Shown: positions 1-64,000 of the stretch, piece after piece
Position numbering within the stretch: position 1 is the first letter of the stretch
How the letters are laid out: every line of letters starts with the position of its first letter
NCBI GenBank assembly: GCA_002269645.1
Contig: NIVC01000272.1
Coordinates: forward strand, 1-64,000
Direction of reading: 5' to 3'
Source of the DNA: Macrostomum lignano
Lineage: Eukaryota
DNA length: 64,000 nucleotides
Translations under genes and position numbers: made by a program
Notes under the pieces: model-generated
Told to the model about the DNA's origin: nothing
Database searches by the model: none
What the model saw: only the letters and a program-made list of their open reading frames with translations

Positions 1-49
1 TTTCTATCGCAGATGCCTTGATTTTTCAAAAAAGTCTGAATATATTGTC

Positions 50-2581
50 ATGTCGGCATCGTCATCATCGAACTTAGTTGACAAAGTTGTCCGAATAAAA
101 TTTCACGTGACTCAACGACGAAGTTACAGTTGATCCGAGAATTCGAAGATTATAACTTGTTTGATAAGTCAATCTACCAATCGATTTCATGATATATACA
201 AAGAAAAAAAGACCATCATTGTGTTTTTGAGGGTAAGTTTTTAGTATATTTTATATTATACATGTATTTTTAGGCAGTTGTTATTGTTATGGTGACCATA
301 TAAACAAAAAATGTTTTTTGTAGGCCTATAGTCAACACATTAAACAGTTACTATCTAAACTAGGTAACGAAATTGTGAGTGTGTATATAATATGAGGCTA
401 TAAATACAGTAATTAAAAATAAAGAAATGAGTTTTTAATTATTGATAGGGGGCCTACAATGTGACTAGGTGACTGGTGGTTCATATAATTGACTTTAACT
501 AGCTTAAATTTTGAACCTAACTTTAAATGTTTATGAAAATTCTTCCAACATAAAAATAGCCATTTTGCTTCTAATTAAAAATAGATATTTTTTTAAACCA
601 AGTGTAAAGTTGCCAACTTTTTGGCCAACTTAAGTTGCCAACTTAAAAAAAAACTATTAGAATTTTATTTTGGCATACACTTATTATAATCCAGACTATA
701 GGGTCATATACTTTGTAGTAAATGATAAAAGCTGCCTTTTTATTGAACCAACCTCTACTTTGTTCTTTTTCAAAGCTTTCAACTATCTGCTATACCCCTA
801 GATATCTATAATAAGCTTATTAGTATTATGTATAATTATGATAGCCTAGTAATATTCTTATACTATTGGCAATATTGATAATACTTTTTGGGTATTAAAT
901 ATCAGAAGCCTTATAAGTCTATACTTTTAAAAGTATTAGACTTTATTAACTTCTAATACAATTTTTCAATTTTCCAATAGTTTAACAGTCCTATACCATT
1001 CCCATTGAACCCAGTTGGAATAAGTGGACAAATAGTCAAAGAACTAAGCAATTTAATTTGTTTAGTGATAGCTGCCTATACATTTTTTGAAAATGTTATA
1101 TGCATCTTAATATATACTTGGTTTAAACAACTTAACCTATGTAGCTATGGTCAATGCTTAGAAAAATGATAGAAGATTGCATCTAAATAATAAAATTACC
1201 TTCTCTGATATTTTTGTACTAAAGAAAATGATTTACCTTTTTTATATTTAGAAAACTAAAGAAAGCTAATCCTCATCAAACACTTTAGCACCCACAGTGC
1301 TTTGCTGCCAAAGAGTACATGGAGGACTTGGCAACAATACCTGATGGTGTCCTGCAGCAAGCCAACGTTCAACTTGTTGCGGTTGTGCCCAGCATGCCTG
1401 AGCTGCTGTCGGTATGTCTGATTTGTGTTGCTTTTCATGAGTTTCACCATTGCTGTTCTTGTCTTTATTTATCAAATTGCTTAAATATTTTTCCTAGCTG
1501 AGAGCAATTCAACACTTTGCAGGTGTTCAAAGAGGAGACTGGCTTTAGGCATGCACTTTACTGCGACCCCAGTGCTAACATCTACAGAAAAATTGGCTTT
1601 AAATGCGGAGTTGTGCCGCATGACCAATGTGAGTTATTGAGAACTGCATGATAACACTTGAAAAAGGACCGCATATTTGAAATAGCTCTCTAATCCTCTC
1701 CCAGACCCTCAGTTGCTGGGCCACTCACCCTCCCAGATGCTTAGTTGCTGGCCAGCCACTCTCTCACTCTCTCAGATCCTCAGTTGCTGGCCAGCCACTC
1801 TCTCACTCTCTCAGATCCTCAGTTGCTGGCCAGCCACTTTCTCACTCTCTCAAATCCTCAGTTGCTGGCTAGCCACTCTCTCACTCTCTCAGATCCTCAA
1901 GTTTCTGGCCAGCCACTCTCTCATTCTCTCAGATCCTCAGTTGCTGGCTAGCCACTCTCTCACTCTCTCAAATCCTCAGTTGCTGGCTAGCCACTCTCTT
2001 ACTCTCTCAGATCCTCAGTTTCTGGCCAGCCACTCTCTCACTCTCCAGATCCTCGTTGCTGGCCAGCCACTCTCTCAATCTCTCAGATCCTCAGTTGCTG
2101 GCCAGCCACTCTCTCACTCTCTCAGATCCTCAAGTTGCTGGCCAGCCACTCTCTCACTCTCTCAGATCCTCAGTTGCTGGCCAGCCACTCTCTCACTCTC
2201 TCAGATCCTCAGTTGCTGGCCAGCCACTCTCTCACTCTCTCAGATCCTCAAGTTGCTGGGCCGGCCATCCAGATCCTCACTCTCAGCAACAGACCCGCCG
2301 CCCCTGAACGCCCAGCAGACCCGGTCAACAACAAGCACGTGAAGTCCAGCTGGATGTTAGGCGTCCTGCGCAGCACCTACCGCACGGCCGTGCTTTACCG
2401 GGACTTCAACGCCGACATGCTGGTGAACGGCGGCTGCCTGGTGCTGGGCCGGGCCGGCAGCTGCACTGCAGCCACCTGGACAACGGCATGTTCGACCAGA
2501 TGCCCATCAACAGCCTGCTGGAGCGAGTCTGCGGAGTCACCATGAGCTTCCCCAAGGACCGCGCGCGTGCTGCACCTCTGA
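50..2581 (+). CDS. PRXL2C: Peroxiredoxin-like 2C / AAED1 (AhpC-TSA_2 family) homolog, 4 exons, frameshifted as assembled
   Basis: Exons: ~50-232 (ends KEKKTIIVFLR|gtaagt), 1289-1411 (HPQCFAAKEYMEDLATIP), 1523-1628 (FKEETGFRHALYCDP), ~2288-2581 (NNKHVKSSW, GGCLVLG, DQMPINSLL, RVLHL*). These match recalled AAED1 segments RHFLCYICKEY, GGTLILGPG and HKPINSVL. Exon 1 has an in-frame TGA (131-133) and exon 4 needs several 1-nt shifts, so the start is uncertain. Confidence 0.8.
1707..2286 (+). repeat. 39-bp minisatellite (cagttgctggccagccactctctcactctctcagatcct), ~14 copies, fills intron 3 of PRXL2C
   Basis: Direct tandem periodicity; 13-aa period in the ORF track. Confidence 0.95.
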
Positions 2582-3344
2582 TTCACCGAGGCTGTCATCA
2601 ATTTTTCAGGTCTGCTGCGTTTATTGACAAATTTGTATTGCGGTAAGCAAAAAGTCAAGTCCTAGTTAGTCAGCAAGATTTCCAGTATTCTCATCATTTG
2701 TGTTTCTCTGATAGATTTTAAATACAAGTGCAATGAAGTATTGTTTTGTTCGGCAGTAAATAAAATATCTTTAATTGCATTAAGCTCTTTGATTCATTTC
2801 TCTCATCTCTCATCTCTTCTCTCCCGTCTCTCCTCTCATCTTCTCTTACCGTATTTTGTGTCTGCTCTCTTCTCCTTTATTCCCTCGCCTCGCCTGTTCC
2901 CTCCCTCTCCTCCCGTTCTGGAGAGCACTTTTGCCAGACGCGGTCTCTCACTAATGGGCAGCTGCAGCTAAATGCACTTCATGCAGCGATAGGACAAATG
3001 TGCCATACTGGGCTCTGGTTCATTTCTAAGATATCGAATGCAATGTCCTGCTTCATTATTGTCACTAGAATAGTGGTGCACTTGAATTCCACTCACTCTA
3101 GTACGTGCAAATACTTGCTACTGTAAGTTTAGGTCTGTTTCATGTTTATACAGTAATGGTTTTAATAAAGATGCATGATGTAAAGAATTTCAAACTGAAA
3201 ACGAAGACTATAGAGCTTTTCAGTTTTATTAACTTCCTGTAGGAAAAGATCTGGCCATGCAGCCAAGCTACACGCGCGTCAGAATGTGAAATTAAATGAA
3301 ATCATACTATGCATGCTTTCATTGCATTTTGAGCTGGCTAAAGG

Positions 3345-3778
3345 TCACGGGTGGCTCTTCGCAGCCAGAGGCGGTGGGAAGCCTATAAATGTTCTTTTCA
3401 GGCCGTGGAATAAAGGCGCTTGAGTTTCCTGCTGGCGTAACTCCACCTTCAGATCGGATTTCTCCCGGACTATTGAACACCTTCCGGGTTCAGTCGGGGC
3501 CTGACGCTGTCGCTGGTCGGTGCATTCGCTTTCAGCCGGCTGCAGTGGCTGCTGCTGACTGTCCAGTCTGAGGACTGCCATTCTTTTCGTCAGCTCGTCA
3601 ACCTGAGCCGCTTCGAACTGCAGTCGAAATCGATCAAACTGTACCGATCTGCTCGTTTAAATTTCAATAAACTAAATAGCCTCGATCAGCTCCTTACCTG
3701 ACGCCGACGGACTTCGGTAGAATCCTCCACGAGATGTCCACCGTGCCGCAGCTGATTCGCCCACAGTCTAGCAGTGAG
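3345..3778 (-). CDS. Putative spliced coding exons of an unidentified gene
   Basis: Exon ~3778-3698 (ag|gtaagg donor) joins in phase to exon 3567-3345 (cctcag acceptor, ends TGA). A further gtaagt donor lies near 3888. No recognisable homology. Confidence 0.3.
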
Positions 3779-4887
3779 CTGCGGTGCGTACGATATTCAA
3801 AGGATTTATCACTATTCAAAAGAGGCTTTAAGGTCATCCAGCTACACGTTTTGCTGGGGATACAGGCTGGAAGTGTGGCGAGACTTACACAGAGCTGGTA
3901 ACAGTGCGAATTTCGCGGTGGCAACGGCGGCTGCATGGTGTCTGACATTCTGACACGGCGAGAACTGTTGAACTCGGGGCCTTAATTGCATAATAAATTA
4001 TGCACCAGCTGTAGATAATGGCTCACTTCCACGTGCCGATGCCAACTGCGTTTCGTGATAGACTTTGCAGCACTACATGTATGTACTGCTTCAAACGCAA
4101 TTGATAATTACGAGTATATGATTAACTAATTCAAGCCATAGACAGCTGGACCAAATGAATGTATAGAGTAGTGCATTTTATCGGATCCCGTTCATGTACA
4201 TTTTTGAGCTCCATGGTGGGTCATATTTAGATAGAAATGGGTCTGGGTCTTTATCGAGTGACTGTTCTTGGTCATGACCACGAGCTACATGTATAACTTA
4301 TAGTTTCATTGTACAGTAGTCAAGCCGACAGTCGATCCACAGCCGTTGTCACACACGTTTCGCGCTGAGCAGCTCACCCGCTAGCTCAACTTGAGCAGAA
4401 AACGGAACACTTTAGAGGTAGTGAAAGGACGAAGGAATTAGATTATGAGCACCTGGTGCGACGCCTTCGGCGAAATCATCTCTTAGTGCGATATGGATCC
4501 AGGATTTTTCCGGGAGTCATTCACCCTCTAATTTTTTCGAACCCCTAGACTTCCCTGAATCTGGATTCAAGCCCTGCTAATGTATATGGCCGGCCACAAG
4601 GTAGAAGTTGATTGCATCTCTCTATTGCAATTTTTGCGCCAGGCACGATTTTCTAAACAAAGCTTCCTAAGCCCTGCGTGTCTACTCGTAGAGTCTTCGC
4701 GTGACAGCCCATGTCTCGTAAATACTTTAAAGCCAGGTTCGGACACTTACACTTACTCGAAAGCGTGGATCACAATTAAGCCGCAGACCACTCTTTTATC
4801 AGAAAAGGCCACGACAAAAAAACTTTAGAAATTAAAAATTAATAAATCAGTCAACTACAGCCTTGATCAAAGTGACTGCCCCCGCTT

Positions 4888-5136
4888 TCACTGGTGGTGC
4901 CTCTTGTCACTCTCTCCTTGATGTACTCTATTGAAGTCTTCTAATCTTGTTCCTTTGAGGACTTGTTTCACTTTGGGGAAGAGGTCCAACTCTACAAGCT
5001 GTCTTTGGCTTTGGCTCACTGGAAACGCCTTGTGCGATGTGGCAGTGTAGTGATGTAGCAACCAGCCATTGTTCTCCCATTGTTCGCAATATGTAAAATA
5101 GATGCTTTGACTTTAACTTTGAATTTGACGATCTTT
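4888..5136 (-). mobile_element. Degenerate mariner (Tc1/mariner) transposase remnant
   Basis: Minus frame reads KDRQIQS*, then WENNGWLLHHYTATSHKAFPVSQ and LFPKVKQVLKGTRLEDF. These resemble mariner KARQ..SKVK, WLLHHDNAPAH and LFPKLK..LKG.RF, with stops and internal deletions. Imperfect inverted repeat tagttgaytgatttatt at ~4841-4857 and ~5222-5238. Confidence 0.7.
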
Positions 5137-6148
5137 GACATTGTCCCGCTTCCAATTTGAAATAAGCATACACAGCAAGCAGGTCAATGACACTGTTTGA
5201 TCTATATGATACTATGATAGATAGTTGATTGATTTATTTAATTTCTGTTCTAATGTACAAAAATTAAATCGGTTTTTAGTAGTTCTCGCCTTGAGTCCAG
5301 CAAAAGTAAAAAAATAATTAAGCAAACAATATGCCAGCTACAGATAATTATGAATTAATAACTTTAGTCACGTGACAGCAGACATGGCACACAGCTGCTG
5401 GATAGCGGTATATATAAGTCCAGAAGCAAGTTAAGTTAGTATGCAGTCAGTTGCGGATTCGATCTGCTCAATTAAAAGCCACCTCTTCGACCAGTGTCTC
5501 CAGTGAATATTCGAGCAGTTCAAATTCCGACACTGATACTCTCAACAGATTAAGCAGAAAAAACAGGCCAGATAGCTGTGTATAACAGATTTTCTATTTT
5601 TAATGTACAAACAAAAGTGTTTTCGAAATAAACTCATTTGTAAATAAATAAATATACGCATAGCCCGATGAAAACGGTAACCCAGGACAAGAAGCCTCTC
5701 AGAGTAGTTGCAGGTAACACAGGTAAAATAGGAAAGAACTGACTCTAGCCAGACGACGAGATGTCACGGAAGAAAGTCGCCAGAAAGTCATCGAAGAGAA
5801 GAATGACTCTGTTTAGTCTACTTGAGTAAGTAGAATGTTAAGCGCTAACAATGACTCTTTCGTGACTCAACAGTACAATCGTTTTGAGTCCTTAAAACAG
5901 TCGCCCCAGAGTGCGTTGTTTGCAATGAATTCTTGAACGATTCTTGTCCCAGTAACGTTTTCAACGCATAGGAGAAAAATTACAAATATACTATTAATAG
6001 ATGTTCTATATAGAAAGGTAACGCGCATTTCTGCTCTCTCCTATCTGCCTGTCTGTCTGAAAACAATAATTATGTCCATGGGAGATTTGCTGTTTATTTG
6101 GTGCATGCTTAGACACAGGTGGGGGCCATCCAGCTGGTGATTGACAGC

Positions 6149-8828
6149 TCAGGTGGCCCAGGCCTCCAGCTCGCGCATCTCGTCCTCCTCGGACTTCGCT
6201 CCGGCCGGCTTTTTAGCGGCTGCGGCTTCCGGCTGGCCGCGCGGGGCGCTCGGCAGCTCCGGGACGCTGGTGCCGCCAACGTCAAGAAGCTGCTTGTCCA
6301 GGTCCTCCTGCTCCAGCTCCTCCAGCTCCGCCAGCAGGTCGTCCTCGTCGACATCGTGACCGAAGCCGGCGGGACTGCTAATGGCGTCGCTGATCTCCTG
6401 GGCGATCTCCTGCTGCTCGTGGATCTCGTCCATCACGTCGTGCACCTGCGGGAGCGGCAAAGAGCCGGGCTGCGATCTGGATCTGCCAACTGAGGGTCTG
6501 GATCTGCGAGCTGAGGGTCTGGATCTGCCAGCTGAGGGTCGGGATCTGCCAGCTGAGGGTCTGGATCTGCCAGCTGGGGGTTGGATCTGCTAGCTGAGGA
6601 TTTGGAACTGCTAGCTGAGGGTCTGGATCTGCCAGCTGGGGGTCTGTCTGGATCTGCAAGCTGAGGGTCTGTCTGGATCTGCAAGCTGATAGTCTGGATC
6701 TGCCAGCTGAGGGTCTGTCTGGATCTGCAAGCTGAGGGTCTGGATCTGCTAGCTGAGGGTCTGTCTGGATCTGCAAGCTGAGAGTCTGGATCTGCCAGCT
6801 GAGGGTCTGTCTGGATCTGCAAGCTGAGGGTCTGGATCTGCTAGCTGAGGGTCTGGATCTGCCAGCTGGGGGTTTGGATCTGCTAGCTGAGGGTCTGGAT
6901 CTGCCAACTGAGAGTCTGGATCTGCAAGCTGAGGATTTGGATCTGCTAGCTGAGGGTCTGGATCTGCCAGCTGAGGGTCTGGATCTGCCAGCTGAGGGTC
7001 TGGATCTGCCAACTGAGAGTCTGGATCTGCAAGCTGAGGATTTGGATCTGCTAGCTGAGGGTCTGGATCTGCCAGCTGAGGGTCTGGATCTGCTCCCGAA
7101 TGCTGACAGCATTGAATCCTGGCACCAGTATGCAAGTTTATCCTCTAACTTGAACAGAAAACACACCTGATCGATATTGAGATCCTGGTGAGCAGATTTA
7201 AGTGACTTGGCGGCCACTTGCATGGCCTTGAGCACTTCGGTGTTGGTGCTGGCGTTCTCTAGGGCCTCACGCTGGAATTCGATGGTGGTCAGGGTGCCGT
7301 CGATCTGGGTGAGCTGCTTCTCATACCGCTTCTTCCTGGCCAGAGCTTGCAGGGCCGCTGTGGTGTTGAGACAAGTTTTTGGCGGATGGTCAGTTTAGTG
7401 TGAGAGAGAGGTTGTGAAAAGCATGTCTAGGTCAAGTTTTCTGCATAAGCCCCAAATTAATGCAGCCATGCATAGAATCAAACCAAGAGATATTGCTCAA
7501 GGTCAATCATTATTTAAGAGACTAGGATATAAAATGCAATCATTATTAGTATTAGCTAAAAACAGCCTAAATTTATTTATATGTTACTTTATATTTTTTG
7601 CTTTGATTTCATTCTCTTTCCACAAGGTCATTTTTTGTACTATAAGAATTTTTATAATATATTAAAAATTAAAGTGTTTGTTTTTATATATATAGTAAGC
7701 CTATGAAAGCATTTCTATAGTCAAAAATACAATAGCATGGGACCTTTAAAATAAAATGCATTTGAGGCCAATATTAAAGTCAAGCTTAACCAAGTTAAGT
7801 TAATCTCTGCTTATTTTTTATTTTGATTCTATATATAATACTAGTCTTTAGATAACTAGATACCCTAGGCTTAATGTTAAATTATGCAAGCTAAGAAAGT
7901 ATGTATATCTGATTCTAAGTTAGTTAATTTTTTAAATATTAATTTGTAATAAAAAATTAGCTACCAATGGCAATGCATATTAAATGATTAATTTACTCAG
8001 TTATCTAATATTTTTAAACTTAATAAATAAAGAGAACTATTTAGTTGGAGTTAAATTGAATAGATAATAAGTAGAACAGAAGGCCTAAATGAATAAAATA
8101 TGTAAGACAACTAGGAAGGGCTTGAATATAGATAATTAAAAAGGACAAAGGCAAAGCATGCAACTAAGGAAACAGATAAAATTGAATAGCCTATTATTGA
8201 TTGGTTTATGAGTATAAACAATAATATTATAAAACCTAATATAATATAATAAATACTCCAAACTAAATATTAGATTTCAAGAGTCAATCAAAAAGCAGCA
8301 AAAGAATGATAAGAAAAACAATTTTGAACTGACAGGGGGAGAGAAAACAGAAAGTCAAAACAAAAAATGCATATAAAAAATCAATAGATTATGATGGTCA
8401 TTTTTGGTATAAAAAAGATAGGCCTAACTAACCATCTAAATTAAATTCTAACTAATATATATTTTTATTTTCTTGAAATAACAAGACAAAACATTCATAT
8501 GAAAAATAAAAATAAAAAATAAATTTACAATAGATTGATCATGTATTTCGCCTAGCCTATACCATGATTGCAGAGCAGTCTGAAATGGAGGTCTTATTAG
8601 GCCTATTACTAAGGCAAAGCATAAGCTCAAGGAAAATAAACAATAGCAAATCCACATACCTCGTTTGTTCTTTGTTCCATGTTTCTTTGCTTGCGTAATT
8701 TCTTCGTGAATTTTCTTTTCCAAAAACTGCGACTTTTTATTTAACATTTCTTCTGTGTTTCGCAACCTCTGGATCGCCTCTTGTGGAGACTCAGACTTCT
8801 CCTTCTTCTTTCCGAATAGAAAAGACAT
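6149..8828 (-). CDS. CHMP4: Charged multivesicular body protein 4 (ESCRT-III Snf7/Shrub), 218 aa
   Basis: Exons 8828-8660, 7357-7167 and 6445-6149 join in frame through GT-AG introns. Motifs: MSFLFGKKK, EAIQRLRNTEEML, KKRYEKQLTQIDGTLTTIEFQREALENA, DEDDLLAELEELEQE, ELEAWAT*. Confidence 0.97.
6470..7095. repeat. 21-bp minisatellite (gctgagggtctggatctgcca) in CHMP4 intron 2
   Basis: Tandem periodicity with 25-bp variants. Confidence 0.95.
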
Positions 8829-9969
8829 TGTTCTCAACAATAGCTAAATTAACAAAAAGGACAACAATTCTGGATGACACAAAACAGCTTAACGAGGCTG
8901 GACAACGCCTTGTTTTGCTTTTTGCTTTACTTACAATAAACTCTACAATATAGCAATGCAATCTAAAATAGCAGTTAACATAGCAATTTCGAATTAGTGC
9001 GTTATATTCATCAGCTAGCTTAACAAAGTTTTTTCCTTTCCTGTCAATATAAGAATAAATAATTTTTGAAAAGTGGCAAAAACTATACTTATTTGACAGT
9101 TTTTTAGTTTTTTCTTTCTGAGTACCTGTTTTTTCATCCCTGAATATGTTGTTCAGGCTCTAAAAGTCTTTTAGCCGGATACATTAACTTTTAACTATTT
9201 CGTGACTGAACTGAGCAATTTTAGACAAACTATAGAGTAGGACGCTATTATCTGGGAATCCTACAGATTTTGCAGATTTTCCTGCAGATTTTCCCAACGA
9301 ATTCCACAACGGACTTGCTATTCCACAATATTCTAATTCTATAATAATTACATCGCTAAATTGACTGCTGTGGCGGCCCAATCAGCACGCAGCCAGCGAT
9401 TGCGAGTACATCTGCACTGAAACCCCCTGCCCGCCAAGCTGGGGGTGGGTGTACTCGGACAGACAGTCAATATGCTTAGTCGGGGGGGGGGGGGGTTCGT
9501 GCCACCTTTTTGGCGCGCCTCCCCATGTGATCGCGTGCTTATTTATACCTGACGCGTCAAGCTAATAAACTTTTACTTTTCCTGCTTGCAACTTACTTTA
9601 TTTTTCCGCAAACTGCACATGTACTTGTTGATTTTGTGCGTGTAGCTCGTAGATGTACGAGTTCGAATTTTGAGTACTGATCTTGGAGATCAGAAAATCA
9701 GTAATTGCAAGTTGCTCTAAAATATATCCATCCCAGTTGTCTATTTGCGTGTTTGATTTCTTATATAAAACGCATTTATCCCTATGCAGACCCTGAGTGC
9801 AAAAAAATATTTTTCCGCGTTTAGAAATAACAATGTCGCGCCAAAATTCGATGAAAATTTACTCGGATTCGATCAATTTTATATAGCAAACAGCGTCATT
9901 GATTTATATCAGACCTTGGGTTTGTCTAGAAAAAATTATCAACAGGTTTTCTTGTAAGTTTGGTACGAA

Positions 9970-11630
9970 TCAAAATAACGAGCGCATTATCCCCTCAATT
10001 CTTCTGCGACAAACCAAGGCATTCGGCTCTGGAACGACCGAACGAGACAGCTCAATGATGGCAAGAGCAACAACTATGCCCATTGAGGTTGCAGCGAATG
10101 CGCCGAAGTACACTTTGTCAGTGCCGGTGACGACGGCGGCCCAGTCGTTGGTCGTTTTCGGTTGGACAGTCATCCGGCTGGGTGATTCCGCTGGGTGCTG
10201 CTGCGACTTCGGACTCAGCGTAACAGCTACTGAGCCCTTTGCACGCGGGCTGCCTTTCTGCACAAGCCGGTTGAGAAAGAGAGCGCGGATTAGCTGGTTG
10301 CTGACGCGAGCGCTGCTGTGCTGCTTAAAGTGGCAGCTGATGACGAATGCGTTGCAGAGGACGTTCAGAATCGTCATGAGCACGGCCAAACTGAAGTATA
10401 GGGCTGCAATTACATGTTAATGATTACCGTTAGTTCCTGATGGGAAAAATTTAATAACGCACACGTGACTCACCGATGAGCGGCACGGACTCGCTCTGCG
10501 TAGGCGTGTAGTTGCCAGCCAGCTGCAGGAACACGCACATGGACAGCACGATGGTGATGCTGAAGGAGACTCGCTCGCCGCACTCGAGTGGCATGCGGAA
10601 TGCGAGCGCAGAGATGACGAGGAGAAGGATGCTGGGCAGCATCAGGTTCACCACGTAGAATGTCGGCATCCTCTGAAAAAAATTGTTTCCCTGCGCTCAA
10701 TCGGTGAATTTGAGTCCCCACTTACACCCGATGAGGAAATCTTACAGTGGACGATATTTTCAGTGCCGCAGCTTCAAATGTGATTTCTCCTCGCCAGACC
10801 AGCTTCGCATCCGTGATGCAGAACTCGTTGCTCTTGGAAATCTCGTCAGTTAGCGTCAGGTTTAGAAAGAAGTCCTTTGTGCGCAAACTTGATCGCACTG
10901 CTGGGCTATAATGAGCTGCCAGTTTGGACCTCGCAGGTCGGAACATCGTACGGGAAGCCGAACATGTGCATGCGGCGCTTCGATGTCACGACTAGCTGGG
11001 TGCCGCGAACCACCCAGCTTGAACTTTGCAGCACCACGATGACTCGCTCGTCGGAGACTCGCTTGTAGCTTAATCTGTAGTGGGAAAAAGTCTTTTATAG
11101 TATCCTATGCTTTAGTATATATATTAACAGAGAGTATGATTTCTCGAAAGTTTCAAACACATCATAAAATGAGACATCGGGCTGCCAAAGCAGGTCTGCT
11201 GGGAGGAAAATCATGTCAGTGCCATCCAGACTGGAGTTGAATCGACCCAGCCAGGAAAGGCGGCTGTTCTTCCAATACTTAAATGGTACGTGAATTATTC
11301 AAAGGGGTAATTGATTGACAAAAATCAGTATACTCGTAAAAGAACACGATCTCCTGAGCTGCAGAGTCCTAAAATGATTGCGATGCAGTTTTAATTCAGA
11401 GACCAACAGACACAGGCTCCGCGAGGACCTGGTATTGACCTTCAACCGAAAGTCCTAATCAGTCTTACCACTTTAATACGGCTGCTCAGGTGCACGAAAC
11501 CTGACCGTATTGGCTGTCCCATTGTCCGGCGGAGGCCGGATGGCGCTGTTGTACTCTGAGGCGAGCTTCAGCGTTGCCACCACCTCGGCGTCGGGCGATG
11601 CGGGCGAAGCAGAGGCGGCCGCATGGCTCC
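9970..11630 (-). pseudogene. Nicotinic acetylcholine receptor-like Cys-loop channel subunit, disrupted as assembled
   Basis: Segments: YNSAIRPPPDNGT (~11550), YWKNSRLSW..LWQPDVSFYD (11277-11159), MFGFPYDVPTC (exon from 11074), TM1-TM2 RMPTFYVVNLMLPS..GERVSFSITIVLSMCVF (10672-10474), TM3-TM4 (10403-9970). In-frame TAG at 10908-10906, first loop Cys is Arg, at least two frameshifts. Possible signal-peptide exon 12148-12068. Confidence 0.75.
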
Positions 11631-12750
11631 ATGGCTCCTTCGATTGGTTGGACTCAGAAAGGGAATAGATTGCCGCAGGCTTTTAAACGGCAATGCGGAA
11701 ATATTTGCAGTTGAGGTGAGCATCCCCAATGAGACTTTTCTGGCAGCAACTGTGGCATCGAATTTCTCGACAAGAATCCTTGTTCTGCTCTCAGTGTTGT
11801 TTGCATAGCGCGAACGGGTCTGTTTGCTGCTCTCTCATGCTTGTCGAGCTATGCAAAGTCTCGCGGACGGGTCGCTTTCTTAGCGTGTATCGCCCTTGTC
11901 CTCTTGACAGGAGAAGCCATTCTAATCCAAAAAGTGCGACTGATATTCAGAGGGAGACAGCACTGTAAAAATATCCTAATGACACTACTGGAAGAAGTAA
12001 GGCTTGAATGAAACTGTGCAGATTGAGAGTATGGCAGACGGTTTAAATGCATACAAACCGCATTTACTTTTCCGTGGTAGCTCAACTCCGTGAATACGAG
12101 TAAGATTGTGCAGGACAGAAAGAAACTCAAGCTGAGAAGTTTTGGCATACAAAGCAACCCAGCCCTAAAAATAAGTGCTGTGCAAGAGTTGAAAACAAGT
12201 TCTAAAGATGCGCGCCGGCCTGACGCTCCCAACTCTGCCTCTCGTGTTTATTTTCAGGCAGGATCTTTTTTAAACTAAAAGAAGAATAGCCCAGCCCTCT
12301 GTCCCCACTAAAGCTTGGCCGACGATAAAGCATCGCCTTTTTTAACGAGTTTTTTCCGAGCTCTTCAGAGCTCTAGGGGCTCTGTTTGCTGTGACTACCT
12401 ACGCAGGCACACTGTAGATAGCCTGCACTGCTCGGGCAATGGTGCTGCGCCAGGAGAGAGGCGAGCAGATTTGTCAGTAGGCATTGTGTAGCGAGCGCTG
12501 GGCCCGGCCCCACAAATGAGAGGGAAGGGTGTTGTGCTGCTTCGATGCATTCGGAGCCCAAGTGCGCATGGCAGCTGCAAAAACGCGTAAACACAAACAG
12601 ACAAAAACTGCTTTTGACAACTGGTACAGTATATAATAAGGCTCATTTGAGCACTCGGCCCTGACAATCGGCTGCTTGGACAGGACAAACTCAACTCTAC
12701 TGACATCTCAATTTTCTAATAGAAGAAGACTAACCAACTATAAACTTGAA

Positions 12751-13246
12751 ATGTCTTCTCAGAAAACAAAGAAGTCTGTCAAAGATCTCGACATGAACCG
12801 GCGAGATCCGCAGGACGTGAACATCCACCTGCAGGTGAGTGAATCGAGTCAAGCACGAGAATGATTAGAAATCCGAGGAGTGCAATAAATCACTGCCGAT
12901 TTGCTCACACAAGGTGGAGTTCGATGACATCCTGGCCGAGCCCGAGGGCGCCTACTCAATCAACTGCGTCTGGCGCTGCTCATACCGCTGCTACGAGTGC
13001 TGGAAGAACTGCTGGTACCGGACCCTCACTCTGCTCTGCGGCTGCTGCATCGCCGCCATGTGGGGCTGCCACTTCGCCGAGTTGGCCTTCTGCCACGTCT
13101 GGTGCTGCACGCCGTACCTGAAGAGCTACATCATGGACATCAAGATCATTCGCGAGATGAACGCGGCCTGTTACGACGCCTGCCTTGGCACCTGTTGCTC
13201 AGCCTGCGGCAACTGTTTCAGTAGAATCCGAGTGCAGCAGAACTGA
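12751..13246 (+). CDS. CAV: Caveolin-like protein, copy A (138 aa)
   Basis: Exons 12751-12834 and 12914-13246, GT-AG intron. RDPQDVNIHLQVEFDDILAEPEG matches the caveolin signature (FEDVIAEP). Confidence 0.93.
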
Positions 13247-13751
13247 TATTGGCGATCTCGTGAACAGTTTAACCAGTTCCAGCTGTCCCTCTTCTGTTAT
13301 GGTGGGCAGTGAAAGCTCGAGACTGAAGGCTAACCTGTGTATAGCTGGCATCCTAAAATACCTACTAACACTTTTCTATTACTTACCAGGGGTACTGTAC
13401 AACAAGAAACTACGAACGTATCATTTCTACGAATTTAACCCTGTCTAGCGAGAAATTGTGTACAAAACAATTTCAATTTGTTTTTTATAAATATAGCTGG
13501 AACTATAGGCGATACTAACCGAATTATTATTTATATTATATTACTTAAACTTATCCGAGGCAAGGTGAAATACATTGACTTTTTTGGGTGTATTAACCCG
13601 TGATCGCATCTTGCTGAAAACTTTCTGCAACTGCAACAGTATCGCTTCAAGAGCTCTCGTTTAGAAGGATGAATAAAACTTATTGATAGATTGAATTAAA
13701 ATACTAAGATTTTATTAAGCGACTTGTAAATAACTCGTGGATCAAGGTATA

Positions 13752-14462
13752 AATGCACATTGCCTCGACCCGGATCATCTGCAATGCACACTGCCTCAAC
13801 CCGGATCATCTGCAATGCACACTGCCCCAACTCGAGTCATCTGCAATGCACACTGCTCCAACCCGGATCATCTGCAATGCACACTGCCTCAACCCGGATC
13901 ATCTGCAATGCACACTGCCTCAACCCGGATCATCTACAATGCACACTGCTCCAACCCGGATCATCTGCAATGCACACTGCCCCAACCCGGATCATCTGCA
14001 ATGCACACTACCCCAACCCGGATCATCTGCAATGCACACTGCCTCAACCCGGATCATCTGCAATGCACACTGCTCCAACCCGGATCATCTGCAATGCACA
14101 CTGCCCCAACCCGGATCATCTGCAATGCACACTGCCTCAACCCGGATCATCTGCAATGCACACTGCTCCAACCCGGATCATCTGCAATGCACACTGCTCC
14201 AACCCGGATCATCTGCAATGCACACTGCCTCAACCCGGATCATCTGCAATGCACACTGCCCCAACCCGGATCATCTGCAATGCACACTGCCTCAACCCGG
14301 ATCATCTGCAATGCACACTGCTCCAACCCGGATCATCTGCAATGCACACTGCCCCAACCCGAATCATCTGCGATGCACACTGCCCCAACCCGGATCATCT
14401 GCAATGCACACTGTCCCAACCCCAATCATCTGCAATGCACACTGCCCCAACCCGAATCATCT
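13752..14462. repeat. 31-bp minisatellite (cacactgcctcaacccggatcatctgcaatg) between the caveolin genes
   Basis: About 23 tandem copies. Confidence 0.95.
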
Positions 14463-14800
14463 AGATCGAGTGTTCGAATTTCAAAGCAAGCACCCTCTCT
14501 GAGCTTGCATGAAATTTAATGATACGTGAAGTACAAATTGCCGTACTTAGCTATAGGTTGGGTACTCGATCTTGAAAGTATAAAAAATTTATTTTCTGCA
14601 CAGAAATCCGCTGGCTCAGAGTGCCACTAAAGCACGGGCGCGATTGTCAGGTGCAGATTAAGATGGCAGTAAAAAAACAATTATTAAGAATAGATTTGAG
14701 AGATTTGGCCATTCGCGGTGCAGGCTATGCAGCTTATTTTAACAACAGCGGGTCAGCTGGAATGTTCAATGGTGAATTTTGCACAAAACGTCAGAGACCA

Positions 14801-15279
14801 TCAGTTCTGCTGCACTCGGACTCTGCTCAAAAAGTTGCCGCAGGCTGAGCAACAGGTGCCAAGGCAGGCGTCGTAGCAGGCCGTGTTGATCTCGCGGACG
14901 ATCTTGATGTCCATGATGTAGCTCTTCAGGTGCGGCGTGCAGCACCAGACGTGGCAGAAGGCCATCTCGGCGAAGTGGCAGCCCCACATGGCGGCGATGC
15001 AGCAGCCGCAGAGCAGAGTGAGGGTCCGGTACCAGCAGTTCTTCCAGCACTCGTAGCAGCGGTATGAGCAGCGCCAGATGCAGTCGATGGAATGCGCGCC
15101 CTCCGGCTCGGCGAGGACGTCATCGAATTCCACCTGCAATTGAAGCGTTTGTTAAACTGTTTGAGTCCAATAAATCTTTTGATACTCCCCCGATTTTCGC
15201 CACTCGCCTGCAGGTGGATGTTCACGTCCTGCGGATCCCGCCGGTCCATGTCGAGATTCTTCTTCTCCTTCGAAGACAT
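14801..15279 (-). CDS. CAV: Caveolin-like protein, copy B (134 aa), GC-AG intron
   Basis: Exons 15279-15208 and 15133-14801. Donor reads GCGAGT at 15207. 98/110 aa identical to copy A in exon 2. Confidence 0.92.
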
Positions 15280-15844
15280 GCTGGAGTTTTGGGTAGCAGT
15301 TGTAAACTAACGAGCTTCTTCGGCGCTTTGAGCACTCGGTTTGAGAAGAGACTCGGTGCTCTGGCTGCTGAGTTTGTGCCCCCTAATATCATAGAAGAGC
15401 ACACTCTGTCTTGCGAAGGAGTGGGGCAGGGCCAGAACTGTTGTTTACCCCCAGCCTCCTGCTGTATCCATAGCAAAATAGTGCGGCTCAGCCGATGGGT
15501 AGGAGGCTCACAGCAGCCCTCACACTTCTCTTCTTTGCAACGCTCGCTCTCAAGCCAGTCTCAAGTCCCACGACCTCCTGCTATCACTTTTAGACGCTTT
15601 AGTAGAGAAAAAAAACATTTCATTACTCGACAGCTGACAGGGTCGCCATTTTTTAATGCTCGGTGGCAAGAGCAGCGCGCAGTCTGCTCTCAGGCCAGCG
15701 GGTGGTCAGGAAAACTAGTCGCAAGATGAAGATGCTCGGTGCGCCCGAACTATACTGTAGATACTGTACGGAGCACTCAAGTGCTCTTTCACATTCTAAA
15801 CCAATTGTAAACAAGTTGTTATGCTTACCTGTAAGCTCCATTTT

Positions 15845-16376
15845 TCTGCTTCTTCATCAGTCTGCTTTTTCACCAATCTGCTTCTTCATTAATCTGCTTC
15901 TTCATCAATCTGCTTCTTCATTAATCTGCTTCTTCATTAATCTGCTTCTTCATTAATCTGCTTCTTCATCAATCTGCTTCTTAATTATTCTGCTTCTTCA
16001 TTAATCTGCTTCTTCATCAATCTGATTCTTCATTAATCTGCTTCTTCATTAATCTGCTTCTTCATCAATCTGCTTCTTCATCAATCTGCTTCTTTATCAA
16101 TCTGCTTCTTCATTAATATGCTTCTTCATCAATCTGCTTATTCATCAATCTGCTTCTTTATCAATCTGCTTTTTCACCAGTCTGTTTCTTTACCAATCTG
16201 CTTCTTCACCAGTCTGCTTCCTTATCAGTCTGCTTCTCATCAATCTGCCTCTTCATCAATCTGCTTCTTCACCAATCTGCTTCTTCACCAGTCTGCTTCT
16301 TCACCAATCTGCTTCTTCACCAGTCTGCTTCTTCACTAATCTGCTTCTTCACCAGTCTGCTGCTTCTTCATCAGTC
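15845..16376. repeat. ~16-bp minisatellite (aatctgcttcttcatt/c)
   Basis: Tandem periodicity. Confidence 0.92.
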
Positions 16377-16781
16377 TTGTACGGGCAGAGTCTATGCCAT
16401 GCTTTCTTTACCTCGCATATGTATCAAATCTCGTTTTGTTTGACTAAAGACTCATTAAACTGTCAAAAGCGACACTGGTTTTATTGATCAAGGAGGGACT
16501 CTTCAAAGGTGCAAAGGCGCTCTGGTTTCCAATTAAGACATTTATAAAGCACTGCATTCCAAAATCACCAATTAAGCCAAGCAAGAACGCAATTGCAACA
16601 GATTGCAAATCTGGTGCTATCGGCTGCGCACTAAGAATGAATTAAGTCCAAGTGTAATTGCTTTGATAAGGAAAGTAGTCAACTAAAGGCTATAAAGCAT
16701 TAGAGGTTGTTCGACTGGTTAATTTTATTTCTGAATAATGTATAGCTATAAAGACAGCCTGTTGTCAGGAGTGTCCGGCAT

Positions 16782-17207
16782 CTACCAGCCGTCAATGCAG
16801 CCCACATTGCCAGCCTGCACGTCGTTCCTGGCGTTCTTCTGCAGCACTTTGCCCTCCTCGTCAACCACCACCAGGCAGGGGATGCCGCTGACGCCGTACT
16901 GCTCGGAGAGGCCCTTGCGCTCCTCGGCGTCAAAGGGCACCACATAGTAGTCTCCGTGCGACTCGTTCATGTAGCTCCACATGGAGGCCTCGTCGCGGTC
17001 GCACGACACGAACACGCACTCCACGGCCTTGTTGGCAGCCTTGGCCTCGGCGTAGAACTTGGCCAGCACCGGGGTGAAGCTGCGGCAAGGCGGGCACCAG
17101 TGCGCGGAGAAGTACAGCATGATCTTCTTGCCCGGTAGCAGATCTTTGCCGGAGAATTCCTTCTTCTCCTTGTTCAGCAGCGTCAGGTCGATGGGCTTGA
17201 TCGGCAT
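16782..17207 (-). CDS. Single-domain nucleoredoxin/tryparedoxin-like thioredoxin (141 aa), coding region intronless
   Basis: ATG at 17207. Motifs LYFSAHWCPPCRSFTPVL, VFVSCDRD and YGVSGIPCLVVVD. Confidence 0.93.
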   Translation of the reverse strand: MPIKPIDLTLLNKEKKEFSGKDLLPGKKIMLYFSAHWCPPCRSFTPVLAKFYAEAKAANKAVECVFVSCDRDEASMWSYMNESHGDYYVVPFDAEERKGLSEQYGVSGIPCLVVVDEEGKVLQKNARNDVQAGNVGCIDGW

Positions 17208-17734
17208 CCTGTTTGAGCGGATTTCCAGGCTTTTCAGGGAGGCAGGTGAGGAGCAGGAGAGATTCCAAGGCGGCTGTGTCCAGTCCCGACAGTTCAACAA
17301 TATATTATGCCAGACAAGCGAGGGAAGAGTTGCCATTGGTAACAAACTGCCGAGAGGGGTATGCAGGCTGTACGCCAAATGTACATTTGGACTGATGGGG
17401 GAGAGGGGAGGGACAGAGAATGCAGAGTACGTACTGCAGTTTTCACGCACTCTGGTGTCGAGTGGCCTGCGCGCACTGGTCGGTCCAGTAGGGGGGGTAG
17501 AATGAGCTGCAGTCTCATGGGAAGAGAATTTTTTCTCCCAAGAGAGAATCAAATCGATTTCCAAAGCACATCGCAATGCACTGCAATACATGTATTTTAA
17601 CAAATGGAAAATTCCACAAAGCGACGTGGCTAGATCGTGTCGCCATCATGAGTCACTGAACTGGGATTTTTTTATTGCATGCGTTTGTGCAAAATATTAC
17701 ATGCACTTTTAATCAACTTCGGCCCGACCACAGA

Positions 17735-18445
17735 CTACAGAAATGAATTTATTCCCCACATAGGCCTGGCCATAAACTACGGAAACGAATTTATTCCCCA
17801 CATGGACCCGGCCATAGACTACAGAAACGAATTTATTCCCCACATAGTCCCGGCCATAGACTACAGAAACGAATTTATTCCCCACATAGTCCCGGCCATA
17901 GACTACAGAAACGAATTTATTCCCCACATAGTCCCGGCCATAGACTACAGAAACGAATTTATTCCCCACATAGGCCCGGCCATGGACTACAGAAACGAAT
18001 TTATTCCCCACATAGGCCCGGCCATAGACTACAGAAACGAATTTATTCCCCACATAGTCCCGGCCATAGACTACAGAAACGAATTTATTCCCCACATAGT
18101 CCCGGCCATAGACTACAGAAACGAATTTATTCCCCACATAGGCCCGGCCATAGACTACAGAAACGAATTTATTCCCCACATAGTCCCGGCCATAGACTAC
18201 AGAAACGAATTTATTCCCCACATAGTCCCGGCCATAGACTACAGAAACGAATTTATTCCCCACATAGGCCCGGCCATAGACTACAGAAACGAATTTATTC
18301 CCCACATAGGCCCGGCCATAGACTACAGAAACGAATTTATTCCCCACATAGTCCCGGCCATAGACTACAGAAACGAATTTATTCCCCACATAGGCCCGGC
18401 CATAGACTACAGAAATGAATTTATTCCCCACATAGACCTGTGCAT
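17735..18445. repeat. 42-bp minisatellite (cccggccatagactacagaaacgaatttattccccacatagt)
   Basis: About 17 near-identical copies; 14-aa period in the ORF track. Confidence 0.96.
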
Positions 18446-18947
18446 AGATTACAGAAAACAAATGTAATCTTTCTTTGGAATTGAATTCAATCGAAGTTCT
18501 TGTACGGTTTAATTTAGAATTCAAATTTGTTTAAAATTCAGGGCGAAATGGTTTATTGCATAACTAATGTGCCAGTATATATTAGCATTGTTCAAGCGAC
18601 CTTTGTGCCTGATGAGCAGCAAAGACTAGTCTGCATAAGGCATCATCTTCAATATCTCTCGTAGAATCAATCTGGTTGGCTCGGAAGCAGCAACCGCACC
18701 GGAATGTTAACACATCGGGGACCTCCCTGAGACCCGGCGAGTTCAATGATCCCCGATCATTGCCAAATAAATAACAAGGGCACTCGCCAGCCAAGACCGA
18801 TTTAGGATTGAGAAATCCAGTCAAAACTAGCAATACAAATTGATTTAAAATTGCCAGTTCGGTAGCGCAGCTCGGTGTCAATATATTTAGGCTAGCAGAA
18901 ATGCTCAGGCTCGAGTAACGGTCGATCATCAAGAGGCAATTCGCACT

Positions 18948-21900
18948 TCACCTGCCCCTGCCACCGCCGCCTTTCCGCTTGCCGCCCTTCCGGTTCGTCA
19001 GCTTGTTCCGCTCGCGAGTTATGCGCGCCTTCACAATCTGCTCCACGCTTTTGCGCTCCGACTGCTGCTGCCCACCTTTCTTTCCTGGGCGGCCGCCTGG
19101 CGCCGCCGCTGCTGCTGCCGCCGCGGCCGCTGTAGGACCGTGCCGCTTACGCTGCAGACCCAGGACGCGCATGCCGCCACGGCCACCGCCGCCTCCCCGA
19201 CCTTCTCCGTCGCTGCCGGCGCCGTCATCGTCAGCGCCGTCCTCGCCGCCGCCTCCTAGCGCCTCCGCATCGCCGCCGCCGATATCGGGGTTCCGCTTGC
19301 GCCACTTGGCGTAGCGGTCGGTCTTGTAGGAGGCCGGCACCAGCTGGCCGCTCTCCGTCCGCACCATCAGCCGCTTGGCCGCCGACGGGCCGCCGCCGGC
19401 CGCCGAATCTGCCGACACGAACTTCTTCCGCTTTCGGTCCCAGATCCGACCGCCGGCGCCCGGCGCCCGTCCGCCGCGGCGCATCTGGTCGGTCTCATCA
19501 GCCAGGATGTCCATACTGTGCCGCTGCAGGTCCTGCGCCAAGCCGCGCTCCGTCGCCGCCGTGGCCTCGTCGCGGGTGTACGGCATGAAGAAGCCGCCGG
19601 CGCCGCTGGCTTTGATGTCGCCGCTGTCGGCGCCGTCTGCGTTGGATCCGGTTGCGACCGCCGCCGCCTCCCGTTTGCCTCCGCCACGCAGTGCGGCATC
19701 AAGCCAGCCGGCCGGCCGCTTCTGAGTCTTGGCCTGCAGATACAAAAATGCGATCAATACTACTCAAAACAGAAAGTAAGTAGTGTAGAAAAGATTGGAA
19801 ATACTGATAAACACCGCGGCCCTCACCTTTTCAATGACTCGACGATTCTTTTGTCGGAATTTTTGCATCACCTCGGCAACAGCGGCCGGTGCGTTCTTCG
19901 TCTCGAACACCGTGGCCCGGGCTCGGTAAGCTCTGCGGGGCGGGCTCTGCTTGGTTAATAGTGCCGGACACTCACTCTGACACTGACGGACACTCACCCA
20001 GACACTGGCCGGACACTCGCCATGACACTGACGGACACTAACCCAGACACTGGCCGGACACTCACCCAGACACTGGCCGGACACTCACCCAGACACTGGC
20101 CGGAAACTCACCCAGACACTGGCCGGACACTAACCCAGACACTGGCCGGACACTAACCCAGACACTGGCCGGACACTCACCCAGACACTGGCCGGAAACT
20201 CACCCAGACACTGGCCGGACACTCACCCCGACACCGTTCTGAAAGCCCGCAGCTCACCTGATCTGCTTAAGCACATCATCCTTGGCGCTGGTTAGCTCCG
20301 CAAACATCGGGTGCGGCTGCAGGTCGAGCTGGCCGGTCCGTCGGGCCTCCTTGCACTTGGCCACCGCCTGCCGGCTGGCGCCCGGCCTTGACCGGACATA
20401 GTGCTCCATGGCGCGCTTGGCGCAATCCAGCTGGGCGCGCAAATCGGCGCTGATGTCGTGTCGATGCCGGCACCAATCAGCGAATTCTTCCACGGCGGCG
20501 GCGGGCACGCAGCCGACCAGGTCGCCGGGTTCGTCCGGCTGAATCGGCGGTTCGCCCGGCGCCGCGCGGAGGTAGCGAAGGCGCCTGGCGCCGAGGAACA
20601 ACTCAAGGTCGAACAGGTAGGCCAGCTCGTCTGGCGCCAGCAGCGACACGGCGCGGCCTGGCCGGCCGGCTCGAGCAACCCGGCCAACCCGGTGGACGAA
20701 GAGCTTCTCCCTGGGCGGGAAGTGAAAATTCACGACGTTGTTGAGGCGCGGCAGGTCGAGGCCGCGGGCGGCCAGGTCGGTGGTGACAAGGACGTGCCGC
20801 TCGCCGCACCGGAAGTTGGCAGCGTGAATCCGTCGGGCCGCCGGGTCCAGGGAGGAGTACAGGTAGGTCACCGAGATGCTGGCGTCCTGGGATAGCACCT
20901 GGGGGGTGCGGGGTGTTGAGCTGGTGCTTGAGCACTTTTATCATAGGCAAATGTGAGACGAAATTGATCAATAAAAAGCCTGAGAGATCATTGCTAATTG
21001 CCAGCACATTAAAAATCCCAGATCGCGAACCTGATACAGCCACTCCACGTGGTGCTTAGTGGCCACGAACACAATGGTGAGCTCCTGGCCCTTCAGCGCC
21101 GTGTGCAGCAGGTGCAGCAGCACCGGCAGTTTGTCTTCGTCGCGGCACAGAAGGAAGCTGGCGGTCAGCTGGTCGGACAGCTTGGCGTCCAGGTCCAGAC
21201 GGACCAGCAGGGGGTCGGACAGGCCGGCCCTGGCGAACTCGGCCACCGACTGCGGCAGGGTGGCGCTGAACAGCAGCGTCTGGCGCTGGGTTGGCAGCCG
21301 GCTGAGCAGCAGCTGCAGCTGCTCCTGGAAGCCCAGCTCGAATAGGCGGTCGCATTCGTCCAGCACCAGGATCTCCACCTTGCTCAGCCTGCGGTCGGGC
21401 GGGGGCGGGATTTGAGTTGGGACTTGCAGTGGGATTCCTACCTTAGGGATTGGGATTCTTTCCTTAGGGATTGGGATTCTTACCTTAGGGATTGGGATTC
21501 TTTCCTTAGGGATTGGGATTCTTACTTTAGGGATTGGGATTCTTACCTTAAGGATTGGGATTCTTACCTTAGGGATTGGGATTCTCACCATAAGAATTGG
21601 GATTCTTACCATAGGGATTGGGATTCTTACAATAGGGATTGGGATTCTTACCTTAGGGATTGGGATTCTTACCTTAGGGATAGGGATTCTCACCATAAGA
21701 ATTGGGATTCTTACCATAGGGATTAGGATTCTACAATAGGGATTAGGATTCTTAACTTAGGGATTAGGATTCTACAATAGGGATTGGGATTCTCCCCTTA
21801 GAGATTGGGATTCTTACCTTAGGGATTGGGATTCTTACCAGAGGAGTTGGGATTCCTAAATTACTTTAGACATAAACAAAACCTGAGCAGGTCTCACTTG

Positions 21901-22415
21901 GCGTCCATCTCAGTGAGCAGGTGCAGCAGCCGGCCCGGACAGGCCACAACAATGTCCGGGTTGCTGTGCAGGGCGCTGAACTGCCGCTCCATGCTGTCGC
22001 CGCCCAGCACCAGAGCCACAGTGAGGTCAGTGAAGCGGCCCAGGGCCCGGCAGAAGTCTAGAGTCTGCAGCGCGAGCTCCCGGGTCGGGCTGAGCACCAG
22101 AGCTCGGGCGCCGTTGCACTGGTGAGCCCGCAGGCGCTCTAGCAGCGGCACCAGGAAGGCGGCGGTCTTGCCAGAGCCGGTGCGCGCCATGGCGACGACA
22201 TCCCTGCCGGCCAGGATGTGCGGCATGGTCTTGCGCTGGATCGGGGTGGGCACCCGGTAGCCTTTGCGCACGATGCCCTTGTACACTGGCGCCGACAGGC
22301 CCAGCGACTGGAAGCCACCGGACTTCCGCTGCTTCCGGTTCCGGCTGGCGATGGCCGAGCGGGACTCCGCCCGCTCCGCCGACAAGGCGGCGTCCTCAAC
22401 GACTGCCGGGGTCGA
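18948..22415 (-). CDS. DDX54: ATP-dependent RNA helicase DDX54/Dbp10 (~802 codons, no in-frame start codon found)
   Basis: Exons 22415-21898, 21388-21031, 20898-20258, 19932-19827 and 19733-18948 join in frame. Motifs: [48 protein letters not shown], and the DBP10CT-type [22 protein letters not shown]. Confidence 0.95.
19965..20230. repeat. 23-bp minisatellite (ggacactcacccagacactggcc) in a DDX54 intron
   Basis: About 11 copies; sense strand contains GGTGAGT. Confidence 0.93.
21430..21855. repeat. 21-bp minisatellite (agggattgggattcttacctt) in a DDX54 intron
   Basis: Tandem periodicity; sense strand contains AAGGTAAGA. Confidence 0.93.
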
Positions 22416-22449
22416 CTGCGGGCGGCGGTAAAGTGCATCGATAATCCAG

Positions 22450-23060
22450 CAGGGAGTTGGGGTAATCCGGTAGTGGGTTGGAGTAATCAAGTGGGTGGGT
22501 TGGGGTAATCCGGTAGGGGTTGGGGTAATCCGGTAGGGGGTTGGGGTAATCCGCAAGGGGGTTGGGGTAATCCGCAAGGGGGTTAGGGGTAATCTAGTGG
22601 GTGGGTTGGGGTAATCCGGTAGAGGGTTGGGGTAATCCGGTAGAGGGTTGGGGTAATCCGGTAGGGGGTTGGGGTAATCCGGTAGGGTTTTGGGGTATTC
22701 CGGAAGGGGGTTGGGGTAATCCGGTAGGGTTTTGGGGTAATCCGGTAGGGTTTTGGGGTAATCCGGAAGGGGGTTGGGGTAATCCGGTAGGGTTTTGGGG
22801 TAATCCGGTAGGGTTTTGGGGTAATCCGGTAGGGGGTTGGGGTAATCCGGTAGGGGGTTGGGGTAATCCGGTAGGGGGTTGGGGTAATCCGGTAGGGGGT
22901 TGGGGTAATCCGGTAGGGGGTTGGGGTAATCCGGTAGGGGGTTGGGGCAATCCGGTAGGGGGTTGGGGTAATCCGGTAGGGGGTTGGGGTAATCCGGCAG
23001 GGGGTTGGGGTAATCCGGTAGGGGGTTGGGGTAATCCGGCAGGGGGTTGGGGTAATCCGG
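22450..23060. repeat. 21-bp G-rich minisatellite (ggggttggggtaatccggtag) between NBN and DDX54
   Basis: About 28 copies. Confidence 0.95.
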
Positions 23061-23228
23061 AAGAGATTGAGAATTGGGGCACTAGGAACAATCCTTATGG
23101 CAAGCAAGACCATCAGTGGTTAATGAAACCACTAAAGGATTAAGACAGCAATAAAAAGTCCAATTAAAGCAGCAAACAGCTGACTAAACAGCAACGGTAA
23201 CTCTTGAATAAGACCTAAGATTCACGGG

Positions 23229-23234
23229 TTTATT
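23229..23234 (-). terminator. Candidate polyadenylation signal (AATAAA) of NBN
   Basis: AATAAA on the minus strand about 180 nt after the NBN stop codon. Confidence 0.5.
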
Positions 23235-23413
23235 GAATTACTCGCAAAGCATACATTAGTACAAAAATAGACCAAGTAAAAATGCAGCTGCGCTTATAAA
23301 TTGAAGCGAAAAACAGACGAGCAAAAATGTAAATTGCAAAAGAAACAAAAATGCAGGGGGGCTGACAGACCCCCTTAAAAATAATATAAATACAGATAGA
23401 GAGCGGCAGGTGG

Positions 23414-25341
23414 TCACGTGAACAGATCGTCAAACAGACGGTCAGCCTGGGAGGCGCTGTCGCCAGCATTAGAGGCCTGCCCCTGAAATCCGACACGACC
23501 TCCCCGACCGGTGGACTTCGCCTTCCGCCGCGACTCGCCGATTCCGTCATTGGCGTCGTCCTCGGCCTCCAGCAAGTCGAAGACGCTGCCGTGGCCGCCG
23601 CCGTCGCTGCCACTGCCGGCAATCTTTCTGGTGTCATCGGTGCTGACGGAGCCGCCGCTGATGCCGCCGCCGCTGTCGCGGGCAACAAGCCGAGTGATGA
23701 GCGGCGATCTGGCGGCCGACGAGCCCGACGCCTGCTGGCTGACCGACCGAGCAGCAGCCGACTTGGCAACGAAGCGCTTGAAGTTCGGAACCACCCGGCC
23801 GCGCCACACGGCCTGGTTGGGCCCAGCGGGGGAGGCGGCGGGCTGCGGCGTTAGCGGCTTCGGCTTGGCGGAGATCAGCGACCGCTTGTTGACGCGCATG
23901 TAGCGCGGCTCCTCGGCGGCCAGGGGGAAATCGCTGAGGGTCAGCTCGGCGGCAGGTGGCTTGCGCAGCGACTGCTTGTCTGGCGGCGCTGGACCGATGT
24001 TTGTCTTCACCTCGGATAGTGGCGCCAGCAGTGGCGCCGGCTTTGGCGCCGGCTGCTCCGGCGAGTCGGCGGCTGTTTTGCTGAAGTACTGCAGCATGCT
24101 GGCCTGCCGCTTGGCCTGCGGAGCAGCGGCGTCCGACGGTTCGCCTTTGCGCCGCCGGCTGCCGGCCAGGCCGACCGACTCGTTGGCTGGCTTCTTCACC
24201 GGTGACGGCGACTGGCTGCACAGGCGCTTCGGTGCCGGCCTCGGGGCCGCCGGTTCCACAGCGGGGCTGCTGCCATCGTCCGCGAATAGCGACAGAATGC
24301 CGCGGCCAGCGACTCCGCTTTCGGTTCCGCTTCCGGCTTCGTTTTTGACTTCCCCTTTGTCGCAGCCGTCGGCCGCACTGGCCGATGCCGACGGAGCTTC
24401 GGACAGTCGTGGCCGGCGCCTGTCCGGCTGGACGCATTCGGCGTCGACCTCGCTAGCAATAGCTATGGAAGAACGCTTGCGCGGTTGCTGCTGTGGCTGC
24501 TGCTGCTGCTCGGAGGCCTGGGTGGAGGTGTCCAGCAGGCTGGGGTCGCAGGGGGCGCACGGGTTGCAGACCAGGTCGGTGCGGCAGGCCAGCACGGCCC
24601 AGCAGATCTCCAGCTCTAGCACTGGCCGGCGGCTCGCAGACCTCAGGAGGCTGAAGACCCGCCCGGTCCAGTCCGAGTCCGCGGGGCCCGCCGAGGCCGA
24701 CCGGACAACCAGGACGGTGTCATCCGCCAAATCGGCCAGCTGCAGGCCGACGGCGAGCAGCGCTGACTCCGAGTGGGCGGCCAAGGCGACTCCTCCGGCC
24801 GCCTGGACGATGTCGCCGAACCGGCCGAGGCCGTCCGGACGAAGGAAACAGCAGCGCCGGCCGGACAGCAGGCGGCGTCGCTCTGGCTGGGGTCCAAAGT
24901 CGACGCTGTCGGCCAGCGGGCCGGACAGCAGGGCGGCCTCGGACACGGCCGGCCGAAATCGCTCGGGAAGTGGGGGCGGTTGGCCGGCCTGGACAGCCGC
25001 GGCCAGGCGGGTGAGAAAATCGGGCAGCACGGGAGCGGCCAGGTGCAGCAGGCCGAGCACCAGCTTGGCCGTCACGGTCAGCCGCGGCATCACCAGCAGG
25101 TCGGCGCCGTCTCTGGCGTCGTCCACCACCCGGCCGCCGAGCCGCTGCAGCGTCGTGGTGGCCGTCTGCCGGCTGGCCTCGCTTAGCGCTGAGAAGCAGA
25201 CTCGGAGGCCTTGGCGCCTGAGGCGGCAGACCGCGCCCAGGCTAGGGTCCGAGTCCCCGAATTCCAGCTGATCGCCCGGCCTGGCGGGAAAGTGGCGAAT
25301 GCGGCGAAATCAATGACAGACAGACAGACAGACAGACAGTC

Positions 25342-25382
<41 letters not shown>

Positions 25383-25387
25383 CCCGA

Positions 25388-25472
<85 letters not shown>

Positions 25473-25490
25473 AAGACAGACAGACAGACC

Positions 25491-25530
<40 letters not shown>

Positions 25531-25535
25531 CCCGA

Positions 25536-25602
<67 letters not shown>

Positions 25603-26819
25603 GCCGGACAGACAGCAGCTGTAACAGACAGACAGCCAGACAGACAGACAGACAGCCGGACAGACAGCAGCTGTGACAGACAGACATCCAGACAGACAGA
25701 CAGACAGACAGCCGGACAGACAGCAGCTGTGACAGACAGACAGACAGACAGCCAGACAGGCAGGCAGACAGCCGGACAGACAGACAGCCGGACAGACAGC
25801 AGCTGAGACAGACAGACAGCAGCTGAGACAGACAGACAGCCAGACAGGCAGGCAGACAGCAGCTGAGACAGACAGACAGCCAGACAGCCAGACAGACGGA
25901 CAGACAGCCAGACAGCCGGACAGACAGCAGCTGTAACAGACAGACAGCCAGACAGACAGACAGACAGCCGGACAGACAGCAGCTGTGACAGACAGACAGA
26001 CAGACAGCCAGACAGGCAGGCAGACAGCCGGACAGACAAACAGCCGGACAGACAGACAGCCGGACAGACAGCAGCTGAGACAGACAGACAGCCAGACAGC
26101 CAGACAGACGGACAGACAGCCAGACAGACAGACAGACAGACAGACAGACAGCCGGACAGACAGCAGCTGAGACAGACAGACAGCAGCTGAGACAGACAGA
26201 CAGCCAGACAGGCAGGCAGACAGCAGCTGAGACAGACAGACAGCCAGACAGCCAGACAGACGGACAGACAGCCAGACAGCCGGACAGACAGCAGCTGTAA
26301 CAGACAGACAGCCAGACAGACAGACAGACAGCCAGACAGACAGCAGCTGTAACAGACAGACAGACAGCCAGACAGGCAGGCAGACAGCCGGACAGACAGA
26401 CAGCCGGACAGACAGACAGCCGGACAGACAGCAGCTGAGACAGACAGACAGCCAGACAGCCAGACAGACGGACAGACAGCCAGACAGACAGACAGGCAGA
26501 CAGCCGGACAAACAGCAGCTGAGACAGACCCATAAAACAGTTCACAGACTTACCGAACGGTGACCCCGGCGGGCCCGGCAGGCGCGGCATCGCAGCCGTT
26601 GACGCGGGTGCCGTACCGGGAGGCCAGGTCAGCCAGTATGAGCAAGCCCGGCTCCGGGCCCGGCCGGAGCTCGGCGTGCACCCGGCTGACGGACTTGCAG
26701 TCCAGGTGCAGCTGCACTTTGCTCTTCAGGCGGCCGATATGGGCCCGGCTACCCGGCTGGTCCATGGGCGGCAGGTAGAGGCACCGGTCCGACTCCTGCA
26801 GTTCCAGGTACCACAGCAT
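23414..26819 (-). CDS. NBN: Nibrin (Nbs1): FHA, BRCT, Mre11-binding and ATM-binding motifs; one 1-nt frameshift as assembled
   Basis: Exon 26819-26554 (FHA: SVSRVHAEL, DLASRYGTRVNG). Exon 25280-23414 (PGDQLEFG, then a frameshift in a G-run near 25256, then LRVCFSAL..LQRLGGRVV..LLVMPRLTVTAKLVLGL, PNFKRFVAK and C-terminal ADRLFDDLF). Confidence 0.85.
25315..26528. repeat. Compound (GACA)n microsatellite with gcagct/gccg variants filling the NBN intron
   Basis: Direct observation. Confidence 0.96.
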
Positions 26820-26974
26820 GGCCGGTGGAATGCTGAAGAGTGTGGCAGGTTGCTTCAAGTTAGTGCGGAGGACTACCATTGGCTAAACCGATGGGCACAG
26901 CATCCGGGGATTAAAAGATGAAGGACGGGTGGCCGAATCAGATTGAAATATGCAGATTTTAGAGAAAGGGATTA

Positions 26975-27475
<501 letters not shown>

Positions 27476-27884
27476 CATCAATCTATCCAATAAAAGAACC
27501 AAAGCTTCGCACGCACATTTCTTATCAATTAAAAATCGCTGAACAGCTGTCAGTTTATTAGCATAAAATTTGGCGTAAAATGCGACACCCAATTAATACA
27601 AACGGATTAGCAGAGACAAAGCACAAAGACACACGAGTTGCCCATAGAAATTTGATTTTAAAATTGTATACAAACTTGTCATTCGATTTGTAAATGTGAA
27701 TTTAATACGAAAAATGCGATTAGTTAAGAAATATTAATTGTTAATTGCAAATATTTTATGTAGGATACGGATGATATACTAGTAAAATGATTCCGGTAAT
27801 GCTCGCATGCCATACTCAATACTGTGAGTAGAAAGCCAGGATTTTTTTAGTCTGGCTGAAAAGAGGATTTTGGAATTGAGATAT

Positions 27885-28100
27885 CGGGATCTCATAGTCA
27901 AACTGGGATCCCATGATCAGACTGAGATCTCATGATCAGACTGGGATCTCATGGTCAGACTGGGATATCATGGTCAGACTGGGTCTGGGATCTCATGGTC
28001 AGACTGGGATCTCATGATCAGACTGGGATCTCATGGTCAGACTGGGATCTCATGGTCAGACTAGGATCTCATGATCATACTGGGATCTCATGGTACCTGG
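27885..28100. repeat. 19-bp minisatellite (gactgggatctcatggtca)
   Basis: About 10 copies. Confidence 0.9.
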
Positions 28101-28168
28101 ATTTACAGGAGTTGGGATCTGGGATCATCCCACAGTCTATTTACTGTTAACCTTGTCAGCGGAAATCG

Positions 28169-29694
28169 CTACACCTGGGTGGTGAGCAGCCGCAGCAGGT
28201 GCTCCTCAATAGCCAGCTGGGCCTGCCGGGCCCCCTTCCTGGTGCACAGGGCGTAGGCGTTGAGCCGGTCGGCATTCTCAGCGTAGAGATCCGCGCCCCA
28301 GCGCAGCAGCTTAGCCACGCAGTCGGAGTGGTTGTTGTAGGCGGAGTACATCAGGGCGGTGTTGTACAGCTCGTCGCTCTGATTCACATCGGCGCCAGCT
28401 CGCAGCAGGTGCTCAACAATGTCCGCATGGCCGTAGCAGGCAGCCAGCAGCAGGCCGCTCTCGCCATTGTCGGCTGTGAGGTTCAATGAGGCGCCTTTGT
28501 ACAGCAGCAGCTCCACGGTTGGCGTCTGGCCGTTGGCACAGGCCCAGAGCAGCGGGCTGAAGCCTTTTTGGTCCTGCTGGTCCAGGTCCAGGCCGGGCCG
28601 GTTCATGCGCTCCTGCGATAATCACAATATTTGAAGGGATTGTGAAGGGATAATTGGAGGGATTGTGAAGGGATAGCTGGGGATTGTAAAGGGATAACTG
28701 GTGGATTGGGAAGAGATAATTGAAGGGATTGCGAAGGGATAACTGGTGGATTGCGAAGGGATAATTAAAAGGATTGTGGAGGGATTGTGAAGGGATAATT
28801 GAAGGGATTGTGAAGGGATTGTGAAGGGATAATTGAAGGGATTGTGAAGGGATAATTGAAGGTATTGTGAAGGGATAATTGAAGGGATTGTGAAGGGATA
28901 ATTGAAGGGATTTTGAAGGGATAATTGAAGGGATTGTGAAGGGATATTTGAAGGTATTGTGAAGGGATAATTGAAGGTATTGTGAAGGGATAATTGAAGG
29001 GATTGTGAAGGGATAATTGAAGGGATTGTGAAGGGATAATTGAAGGGATTTTGAAGGGATAATTGAAGGTATTGTGAAGGTATGAGGGAACAGACTGAGA
29101 ATGAAACAATTGAGCAGGTTGTGGAGAGAATAGTGGATCATTGTGGAGAAAAATGGAAGGGAAAGATGGCGACAGGCCGCCAAAAAGGTTAAAATTAGAC
29201 TCCTCAAAGGCAGGCAGACTCACCTGCAGCAGGTTGAGCTCGCCCTGGGCAGCCAGCTGGTGAAGCGTGAGCTCCCTGACTTCAAACTGGGCGGTGGTCT
29301 GGATATTCCGGCGCTGCACGTTGGTCAGCACTGTGCTGATCTTGTTTGGCGACCGGCCCTTCTGCGGCGGCTGCTGCTGCTGCTGCGCCTGGGAAACTGG
29401 CTGATGAGGCAGTGGCGGAGTCTGCTGCGTCTGCAGCTGCTGCTGATGGTGCGGCGGTTGCATCATGCCGAAGTGAAACACGGGCCCCATTGATGCAGCA
29501 GGGGAGCTGTGAGCTGCCTTTGTGCCACCGCCACCACCGCCCATGAGCTGCTGCTGTTGAAGGCGGTGGGCAGCCGCTGCAGCCGCCATCTGATGCTGCT
29601 GCTGCTGCTGGTAGGCAGCCGAGATCGAGTGGTGCTGCGAGTGCGGCTGCTGCAACAGCACGGGATCAGGCATAGGGCTGCGGCTCTTCCTCAT
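28169..29694 (-). CDS. ANKRA2: ANKRA2/RFXANK-family ankyrin-repeat protein (~304 aa)
   Basis: Exons 29694 (or 29673)-29224 and 28612-28169. Motifs STVLTNVQRRN, LTLHQLAAQGE, GFSPLLWACANGQ and IEEHLLRLL; Gln-rich N-terminus. Confidence 0.88.
28630..29080. repeat. 23-bp minisatellite (gaagggattgtgaagggataatt) in the ANKRA2 intron
   Basis: Tandem periodicity. Confidence 0.93.
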
Positions 29695-29699
29695 TACTC

Positions 29700-30185
29700 G
29701 CTCAAGAGTTCCGATCCCAACTTCATATCCTCACTCGAGAGTCCCGATCCCAACCCCAGATCCTCACTCAAGAGTCCCGATCCCAACTTCATATCCTCAC
29801 TCGAGAGTCCCGATCCCAACTTCATATCCTCACTCAAGAGTCCCGATCCCAATCCCAGATCCTCACTCAAGAGTCCCGATCCCAACCCCAGATCCTCACT
29901 CGAGAGTCCTGATCCCAACCCCAGATCCTCACTCGAGAGTCCCGATCCCAACCCCAGATCCTCACTCAAGAGTCCCGATCCCAATCCCAGATCCTCACTC
30001 GAGAGTCCCGATCCCAACCCCAGATCCTCACTCGAGAGTCCCGATCCCAACCCCAGATCCTCACTCAAGAGTCCCGATCCCAACCCCAGATCCTCACTCG
30101 AGAGTCCTGATCCCAACCCCAGATCCTCACTCAAGAGTCCCGATCCCAATCCCAGATCCTCACTCAAGAGTCCCAATCCCAACCT
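29700..30185. repeat. 33-bp minisatellite (aagagtcccgatcccaaccccagatcctcactc)
   Basis: About 15 copies; 11-aa period in the ORF track. Confidence 0.95.
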
Positions 30186-30614
30186 CGGATCAATAGTATA
30201 ACCTGAATCTCGACCTTAAATTCTTACTTAAGTCAGGATCCAATCAAATTGCACTAGCAACACAATAATAATTTTAATCCAGTTATTAATCAACAGAAAT
30301 CAGGTAAATAAAGCACAGAACCGATTACGCGCACAAAACAGAAACCGAATGACAGGATCAGAAACTTATTGTCACCCGCGCCAAATACCGAACAGCAGGG
30401 CTTGGCGGGGTGAGGAATTTCGATAAACAGAAGAAGCCACCAAACACTGAAAGCGATAAATAAATTTCTAAACAGAGCAGACAGTTGACAGCCAATTAGC
30501 TGCAAAAAAACAACTCTAAAACAACAAATACGAAATGAAAAAGTAAGACAGGTAGATGGGATTCGAGCGATTAATTATGAGAGGCAAAAGTAGGACCATC
30601 AAAAAACAAGAAGG

Positions 30615-30970
30615 GAAGTCAGTGAAGGGATGATTGCAGGGTCAGTGAAGGGATGATTGAAGGGTCAGTGAAGTGATGATTGAAGGGTCAGTGAAGTGAT
30701 GATTGCAGGGTCAGTGAAGGGATGATTGAATGGTCAGTGAAGTGATGATTGCAGGGTCAGTGAAGGGATGATTGCAGGGTCAGTGAAGGGATGATTGAAG
30801 GGTCAGTGAAGTGATGATTGAAGGGTCAGTGAAGTGATGATTGAAGGGTCAGTGAAGTGATGATTGCAGGGTCAGTGAAGTGATGATTGAAGGGTCAGTG
30901 AAGTGATGATTGCAGGGTCAGTGAAGGGATGATTGAAGGGTCAGTGAAGTGATGATTGAAGGTCAGTGAA
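30615..30970. repeat. 23-bp minisatellite (agggtcagtgaagtgatgattga)
   Basis: About 15 copies. Confidence 0.93.
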
Positions 30971-31107
30971 TGCACCGATGGGGTCAGTGCAGGGAGAGAA
31001 ACAGCTGACTGTAACACACTGGAGAAAGGCTATTACAGATTGCACTATTGTGCCGCATTGAAATTTGCTCCAAGCAAAGTTCTCCCCGGAGGCATCAGGC
31101 CAGGCTT

Positions 31108-31434
31108 TCACTTGTCCTTCTTGTTCTGCTTCCGGCCCTGCTGCTTGCTGCCGGTTTCAGCCTCGCCAGTGGCCGCAGCGGGCCGCACCGGCTGCCAGTG
31201 CAGCTGACTACGCCGGTACATGGGCCAGGGCGGCAGGGTGAGCAGGGCGGACAGGGCAAAGCCGGCGGCTAGGATGAGCACAGTCTGCGAGAACTGCTGG
31301 CAGATGTAGCCCCAGGCTAACCCAGCCACGCCAAATATTGCCAGTACAAACTGGAAGGTGCGCTCGGCCCTGCGCTGGCCCTCGAAGTCCATGTGGGTGG
31401 GGATGCGGCTGGTCAGGTCAGTGAGAAACTTCAT
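31108..31434 (-). CDS. SPCS1: Signal peptidase complex subunit 1 (SPC12), 108 aa, coding region intronless
   Basis: MDFEGQRRAE, GYICQQFSQTV and LPPWPMYRR are SPC12 motifs. Confidence 0.95.
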   Translation of the reverse strand: MKFLTDLTSRIPTHMDFEGQRRAERTFQFVLAIFGVAGLAWGYICQQFSQTVLILAAGFALSALLTLPPWPMYRRSQLHWQPVRPAAATGEAETGSKQQGRKQNKKDK

Positions 31435-34400
31435 TGTTGAGGCTTGGTGAGGGGACGCTCAGCGCTGCAATATTGGATGCCACATGGTAACAAGCATGAA
31501 GTGCGCCAAGTGGTTTGGACCTCAAAGAACTCGCATATACATAGCACAAGACTAGGCTGAACTGCATATTAAACCCTTATAAACTATTTTGCCTCCCTCT
31601 AAGGCACCAAGTATGCCTAGCAATGAAAGTCAAAAGGCTAATTATCTAGTATATTAAAAACATAAAGGTTTTGTCACATTGTCAAAAGGTATTAACTATT
31701 TTTATTAGGATTATATATAAATATTAATTTATTTATAGAATTTTCTAAAAAGACAATTTTTGTGTCAATTATATTCTAGTTTTTAAGTCCAAAAATAATT
31801 AGTTATCAATATCTATTTATCTATTTCAAAAATTTCTATATTTATAAATATATATATATTTCAATACAATAATACCCATTGATGGCATACTTTATTATCT
31901 TTATTAAATTCCTTTGCAAAATGCTTAGCATAAAAGTTTGTCATTAAAAATGCTTTATAATTTAGGCCTAGCATATAATAAAAAACCAAGATTTCTTCAT
32001 GAAACATTGTCTTTATAATAACCATTTCTAATTCTTTATATATAACTAAGAAAGGAAATTTTGTTTTTAAAGGAATATTGTCAATAAAAATTACTTACTC
32101 CAATATTAAACATTTGATAAAACTCTATGGCATTCTTATACTACCTTTAGGAATAAATAACTTGATCTTAAAAATATAAGATAATTAATCAAGCCATATC
32201 TAAAAAACATGAGGATTCCACATATATGGACATATAAAATATGGAGGTTTTAGATAGGGAGATGCTTTAATGGGGATTGATTTTTTATAAACTTAATAGA
32301 GACATGCATCTATTAAAAATTAAGTATATAAATTTCTAGACCTTGGGGATAGGGTAGATGACTAAGAGGTCAAGAATTGGACCATGAGAAATAAAGGATT
32401 TTAAGATAGAGAAATACTTTATATAGATTAATTTTATACATCTAAACTTTAGCAAATGGATTGGGATTTGTTAAAAATTATGTAGCCTTATATAAAATAT
32501 ATAAATGTTTAGACCTTTAAGAATATAAGATAAAAGGCTAGCTTAGAACATAAATGACTTTTTAGAATATTACTCACTATGTTATTTTTCACTATACCTT
32601 ATTGTACCATGGTTATAGATCTTTAATTTGTTATAGTTAAGCCTGAACTTATGCTATTTATAGATATTTTTATACTATAGCTAGCTTTTTAAGCTGTCTT
32701 TTTACTAGCTTGCAACTTTTACAAATTAACCAGGTGCAAAACCTATATTCTATACTACTATTACTACAATATAGTATACTTTTATATACTTTTAGCTATT
32801 TTTTATTCCTTTTAAAGTTTTAAAAAAAAGTTTTTAAAAAGAAAATTGGAAATATTATATACACCTAAGGTTTAGGAAGTACTAACAGATAGTAAAATAT
32901 AAAACAAAATTATACATATAAATAAATACAATTACAAAACGGCCATAGATTATGATGATATTAATTAAGGCCTAGTAAAAATTGTTTTACTAATCTAATC
33001 ATCAAAAGGACTAAAATTGTCTATATAATACCAAACAGTCTAAGTTTTTATTAGAGAAATTTAATTTGAGAGCAAAAAAACACTTAAGTAGGGCTTATTA
33101 TTAAGAGATATACTATTTACTTTACTAGGCCTAAGAAACAAATTTAAATTTTCTTTTAAAAAATATCTTCAGAAAGTTCAATGTAACGGTTCAGTGCTAG
33201 GCTATGCCTATAGAGACAAAAGTCTCACAAATGCAATAATTTTACACGCCTAAATTTAATCATAAAACACAAATACTAGACTGCAAACACTAGTCCTATT
33301 ACCAATAAAAAAGAAAATGACTTGTCTCATTGCTAATTTGCCTCAATTTTGGCAAAAGAAACTCTAGTATTGCCTATCAGGGGCAAATTATTTAAAAAAA
33401 TCTATTTTCTGATTACTAGGCCTAGCTAGACACAGACTCGAGGCCTCCAGCTAGATATCAAAATGGAAAAAGTAGAATAGTTAGCTAGGCCTAGCTATCC
33501 CCTATGCTGATATACTAAACTAAGCCTGTAAAAACTAAAAAATTGAAATCCGAAAATGGATAATTGTATATTTGGCCAGAACTGAAAATAACCTTTGTCT
33601 TCCGGGCATCAAACAAACCCATCGATCCAACCCGCCCGTCTATAGTTAGCAAGCATACCCGAATTTGGGATTTTGTTAAATTCGTAGAACGTGTTATAAT
33701 TCAAATGTGGTTTTTTGCTAGCAAATTAAAACTAAACATTGCTTTTTCTATTATAACTACCTTGAATTTTTTGTCTAATGTAAATAAAAAAATAAAAACT
33801 AAAAAATTGGTTTACTTTCACTCTGAAATCTATTTTTATTATTCTACTCTTTGAGCTTTCGATATTTATAAAACATATATTTAAAATTCTGAAGTCGTCT
33901 GGAATTCTTTCGCTTTTTGGTATTAAATGCACTCATTGATTAATTATTAGTTTTTTTTCAACAATCTTAAAAGCCCGTCTTTTAATTAAAAAGATGTCAT
34001 TTCATTTTGGTTTTAATCCAAATCGCTTTGAAACTTCAACTGTTTGTTCATTGTTTTATATTCAGCTGCAAGAATTATCACCTGTTATAGTTATAGCCAG
34101 AAGCCAGACCCAGCCAGATCCACAATGTATGATTTTACTTGCTTAAAATAGCTTGGACCCTGTCGGATTCGAAACTAGTTAAAATTAACCAAATTTTGCA
34201 TCCATAATCTTTTAGTTTTTATGTACTACATTTTACCATATTGTTTTTTGATAAATCCATTCCAGAATTGGCCCATTTGTACCTATAATATCATTCAATA
34301 TCATATCAATCATTTTTCAATTTTTCCAGTAGGTCTACTTTTATTCATGCACTAGTGATTTTTTGAATCTATGGTCCTAGAGAACAAAATCGTTTTTTTA

Positions 34401-34628
34401 TTTGATTACAAGTTACTTTAAATAAAGGCATAATATGCTTAACTGTATCTTTTAACTTTTGTAAGCTTTTTTTAGTCTGCTAAGTCACTAAATCACCACT
34501 GAATTTCAAAATAAAACACAACACTTGCTTTTATTGAGGTACACATAGATGGACTAATTTTATTGACCAATCTATTGATTATTCTCTAATTTTGCACTAA
34601 TCCTTTTCAGCCAGCACTAGCCTAAACA

Positions 34629-43254
<8,626 letters not shown>

Positions 43255-44809
43255 GCGACCGCCGAGGCCCCCATTGCAACACCGATTTCCTCGAACTGAA
43301 TCTTGCTTATTTAAACAACTCTTATCTAGATATAAAATTACCTAGCGCTTAATTTTTAATTCACAAATTTTTTTATCTATTAACTAAGGCCCAGCTACTG
43401 TTAGTAGTCTAGAAAGTATTTTATTCGCTTTCTGCGTTCCGCAACCTGACATGCCGAGGGAAAAGATTTTGTCATGGACAGCTAAAGCAAAACGCTGCAA
43501 ATTGCATTAACAAGATTGGAAGATACTTTGAGTTTAATTTTCCGCGAGATTTGTTTCGAGGCTTCACTCTTATTATTAAAAGTTTATTCATTCAACTTGT
43601 GTGAAGTGACGCCGACAGAGTTAAGAACTGATTTATGCTTTGTCTCACGTTATTCCCTGTAATACTGTTAGTAGGCTGTGTTGTGCAGGAAATTCTCAGC
43701 AAAGTAGAGATAGTTCCGCATTCGCTATTTAGTTGATATTGCAAGATTTAGCGATATTGTGTTTCGTTTTTTGAGTCCGCTAGCTTAGCCGATTGCTAAT
43801 GAATAATTAATGAGCATTTCACTTGCTTTGAAGACCGGCCCAGGGGCAATTTCAGTTTCTGACTATTTGACTGCAATTTTATCAGCTTTTTTATTTAACC
43901 AACTGCTCAGTGTGTTATTAATTTTAAATCGGTGCGCTGCAATGACGTCATTTTGTCTTCAAATTCAAACCAATCTTAAATCGTGTTTTTAATACTCCTT
44001 ATATAAAAAGTTGTCTCGACCGTTTTTAAATTGGCGCGTATTTTAAATACTGAGTTGTGTGATTTGTTTTACCACAGCACTATTATCGTTTGTTATACTT
44101 ACCGTTTGTTTTAATCTTTGGAATTTGAAATTGTTAAGTACGATTTTCTTCGATTTTTTAGAGTTTCTTAGGAAGGCATCAGAGGTTCAACTTTAAAAAA
44201 TGATATTTTTACAAGTATTTCTACACTTACTACCTGCAACTGGCTACTCGCAGTAAGTATTAAGACATTTTCGGTTGATTCTTTTTCCAGCACGCAACTT
44301 CGGTGTGGGGTGTCCGCGCAATGTCTGCCGTTTTCTTTAATTTTTCTCGCTTTCCGCTCGCTCCACTGGCGCACAACAGCCACCCTGGCGCCCCTCTCAG
44401 CCCTCCGCTTTCCTCGGAAATGCTATGCTTGTTTATTGTTTATTCATTAACTTTTTTAAAAATCAATATCTATTTATCTTACCCCGCATAGATATGTCAA
44501 TGCAATATGCTGACTGCACGAGACAGGCATGTGTAGGCAAATTGCAAGCCGGATGACCCACTGGATGGGAACTGCAGCGTGCTGAGCTAACAAAGCCTGG
44601 CTTTGCAATTTACAAACCTCTCGAATAAACTGTCACTCGGCCGCCCCTATCAGCCACCGCCAGCTTCAGCTGGTCTTAACATTGTGTTTCTTCTGCAACT
44701 TTGCTTGCTTTTTCGCTTCAAAGCAAATTTAAAAATGAATTGAAATGCTCACTGACTTTTGGTCTTTCAGTGCTTTTCACTGACGGAATGAGAGATTTTC
44801 TGGAATATG

Positions 44810-45175
44810 AAATGAGGGAGCTGGAATGGGGGAGCTGGAATGAGGGAGCTGGAATGAGGGAGCTGGAATGAGGGAGCTGGAATGAGGAATCTATAATGAG
44901 GGTACTGGAATGAGGGAACTGGAATGAGGGAGCTGGAATAAGGGAAATGGAATGAGGGAGCTGGAATGATGGAACTGGAATGATGAGCTGGAATGAGGGA
45001 ACTGGAATGATGAGCTGGAATGAAGGAACTTGAATGAGGGAGCTGGAATGAGGGAACTGGAATGAGGGAGCTGGAATGAGGAAACTGGAATGAGGAAACT
45101 GGAATGAGGGAACTGGAATGAGGGAACTGGAATGAGGAAGCTGCATGGGAAACTGGAATGGAGGAGCTGGAACCT
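44810..45175. repeat. 14-bp minisatellite (gagggagctggaat)
   Basis: Tandem periodicity. Confidence 0.92.
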
Positions 45176-45829
45176 GGAATTACCACCTTGTATCTGGTGT
45201 CTGTTACCTTTATTTTAAGCACCAGATATCACATAGAATTTGCATGGATGGGTCATGCATATACGAGTAATAGGCATCACGTGATCTGGGAGCTCTGTGG
45301 CCCTGGTTATTATGTCTTTTTATCTTTGTATTAAGCTTTGCCTCAAATTCGACGAACTTGGCTCGAACTCGCGTGCCGAGCTGGGCCGCAGCTCGCGGCC
45401 TGCCCTGCCTCTATTAGGCAAGCTCATAATAATCTGCTTCCTGCCGGCCCGAGAATTGTAAGAACTGTTGGGGGCCGCCAGCACGGCATGCGGGGGAGAG
45501 GCGCTCTGATGAAAGGAAGCCCGCCGCCCGGCCCGGCGGAATGGGAGGGGATGGGGCAGAGAGGCTGGAGCAGCATGAAGGCTTCTCGGTGATTAAAAGA
45601 AGCCCCCCCCCATCTCATCGCAGCCGGACTGAGCGGCTCGAGGCTTGCCGGGGCGGGGAGTTCAGTGTGTAAATCGCTGCTTGCGAAAGCAGGAGGCCCG
45701 GGGAACTTGAAGCCAAAACCGAAAATTTGGATTCGAAAGGGAGCTAACGGGAAAATAAAAATACCGGATTAAGAAGTTGCGTCCAACTTTTGAGATGACG
45801 AGAACTGTGTTTTCCAAACAGTTCCCACA

Positions 45830-46696
45830 GATCCCAGATCCCGAGGATCCCAGATCCCGAGGATCCCAGATCCCGAGGATCCCAGATCCCGAGGATCCCA
45901 GATCCCGAGGATCCCAGATCCCGAGGATCCCAGATCCCGAGGATCCCAGATCCCGAGGATCCCAGATCCCGAGGATCCCAGATCCCGAGGATCCCAGATC
46001 CCGAGGATCCCAGATCCCGAGGATCCCAGATCCTGAGGATCCCAGATCCCGAGGATCCCAGATCCCGAGGATCCCAGATCCCGAGGATCCCAGATCCCGA
46101 GGATCCCAGATCCCGAGGATCTCAGATCCCGAGGATCCCAGATCCCGAGGATCCCAGATCCCGAGGATCCCAGATCCCGAGGATCCCAGATCCGAGGATC
46201 CCAGATCCCGAGGATCCCAGATCCCGAGGATCCCAGATCCGAGGATCCCAGATCCGAGGATCCCAGATCCCGAGGATCCCAGATCCCGAGGATCCCAGAT
46301 CCCGAGGATCCCAGATCCCGAGGATCCCAGATCCCGAGGATCCCAGATCCCGAGGATCCCAGATCCCGAGGATCCCAGATCCGAGGATCCCAGATCCCGA
46401 GGATCCCAGATCCCGAGGATCCCAGATCCCGAGGATCCCAGATCCCGAGGATCCCAGATCCCGAGGATCCCAGATCCCGAGGATCCCAGATCCTGAGGAT
46501 CCCAGATCCCGAGGATCCCAGATCCCGAGGATCCCAGATCCCGAGGATCCCAGATCCCGAGGATCCCAGATCCGAGGATCCCAGATCCCGAGGATCCCAG
46601 ATCCCGAGGATCCCAGATCCTGAGGATCCCAGATCCCGAGGATCCCAGATCCCGAGGATCCCAGATCCCGAGGATCCCAGATCCCGAGGATCCCAG
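45830..46696. repeat. 16-bp minisatellite (gaggatcccagatccc)
   Basis: About 54 highly homogeneous copies. Confidence 0.97.
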
Positions 46697-47134
46697 GATG
46701 CACTTTCGATCCGGCCTCTGATTACACGAGCTGCGCTCACAGAAACTTGGCTCTCTACGCCGAGTTCAAATCAGGCAAAGCAAACTCGGGCCCGAAAGGC
46801 TGAGGTGACTGAGGTGGGGGCAATCGAGTTAGGCGGGGCGGGGGGACGCTGAGATTTGCGCCGCTGCCATCTGGGCGGCCCACCTCATGACCGAAGGCGA
46901 CACTCCTTTCTCTCCTGCATCCTTTCGCCGCAAGTCCCGTCAACCCCCCCCCCCCACATCCCAGCAGCAGCCGACTTTCCCCGCGGGGCTTCGAACTGCG
47001 CGGATTCTTGAGGCGAAATCCCGACCAACTCAGATCGGGCTTCGTTTGCCTGGCTGAGTTGGGCGTGGGGCAGAGAAATTAATTGGGGATGCAGAAACTC
47101 GACGGACCGTTCGATCTGCAATCAAAACTAACTG

Positions 47135-47422
47135 GGATCTTTGAATCCTGGGATCTTTGAATCCTGGTATCTTTGAATCCTGGTATCTTGGAATCCTGGG
47201 ATCCTTGACACTGGGATCTTTTAATCCTGGGATCTTTGAATCCTGGGATTTTTTGGGATCGTGGGATCTTTGGGATCCTGGGATTTTTGAATCATGGGAT
47301 CCTGGGATTTTTGAATCATGGGATCCTGGGATCTTTGAATCCTGGGATCTTTGAATCCTGGGATCTTTGAATCCTGGGATCTTTGAATCCTGGGATCTTT
47401 GAATCCTGGGATCTTTGAATCC
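47135..47422. repeat. 16-bp minisatellite (gggatctttgaatcct)
   Basis: Tandem periodicity. Confidence 0.92.
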
Positions 47423-48464
47423 TACAACAAACACGTGTCACTTCGCATCTGTAACTGCTGGTGCTTGGTACCTGTGACCCAATATTAGCTTCAGTCCAAA
47501 GCTACTCACTATTGAGTTTTAGTCAGCTATTCTCTCTCTTCCCAGGCACCTCCGGACTCCCAACCATCCCAGTCATGCTGTTTGTGGATCCGAAAAACTT
47601 GCTTCCCAAAACGCTCGCCTCGGATGTCAACAGGAGCTGCTGGCGGGAAAGTTGAAGGCGGTGAGAAAGAAGGGTATGAGGGGGGGGGGAACAGACCGGG
47701 CAAAACGCTTGGCGGCTCTCTCGAGCAGCTCGGAGAGGACTCAAACAGAGCGAAATCCCTTTGTAGCCGCCGCTCCCCCCCCCCAGTCAGTCCTACTGTC
47801 CTACCCTGCATGCCACTCTGCACTCTCAGGGTAACCTGTCCCCGCCCTGAGCCCTGGTTGCGGTGAATTACCCCAAGTAGATGGGGGAGCGGAGGGGGAA
47901 ACCCAGTCTGAGTCTGGCACTCTCCTTCGCTCTCCCGTCTGTCATGATCAATTTTCTCGCGAAGGAGTAACGACTGAGGCCCAGCTGCCCCCGTCGCCAA
48001 GTGGCCTGCAGGACGGGGGAGACAATGCGGAGCGGAGGCCGCCAGCCTTTAGTGGCCTTTTTGCGATCCCAACGAAGAAGGAAGTGGTCTGACTTGGGAA
48101 GGAAACGGGCCCACAAAGGCCCTCAGCGTCTCGCCCAGTTGCTACGGGAGCAACCCCCGTGCACCGCCTCCTGGAATCCCTGGCTGAGCCGGGGCTGAAA
48201 AATGCGCGAGCCACACAGCTGCAATCTCCATAGGTCCCAATCTCGCTGTCTGCTTAAATCAATTTTGTGCAGTACGGGCCTCATCCTGTGACAGGTATCT
48301 CGTCCGGCTCATGCGGGCTGCGGCAGCTCTGCAGCCAGCCTTCAATACACCAGTAACTGAATCTTGCCGCGTGTTTGTCTACTGGGCCTGTGAGACTTTT
48401 TTCACGCCGTCAAACACGGAACTCGCTGCATGCGAAATGTACTTTGCCTTCGCTTTCCGCCGCT

Positions 48465-49812
48465 TTTCACCTCCCTCCTTCCTCACCTTCATCTCTCCCC
48501 TTCCTCACCTTCATCTCCCTCCTTCCTCACCTTCATCTTCCTCCTTCCTCACCTTCATCTCCCCCCTTCCTCACCTTCATCTCCCTCCTTCCTCACCTTC
48601 ATCTCCCTCCTTCCTCACCTTCATCTCCCCCTTCCTCGCCTTCATCTCCCTCCTTCCTCACCTTCATCTCCCCCTTCCTCACCTTCATCTCCCCCCTTCC
48701 TCACCTTCATCCCCCCTTCTTCACCTTCATCTCCCCCTTCCTCACCTTTATCTCCCCCTTCCTCACCTTTATCTCCCCTTCCTCACCTTCATCTCCCCCT
48801 TCCTCACCTTCATCCCCCCTTCTTCACCTTCATCTCCCCCCTTCCTCACCTTTATCTCCCCCTTCCTCACCTTTATCTCCCCTTCCTCACCTTCACCTCC
48901 CTCCTTCCTCATCTTCATCTCCCCCTTCCTCACCTTCATCTCCCCTTCCTCACCTTCATCCCCCCTTCTTCACCTTCATCTCCCCCCTTCCTCACCTTCA
49001 TCTCCCCCCTTCCTCACCTTCATCTCCCCCTTCCTCACCTTCATCTCCCCCTTCCTCACCTTCATCTCCCCCCTTCCTCACCTTCATCTCCCCCTTCCTC
49101 ACCTTTATCTCCCCCTTCCTCACCTTCATCCCCCCTTCCTCACCTTCATCCCCCCTTCCTCACCTTCATCCCCCTTCTTCACCTTCATCCCCCCTTCCTC
49201 ACCTTCATCTCCCCCTTCCTCACCTTCATCTCCCCCCTTCCTCACCTTCATCTCCCCCTTCCTCACCTTCATCTCCCCCCTTCCTCACCTTCATCCCCCC
49301 TTCTTCACCTTCATCTCCCCCCTTCCTCACCTTCATCTCCCCCCTTCCTCACCTTCATCTCCCCCTTCCTCACCTTCATCTCCCCCCTTCCTCACCTTCA
49401 TCCCCCCTTCTTCACCTTCATCTCCCTCTTCCTCACCTTCATCTCCCCTTCCTCACCTTCATCTCCCCCCTTCCTCACCTTCATCTCCCCTTCCTCACCT
49501 TCATCCCCCCTTCCTCACCTTTATCTCCCCCTTCCTCACCTTCATCCCCCCTTCCTCACCTTCATCCCCCCTTCCTCACCTTCATCCCCCCTTCCTCACC
49601 TTCATCCCCCTTCTTCACCTTCATCTCCCCCTTCCTCACCTTCATCTCCCTCCTTCCTCACCTTCATCTCCCCCTTCCTCACCTTCATCTCCCCCTTCCT
49701 CACCTTCATCCCCCCTTCCTCACCTTCATCCCCTCTTCCTCACCTTCATCCCCCCTTCCTCACCTTCATCCTCCCTTTCTCACCTTCATCCCCCCTTCCT
49801 CACTCTCCATCT
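48465..49812. repeat. ~21-bp pyrimidine-rich minisatellite (ccttcctcaccttcatctccc)
   Basis: About 60 copies with variable C-run length. Confidence 0.96.
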
Positions 49813-49818
49813 CCATTC

Positions 49819-49888
49819 TGCACTTGGAATCGAGCCTGGGCCGCTGGCACATAAGAGCACCGCGCTCGACCACTGGGCTACGGCTCCC
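49819..49888 (-). mobile_element. tRNA-derived SINE head or tRNA pseudogene (Lys-CTT-like)
   Basis: Minus strand GGGAGCCGTAGCCCAGTGGTCGAGCGCGGTGCTCTTATGTGCCAGCGGCCCAGGCTCGATTCC. A-box at 49870-49880, B-box-like at 49826-49836; the cloverleaf is imperfect. Confidence 0.65.
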
Positions 49889-49929
49889 ACCAGATCCTTG
49901 TGCTTAGATCAAGTGCTTATATTGTTTTT

Positions 49930-50040
49930 GTGTTTATGATTGCCTGCGTTTATGAATTATTTTGTTTATGATCGCTTGTGTTTATGATCGCTTGTGTTTG
50001 TGATCGCTTGTGTTTATGATCGCTTGTGCTTATGATCGCT
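49930..50040. repeat. 16-bp minisatellite (tttatgatcgcttgtg)
   Basis: About 6-7 copies. Confidence 0.8.
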
Positions 50041-51089
50041 AGTGTTTACATCCATTGGGTTTAATGCATGATTACTTGTGTTTAGATCCCTAGTGTAAGC
50101 GGGTATTTTCTGCCCAGAAATATTGATCAAACGGTAGTGCTCCGCTGCAGGCCGGTTCTCTCCGATACTGGCGGGCAGCCGCGGCACCTGGAGCGGAAAG
50201 CGACGCTTCGCGGCTCTCGGTGACTAAGAAACGAGGCTCAAAGCCGATTATTGATGTAACCGCCCTTGTCGCCCGTCCGCTCCGCGGGGAGGCGAACGCA
50301 TGACCAGAGGGGGCAATGACCGTAGGCTGCCTATGACCGGGCAATGACCTGACGGACCTCCAGCACCAGACTGTCCCGCTTACATGATTGATAGCTTTGG
50401 TAGCGCTTTCGTGACCAGAGGGCCAAGGACCCACATGGACCCCACCTGTAGCCAAGGTGCAATAGTTGGTCACTCGGTCAGAGCATGACGGATCGCTAGA
50501 GACCGCTCTGACACGCCGCCGGCTTTGGAAGTCTTCTTGGAGTCGGGGTAGCAGATGGAGCCTCCTGATTGGCCAGCCACGTCAGCCAATCGCGAGCTCC
50601 GACTCACAGCGGGCACTGCATCGCTCGCGCCGTGTCGGCGCCGCCCGATTGAAGAGATGGAGAGATGGAGCAGAGAAGCTGGGAGGGTGGCGATGAACCG
50701 CTGGGCGCCAGTGGGGTAAAGCAGGAGAGAGAGGCAGGGGAGGAGGCGAGGAGCACCTCCTGCAATTTAAGAAGAATCCCGAGGCGGCCCAGCCTCCTCA
50801 TCCCCGCCCCATCCCTACAGGTTGACCTTGGTTGCTAGGCTGCTTGGTTGACATAATTCGGAATTATCAATTTTGCTAACAGCGGGACTCGGCAAAGTCC
50901 TTTCGCCCAGTTCGGTTAGAGTTCGACAGCAATTGGGGCAACAAAGCAGTGAAGCAGCTCCAGTGACTGAGGCCGGGCCAGGAGAGCCATGGGGGCCAGC
51001 CGTCCACCTGAGGTGAGTCGCGAGGGGTCCGGTAGAGATTTAGAGATTTCTGAGTTGTTCTCATGTGTAACATTGGTGACAGTTACAGA

Positions 51090-51570
51090 AATCTCTGTGA
51101 CTGTAGGGATCTCTGTGACTGTAGGGATCTCTGTGACTGTATGGATCTCTGTGACTGTAGGGATCTCTGTGACTGTAGGGATGTCTGGGACTGTAGGGAT
51201 GTCTGGGACTGTATGGATCTCTGGGACTGTATGGATCTCTGGGACTGTATGGATCTCTGTGAATGTCGGGATCTCTGTGACTGTAGGGATCTCTGTGACT
51301 GTATGGATCTCTGTGACTGTATGGATCTCTGGGACTGTATGGATCTCTGTGAATGTCGGGATCTCTGTGACTGTAGGGATCTCTGTGACTGTAGGGATCT
51401 CTGGGACTGTATGGATCTCTGTGAATGTCGGGATCTCTGTGACTGTAGGGATCTCTGTGACTGTATGGATCTCTGTGACTGTATGGATCTCTGGGACTGT
51501 ATGGATCTCTGTGAATGTCGGGATCTCTGTGACTGTAGGGATCTCTGTGACTGTAGGGATCTCTGTGCTG
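51090..51570. repeat. 18-bp minisatellite (ggatctctgtgactgtag)
   Basis: 6-aa period in the ORF track. Confidence 0.94.
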
Positions 51571-51572
51571 GG

Positions 51573-51910
51573 ATCCTGCTGTCCTCAACTGTCGAGGGCG
51601 CCTAGCGACAGCTCGACAAGCTAGTTGTTGTTGCGGCGAGTGTCGGCCTGGTGGTCAACACGCAGAAAACCTTCGTGCTCTGCGACATCGAGGTTGCGAT
51701 CGAGGGGCAGATAGACAGGCGACGGAGCTTTTGCGCTGTCAGCAGTTCATCTACCTTGGCGATCTGGTTCTTGACATCTGCGAGGATCTGCGGCGTTGCC
51801 GTGGGCCTGACTGGGCTGTCATTCGTTCTGTGAAGGCTGTCCTGCAGTCCGAGGCCCTACAAGCATCGCTGAGGTCGGCGCTGTTCCAAGCGGTGGTCAA
51901 GACCGTCCAG
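51573..51910 (+). mobile_element. Degenerate non-LTR retrotransposon reverse-transcriptase fragment (RTE-like)
   Basis: ILLSSTVEGA*RQLDKL..SVGLVVNTQKT..CQQFIYLG..EDLRR..RSVKAVLQSEAL..ALFQAVVKTV corresponds to the region after YADD in LINE RTs. One stop (51603-51605) and one frameshift. Confidence 0.8.
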
Positions 51911-51934
51911 TGTCAGGCGTTCCAGGCAGTGCTG

Positions 51935-52272
51935 GGATCTGTGAGACTGCTGAGATCTGTGAGACTGCTGGGATCTGTGAGACTGCTGGGATCTGTGAGA
52001 CTGCTGGGATCTGTGAGACTGCTGGGATCTGTGAGACTGCTGGGATCTGTGAGACTGCTGGGATCTGTGAGACTGCTGGGATCTGTGAGACTGCTGGGAT
52101 CTCTGGGACTGCTAAGATCTCTGGGACTGCTGGGATCTGTGAGACTGCCGGGATCTCTCGGACAGCTGGGATTTGTGAGACTGCTGGGATCTCTGGGTCT
52201 GCTGGGATCTCTGGGACTGCTGGGATCTCTGGGACTGCTGGGATCTCTGGGACTGGGATCTGTGAGACTGCC
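51935..52272. repeat. 18-bp minisatellite (gggatctgtgagactgct)
   Basis: Tandem periodicity; related to the array at 51090. Confidence 0.94.
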
Positions 52273-52626
52273 GGGGTGCCTGTATCTTGAAGCACTTTTG
52301 TTCTCTAATATGCTCGTGGCATTCCTATTTTAGAGTTTACGATATCCTTTGACGTCGCTCCCTTTTCCCTACGATACCTTTAAACCGCCTCATCAAAGTG
52401 ATTGATTCGTATTTTCGCTTTACAAGCCGGATAAGCCTCTGATAAGCAGCCAGTCATCCAGCATGCATTAATTTCCTGAGCTCATGCCCAGAGCCCACTT
52501 CTTTGCTGCTTTTGTATCCGAAGCGGGGCTTCGGCCGAGCTCATTACTAATTAATTAATGAAGCTCTGACACTGAAGAAATGTACTTGCAGCCGTTGCAT
52601 CCTGTAGTACTCTGCTTAATTCATCT

Positions 52627-53222
<596 letters not shown>

Positions 53223-53869
53223 TACGCTAGCAGACGGACAGGCAGTCCAGCTAACATGGAACTCATGTAATCTAGGAAAATATCATAAAACACACTCTGG
53301 GCAGGAAGTGGGCGGAGAGCGAGGGCCACCGACAGAAGATAAATTTATCGAAAGGCGAGATCCCGGGAGGTGCCGCCGCAAACACTGGCCTCATTATCTG
53401 AGCGCGGGCCAGAGTGTTGCCGGCCCGCGGGGGGAGACGGCAATCAGTCCGACCCCTTTATGGATCCCCTGCCCAGACAGAGGCTCCCTTTCGCCTTCTT
53501 CTCTTTCTATTTTGTGCCGGGGCGGACTCCGGCCGGGACTCTTGCCCTGGGCTGCCGGAGCTCCTCTCTGCCGAGCCCCCGGGGAGGCTGCATGGCCGAA
53601 AGTTGCAGAGTGGCGTGCCTTGGCCCGGCTGCTGAACTGGCCAAGTGCTGCAAAGTCTGCGGTCGTGTTGTTCCTTCTCGCTTGTTCTCCGGCTCTCTCG
53701 CGGTCTCCTAGCGGGCTTTCCTTTTCTAAATTAGTAAAGTAATTCATGCCTATAACAACTTCTTCGTTTCGTTTCGCATATCCGCGTCACGTGACTTTCG
53801 CCTTCAGAGCCGTGCAGAATGGAATCGATGCGCCTACTAGATTCAAGTTCGCTTCCTGGACTATCTTCC

Positions 53870-54240
53870 AGTCACGTGATAATAGAATGTACATTTTACG
53901 ACCCGGTCCAGTCACCTGATAATAGAGTATAACCATACGACCAGTTCTAATCACGTGATGATGGAATGTACATTTAGGACCCGATCTAGTCACGTGATAA
54001 TAGAATGTACATCCTAGGATCAATTCTACTCACGTGATAAAAACAATGAAAAATTTGGACCCGGTCCAGTCATGTGATAATAGAATGTAAACCTTACGAC
54101 CAGTTCTAATCACGTGATGATAGAATGTACATTTTAGGATCCAGTCTAGTCACGTGATAAAAAGAATGTACATTTTAGGACCCGGTCTAGTCACGTGATA
54201 ATGGAATGTACATCTTGCGACCCAATCTAGTCACGTGACG
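53870..54240. repeat. Diverged ~40-bp tandem repeat carrying a TCACGTGA E-box palindrome in most units
   Basis: About 10 units, consensus tcacgtgataatagaatgtacattttaggacccggtctag. Confidence 0.85.
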
Positions 54241-54956
54241 CATTGCCTACGCTACCGCATATCTCTAATGACTTCGGCCCAGTCAAGCAGATCAGACTGC
54301 ATCTCTCGGAGGCGTGCAGTCAGCACAACTGACTCCCTCAGAACTCGAGTTCCGTTTCCGCCTCTTTCTGTTCCCCGTCCGTCCGGCCGGCCTGGACAAA
54401 GGCGGTCCCGGTCGTAGACGGGAGGCCGATCCGACCGCTACGCATCTGGCTGTTTTACGAGCTACGCTACACCCCCGCTGCGGCAGCTCAGGCCCAGCCG
54501 GCTTCCCCGTCTCTGCCCGCCCAGCTGCTGCTTTCTCTCCTTCCTCTTCTAGGAGATGTTTTCAAACTTAGCGCTCTGCAGTTGCTGGAGAAGAGGGAGT
54601 GGGCGCCGCCGATCTCAGTCAATAAGTTCAGTGCGCCAAAATGATTGCTACTCATTTTCCCAGCTTCGCCGATCCGCAATCCCAACCTCCGAGTTCCGAT
54701 CCGCGACCCGGCTGGGGATGGAGGAAATCATGGGGTAATGGGAGCGGAGTCAGGGGAAATCCAAACTGCAGCAGTGCTTAACGGATTCCAGCTGCTCCGC
54801 TGTGTAACGCGGTTTCTGTGGCGAGTTCCCCGCTGCGGTCTGAGCTGCAATACTTAAGAGATTTCATTCCTCATGTGCGTTGAGAATTTTGCCTTGACCC
54901 GGGAATTGAGGGGGGGGGGCTACTCTGTAGGAGAAAGTTACCGACTAAAATTGGGA

Positions 54957-55442
54957 GTGAGCAGTGAGCAATGAGTGAGCAGTGAGTGAGCAGTGAGCAG
55001 TGAGCAGTGAGTGAGCAGTGAGCAGTGAGTGAGCAGTGAGCAGTGAGCAGTGAGTGAGCAGTGAGCAGTGAGTGAGCAGTGAGCAGTGAGCAGTGAGTGA
55101 GCAGTGAGCAGTGAGCAGTGAGTGAGCAGTGAGCAGTGAGCAGTGAGCAGTGAGCAGTGAGTGAGCAGTGAGCAGTGAGTGAGCTGTGAGCAGTGAGTGA
55201 GCAGTGAGCAGTGAGTGAGCAGTGAGCAGTGAGTGAGCTGTGAGCAGTGAGCAGTGAGTGAGCAGTGAGCAGTGAGTGAGCAGTGAGCAGTGAGCAGTGA
55301 GTGAGCAGTGAGCAGTGAGCAGTGAGTGAGCAGTGAGCAGTGAGCAGTAAGCAGTGAGCAGTGAGTGAGCAGTGAGCAGTGAGTGAGCAGTGAGCAGTGA
55401 GTGAGCAGTGAGCAGTGAGTGAGCAGTGAGCAGTGAGCAGTG
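54957..55442. repeat. (AGTGAGC)n repeat with 11-bp variants
   Basis: Direct observation. Confidence 0.95.
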
Positions 55443-56021
55443 CGCAATGAGCCGTTATAGCCAGTTTGCAACGCAGAAAAGTAGTCAAGTCTGCTCTCAA
55501 GGTCCCGCAGTGAATTTTAGATTTGCGCTCATCAGCGAAAGCGGTGTTGCCGGGCACAACCGGAGAAGCGGGTGGCAGCTGTCCCTGGCGCGACATCCGC
55601 ATCAATCTTGGCCAGACAGCCAGCCCTCCCGCCGTCAGGTCTGTCTGCTTGGCCTCAGTTTTCTATTAGCAATTGTCAATCTCTCCAGAGCGGGGGCTCC
55701 ACCTTTGCATTAATGGGATGGGGAGACGCCCTGCCTTTCAGGCTAAATGCGGGCGATAATTCGCTGGGTTGTGAGTGAAGCCAGAGGTCCCGGGATCGAT
55801 TCCTCGCCGCTGGTCGATCGCAGCGGCAACAATTTGCGCCCGTCTGTTGCCTCGGCTCCATCCCCCCCCAGCTGAGCCAAATCAGCCTCATTGTTTGCCA
55901 CCCTCTCCGCGAACTCCGAGTTCTTGGAGCTTTGGCCTGGGGTCAATGCGTACATGTACATCCTCTTCCTCTGCCCTGCCCTCCTCTCTGCTCCACTCTC
56001 CGCTGTCCATCAAGTCAGGGG

Positions 56022-57375
56022 ATAGAAGAAGTAGGTAGAGAAGTAGATATGGAGAGAGATGCACAAATAGGGAAGTAGACAGAGAAGTAGATATGGAGGT
56101 AAATGCACAAATAGGGAAGTAGACAGAGAAGTAGATATGGAGGTAAATGCACAAATAGGGAAGTAGACAGAGAAGTAGATATGGAGGTAAATGCACAAAT
56201 AGGGAAGTAGACAGAGAAGTAGATATGGAGGTAAATGCACAAATAGGGAAGTAGACAGAGAAGTAGATATGGAGGTAAATGCACAAATAGGGAAGTAGAC
56301 AGGGAGGTAGATATTGAGGTAAATGCACAAATAGGGAAGTAGACAGAGAAGTAGATATGGAGAGAGATGCACAAATAGGGAAGTAGACAGAGAAGTAGAT
56401 ATGGAGGTAAATGCACAAATAGGAAAGTAGACAGAGAAGTAGATATGGAGGTAAATGCACAAATAGGGAAGTAGACAGAGAAGTAGATATGGAGGTAAAT
56501 GCACAAATAGGGAAGTAGACAGAGAAGTAGATATGGAGAGAGATGCACAAATAGGGAAGTAGACAGAGAAGTAGATATGGAGGTAAATGCACAAATAGGG
56601 AAGTAGACAGAGAAGTAGATATGGAGGTAAATGCACAAATAGGGAAGTAGACAGAGAAGTAGATATGGAGGTAAATGCACAAATAGGAAAGTAGACAGAG
56701 AAGTAGATATGGAGGTAAATGCACAAATAGGGAAGTAGACAGAGAAGTAGATATGGAGGTAAATGCACAAATAGGAAAGTAGACAGAGAAGTAGATATGG
56801 AGGTAAATGCACAAATAGGGAAGTAGACAGAGAAGTAGATATGGAGGTAAATGCACAAATAGGAAAGTAGACAGAGAAGTAGATATGGAGGTAAATGCAC
56901 AAATAGGAAAGTAGACAGAGAAGTAGATATGGAGGTAAATGCACAAATAGGAAAGTAGACAGAGAAGTAGATATGGAGAGAGATGCACAAATAGGGAAGT
57001 AGACAGAGAAGTAGATATGGAGGTAAATGCACAAATAGGAAAGTAGACAGAGAAGTAGATATGGAGGTAAATGCACAAATAGGAAAGTAGACAGAGAAGT
57101 AGATATGGAGAGAGATGCACAAATAGGGAAGTAGACAGAGAAGTAGATATGGAGGTAAATGCACAAATAGGGAAGTAGACAGAGAAGTAGATATGGAGGT
57201 AAATGCACAAATAGGGAAGTAGACAGAGAAGTAGATATGGAGGTAAATGCACAAATAGGGAAGTAGACAGGGAGGTAGATATTGAGGGAGATGCGCTGAT
57301 GGAAAAGTAGGCAGAGAAGTAGATATGGAGGGAGATGCGCTGATGGAGAAGTAGGCAGAGAAGTAGATAGGAAGT
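56022..57375. repeat. 44-bp minisatellite (gcacaaatagggaagtagacagagaagtagatatggaggtaaat)
   Basis: About 30 copies. Confidence 0.97.
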
Positions 57376-57858
57376 GGGCCACATGAATATGAGGCTGCGA
57401 GTCTCCCAGACTGACATCCCCCCTCCCGATCCCAAAAATGCCGCCTCCGCTGCCTCGCGGGCTCTGCTGCATGCATTTAATGAACAATTTGGATGCAGAG
57501 GCAGCTCAGCCTCCCTTCTTCTCCCTTGATCCCCTCGCAACACGTGGCTTCACCCCCCCCCCCGATTCTGTACTCGACATCAGCCCAGGCTGCAGCATCC
57601 CTATTCTCCGTTTCCATCGCTCACTCCGGTGTATTAATTATTCTGTCCTGCCTGGGACCGGCGCTGCTCGTCTTGATGCTCGCAGCTCCCCAGCACCAGC
57701 CTCTGATTAATGCCCGCCAGCAGTCTACCGGCTATGAAACATTAATTGCGAATTTCGACTTGCTGGGGTGGCGGGTTTCCGCTCACCTCCGCGTCTGCTG
57801 TCTATCGAAGAACTGTCTGCGGCTCAGCACTTGAAATGCGATGCTTGAATGTTTGAAA

Positions 57859-58170
<312 letters not shown>

Positions 58171-59861
58171 TGGCTACCTAGAACAGCCAATAGGCTGCTC
58201 ATCCGGCAGCAGATGGGGAGATGGAGCTGGGAATTTACGGCCCCAGCGGGAAGCAGCAGCAACAGCAGCTTTCATTGCAGGCAGCCGCGCCCCTCAGCCT
58301 CCGGATCGGGATTCTTCCCAGCCGAATTCACCCCGCAGCTGCAGTCCGATCGGCTCCGTCATTTCAAATGCCATTAACGCGCCAAGCCTGGCGGCCCCGC
58401 CAACAGGCCGCCTTTTGTCCCCGCGCTCTCACCGCCTCATTCCAATTGATTTGCCCAGCAACCCCAGGGTTCCCCATGGAGGCGGCGTATTGTCTGGCAG
58501 ACAATGCCGATCTGGAGATTTATTATCGCATCCCAAATCCCCGACATCCCTTTGTTCCCGGTTTAATCAGCGATCAGCCTCTCTCTGCCTTGCGTCTGCT
58601 TTCTTCATCTCCGGGGAGTGCAAAACTCCGGGAGGTGTCGGTCTCTGGGGAGGGAGTTTTACAGTCCCCAGACCAGTGGCTCGAAGTTAAGCAGAGTCGG
58701 ACGGGGTTAGTACTATAAGCGAGGACCATAGGAAGTCAGTTAACCACCCAGCCCGCCAGCTTCGAATTGCCCAATCAGCGGTACTGCAAGAGGCGGAGAC
58801 TCACGAAATCTGCCAGCTCAATCTGCGGATTCGATAAGTGGCTCGGCAACCCCTCAGCCCAGCATCCCAGCTGCCTCATCCATCACCCGGGCCGGCTGAA
58901 TGGATTAATTAGCACAGCAATCGGTTGCTGGGGGGGGGGCAATTCGAATCGCATATTTACCTACGGACTGCCCGTGTGTGCTCAGATCTTGCGTGCGCCC
59001 GGCGAAGCCTCACCAGCGGTTCCGTTATTCATTTTCATTTCTGTCATTGGCCAGGGGCCCAGCCTCCGTCATCGCCTCCTGCAGCTGCCGGCGAGGCCGC
59101 CCTGTTTGCCGAATGAACGAACCTCTGAGATTGCGAGCAGAAGGAGACCAGGAGAGATGAGGGGAGGGGTCACAGATTGAGCTGCCTGGCTCTCCTTAAA
59201 AGTACATCTCGTCTAGGTTTGATCCTCCCTTTGAAGTAGCCGGTTGACTCAGAAACGGGCAGTTGGCGGGAACAGCACTAAGTTTTATTTCCCCACTGCC
59301 AAGGTCCAACTTCGAAGTGCCTCCAATAAATAAAATGAGTAGAAAATTCAAAAGAATTTGCGCACTGCTGGGGCGGCGGGCTTTGAGGCAGGAAAAAATG
59401 TGCTCCATTTTTGAGCCGAGAGGCCCCGCCAGATTTGGCAATCTATAATGCATAAAGTGAGGAGAAGAGAGGGGGACCCGCAGGTCTCATACAGGCTTAG
59501 TGGCATTAGGCGGTGTCCTAATTGAAAGTTAATTGACTCTGCAGAGAGGGGGAACAGTGCAGGGATTGGCGGCGATCCAGGCGACAGAGACTGTAGTCAA
59601 TATGCCCGGGGAGAAAAAGTGAAAAGATTTTTGAGCAGCTTAAGTGGGAATAAATTGCATTCTGCACTCGGGATGACTGACTGCGGCTTTATCAGGCGTA
59701 TGAATGAAAATTGTCATTTCGCAATAAAATTCCGTGCATGCAGACATTCTATTTTTAGTAAAAGATAGTTCCCTCTGGTGTGAAGTCAAGTCATACTCAG
59801 TGACTTCACTAGCGAATCTGCACCTCATGAGCCACCCTGTTTATCTCGCTTCAGCTAAAGT

Positions 59862-60362
59862 AGACACCCACCTCACTCCCTCTCTGTTCAATGAGTTCAA
59901 TTAGACACCCACCTCATTCCCTCCCTGTTCAATGAATTCAATTAGACACCCACCTCACTCCCTCCCTGTTCAATGAATTCAATTAGACACCCACCTCACT
60001 CCCTCCCTGTTCAATGAGTTCAATTAGACACCCACCTCACTCCCTCCCTGCTCAATGAGTTCAATTAGACACCCACCTCACTCCCTCCCTGTTAAATGAG
60101 TTCAATTAGACACCCACCTCACTCCCTCCCTGTTCAATGAGTTCAATTAGACACCCACCTCACTCCCTCCCTGTTCAATGAGTTCAATTAGACACCCACC
60201 TCCCTCCCTGTTCAATGAGTTCAATTAGACACCCACCTCACTCCCTCCCTGTTCAATGAGTTCAATTAGACACCCACCTCACTCCCTCCCTGCTCAATGA
60301 GTTCAATTAGACACCCACCTCACTCCCTCTCTTTTCAATGAGTTCAACTAGACACCCACCTG
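59862..60362. repeat. 41-bp minisatellite (ttcaatgagttcaattagacacccacctcactccctccctg)
   Basis: About 12 copies. Confidence 0.95.
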
Positions 60363-60588
60363 CCCAATCAGATTCAACAAGACGCCTACCGTAAACATAC
60401 GACTCAACTTAATATGTTAAACTTTTAAAAATTTCAGCAGCGGCACCGCTGACAAATGTCGGATGCCGCAGGCGGCCAAGACCGGCGGCCCAGTGGCGGC
60501 CTGACTGATTGAGGCGACCGCCTAAAATCGTTGATTACCTGAATTCCCCCCCTCCTACACAAAAATATCCCCCACAACCCCGGCCTTG

Positions 60589-60896
60589 ATGCCGGCGCCG
60601 CGCGCCAACAACTTGGCTAATGTGGCGCTTGGCGCGCTCGGCGCCCGCCGGCGCAGCTCCGCCATCCCTGACGGCGGCTTTGGCTACGATGGCGAATTCG
60701 ACGGCGACGGCGGCGACTTCGCTCTGGGCGGCACCAGCGGAGGTGAAGGCGGCGGCGGCGCTGGGGGACCTGACGGGCCGGGCGAGCTCAGCACGCAGAG
60801 CAGCCGAGTCGAGCGCCGTCGAGCGGTGAACACCAGCGATTTGAGGACCTGCGCCCTGCTGCAGTCACAGCTGAAGAACCTGCGCTCCTATCCAGA
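60589..60896 (+). CDS. Probable first coding exon of an unidentified gene
   Basis: GC3-rich codon usage like the confirmed exons; ATG at 60589; strong donor ga|gtgagt at 60897, followed by a minisatellite. Ends SRVERRRAVNTSDLRTCALLQSQLKNLRSYP. Not recognised. Confidence 0.6.
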
Positions 60897-60929
60897 GTGA
60901 GTGTCTTGCGGGGAGTTCCAGCTCCTGAC

Positions 60930-61325
60930 CATGATAGGCTAGATTAGCAATCCATTCTATTCCTGCATCCACTATAGGCTAGATTAGCAATCCATTCTAT
61001 TCCTGCAACCATGATAGGCTAGATTAGCAATCCATTCTATTTCTGCACCCATGATAGGCTAGATTAGCAATCCATTCTATTTCTGCACCCATGATAGGCT
61101 AGATTAGCAATCCATTCTTTTTCTGCAACCATGATAGGCTAGATTAGCAATCCATTCTATTTCTGCACCCATGATAGGCTAGATTAGCAATCCACTGTAT
61201 TCCTGCACCCATGATAGGCTAGATTAGCAATCCATTCTATTCCTGCACCCATGATAGGCTAGATTAGCAATCCATTCTATTCCTGCACCCATGATAGGCT
61301 AGATTAGCAATCCATTCTATTCCTG
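60930..61325. repeat. 40-bp minisatellite (catgataggctagattagcaatccattctattcctgcacc)
   Basis: About 10 copies. Confidence 0.95.
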
Positions 61326-62204
61326 CGCCCCGGCCCAGACCCTGGCAGCACGTACGGCACTCTGCCTCACAGATCAAAGGCATTCAGTCCTTCTCCCCGA
61401 GCCGCAAGCCCTGAAAGTTTCCGCTCGACCGAGCTCGAGTCGGAGGGGTCCGATATAAGGCGATTCCCGGTCGGCCGAGCAAAATTGAGTCACGGGCTGG
61501 CCGGAGTGGAATGCGGAATTCCGGCATTCGTTTCTCGTTTCCGTTTGAACACAGATCATACTCGAATTAAACATTAATTTGCTCATATATTTTCTAAGAA
61601 GGTCGCATTCAAAATTCCGGAATTGTCCAGGCTATCCTACTGACGGCAGTAGAGTGTCGGGAATGGAAGTAGAAAAAATAGCCAGCACACAGGCCTCTGA
61701 ACTATTTAGACTATTCAGTAAGTGGGGGCTCCGCCGTGTCCCCAGTTCAGGGGAGCCGCAGCCAACTGTTGATCCATTCTCCAGCCTCCGCTGCATCCCA
61801 GCCGATACCCGAGATAAATGCATTTTTCCCGACTCTAAACTTCCCAGCCTGTCCTCGCGTCTGGCTCTCCCAGTGGAGTTGCTGGGAGGCCAAAACAGCA
61901 ACCGAGCAAAGAAAGGCCGCGAGAGGCTGGGGGGAGGGGGAGGGGGTGACACAGAAACTGCTGAGATCCGGAACATGGGTTGCGGTGCGAACTGCCCCGG
62001 AGTCCCCCTGCCCGCCTGCTGGAGTCCCACCTCGATTCAACCCTCGACCCCCGATTCAACGATCAACCGTCGAACTCGCTCGAATCAATAAGTGTTGGCA
62101 CAGGGGGCTTCCAGATTCCTTTTTCAAATATTTATTTTCCAATGTCTGTCATTGTAATGGCGAAAATCAACACTTGAAAACTGCATGGTAAGGAGGATGA
62201 TGTG

Positions 62205-62229
62205 TCTGTCTGTGTCTCTGTGCGTGTGC

Positions 62230-62278
<49 letters not shown>

Positions 62279-62286
62279 TGTGTGTC
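62205..62286. repeat. (TG)n microsatellite
   Basis: Direct observation. Confidence 0.93.
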
Positions 62287-62704
62287 TCAGCTCTCCACAG
62301 CACTTCCCCTCTCCCTGGCTCCACCCGCGCGCGGGTTTGAGCACCCTGTGTGCACTTTTGCTCCCCAACTCCCGCGTGAGCCTCCCTGCTGCACGCCGGC
62401 CCCAATCCGCCTCTTCATCATCCCTCAGCGGCCTTCCTGCTCCGCTTCAAGTCCGGCCCGCTCCATTTCTAGGATAGGCTGGAAAGTCGCGCTGCTTGTT
62501 TAGTGTGAAAGCAGTGCCGGCAGGATTCAGACCGATTCACTGCCTGCAAATTATGATGGAGCAACAGACTCGCGTCTGTTTGGGTGTCGGGATGCTGGAT
62601 GGAATCTTGAAACTGAGGCAGATGTTGAGTCTGGCGTGTAGGTTGTGGATGATTGCAGAAAGGCGGAACTAGTAAAGATAAGGGCATTATTGTGAATTAG
62701 AGTG

Positions 62705-63365
62705 TCAGGGAGTGACAGTCATGAGAGTGACAGTCATGCGAGTGACAGTCGTGCGAGTGACAGTCATAGGACCCTCGTAGAAGCAATAATCAGAGGAGTG
62801 ACAGTCAAGGGAGTGACAGTCAAGGGAGTGACAGTCAAGGGAGTGACAGTCAAGGGAGTGACAGTCAAGGGAGTGACAGTCAAGGGAGTGACAGTCATGA
62901 GAGTGACAGTCGTGCGAGTGACAGTCACAGGTCCCTCGTAGAAGCAATAATCAGAGGAGTGACAGTCAAGGGAGTGACAGTCAAGGGAGTGACAGTCAAG
63001 GGAGTGACAGTCAAGGGAGTGACAGTCAAGGGAGTGACAGTCATGAGAGTGACAGTCATGCGAGTGACAGTCATAGGACCCTCGTAGAAGCAATAATCAG
63101 AGGAGTGACAGTCAAGGGAGTGACAGTCAAGGGAGTGACAGTCAAGGGAGTGACAGTCAAGGGAGTGACAGTCAAGGGAGTGACAGTCAAGGGAGTGACA
63201 GTCAAGGGAGTGACAGTCAAGGGAGTGACAGTCAAGGGAGTGACAGTCAAGGGAGTGACAGTCAAGGGAGTGACAGTCAAGGGAGTGACAGTCAAGGGAG
63301 TGACAGTCAATGGAGTGACAGTCAATGGAGTGACAGTCAATGGAGTGACAGTCAATGGAGTGACA
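62705..63365. repeat. 15-bp minisatellite (agggagtgacagtca) with a recurring ~31-bp interrupting segment
   Basis: Interrupt cataggaccctcgtagaagcaataatcagag at ~62765, ~62926 and ~63072. Confidence 0.95.
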
Positions 63366-64000
63366 ATCAGACAGTCAATGACAGACACTCTGAAAGGCCT
63401 AAAGTGAGACAGGCAGACAGTGTGGTAGGCCAGACAGAATGTTCAAGCTACAAAAGTGAGAAGCAAAGGATGCAGCTGATGATGCTGGGCCCATGGATAC
63501 ACATCAGAACTGACTGATTCAAAGAGGCACTCGCCCTTACCTGGAGACAGAGCAACTCAAGTAAAGCACTCCGGTAAACAAAGTCACACGGGCGACCTCA
63601 AGGCAAACTGCTGGATAATTAATAGGCCAGGGCCATGCACAGAGGCCGGGCAGCTGCCCGAGTACAAAGAGGAACCATCCAAGTATAAGAAGAAGAGTCA
63701 AGCTTAGACAGACACGTGGCAATTGTGAGCAAGAAGTTATTAATCCTTTCTGAGCAGTCATTGTGAAGCCTGTCTCGATTACCCCTCCGGCCGTTGTCTC
63801 TGCTCTCCATCCCCCAGCCTCTCCCCGCCCATCTCTCTCATGAGCTCTCGCGCTACTGAGCTGCAAAGTTGGAGCAGCTCAACTCTGCAGCTTTGGAGAG
63901 GGCAGAGGGAAGCTGGGCAGCTCAGCTTTCAAAGTTCCAGCGATGGAGGGGCACACGGCATCTGGTAGCCAGGGCAGACGGAATTGCTAGACGATAGAGG

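Follow-up and report, generated by a model that had tools for sequence, protein, structure and literature searches.

The window analysed here, the first 64 kb of Macrostomum lignano contig NIVC01000272.1, includes the genes PRXL2C (AAED1-like), CHMP4, and SPCS1, together with three AT-rich blocks at their 5' ends that contain almost no CpG dinucleotides. The features are as follows.

50-232, forward: PRXL2C exon 1, AT-rich (~35% GC) with CpGs kept, ending at a GT at 233
233-1288, forward: block 1, PRXL2C intron 1, from GTAAGT at 233 to ...TTTAG at 1288
1289-2270, forward: PRXL2C exons 2-3 and introns 2-3, a continuation of the CpG-poor domain that includes a 39-bp minisatellite
6149-6445, reverse: CHMP4 exon 3, CpG o/e 1.01
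6446-7166, reverse: CHMP4 intron 2, with a minisatellite, CpG o/e 0.13
7167-7357, reverse: CHMP4 exon 2, CpG o/e 0.66
7358-8659, reverse: block 2, CHMP4 intron 1, 1302 bp, GC 0.268, 2 CpGs, o/e 0.09
8660-8828, reverse: CHMP4 exon 1, GC 0.38, 7 CpGs, o/e 1.21, GC3 0.46
31108-31434, reverse: SPCS1 single coding exon, 108 aa, Pfam SPC12
31540-33540, reverse: block 3, 2 kb of AT-rich, CpG-poor DNA immediately upstream of the SPCS1 coding exon
33550-33900, no strand assigned: CpG-bearing AT-rich patch, 10 CpGs, o/e 1.32

The three-exon CHMP4 model encodes a 218 aa product that matches the annotated M. lignano protein P0001 at 100% identity, and two M. lignano contigs carry annotations of exactly the SPCS1 protein. 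For PRXL2C, the N-terminal sequence MSASSSSNLVDKVV shared with the M. lignano protein P0122 starts at the ATG at position 50, the exon 1 reading ...KEKKTIIVFLR stops at the GT at position 233, and exon 2 reads HPQCFAAKEYMEDL; the window copy requires at least three frame changes to match P0122. Block 3 probably represents an intron in the SPCS1 5'-UTR or, should SPCS1 be trans-spliced, an outron. The patch at 33550-33900 may contain exon 1 and the promoter of SPCS1 and could also serve a divergent calcyphosin-like gene. Reading the sequence provides candidate splice donors in this patch (CGG/GTATGC at ~33659 and AAG/GTTATT at ~33580) and candidate acceptors at ~31563 and ~31465. Window ORFs without an assignment, considered as a source of dispersed genes, contain no Pfam domain, and the window has no Rfam match at the gathering score and no tRNA; hidden RNA genes were not found in the introns.

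The first-pass annotation had counted 1, 1, and 4 CpGs in the three blocks, and our recount matches exactly. Block 1 (GC 0.266) contains one CpG where 19 are expected (o/e 0.05), block 2 within its originally drawn limits of 7390-8655 (GC 0.262) contains one where 22 are expected (o/e 0.05), and block 3 (GC 0.257) contains four where 33 are expected (o/e 0.12), with a CpG-free run of 1408 bp (31532-32940); given the base composition, the corresponding Poisson tail probabilities are 2e-7, 1e-8, and 4e-10. Residual CpGs lie at 368, 7383, 8549, 32940, 33187, 33247, and 33439. The flanking patches are CpG-bearing, with 11 CpGs at 1-190 (o/e 1.87), six at 8680-8860 (o/e 1.07), and ten at 33550-33900 (o/e 1.32), and each block begins just past such an exon 1 or promoter patch as the annotation had described, a relationship repeated in a fourth independent case (see below).

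Expected CpG counts fall with low GC, but that chance or generic AT richness made the blocks CpG-poor is exceedingly improbable, and generic AT richness is ruled out by the Poisson tails together with GC-matched controls. The AT-rich stretch at 43300-44500 contains 46 CpGs (o/e 1.17), the window's other non-repeat AT-rich segments, taken down to a length of 200 bp, all have CpG o/e values of 0.6-1.3, and the pooled value for the blocks is 0.07 versus 0.98 for GC-matched AT-rich controls; the rest of the unique DNA in the window is at 0.89. Other AT-rich DNA thus keeps its CpGs, as had been claimed, and the blocks do not behave like GC-matched DNA; a match to such DNA had been named as a reason to abandon the idea. 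Homeologous contigs carry the same blocks, equally CpG-free, excluding an assembly artefact. We conclude that the CpG loss is real and localised.

Sampling of M. lignano beyond the window covered the loci to which four annotated proteins gave access, and yielded a fourth block of 2.9 kb on contig NIVC01000059.1, directly 5' of the start codon of a GH47 mannosidase gene and unrelated in sequence to the others. Next to the GH47 block lies an inverted repeat with one-sided CpG-to-TpG/CpA differences (5 versus 0), in an unpolarised comparison of arms that are 80% alike. In all four genes of this small sample the depletion is confined to the first 1-3 kb past exon 1, extending from 0 to +2000 bp in PRXL2C, CHMP4, and SPCS1 and from 0 to +3000 bp in GH47, with normal values afterwards. 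The 250-bp bins of PRXL2C from +1000 to +2000 have CpG o/e values of 0.28, 0.33, 0.00, and 0.07, and all bins beyond are at 0.71 or above; the 39-bp minisatellite array occupies 1724-2267. The region 6149-7357 forms the 3' end of the depleted domain in CHMP4. Within the depleted zones, exons range from ~0.3 (the PRXL2C exon 2/3 bins) to 0.66 (CHMP4 exon 2) and introns from 0.05 to 0.13, so that exons are not the main depleted elements. The first 1.5 kb of the calcyphosin-like gene, used as a control, has no CpG depletion.

The AT-rich 5' ends span promoter, exon 1, and intron 1, and there is a GC3 gradient along the coding sequences. Because the AT-rich promoter and exon 1 have a CpG o/e of at least 1, and the CpG loss extends into the GC-rich introns 2-3, AT richness and CpG loss occupy distinct domains. 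In M. lignano, 5' gene ends are AT-rich in their own right and not as a result of the CpG loss.

The blocks are not copies of a single recent AT-rich transposon or MITE, the other circumstance under which the original proposal was to be dropped: in all-against-all BLAST the best inter-block matches are 20-45 bp with E ~0.005 or weaker, and the fourth block is equally unrelated. They could instead be very old, decayed repeats or transposon remnants that were methylated as repeats and gathered in large first introns, which we regard as improbable. CpG o/e is below 0.2 in 16 of 29 minisatellite arrays, insertions do enter these introns, and homeolog-specific insertions are CpG-poor, one of them with a TG/CA value of 1.2-1.4. 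The blocks, however, have no similarity to each other or to any other sequence fetched and contain no tandem arrays (there is no TRF match in the window blocks or in L008 4521-7455), terminal repeats and long ORFs were not noticed in them on incidental inspection, and all four lie at the same position relative to exon 1.

The best reading of these observations is that the blocks are a footprint of 5'-restricted germline methylation, to which we give somewhat less than an even chance. M. lignano retains DNMT1 and DNMT3 (PMC11292947, PMC9246332), and its 5mC is low, with a genomic pattern that reviews describe as unknown (PMC11292947, PMC9246332, PMC10658182); it is the retained enzymes and the low 5mC that make methylation the best reading. 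The blocks would be first introns or 5'-UTR introns of constitutively expressed genes, at the head of a zone that begins ~100 bp or less from where exon 1 ends, extends for 2-3 kb, and has lost its CpGs by CpG-specific hypermutation. Germline cytosine methylation by the retained DNMT1/DNMT3, targeting the 5'-proximal gene body, would be the cause, leaving promoter, exon 1, and the remaining genome unmethylated. We infer both that 5mC is responsible for the CpG loss and that the 5'-restricted targeting is genome-wide, from four cases. In favour are the block CpG o/e values of 0.05-0.12, compared with 0.98 for AT-rich controls and 0.89 for the unique remainder, and oyster CHMP4, where strong gene-body methylation can yield 2-kb CpG-free AT-rich intron stretches. 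Several observations count against methylation: classical invertebrate gene-body methylation is 3'-weighted and not limited to intron 1; GC-rich exons within the zone, such as CHMP4 exon 2, hold many CpGs; and the feature is absent or unclear in the calcyphosin-like gene and a PRXL2C-like paralog, the 5' ends of which are visible.

Dinucleotide composition also counts against methylation. The first-pass annotation had proposed a 5'-restricted methylation or deamination domain, expecting an excess of TpG and CpA; the domain is indeed local, 5'-proximal, and beyond what AT richness explains, but the excess is absent, with TG+CA o/e of 0.84-1.04 in the blocks (0.99 pooled) versus 1.06 in controls. 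In a neutral deamination simulation a 15-40x CpG hypermutability is needed and a TG/CA value of ~1.2 is predicted, and oyster CHMP4 has 1.1-1.6. More than CpG differs between blocks and controls, including CC/GG (1.37 versus 0.93) and TpA (0.99 versus 0.82).

The raised TpA together with an unraised TG/CA is expected if CpA and TpG are consumed too, as in a broader C-to-T hypermutation window past the transcription start, acting on CpG far more than on CpA and creating both AT richness and CpG loss. Its source could be transcription-linked or enzyme-driven deamination, or methylation reaching CpA. TpA/ApT ratios of 1.22, 1.00, and 1.17 in blocks 1, 2, and 3, all above the threshold of 0.89 used for repeat-induced point mutation (RIP), agree with such a window, and start-proximal mutation windows are known, resembling the blocks in location at 0.2-2 kb from the start. 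We nonetheless consider it unlikely, as (CpA+TpG)/(ApC+GpT) is not consistently low (0.99, 1.50, and 1.07, only block 1 being below the RIP threshold of 1.03), AGCT is not depleted, and promoter and exon 1 are equally AT-rich with their CpGs intact. The GC skews (-0.02, -0.08, and +0.04) and AT skews (-0.03, -0.13, and -0.06) are weak and inconsistent, leaving a transcription-linked deaminase unsupported; for the same reason we rejected transcription-coupled strand-asymmetric mutation, with sense T over A and G over C.

A further difference between blocks and controls, and one that also counts against methylation, is enrichment of the palindrome TAGGCCTA. All seven copies in the window are within the blocks, with 0.89 expected in 64 kb: one at 321-328 in block 1, two at 8419 and 8598 in block 2, and four in block 3. 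In blocks 1 and 2 the first copy is located 54-88 bp inside the 5' edge, and in block 3 ~50 bp inside the nominal 5' edge. AGGCCT, for which a first-order Markov model predicts 1.4 occurrences and 2000 simulations never gave more than 6, is present 11 times.

These motifs, their placement near the 5' edge, the coincidence of block limits with splice sites, and the missing TpG/CpA excess would all suit a functional sequence class, in which AT-rich, CpG-free first introns act as a regulatory platform and selection excludes CpG. Examples would be factor binding at cTAGGCCTAg, nucleosome exclusion, or intron-mediated enhancement, with CpG avoided to prevent methylation. This is rather unlikely: selection could act only very weakly on any one CpG, TAGGCCTA is absent from the GH47 block, and the ten matches listed in a literature search for the motif were all unrelated, mostly bacterial genetics and methods, with no factor among them. 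Comparison of homeologs also speaks against it. Block 2 is conserved in the CHMP4 homeologs L004 and L006, with a 3.4-kb insertion in L006 at window position 8254, and diverges by 0.5-3.0%, against 0.4-0.9% for promoter and exon 1. Since this neutral-like divergence is at least at the promoter's rate, most of block 2 is unconstrained.

The homeologs also report on CpG mutability. Over the 10.8 kb of clean columns in an alignment of three homeologs, transitions in GC-rich DNA occur at 0.0131 per CpG site versus 0.0094 per non-CpG C/G site. CpGs that survive outside the zone thus show no hypermutability, and the bulk of the genome accordingly behaves as if unmethylated, in keeping with the low global 5mC. 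In CHMP4 exon 2, which lies within the zone, two of the three substitutions among homeologs are CpG transitions; with 1.5% of the CpG sites this exon took two of the 16 CpG transitions, a weak hint of a raised rate, and the blocks themselves hold too few CpGs for such a comparison. Block 3 is conserved in the homeolog L002, and the ~25 differences in that comparison include no CpG transition in the block.

The AT-rich, CpG-stripped 1-3 kb after exon 1 may mark where the sparse DNA methylation of M. lignano is located, and a footprint of such sharply bounded zones makes its location and purpose testable with bisulfite or long-read data that already exist. Methylated zones would mean that a spiralian has a pattern centred on first introns, and the low global 5mC would be partly explained because the targets are nearly without CpG. 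If they are unmethylated, a CpG-specific loss without methylation or TpG/CpA excess needs explaining, and TAGGCCTA is the best lead. A more specific form, with methylation or another CpG-directed mutator concentrated on a first-intron-sized zone past exon 1 of constitutive genes and cTAGGCCTAg near its 5' edge, seems doubtful; if true, it would differ as a mode of targeting both from the H3K36-linked, 3'-weighted pattern of most invertebrates and from that of insects, which is 5' and centred on exons. Native promoters are used in M. lignano transgenes, and such first introns may matter for stable expression.

The blocks share features with several known systems. The 5'-biased gene-body methylation of arthropods (holometabolous insects and Daphnia) has a loss that begins a few hundred bp past the transcription start and covers approximately the first 1-3 kb of broadly expressed genes, sparing the promoter and the 3' part, with exons 2-4 as the main targets. 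The M. lignano loss has a similar extent and likewise affects broadly expressed genes, but here it is the introns that are emptied, many exonic CpGs are kept, a TpG/CpA excess is lacking, and the organism is a flatworm; the cited reviews report no methylome map for any free-living flatworm. Oyster CHMP4 (L012), also a housekeeping gene, has ~2 kb AT-rich intron stretches with zero CpG and an adjacent CpG-bearing promoter, but its loss is 3'-weighted, strongest from ~6.5 kb into the 12.7-kb gene and continuing in the 3' flank, and its TG/CA o/e is 1.1-1.6, whereas that of M. lignano is ~1.0 with the loss inside the first 2-3 kb. Intron 1 of Capitella CHMP4 has no CpG loss. As with vertebrate CpG islands, a CpG-bearing promoter and exon 1 patch sits amid CpG-depleted DNA, but the M. 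lignano background is at 0.89, only a short downstream zone is depleted, and the 'island' is AT-rich (GC 0.30-0.38). Fungal RIP regions are likewise AT-rich with raised TpA/ApT (1.0-1.22 in the blocks) and loss of a C-containing dinucleotide, but RIP targets duplicated DNA and mainly CpA, whereas the blocks are unique sequence in an animal with CpA/TpG not depleted. The PATC-rich introns of C. elegans are also long, AT-rich, and found in broadly or germline-expressed genes, in a genome that is not known to be CpG-depleted. Neither autocorrelation nor Fourier power revealed a consistent 10-bp A/T peak in the blocks relative to controls, and without such periodic A/T clusters they are not PATC-type introns.

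The CpG depletion at PRXL2C, CHMP4 and SPCS1 is real and local, and is neither an artefact nor a repeat. Recounting of the three AT-rich blocks gives exactly the one, one and four CpGs reported in the first-pass annotation, against 19, 22 and 33 expected from composition (Poisson tails 2e-7, 1e-8 and 4e-10 for blocks 1, 2 and 3), and block 3 includes a CpG-free run of 1408 bp; chance is a negligible explanation. The pooled observed/expected ratio (o/e) for CpG is 0.07 in the blocks versus 0.98 in AT-rich controls, and a scan of all other non-repeat AT-rich segments (200 bp or longer) gives values of 0.6-1.3 throughout. With blocks and minisatellite arrays set aside, the remaining 37.7 kb of unique window DNA has an o/e of 0.89. 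The AT-rich stretch at 43300-44500 keeps its CpG (o/e 1.17) and the patches flanking the blocks contain CpG (1.07-1.87), both as the first-pass annotation had it. A fourth block was met on an unrelated contig, L008, reached through its PRXL2C-like paralog.

CpG-poor blocks and adjoining exons (window coordinates unless L008 is named)
50-232: PRXL2C exon 1, from the ATG at 50
233-1288: block 1, PRXL2C intron 1, with exon 2 from 1289; GC 0.266, 1 CpG observed (at 368), CpG o/e 0.05
7167-7357, minus strand: CHMP4 exon 2; GC 0.57
7358-8659, minus strand: block 2, exactly CHMP4 intron 1; counted over 7390-8655, GC 0.262, 1 CpG observed, CpG o/e 0.05; residual CpGs of the whole intron at 7383 and 8549
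8660-8828, minus strand: CHMP4 exon 1; GC 0.38, CpG o/e 1.21
31540-33540: block 3, immediately 5' of SPCS1, which has one coding exon; candidate acceptors near 31563 and 31465; GC 0.257, 4 CpGs observed (at 32940, 33187, 33247 and 33439), CpG o/e 0.12
L008 4521-7455: fourth block, 2.9 kb, directly 5' of the GH47 mannosidase start codon; GC 0.28, 3 CpGs, without tandem repeats

The three-exon CHMP4 model (6149-8828, minus strand) was built by hand and is 100% identical to the annotated M. lignano protein; its GC3 climbs steeply along exons 1, 2 and 3 (0.46, 0.75 and 0.87), so that the AT richness of promoter and intron 1 extends to the beginning of the coding sequence. The ATG of PRXL2C at position 50 corresponds to a published M. 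lignano protein with the N-terminus MSASSSSNLVDKVV. Three or more frame changes separate the PRXL2C copy in the window (50-232 and about 2290-2560) from the published M. lignano protein (P0122), and the copy's own annotated product (P0124) is only 141 amino acids long; the frame changes are either long-read indel errors or the marks of a decaying homeolog. The SPCS1 protein is annotated on NIVC01000272.1 at coordinates identical to ours (31108-31434, minus strand), which makes the window the first 64 kb of this contig of the Mlig_3_7 assembly (GCA_002269645.1) of the flatworm M. lignano. Block 3 could represent either an intron of the 5' UTR or an outron, since trans-splicing affects many M. 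lignano genes. SPCS1 is the first gene of a minus-strand run (14801-33650) that also includes ANKRA2-like, nibrin, DDX54, nucleoredoxin-like and caveolin genes with short spacers, and only SPCS1 has a CpG-free block; the run is possibly a single polycistronic, trans-spliced unit of the type described for M. lignano.

To define the extent of the depleted zone, CpG o/e was followed at the four loci in 250-bp bins counted from the end of exon 1. The loss reaches about +2000 bp in PRXL2C, CHMP4 and SPCS1 and about +3000 bp in GH47, beyond which o/e is 0.6-1.2. In PRXL2C and CHMP4 the zone goes beyond the AT-rich intron into GC-rich introns 2-3, which are full of minisatellites, and in PRXL2C it includes the bins with exons 2-3 (o/e about 0.3). 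Conversely, promoter and exon 1 retain CpG despite their AT richness, and AT richness and CpG loss are thus two distinct, overlapping domains. The first 1.5 kb of intron 1 of the calcyphosin-like neighbor gene keeps CpG.

M. lignano has three homeologous subgenomes, 1.4-2.4% apart, and homeologous copies of this region lie on contigs L002, L003/L006 and L004; L007 (NIVC01005033.1) is a redundant contig, 100% identical to the window across 3.9 kb. Block 2 diverges among homeologs by 0.5-3.0%, no less than the promoter and exon 1 (0.4-0.9%), and the blocks are not conserved elements. Neither are they copies of one element: the best matches between blocks are short and insignificant, the fourth block is likewise unrelated, and the single AT-rich transposon that the first-pass annotation had weighed against its own reading does not account for blocks without mutual similarity. 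Derivation of the blocks from old methylated repeats, now reduced to remnants, is very improbable. No 10-bp A/T periodicity and no Rfam or tRNA match was found in the blocks, and strand asymmetry is weak and inconsistent, with no strong bias.

At L002 4887-7271 the SPCS1 upstream region stands twice, in near-identical copies on either side of an N gap, reflecting assembly redundancy. L003 (NIVC01001427.1) carries homeolog-specific insertions at 10576-13966 (3.4 kb, in CHMP4 intron 1 at window position 8254) and 16126-21608 (about 5.2 kb), both with internal minisatellites and a similar ORF of about 90 amino acids near one edge; they are probably one non-autonomous element family.

The first-pass annotation had ascribed the depletion to 5'-restricted germline methylation and deamination or another form of hypermutation. 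Its geometry stands at the four loci sampled, in that the zone is 5'-restricted and adjoins CpG-bearing first exons; the TpG/CpA by-product it anticipated is absent, TG+CA o/e being 0.84-1.04 in the blocks (0.99 pooled) versus 1.06 in controls. In a neutral simulation at block GC, o/e values of 0.05-0.11 require a 15-40x CpG transition rate, and TG/CA is then about 1.2. A three-homeolog alignment (10.8 kb of clean columns) gives 0.0131 transitions per CpG site versus 0.0094 per non-CpG C/G site in GC-rich DNA; surviving CpGs elsewhere are therefore not hypermutable, and the bulk genome behaves as unmethylated. Low global 5mC would fit a few small zones already emptied of CpG. CHMP4 exon 2 lies inside the zone and, with 1.5% of the CpG sites, accounts for 2 of 16 CpG transitions, a weak signal. 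A methylation/deamination mechanism is plausible but unproven, and we give germline methylation of the 5'-proximal zone as the cause somewhat less than an even chance.

Other dinucleotides also distinguish blocks from controls (CC/GG 1.37 versus 0.93, AG/CT 1.21 versus 0.98, TpA 0.99 versus 0.82); selection, or a wider C-to-T process to which CpA is lost as well, could lie behind these differences. A start-proximal C-to-T process of this kind is quite unlikely; that the blocks are a functional sequence class under selection is unlikely.

The three window blocks also share a palindrome. AGGCCT has ten copies in their combined 4.3 kb, against about 0.2 predicted from base composition alone, and is absent from the other AT-rich window segments; across all four blocks there are 11 copies versus 1.4 expected from a first-order Markov model (maximum 6 in 2000 simulations). 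The core is TAGGCCTA, frequently lengthened to cTAGGCCTAg. All seven copies of TAGGCCTA in the 64-kb window (321, 8419, 8598, 31963, 33126, 33417 and 33486; 0.89 expected for the whole window) lie within the three blocks. Counted inward from the 5' edge, the first copy comes at 54-88 bp in blocks 1 and 2 and at about 50 bp in block 3, whose edge is nominal. On L008, five further copies cluster at 8634-9545, where the DNA upstream of the PRXL2C-like gene is CpG-poor, and the GH47 block has none. The motif is unexplained among the matches listed in a literature search.

Minisatellites are very dense across the window, with 29 arrays that include those at 36322-41269, 48466-49814 and 56028-57369, and 16 of the 29 have CpG o/e below 0.2 with mostly high TpG/CpA. 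These CpG-poor arrays are a second CpG-poor class, with a deamination-like signature; the array at L003 17101-20248 is an exception, with one CpG in each 23-bp unit. An inverted repeat of 80% identity (L008 7655-7759 and 8056-8160) lies with the GH47 block on one side and a CpG-bearing patch on the other; compared arm against arm, five of seven outer-arm CpGs are TpG/CpA in the arm adjoining the CpG-free block and none in the reverse direction, a hint of possible one-sided CpG decay. Upstream of the PRXL2C-like gene on L009 is a homeolog-specific 7.6-kb insertion (2000-9640), a probable mobile element, in which 6501-9500 has the classical deamination signature (CpG o/e 0.12-0.47, TpG/CpA 1.2-1.4).

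Among known systems, CHMP4 intron 1 of Capitella is without CpG depletion, and oyster CHMP4 illustrates how AT-rich intron stretches of 2 kb can lose their CpG under strong gene-body methylation; in oyster, however, TG/CA is 1.1-1.6 and the depletion is heavier towards the 3' end, whereas the M. lignano blocks have a pooled 0.99. Arthropods, with their 5'-biased gene-body methylation, offer the nearest known pattern, from which the M. lignano zones differ in emptying introns rather than exons and in lacking the TpG/CpA signature.

What the first reader, a model, noticed from the sequence alone, without database searches (positions are those of the whole stretch)
22390..23234. DDX54 has no clear in-frame ATG and would be completed by a spliced-leader AUG
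Seen: the first recognisable exon starts after a typical acceptor (gccgcccgcag, exon from 22415) in phase 0 with TCG ACC CCG. The next in-frame ATG lies after the Q motif. Upstream are only a minisatellite, ~170 nt without a convincing coding exon, and the NBN poly(A) signal. Established: flatworm spliced leaders end in AUG, which can initiate translation. Inference: trans-splicing yields M-STPAVVED, so this essential helicase would depend on the SL for its start codon as a downstream operon cistron.
Basis: partly seen in the sequence, partly recalled or inferred. Interest (0 to 1): 0.72.

Follow-up and report, generated by a model that had tools for sequence, protein, structure and literature searches.

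The report
Spliced leader supplies DDX54 start codon
In the flatworm Macrostomum lignano the gene for the ribosome-assembly helicase DDX54 has no start codon of its own, and almost certainly gets its AUG from the trans-spliced leader RNA; this mechanism was already shown in other flatworms, so the case is real but ordinary.

Summary
The window is the first 64 kb of M. lignano scaffold NIVC01000272.1. DDX54 lies on the minus strand in five exons, 22415 to 18948. Exon 1 starts right after ...ccgcccgcag|TCG. The reading frame has no in-frame ATG upstream, and the first in-frame Met (residue 64) lies after the Q motif.

Two other genomic copies carry the same ATG-less 5' end. All three copies are under purifying selection (synonymous:non-synonymous 22:3, 10:0, 18:3).

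The GenBank proteins for all three copies are flagged "partial". They begin at the acceptor, or 3 nt inside it in one copy. That annotation pipeline trims the SL from reads and cuts transcripts at the SL-read peaks.

Joining the published 35-nt SL (...TTGCATG) gives M-STPAVVED... . This puts 33 residues before the conserved GGFQ, against 29-32 in other flatworm orthologues.

The rival starts fail. The ATG at 22438 is out of frame in every copy. The minisatellite changes frame between copies. No upstream cis exon is annotated.

Operon membership with NBN meets the published distance criterion but is not demonstrated. No SL-bearing read was seen here.

An SL AUG acting as initiator is established in flatworms (Cheng et al. 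2006). This is a new member of a known kind, of low to moderate interest.

The parts
23414..25129 (-). Last large exon of the upstream gene NBN/nibrin (FHA + NIBRIN_BRCT_II; GenBank PAA86581.1, BOX15_Mlig017032g4). Stop codon TGA at 23416-23414.
23229..23234 (-). NBN poly(A) signal AATAAA, 180 nt after the NBN stop. It is the only AATAAA in the spacer and is present in all three genomic copies.
23061..23228 (-). Unique spacer of 168 nt between the poly(A) signal and the minisatellite. It contains ATG|gtcttg at 23113-23111, a weak donor. No Rfam family matches here.
22442..23060 (.). 21-nt minisatellite (transcribed strand CCGGATTACCCCAACCCCCTA, 29.4 copies). This is outron sequence. Its length is 599, 263 and 451 nt in the three copies (mod 3 = 2, 2, 1), so it is not coding.
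22436..22438 (-). Out-of-frame ATG 23 nt upstream of the exon, inside the outron. It is removed by trans-splicing and has the same offset in all copies.
22416..22433 (-). Inferred SL trans-splice acceptor ctttaccgccgcccgcag: a C-rich pyrimidine tract plus CAG. It is the first AG in at least the 125 nt scanned upstream of it, and it resembles this gene's own cis acceptors (..cgaccgcag, ..gccccgcag).
   Evidence: The GenBank CDS starts at 22415.
21898..22415 (-). DDX54 exon 1, starting TCG ACC CCG (S-T-P). It holds the Q motif at 22236-22262 and the first in-frame genomic ATG at 22224-22226 (Met64).
21031..21388 (-). DDX54 exon 2.
   Evidence: The model is 100% identical to PAA86580.1.
20258..20898 (-). 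DDX54 exon 3.
19827..19932 (-). DDX54 exon 4.
18948..19733 (-). DDX54 exon 5 (DBP10CT region), including the stop codon at 18950-18948.

Best explanation
The mature DDX54 mRNA of Macrostomum lignano is made by trans-splicing the 35-nt spliced leader (...CAATTTATTGCATG) onto the CAG acceptor at 22418-22416. The last three bases of the SL become codon 1. Translation then runs [16 protein letters not shown]... through five exons to the stop at 18948, giving an 803-aa DDX54/DBP10 helicase.

The sequence upstream of the acceptor is an outron that is discarded. It comprises 168 nt of unique spacer, a length-variable 21-nt minisatellite, and an out-of-frame ATG. The genomic gene therefore has no start codon of its own.

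Most likely the outron is the intercistronic part of a polycistronic precursor that also carries the upstream NBN gene. NBN belongs to a same-strand cluster SPC12-Ank-NBN-DDX54-redoxin.

Shown here: the ATG-less gene structure in three copies; purifying selection on those copies; the frame match with the SL; the match of the N-terminus to orthologues; and the 5'-partial public CDS starting at the acceptor.

Inferred: that SL reads sit at this site; that the SL AUG is the codon used; and that NBN and DDX54 share one precursor.
For: (1) Gene structure. There is no in-frame ATG between the upstream in-frame stop and Met64, which lies after the Q motif. This holds in the window and in two other genomic copies.

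(2) Public annotation. GenBank proteins PAA86580.1, PAA68056.1 and PAA85936.1 are all 'partial' and begin STPAV, STPAV and TPAV. The gene range in the window copy is exactly 22415-18948.

(3) How that annotation was made. SL-containing reads were trimmed and mapped, transcripts were cut at the SL peaks, and ORFs were called with TransDecoder (PMC5730564). The neighbouring NBN gene behaves the same way: its L003 copy is a 5'-partial CDS (IPPAMLWY...) starting 1 nt after a cttcag| acceptor.

(4) The SL. It ends in ATG (PMC8629364; PMC10468722). The joined sequence translates in frame as MSTPAVVED....

(5) N-terminus. With the SL Met there are 33 residues before GGFQ. Flatworm orthologues have 29-32, and their own Met aligns within about 1-3 residues of the SL Met.

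(6) Selection. The three copies differ by synonymous:non-synonymous changes of 22:3, 10:0 and 18:3, with no frame-breaking indel, so they are functional genes.

(7) Acceptor. It is the first AG in the 125 nt scanned upstream (22540-22418) and resembles the gene's cis acceptors.

(8) Precedent. The SL AUG is in frame in 28% of S. mansoni trans-spliced transcripts and more than 40 cDNAs need it (Cheng et al. 2006, as quoted in PMC9851317). The same holds in E. granulosus (PMC3510090).

(9) Operon context. The genes are on the same strand. The NBN stop-to-acceptor distance is 998, 661 and 850 nt in the three copies. In the window 619 nt of this is tandem repeat, leaving 379 nt after adjustment, under the published 1-kb operon threshold (PMC8629364). 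The upstream Ank gene shares the transcriptional-unit prefix Mlig017032 with NBN and is tagged TRANSSPLICED.
Against: No SL-bearing read, cDNA or browser track could be inspected, so the evidence for the junction is indirect.

The acceptor CCGCAG lacks the T at -5 of the enriched motif [T/C]TNCAG. That motif is present at only 9,551 of 21,754 sites, so its absence is weak evidence.

The third copy's CDS starts 3 nt inside the exon.

5'-partial CDSs also arise without trans-splicing: the redoxin gene downstream is 5'-partial at a site with no AG.

NBN and DDX54 carry different transcriptional-unit prefixes (Mlig017032 and Mlig020098), so the public RNA-seq assembly did not join them. The authors note that units break in repeat-rich spacers.

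DDX54 was not found in the stored, truncated part of the table that carries TRANSSPLICED tags.
Confidence: 0.85

Rival explanations
1. DDX54 is SL trans-spliced and uses the SL AUG, but it is not an operon cistron. It would have its own promoter in or upstream of the spacer, and the outron would be the 5' part of a monocistronic primary transcript.
For: [quoted passage not shown] NBN and DDX54 have different transcriptional-unit prefixes in the public annotation. The raw NBN stop-to-acceptor distance of about 1 kb is long compared with the 100-nt mode.
Against: The repeat-adjusted distance is 379 nt from the NBN stop and about 170 nt from the poly(A) signal, under the published 1-kb criterion. 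Five same-strand genes sit in a row with repeats in every spacer. Ank and NBN share a unit prefix. Transcriptional units are reported to break in repeat-rich spacers.
Confidence: 0.3
2. A tiny cis-spliced first exon ends in ATG|gt at 23113-23111 and is spliced to the acceptor at 22415. This would give the same M-STPAV protein without the SL.
For: ATG|GT is present at 23113 and is conserved in all three copies. One of this gene's own donors (GTTCGC) is also non-consensus.
Against: GTCTTG departs from the M. lignano donor motif GT[G/A]AG at positions +3 to +5. With such an exon, the RNA-seq-based annotation would have called a complete ORF starting with M, but all three copies are 5'-partial and start at the acceptor. 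The site lies only about 100 nt past the NBN poly(A) signal.
Confidence: 0.05
3. An assembly indel hides the true start. Under this reading the ATG at 22438 is really in frame, and the ATG-less gene is a sequencing artefact.
For: Mlig_3_7 is a long-read assembly, and the ATG is only 23 nt upstream of the exon in GC-rich sequence.
Against: The offset is the same 23 nt in three distinct genomic copies. Those copies differ from each other by 3-6 substitutions in exon 1, with no gaps. Models from the independent ML2 assembly read the same frame (...[14 protein letters not shown]). The one substitution upstream of GGFQ (codon 26, AAC to AAT) is synonymous in the DDX54 frame. The DDX54 frame, not the ATG frame, aligns with orthologue N-termini.
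Confidence: 0.02
4. Translation starts elsewhere on a non-trans-spliced mRNA: at Met64, at a non-AUG codon, or in the minisatellite as a repeat-containing N-terminal extension or an NBN-DDX54 fusion, as in UniProt A0A1I8IU19.
For: In the window copy the DDX54 frame happens to stay open for 222 codons through the repeat. One automated model fuses NBN and DDX54 through it.
Against: Met64 lies after the Q motif, so starting there would delete it. By established DEAD-box knowledge the Q motif is needed for ATP binding. In the other copies the open frame upstream is only 38 and 45 codons. The repeat length varies by amounts that are not multiples of 3, and the ATG-23113 ORF is in a different frame and terminates. 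NBN has its own stop codon and poly(A) signal.
Confidence: 0.04

Closest known systems
SL-AUG-initiated mRNAs of Schistosoma mansoni and S. japonicum (Cheng, Cohen, Ndegwa & Davis 2006, J Biol Chem 281:733)
   Same: The flatworm SL ends in AUG. The acceptor sits directly before codon 2 of a conserved protein. No other in-frame AUG preserves the conserved N-terminus. The SL Met corresponds to the orthologues' initiator Met.
   Different: The species belongs to a different, early-branching lineage (Macrostomorpha) with a different SL sequence. Here the SL junction is inferred from annotation rather than from cDNA, and translation from the SL AUG has not been tested.
SL-AUG use in Echinococcus granulosus ESTs (PMC3510090)
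   Same: The argument is the same: the SL AUG is required if the N-terminus is to match conserved orthologues. Use of the SL AUG is reported there as conserved within Neodermata.
   Different: In those cases the SL was seen on cDNAs. DDX54 is not among the examples I could find. Parasitic-flatworm DDX54 gene models begin with a Met, presumably encoded in the genome, since they are genome-derived predictions.
M. lignano operons as defined by Ustyantsev & Berezikov 2021 (PMC8629364)
   Same: Adjacent same-strand genes, a downstream gene that is (inferred) SL trans-spliced, a repeat-adjusted spacer under 1 kb, and a spacer inflated by tandem repeats.
   Different: No polycistronic precursor has been shown for NBN-DDX54, and the two genes were placed in different transcriptional units.
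slORFs, i.e. ORFs created by SL addition (slORFfinder, PMC9851317)
   Same: The SL supplies the start codon of an ORF.
   Different: That work mostly concerns novel or alternative ORFs and near-cognate codons in nematodes, trypanosomes and Oikopleura. Here the ORF is the canonical, conserved protein.

Membership tests
Flatworm mRNAs that take their initiator Met from the SL 3'-terminal AUG | The organism's spliced leader ends in AUG. | tested here: met
   The published M. lignano SL is CGGTCTCTTACTGCGAAGACTCAATTTATTGCATG (PMC8629364). The window is M. lignano scaffold NIVC01000272.1.
Flatworm mRNAs that take their initiator Met from the SL 3'-terminal AUG | The mature mRNA 5' end lies at a 3' splice acceptor with no upstream cis exon. 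| tested here: met
   The RNA-seq-derived GenBank CDSs are 5'-partial. They start at the base after the CAG in two copies and at +3 in the third. The pipeline cuts transcripts at SL-read peaks.
Flatworm mRNAs that take their initiator Met from the SL 3'-terminal AUG | SL sequence is physically joined to that acceptor in reads or cDNA. | not testable with these tools
   No M. lignano transcript reads or contigs are reachable. The protein database holds no M-STPAV fragment.
Flatworm mRNAs that take their initiator Met from the SL 3'-terminal AUG | The SL AUG is in frame with the main ORF, with no intervening stop. | tested here: met
   The SL plus exon 1 translates as [16 protein letters not shown]... 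in all three copies.
Flatworm mRNAs that take their initiator Met from the SL 3'-terminal AUG | No alternative in-frame AUG preserves the conserved N-terminus, and the SL Met matches the orthologues' Met. | tested here: met
   The first genomic in-frame Met is residue 64, after the Q motif. There are 33 residues before GGFQ against 29-32 in flatworm orthologues.
Flatworm mRNAs that take their initiator Met from the SL 3'-terminal AUG | Translation actually initiates at the SL AUG. | not testable with these tools
   This needs a reporter, ribosome profiling or a comparable experiment.
M. lignano operon (criterion of Ustyantsev & Berezikov 2021) | Adjacent genes in the same orientation with a repeat-adjusted distance under 1 kb. 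| tested here: met
   998 nt from the NBN stop to the acceptor, minus the 619-nt tandem array, leaves 379 nt. Both genes are on the minus strand.
M. lignano operon (criterion of Ustyantsev & Berezikov 2021) | The downstream gene is SL trans-spliced. | tested here: inconclusive
   Only indirect evidence: the 5'-partial CDS starts at the acceptor. No TRANSSPLICED tag for Mlig020098 was found in the truncated stored table.
M. lignano operon (criterion of Ustyantsev & Berezikov 2021) | A single precursor RNA spans both genes. | tested here: inconclusive
   The unit prefixes differ (Mlig017032 for NBN, Mlig020098 for DDX54). Units are known to break at repeats. Ank and NBN do share a prefix.
DDX54/DBP10 DEAD-box RNA helicase | DEAD, Helicase_C and DBP10CT domains, and orthology to DDX54. 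| tested here: met
   Pfam PF00270, PF00271 and PF08147 hit the product. The best non-Macrostomum hits are annotated DDX54, at 40-58% identity.

The most novel reading that the evidence does not exclude
The loss of the genomic ATG may be an evolved replacement. The acceptor CAG sits exactly where orthologues have their ATG, within about 1-3 residues in the alignment. In the Macrostomum lineage the start codon of an essential ribosome-biogenesis helicase would then have been converted into a trans-splice acceptor. Production of the protein would depend on trans-splicing, and this state has been kept under purifying selection in all three post-duplication copies.

If the many 'partial' M. lignano GenBank proteins hide a whole class of such genes, obligate SL-AUG initiation would predate the Neodermata. 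Its extent in a free-living model flatworm has not been catalogued: the 2021 SL survey does not address AUG use.
Probability: 0.3. Interest if true: 0.4.

Novelty: new member of a known kind. Interest (0 to 1): 0.25.

Why it matters
The main value is for curation. The three GenBank DDX54 entries are labelled 'partial', yet they are probably complete except for an SL-encoded Met. Two UniProt models of this gene (an NBN-DDX54 fusion and a frameshifted model) are wrong.

The case is also a clean example of a conserved, probably essential gene under purifying selection whose translation depends on trans-splicing. M. lignano has working transgenesis, so an ATG-less reporter placed behind this outron could test SL-AUG initiation in vivo. 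No new mechanism is revealed.

Tried and rejected
- A 173-aa N-terminal protein query found no Macrostomum sequence; the best hit was 63% identical. All listed hits were under about 300 aa, which suggests the search favours hits of similar length. The full-length query then found the M. lignano entries.
- Searching the window for the SL sequence down to 12-mers found nothing, so there is no SL RNA gene here.
- An Rfam scan of 22300-23500 gave no hit.
- Literature searches for Mlig020098, and for Macrostomum together with DDX54, found no papers.
- The supplements of PMC8629364, PMC5730564 and PMC12582326 contain neither this gene nor DDX54.
- The supplement of PMC5816591 is stored truncated. 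It holds only the neighbouring Ank gene, Mlig017032.g3.
- Cheng et al. 2006 and Wasik et al. 2015 are not held, so they are cited only through papers that quote them.
- I checked whether the '.gN' suffix marks position in an operon. For DDX54 the suffixes g1-g3 are the three genomic copies, so the name says nothing about cistron order.
- I rejected the minisatellite as coding sequence. Its length differs between copies by amounts that are not multiples of 3, and in-frame stops lie 38 and 45 codons upstream in the other copies.
- I did not use the metagenome or prokaryote-genome DNA scans, because they cannot contain flatworm transcripts.

Full report
**Observation**

On the minus strand the sequence reads ...ggattatcgATGcactttaccgccgcccgcag|TCG ACC CCG GCA GTC GTT GAG GAC..., with the exon starting at 22415. 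Stop to stop, the helicase reading frame is open from 23081 to 21897. It contains no methionine until RKTM64PHIL (ATG at 22226-22224), which follows the Q motif GYRVPTPIQ at 22262-22236.

The ATG at 22438 is 23 nt upstream of the exon, so it is out of frame. It heads a 99-codon ORF in another frame. The ATG at 23113 heads an ORF that runs through the repeat in a different frame and stops at 22583.

Upstream lie three features:
- a 21-nt minisatellite at 22442-23060, with 29.4 copies;
- 168 nt of unique sequence with no Rfam match;
- the single AATAAA at 23234-23229, 180 nt after the NBN stop codon.

**Identity**

I built a five-exon model from GT-AG junctions that keep the frame: 22415-21898, 21388-21031, 20898-20258, 19932-19827 and 19733-18948. 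It gives 802 codons plus a stop.

The model is 100% identical over its full length to GenBank PAA86580.1, 'hypothetical protein BOX15_Mlig020098g2, partial [Macrostomum lignano]'. That protein carries the Pfam domains DEAD, Helicase_C and DBP10CT. The encoding contig is NIVC01000272.1 of assembly GCA_002269645.1 (Mlig_3_7). Window coordinates equal record coordinates, and the annotated gene range is exactly 22415-18948. The public CDS therefore starts at the base after the CAG and has no start codon.

**Three copies**

M. lignano carries recent duplications. Two further copies exist: PAA68056.1 on NIVC01001427.1 (locus L002) and PAA85936.1 on NIVC01000301.1 (locus L003). Both are also flagged 'partial'.

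All three loci share the sequence atcgatgcactttaccgccgcccgcag|tcgaccccggcag. In each, the ATG sits 23 nt upstream of the exon and out of frame, and there is no in-frame ATG before an in-frame stop. That stop lies 222, 38 and 45 codons upstream respectively.

The repeat block measures 599, 263 and 451 nt (mod 3 = 2, 2, 1). The ORF from the 23113-type ATG falls in different frames relative to DDX54 in different copies. The repeat is therefore not coding, and the long open frame through it in the window copy is an accident of repeat composition.

These are truly different sequences. Exon 1 differs by 3-6 substitutions between copies, with no gaps. An assembly indel that hides an in-frame ATG is therefore very unlikely. 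UniProt models from the independent ML2 assembly also read ...[14 protein letters not shown] in the same frame.

Across the whole CDS the copies differ by synonymous:non-synonymous codon changes of 22:3, 10:0 and 18:3, plus one 3-nt indel in an alanine run. All three ATG-less genes are under purifying selection, so they are not pseudogenes.

**Why the 5' end is a trans-splice site**

The Mlig_3_7 annotation was built in four steps (PMC5730564):
1. extract reads that contain the trans-spliced leader;
2. trim the leader and map the reads;
3. cut transcriptional units at the resulting peaks (the TBONE pipeline);
4. call ORFs with TransDecoder.

A 5'-partial ORF runs to the transcript's 5' end. 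If the transcript had continued upstream, in copies L002 and L003 it would have met an in-frame stop within 45 codons. The caller would then have fallen back on Met64. If there had been an upstream cis exon with an ATG, the CDS would be complete. Instead the CDS starts at the acceptor in two copies and 3 nt inside it in the third.

The neighbouring NBN gene shows the same signature. Its L003 copy is a 'partial' 715-aa protein beginning IPPAMLWY, which starts 1 nt after a cttcag| acceptor.

A 5'-partial CDS alone does not prove trans-splicing. The downstream redoxin gene is 5'-partial at a position with no AG. The informative point is the coincidence with an acceptor.

The CAG at 22418-22416 is the first AG in the 125 nt I scanned upstream of it. 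The next AG, 13 nt downstream, would put the SL AUG out of frame. The C-rich tract resembles this gene's own cis acceptors, such as cgaccgcag and gccccgcag. It lacks the T at -5 of the enriched trans-acceptor motif [T/C]TNCAG, but that motif occurs at only 9,551 of 21,754 sites.

**The start codon**

The published M. lignano SL is CGGTCTCTTACTGCGAAGACTCAATTTATTGCATG (PMC8629364). A later Macrostomum genome paper explicitly calls the terminal ATG a translation start codon (PMC10468722).

Joining the SL to 22415 gives AUG UCG ACC..., which translates as [30 protein letters not shown]... in all three copies.

Among 112 Met-initiated DDX54 homologues retrieved, the number of residues before the conserved GGFQ ranges from 24 to 181, with a median of 66. 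The flatworm orthologues (Heterobilharzia, Clonorchis, Taenia, Anoplocephala, Rodentolepis) have 29-32. M. lignano with the SL Met has 33. In the alignment the orthologues' own Met falls within about 1-3 residues of the SL Met. Nothing but the Met is missing from the N-terminus.

**Operon context**

SPC12, Ank, NBN, DDX54 and a redoxin gene all lie on the minus strand within about 15 kb. Every spacer between them holds tandem arrays.

The distance from the NBN stop to the acceptor is 998 nt in the window, and 661 and 850 nt in the other copies. In the window 619 nt of this is minisatellite. That leaves 379 nt, or about 170 nt measured from the poly(A) signal.

Ustyantsev & Berezikov define operons by a repeat-adjusted distance under 1 kb with a trans-spliced downstream gene. 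They also note that RNA-seq transcriptional units break in repeat-rich spacers.

A published table lists an ANKRA2-like gene, Mlig017032.g3, as TRANSSPLICED. It shares its unit prefix with NBN (Mlig017032.g1 and g4). I infer that it is the Ank gene of this cluster, which would suggest that Ank and NBN were cut from one unit. DDX54 has a different prefix (Mlig020098). A shared precursor for NBN and DDX54 is therefore plausible, at roughly 0.6-0.7, but not shown.

**What is already known**

The mechanism is established.
- All reported parasitic-flatworm SLs end in AUG (PMC12582326).
- Cheng et al. 2006 (J Biol Chem 281:733) reported the SL AUG in frame in 28% of S. mansoni trans-spliced transcripts, with more than 40 cDNAs needing it as the initiator. 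I cite this as quoted in PMC9851317.
- E. granulosus ESTs gave the same conclusion and showed conservation within Neodermata (PMC3510090).

No paper I could search mentions this gene. The dedicated M. lignano SL survey does not analyse AUG use.

**Rival explanations**

- An ATG|gt micro-exon at 23113 would give the same protein. Its donor GTCTTG is poor, and the RNA-based annotation shows no such exon.
- An assembly frameshift is contradicted by the three copies and the independent assembly.
- Initiation at Met64 would delete the Q motif.
- A repeat-encoded N-terminal extension or an NBN fusion (UniProt A0A1I8IU19) is contradicted by the frame and length variation of the repeat and by NBN's own stop codon and poly(A) signal.
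- The live alternative concerns only the operon claim: DDX54 could be trans-spliced from its own promoter.

**Verdict**

It is a new member of a known kind. Its main value is for curation, and as a convenient test case in a flatworm that can be made transgenic. Interest is 0.25.

Noticed in passing
window 26817-26835 (minus strand); L001 1584-1599: NBN has an acceptor ...ctcttcag|C 13 nt before its own ATG (26819), and the L003 copy is annotated 5'-partial from that site. If the SL is added there, its AUG is out of frame. It would open a 28-codon upstream ORF that overlaps the NBN start (68 codons in the L003 copy).
   Followed up: partly
window 28606-28615 (minus strand): The Ank (ANKRA2-like) gene has ...gattatcgcag|GAGCGC ATG. 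If this CAG is its trans-splice site, the SL AUG would be in frame two codons upstream of the genomic ATG (M-E-R-M...). A gene I take to be this one (Mlig017032.g3) is tagged TRANSSPLICED and neoblast-enriched in the supplement of PMC5816591.
   Followed up: partly
window 16782-31434 (minus strand): Five same-strand genes (SPC12, Ank, NBN, DDX54, redoxin) have CDS-to-CDS gaps of 2501, 1349, 998 and 1626 nt. Each gap contains one or more tandem arrays. This looks like a repeat-inflated operon or gene cluster.
   Followed up: partly
window 22442-23060: The template (plus) strand of the minisatellite is 49% G, with GGGGGTTGGGG blocks and many G-quadruplex-like patterns. The transcribed outron RNA is correspondingly C-rich. 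Copy number differs about two-fold between the three genomic copies.
   Followed up: no
window 21430-21855, 19963-20234, 17723-18457, 25315-26530, 26973-27487: There are further minisatellites and microsatellites: in DDX54 introns 1 and 3, downstream of DDX54 (42-nt unit, 17.5 copies), in an NBN intron (GACA-rich, 1.2 kb), and upstream of NBN ((TATC)n). Intron lengths differ between the three copies because of these arrays.
   Followed up: no
UniProt A0A1I8IU19 (P0123) and A0A1I8FG00 (P0122): Two automated ML2-based models of this gene are wrong. One fuses NBN to DDX54 by reading through the minisatellite. The other contains frameshifted stretches. A0A1I8HKH6 starts QSTPAV, so it includes the acceptor CAG as a codon.
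   Followed up: partly
window 16782-17321 (minus strand): The GenBank CDS of the redoxin/nucleoredoxin-like gene is 5'-partial, beginning SLVWHN... at a site with no AG. It starts 39 nt later in the L003 copy. The likely true start is the in-frame MPIKPIDL at about 17207.
   Followed up: no
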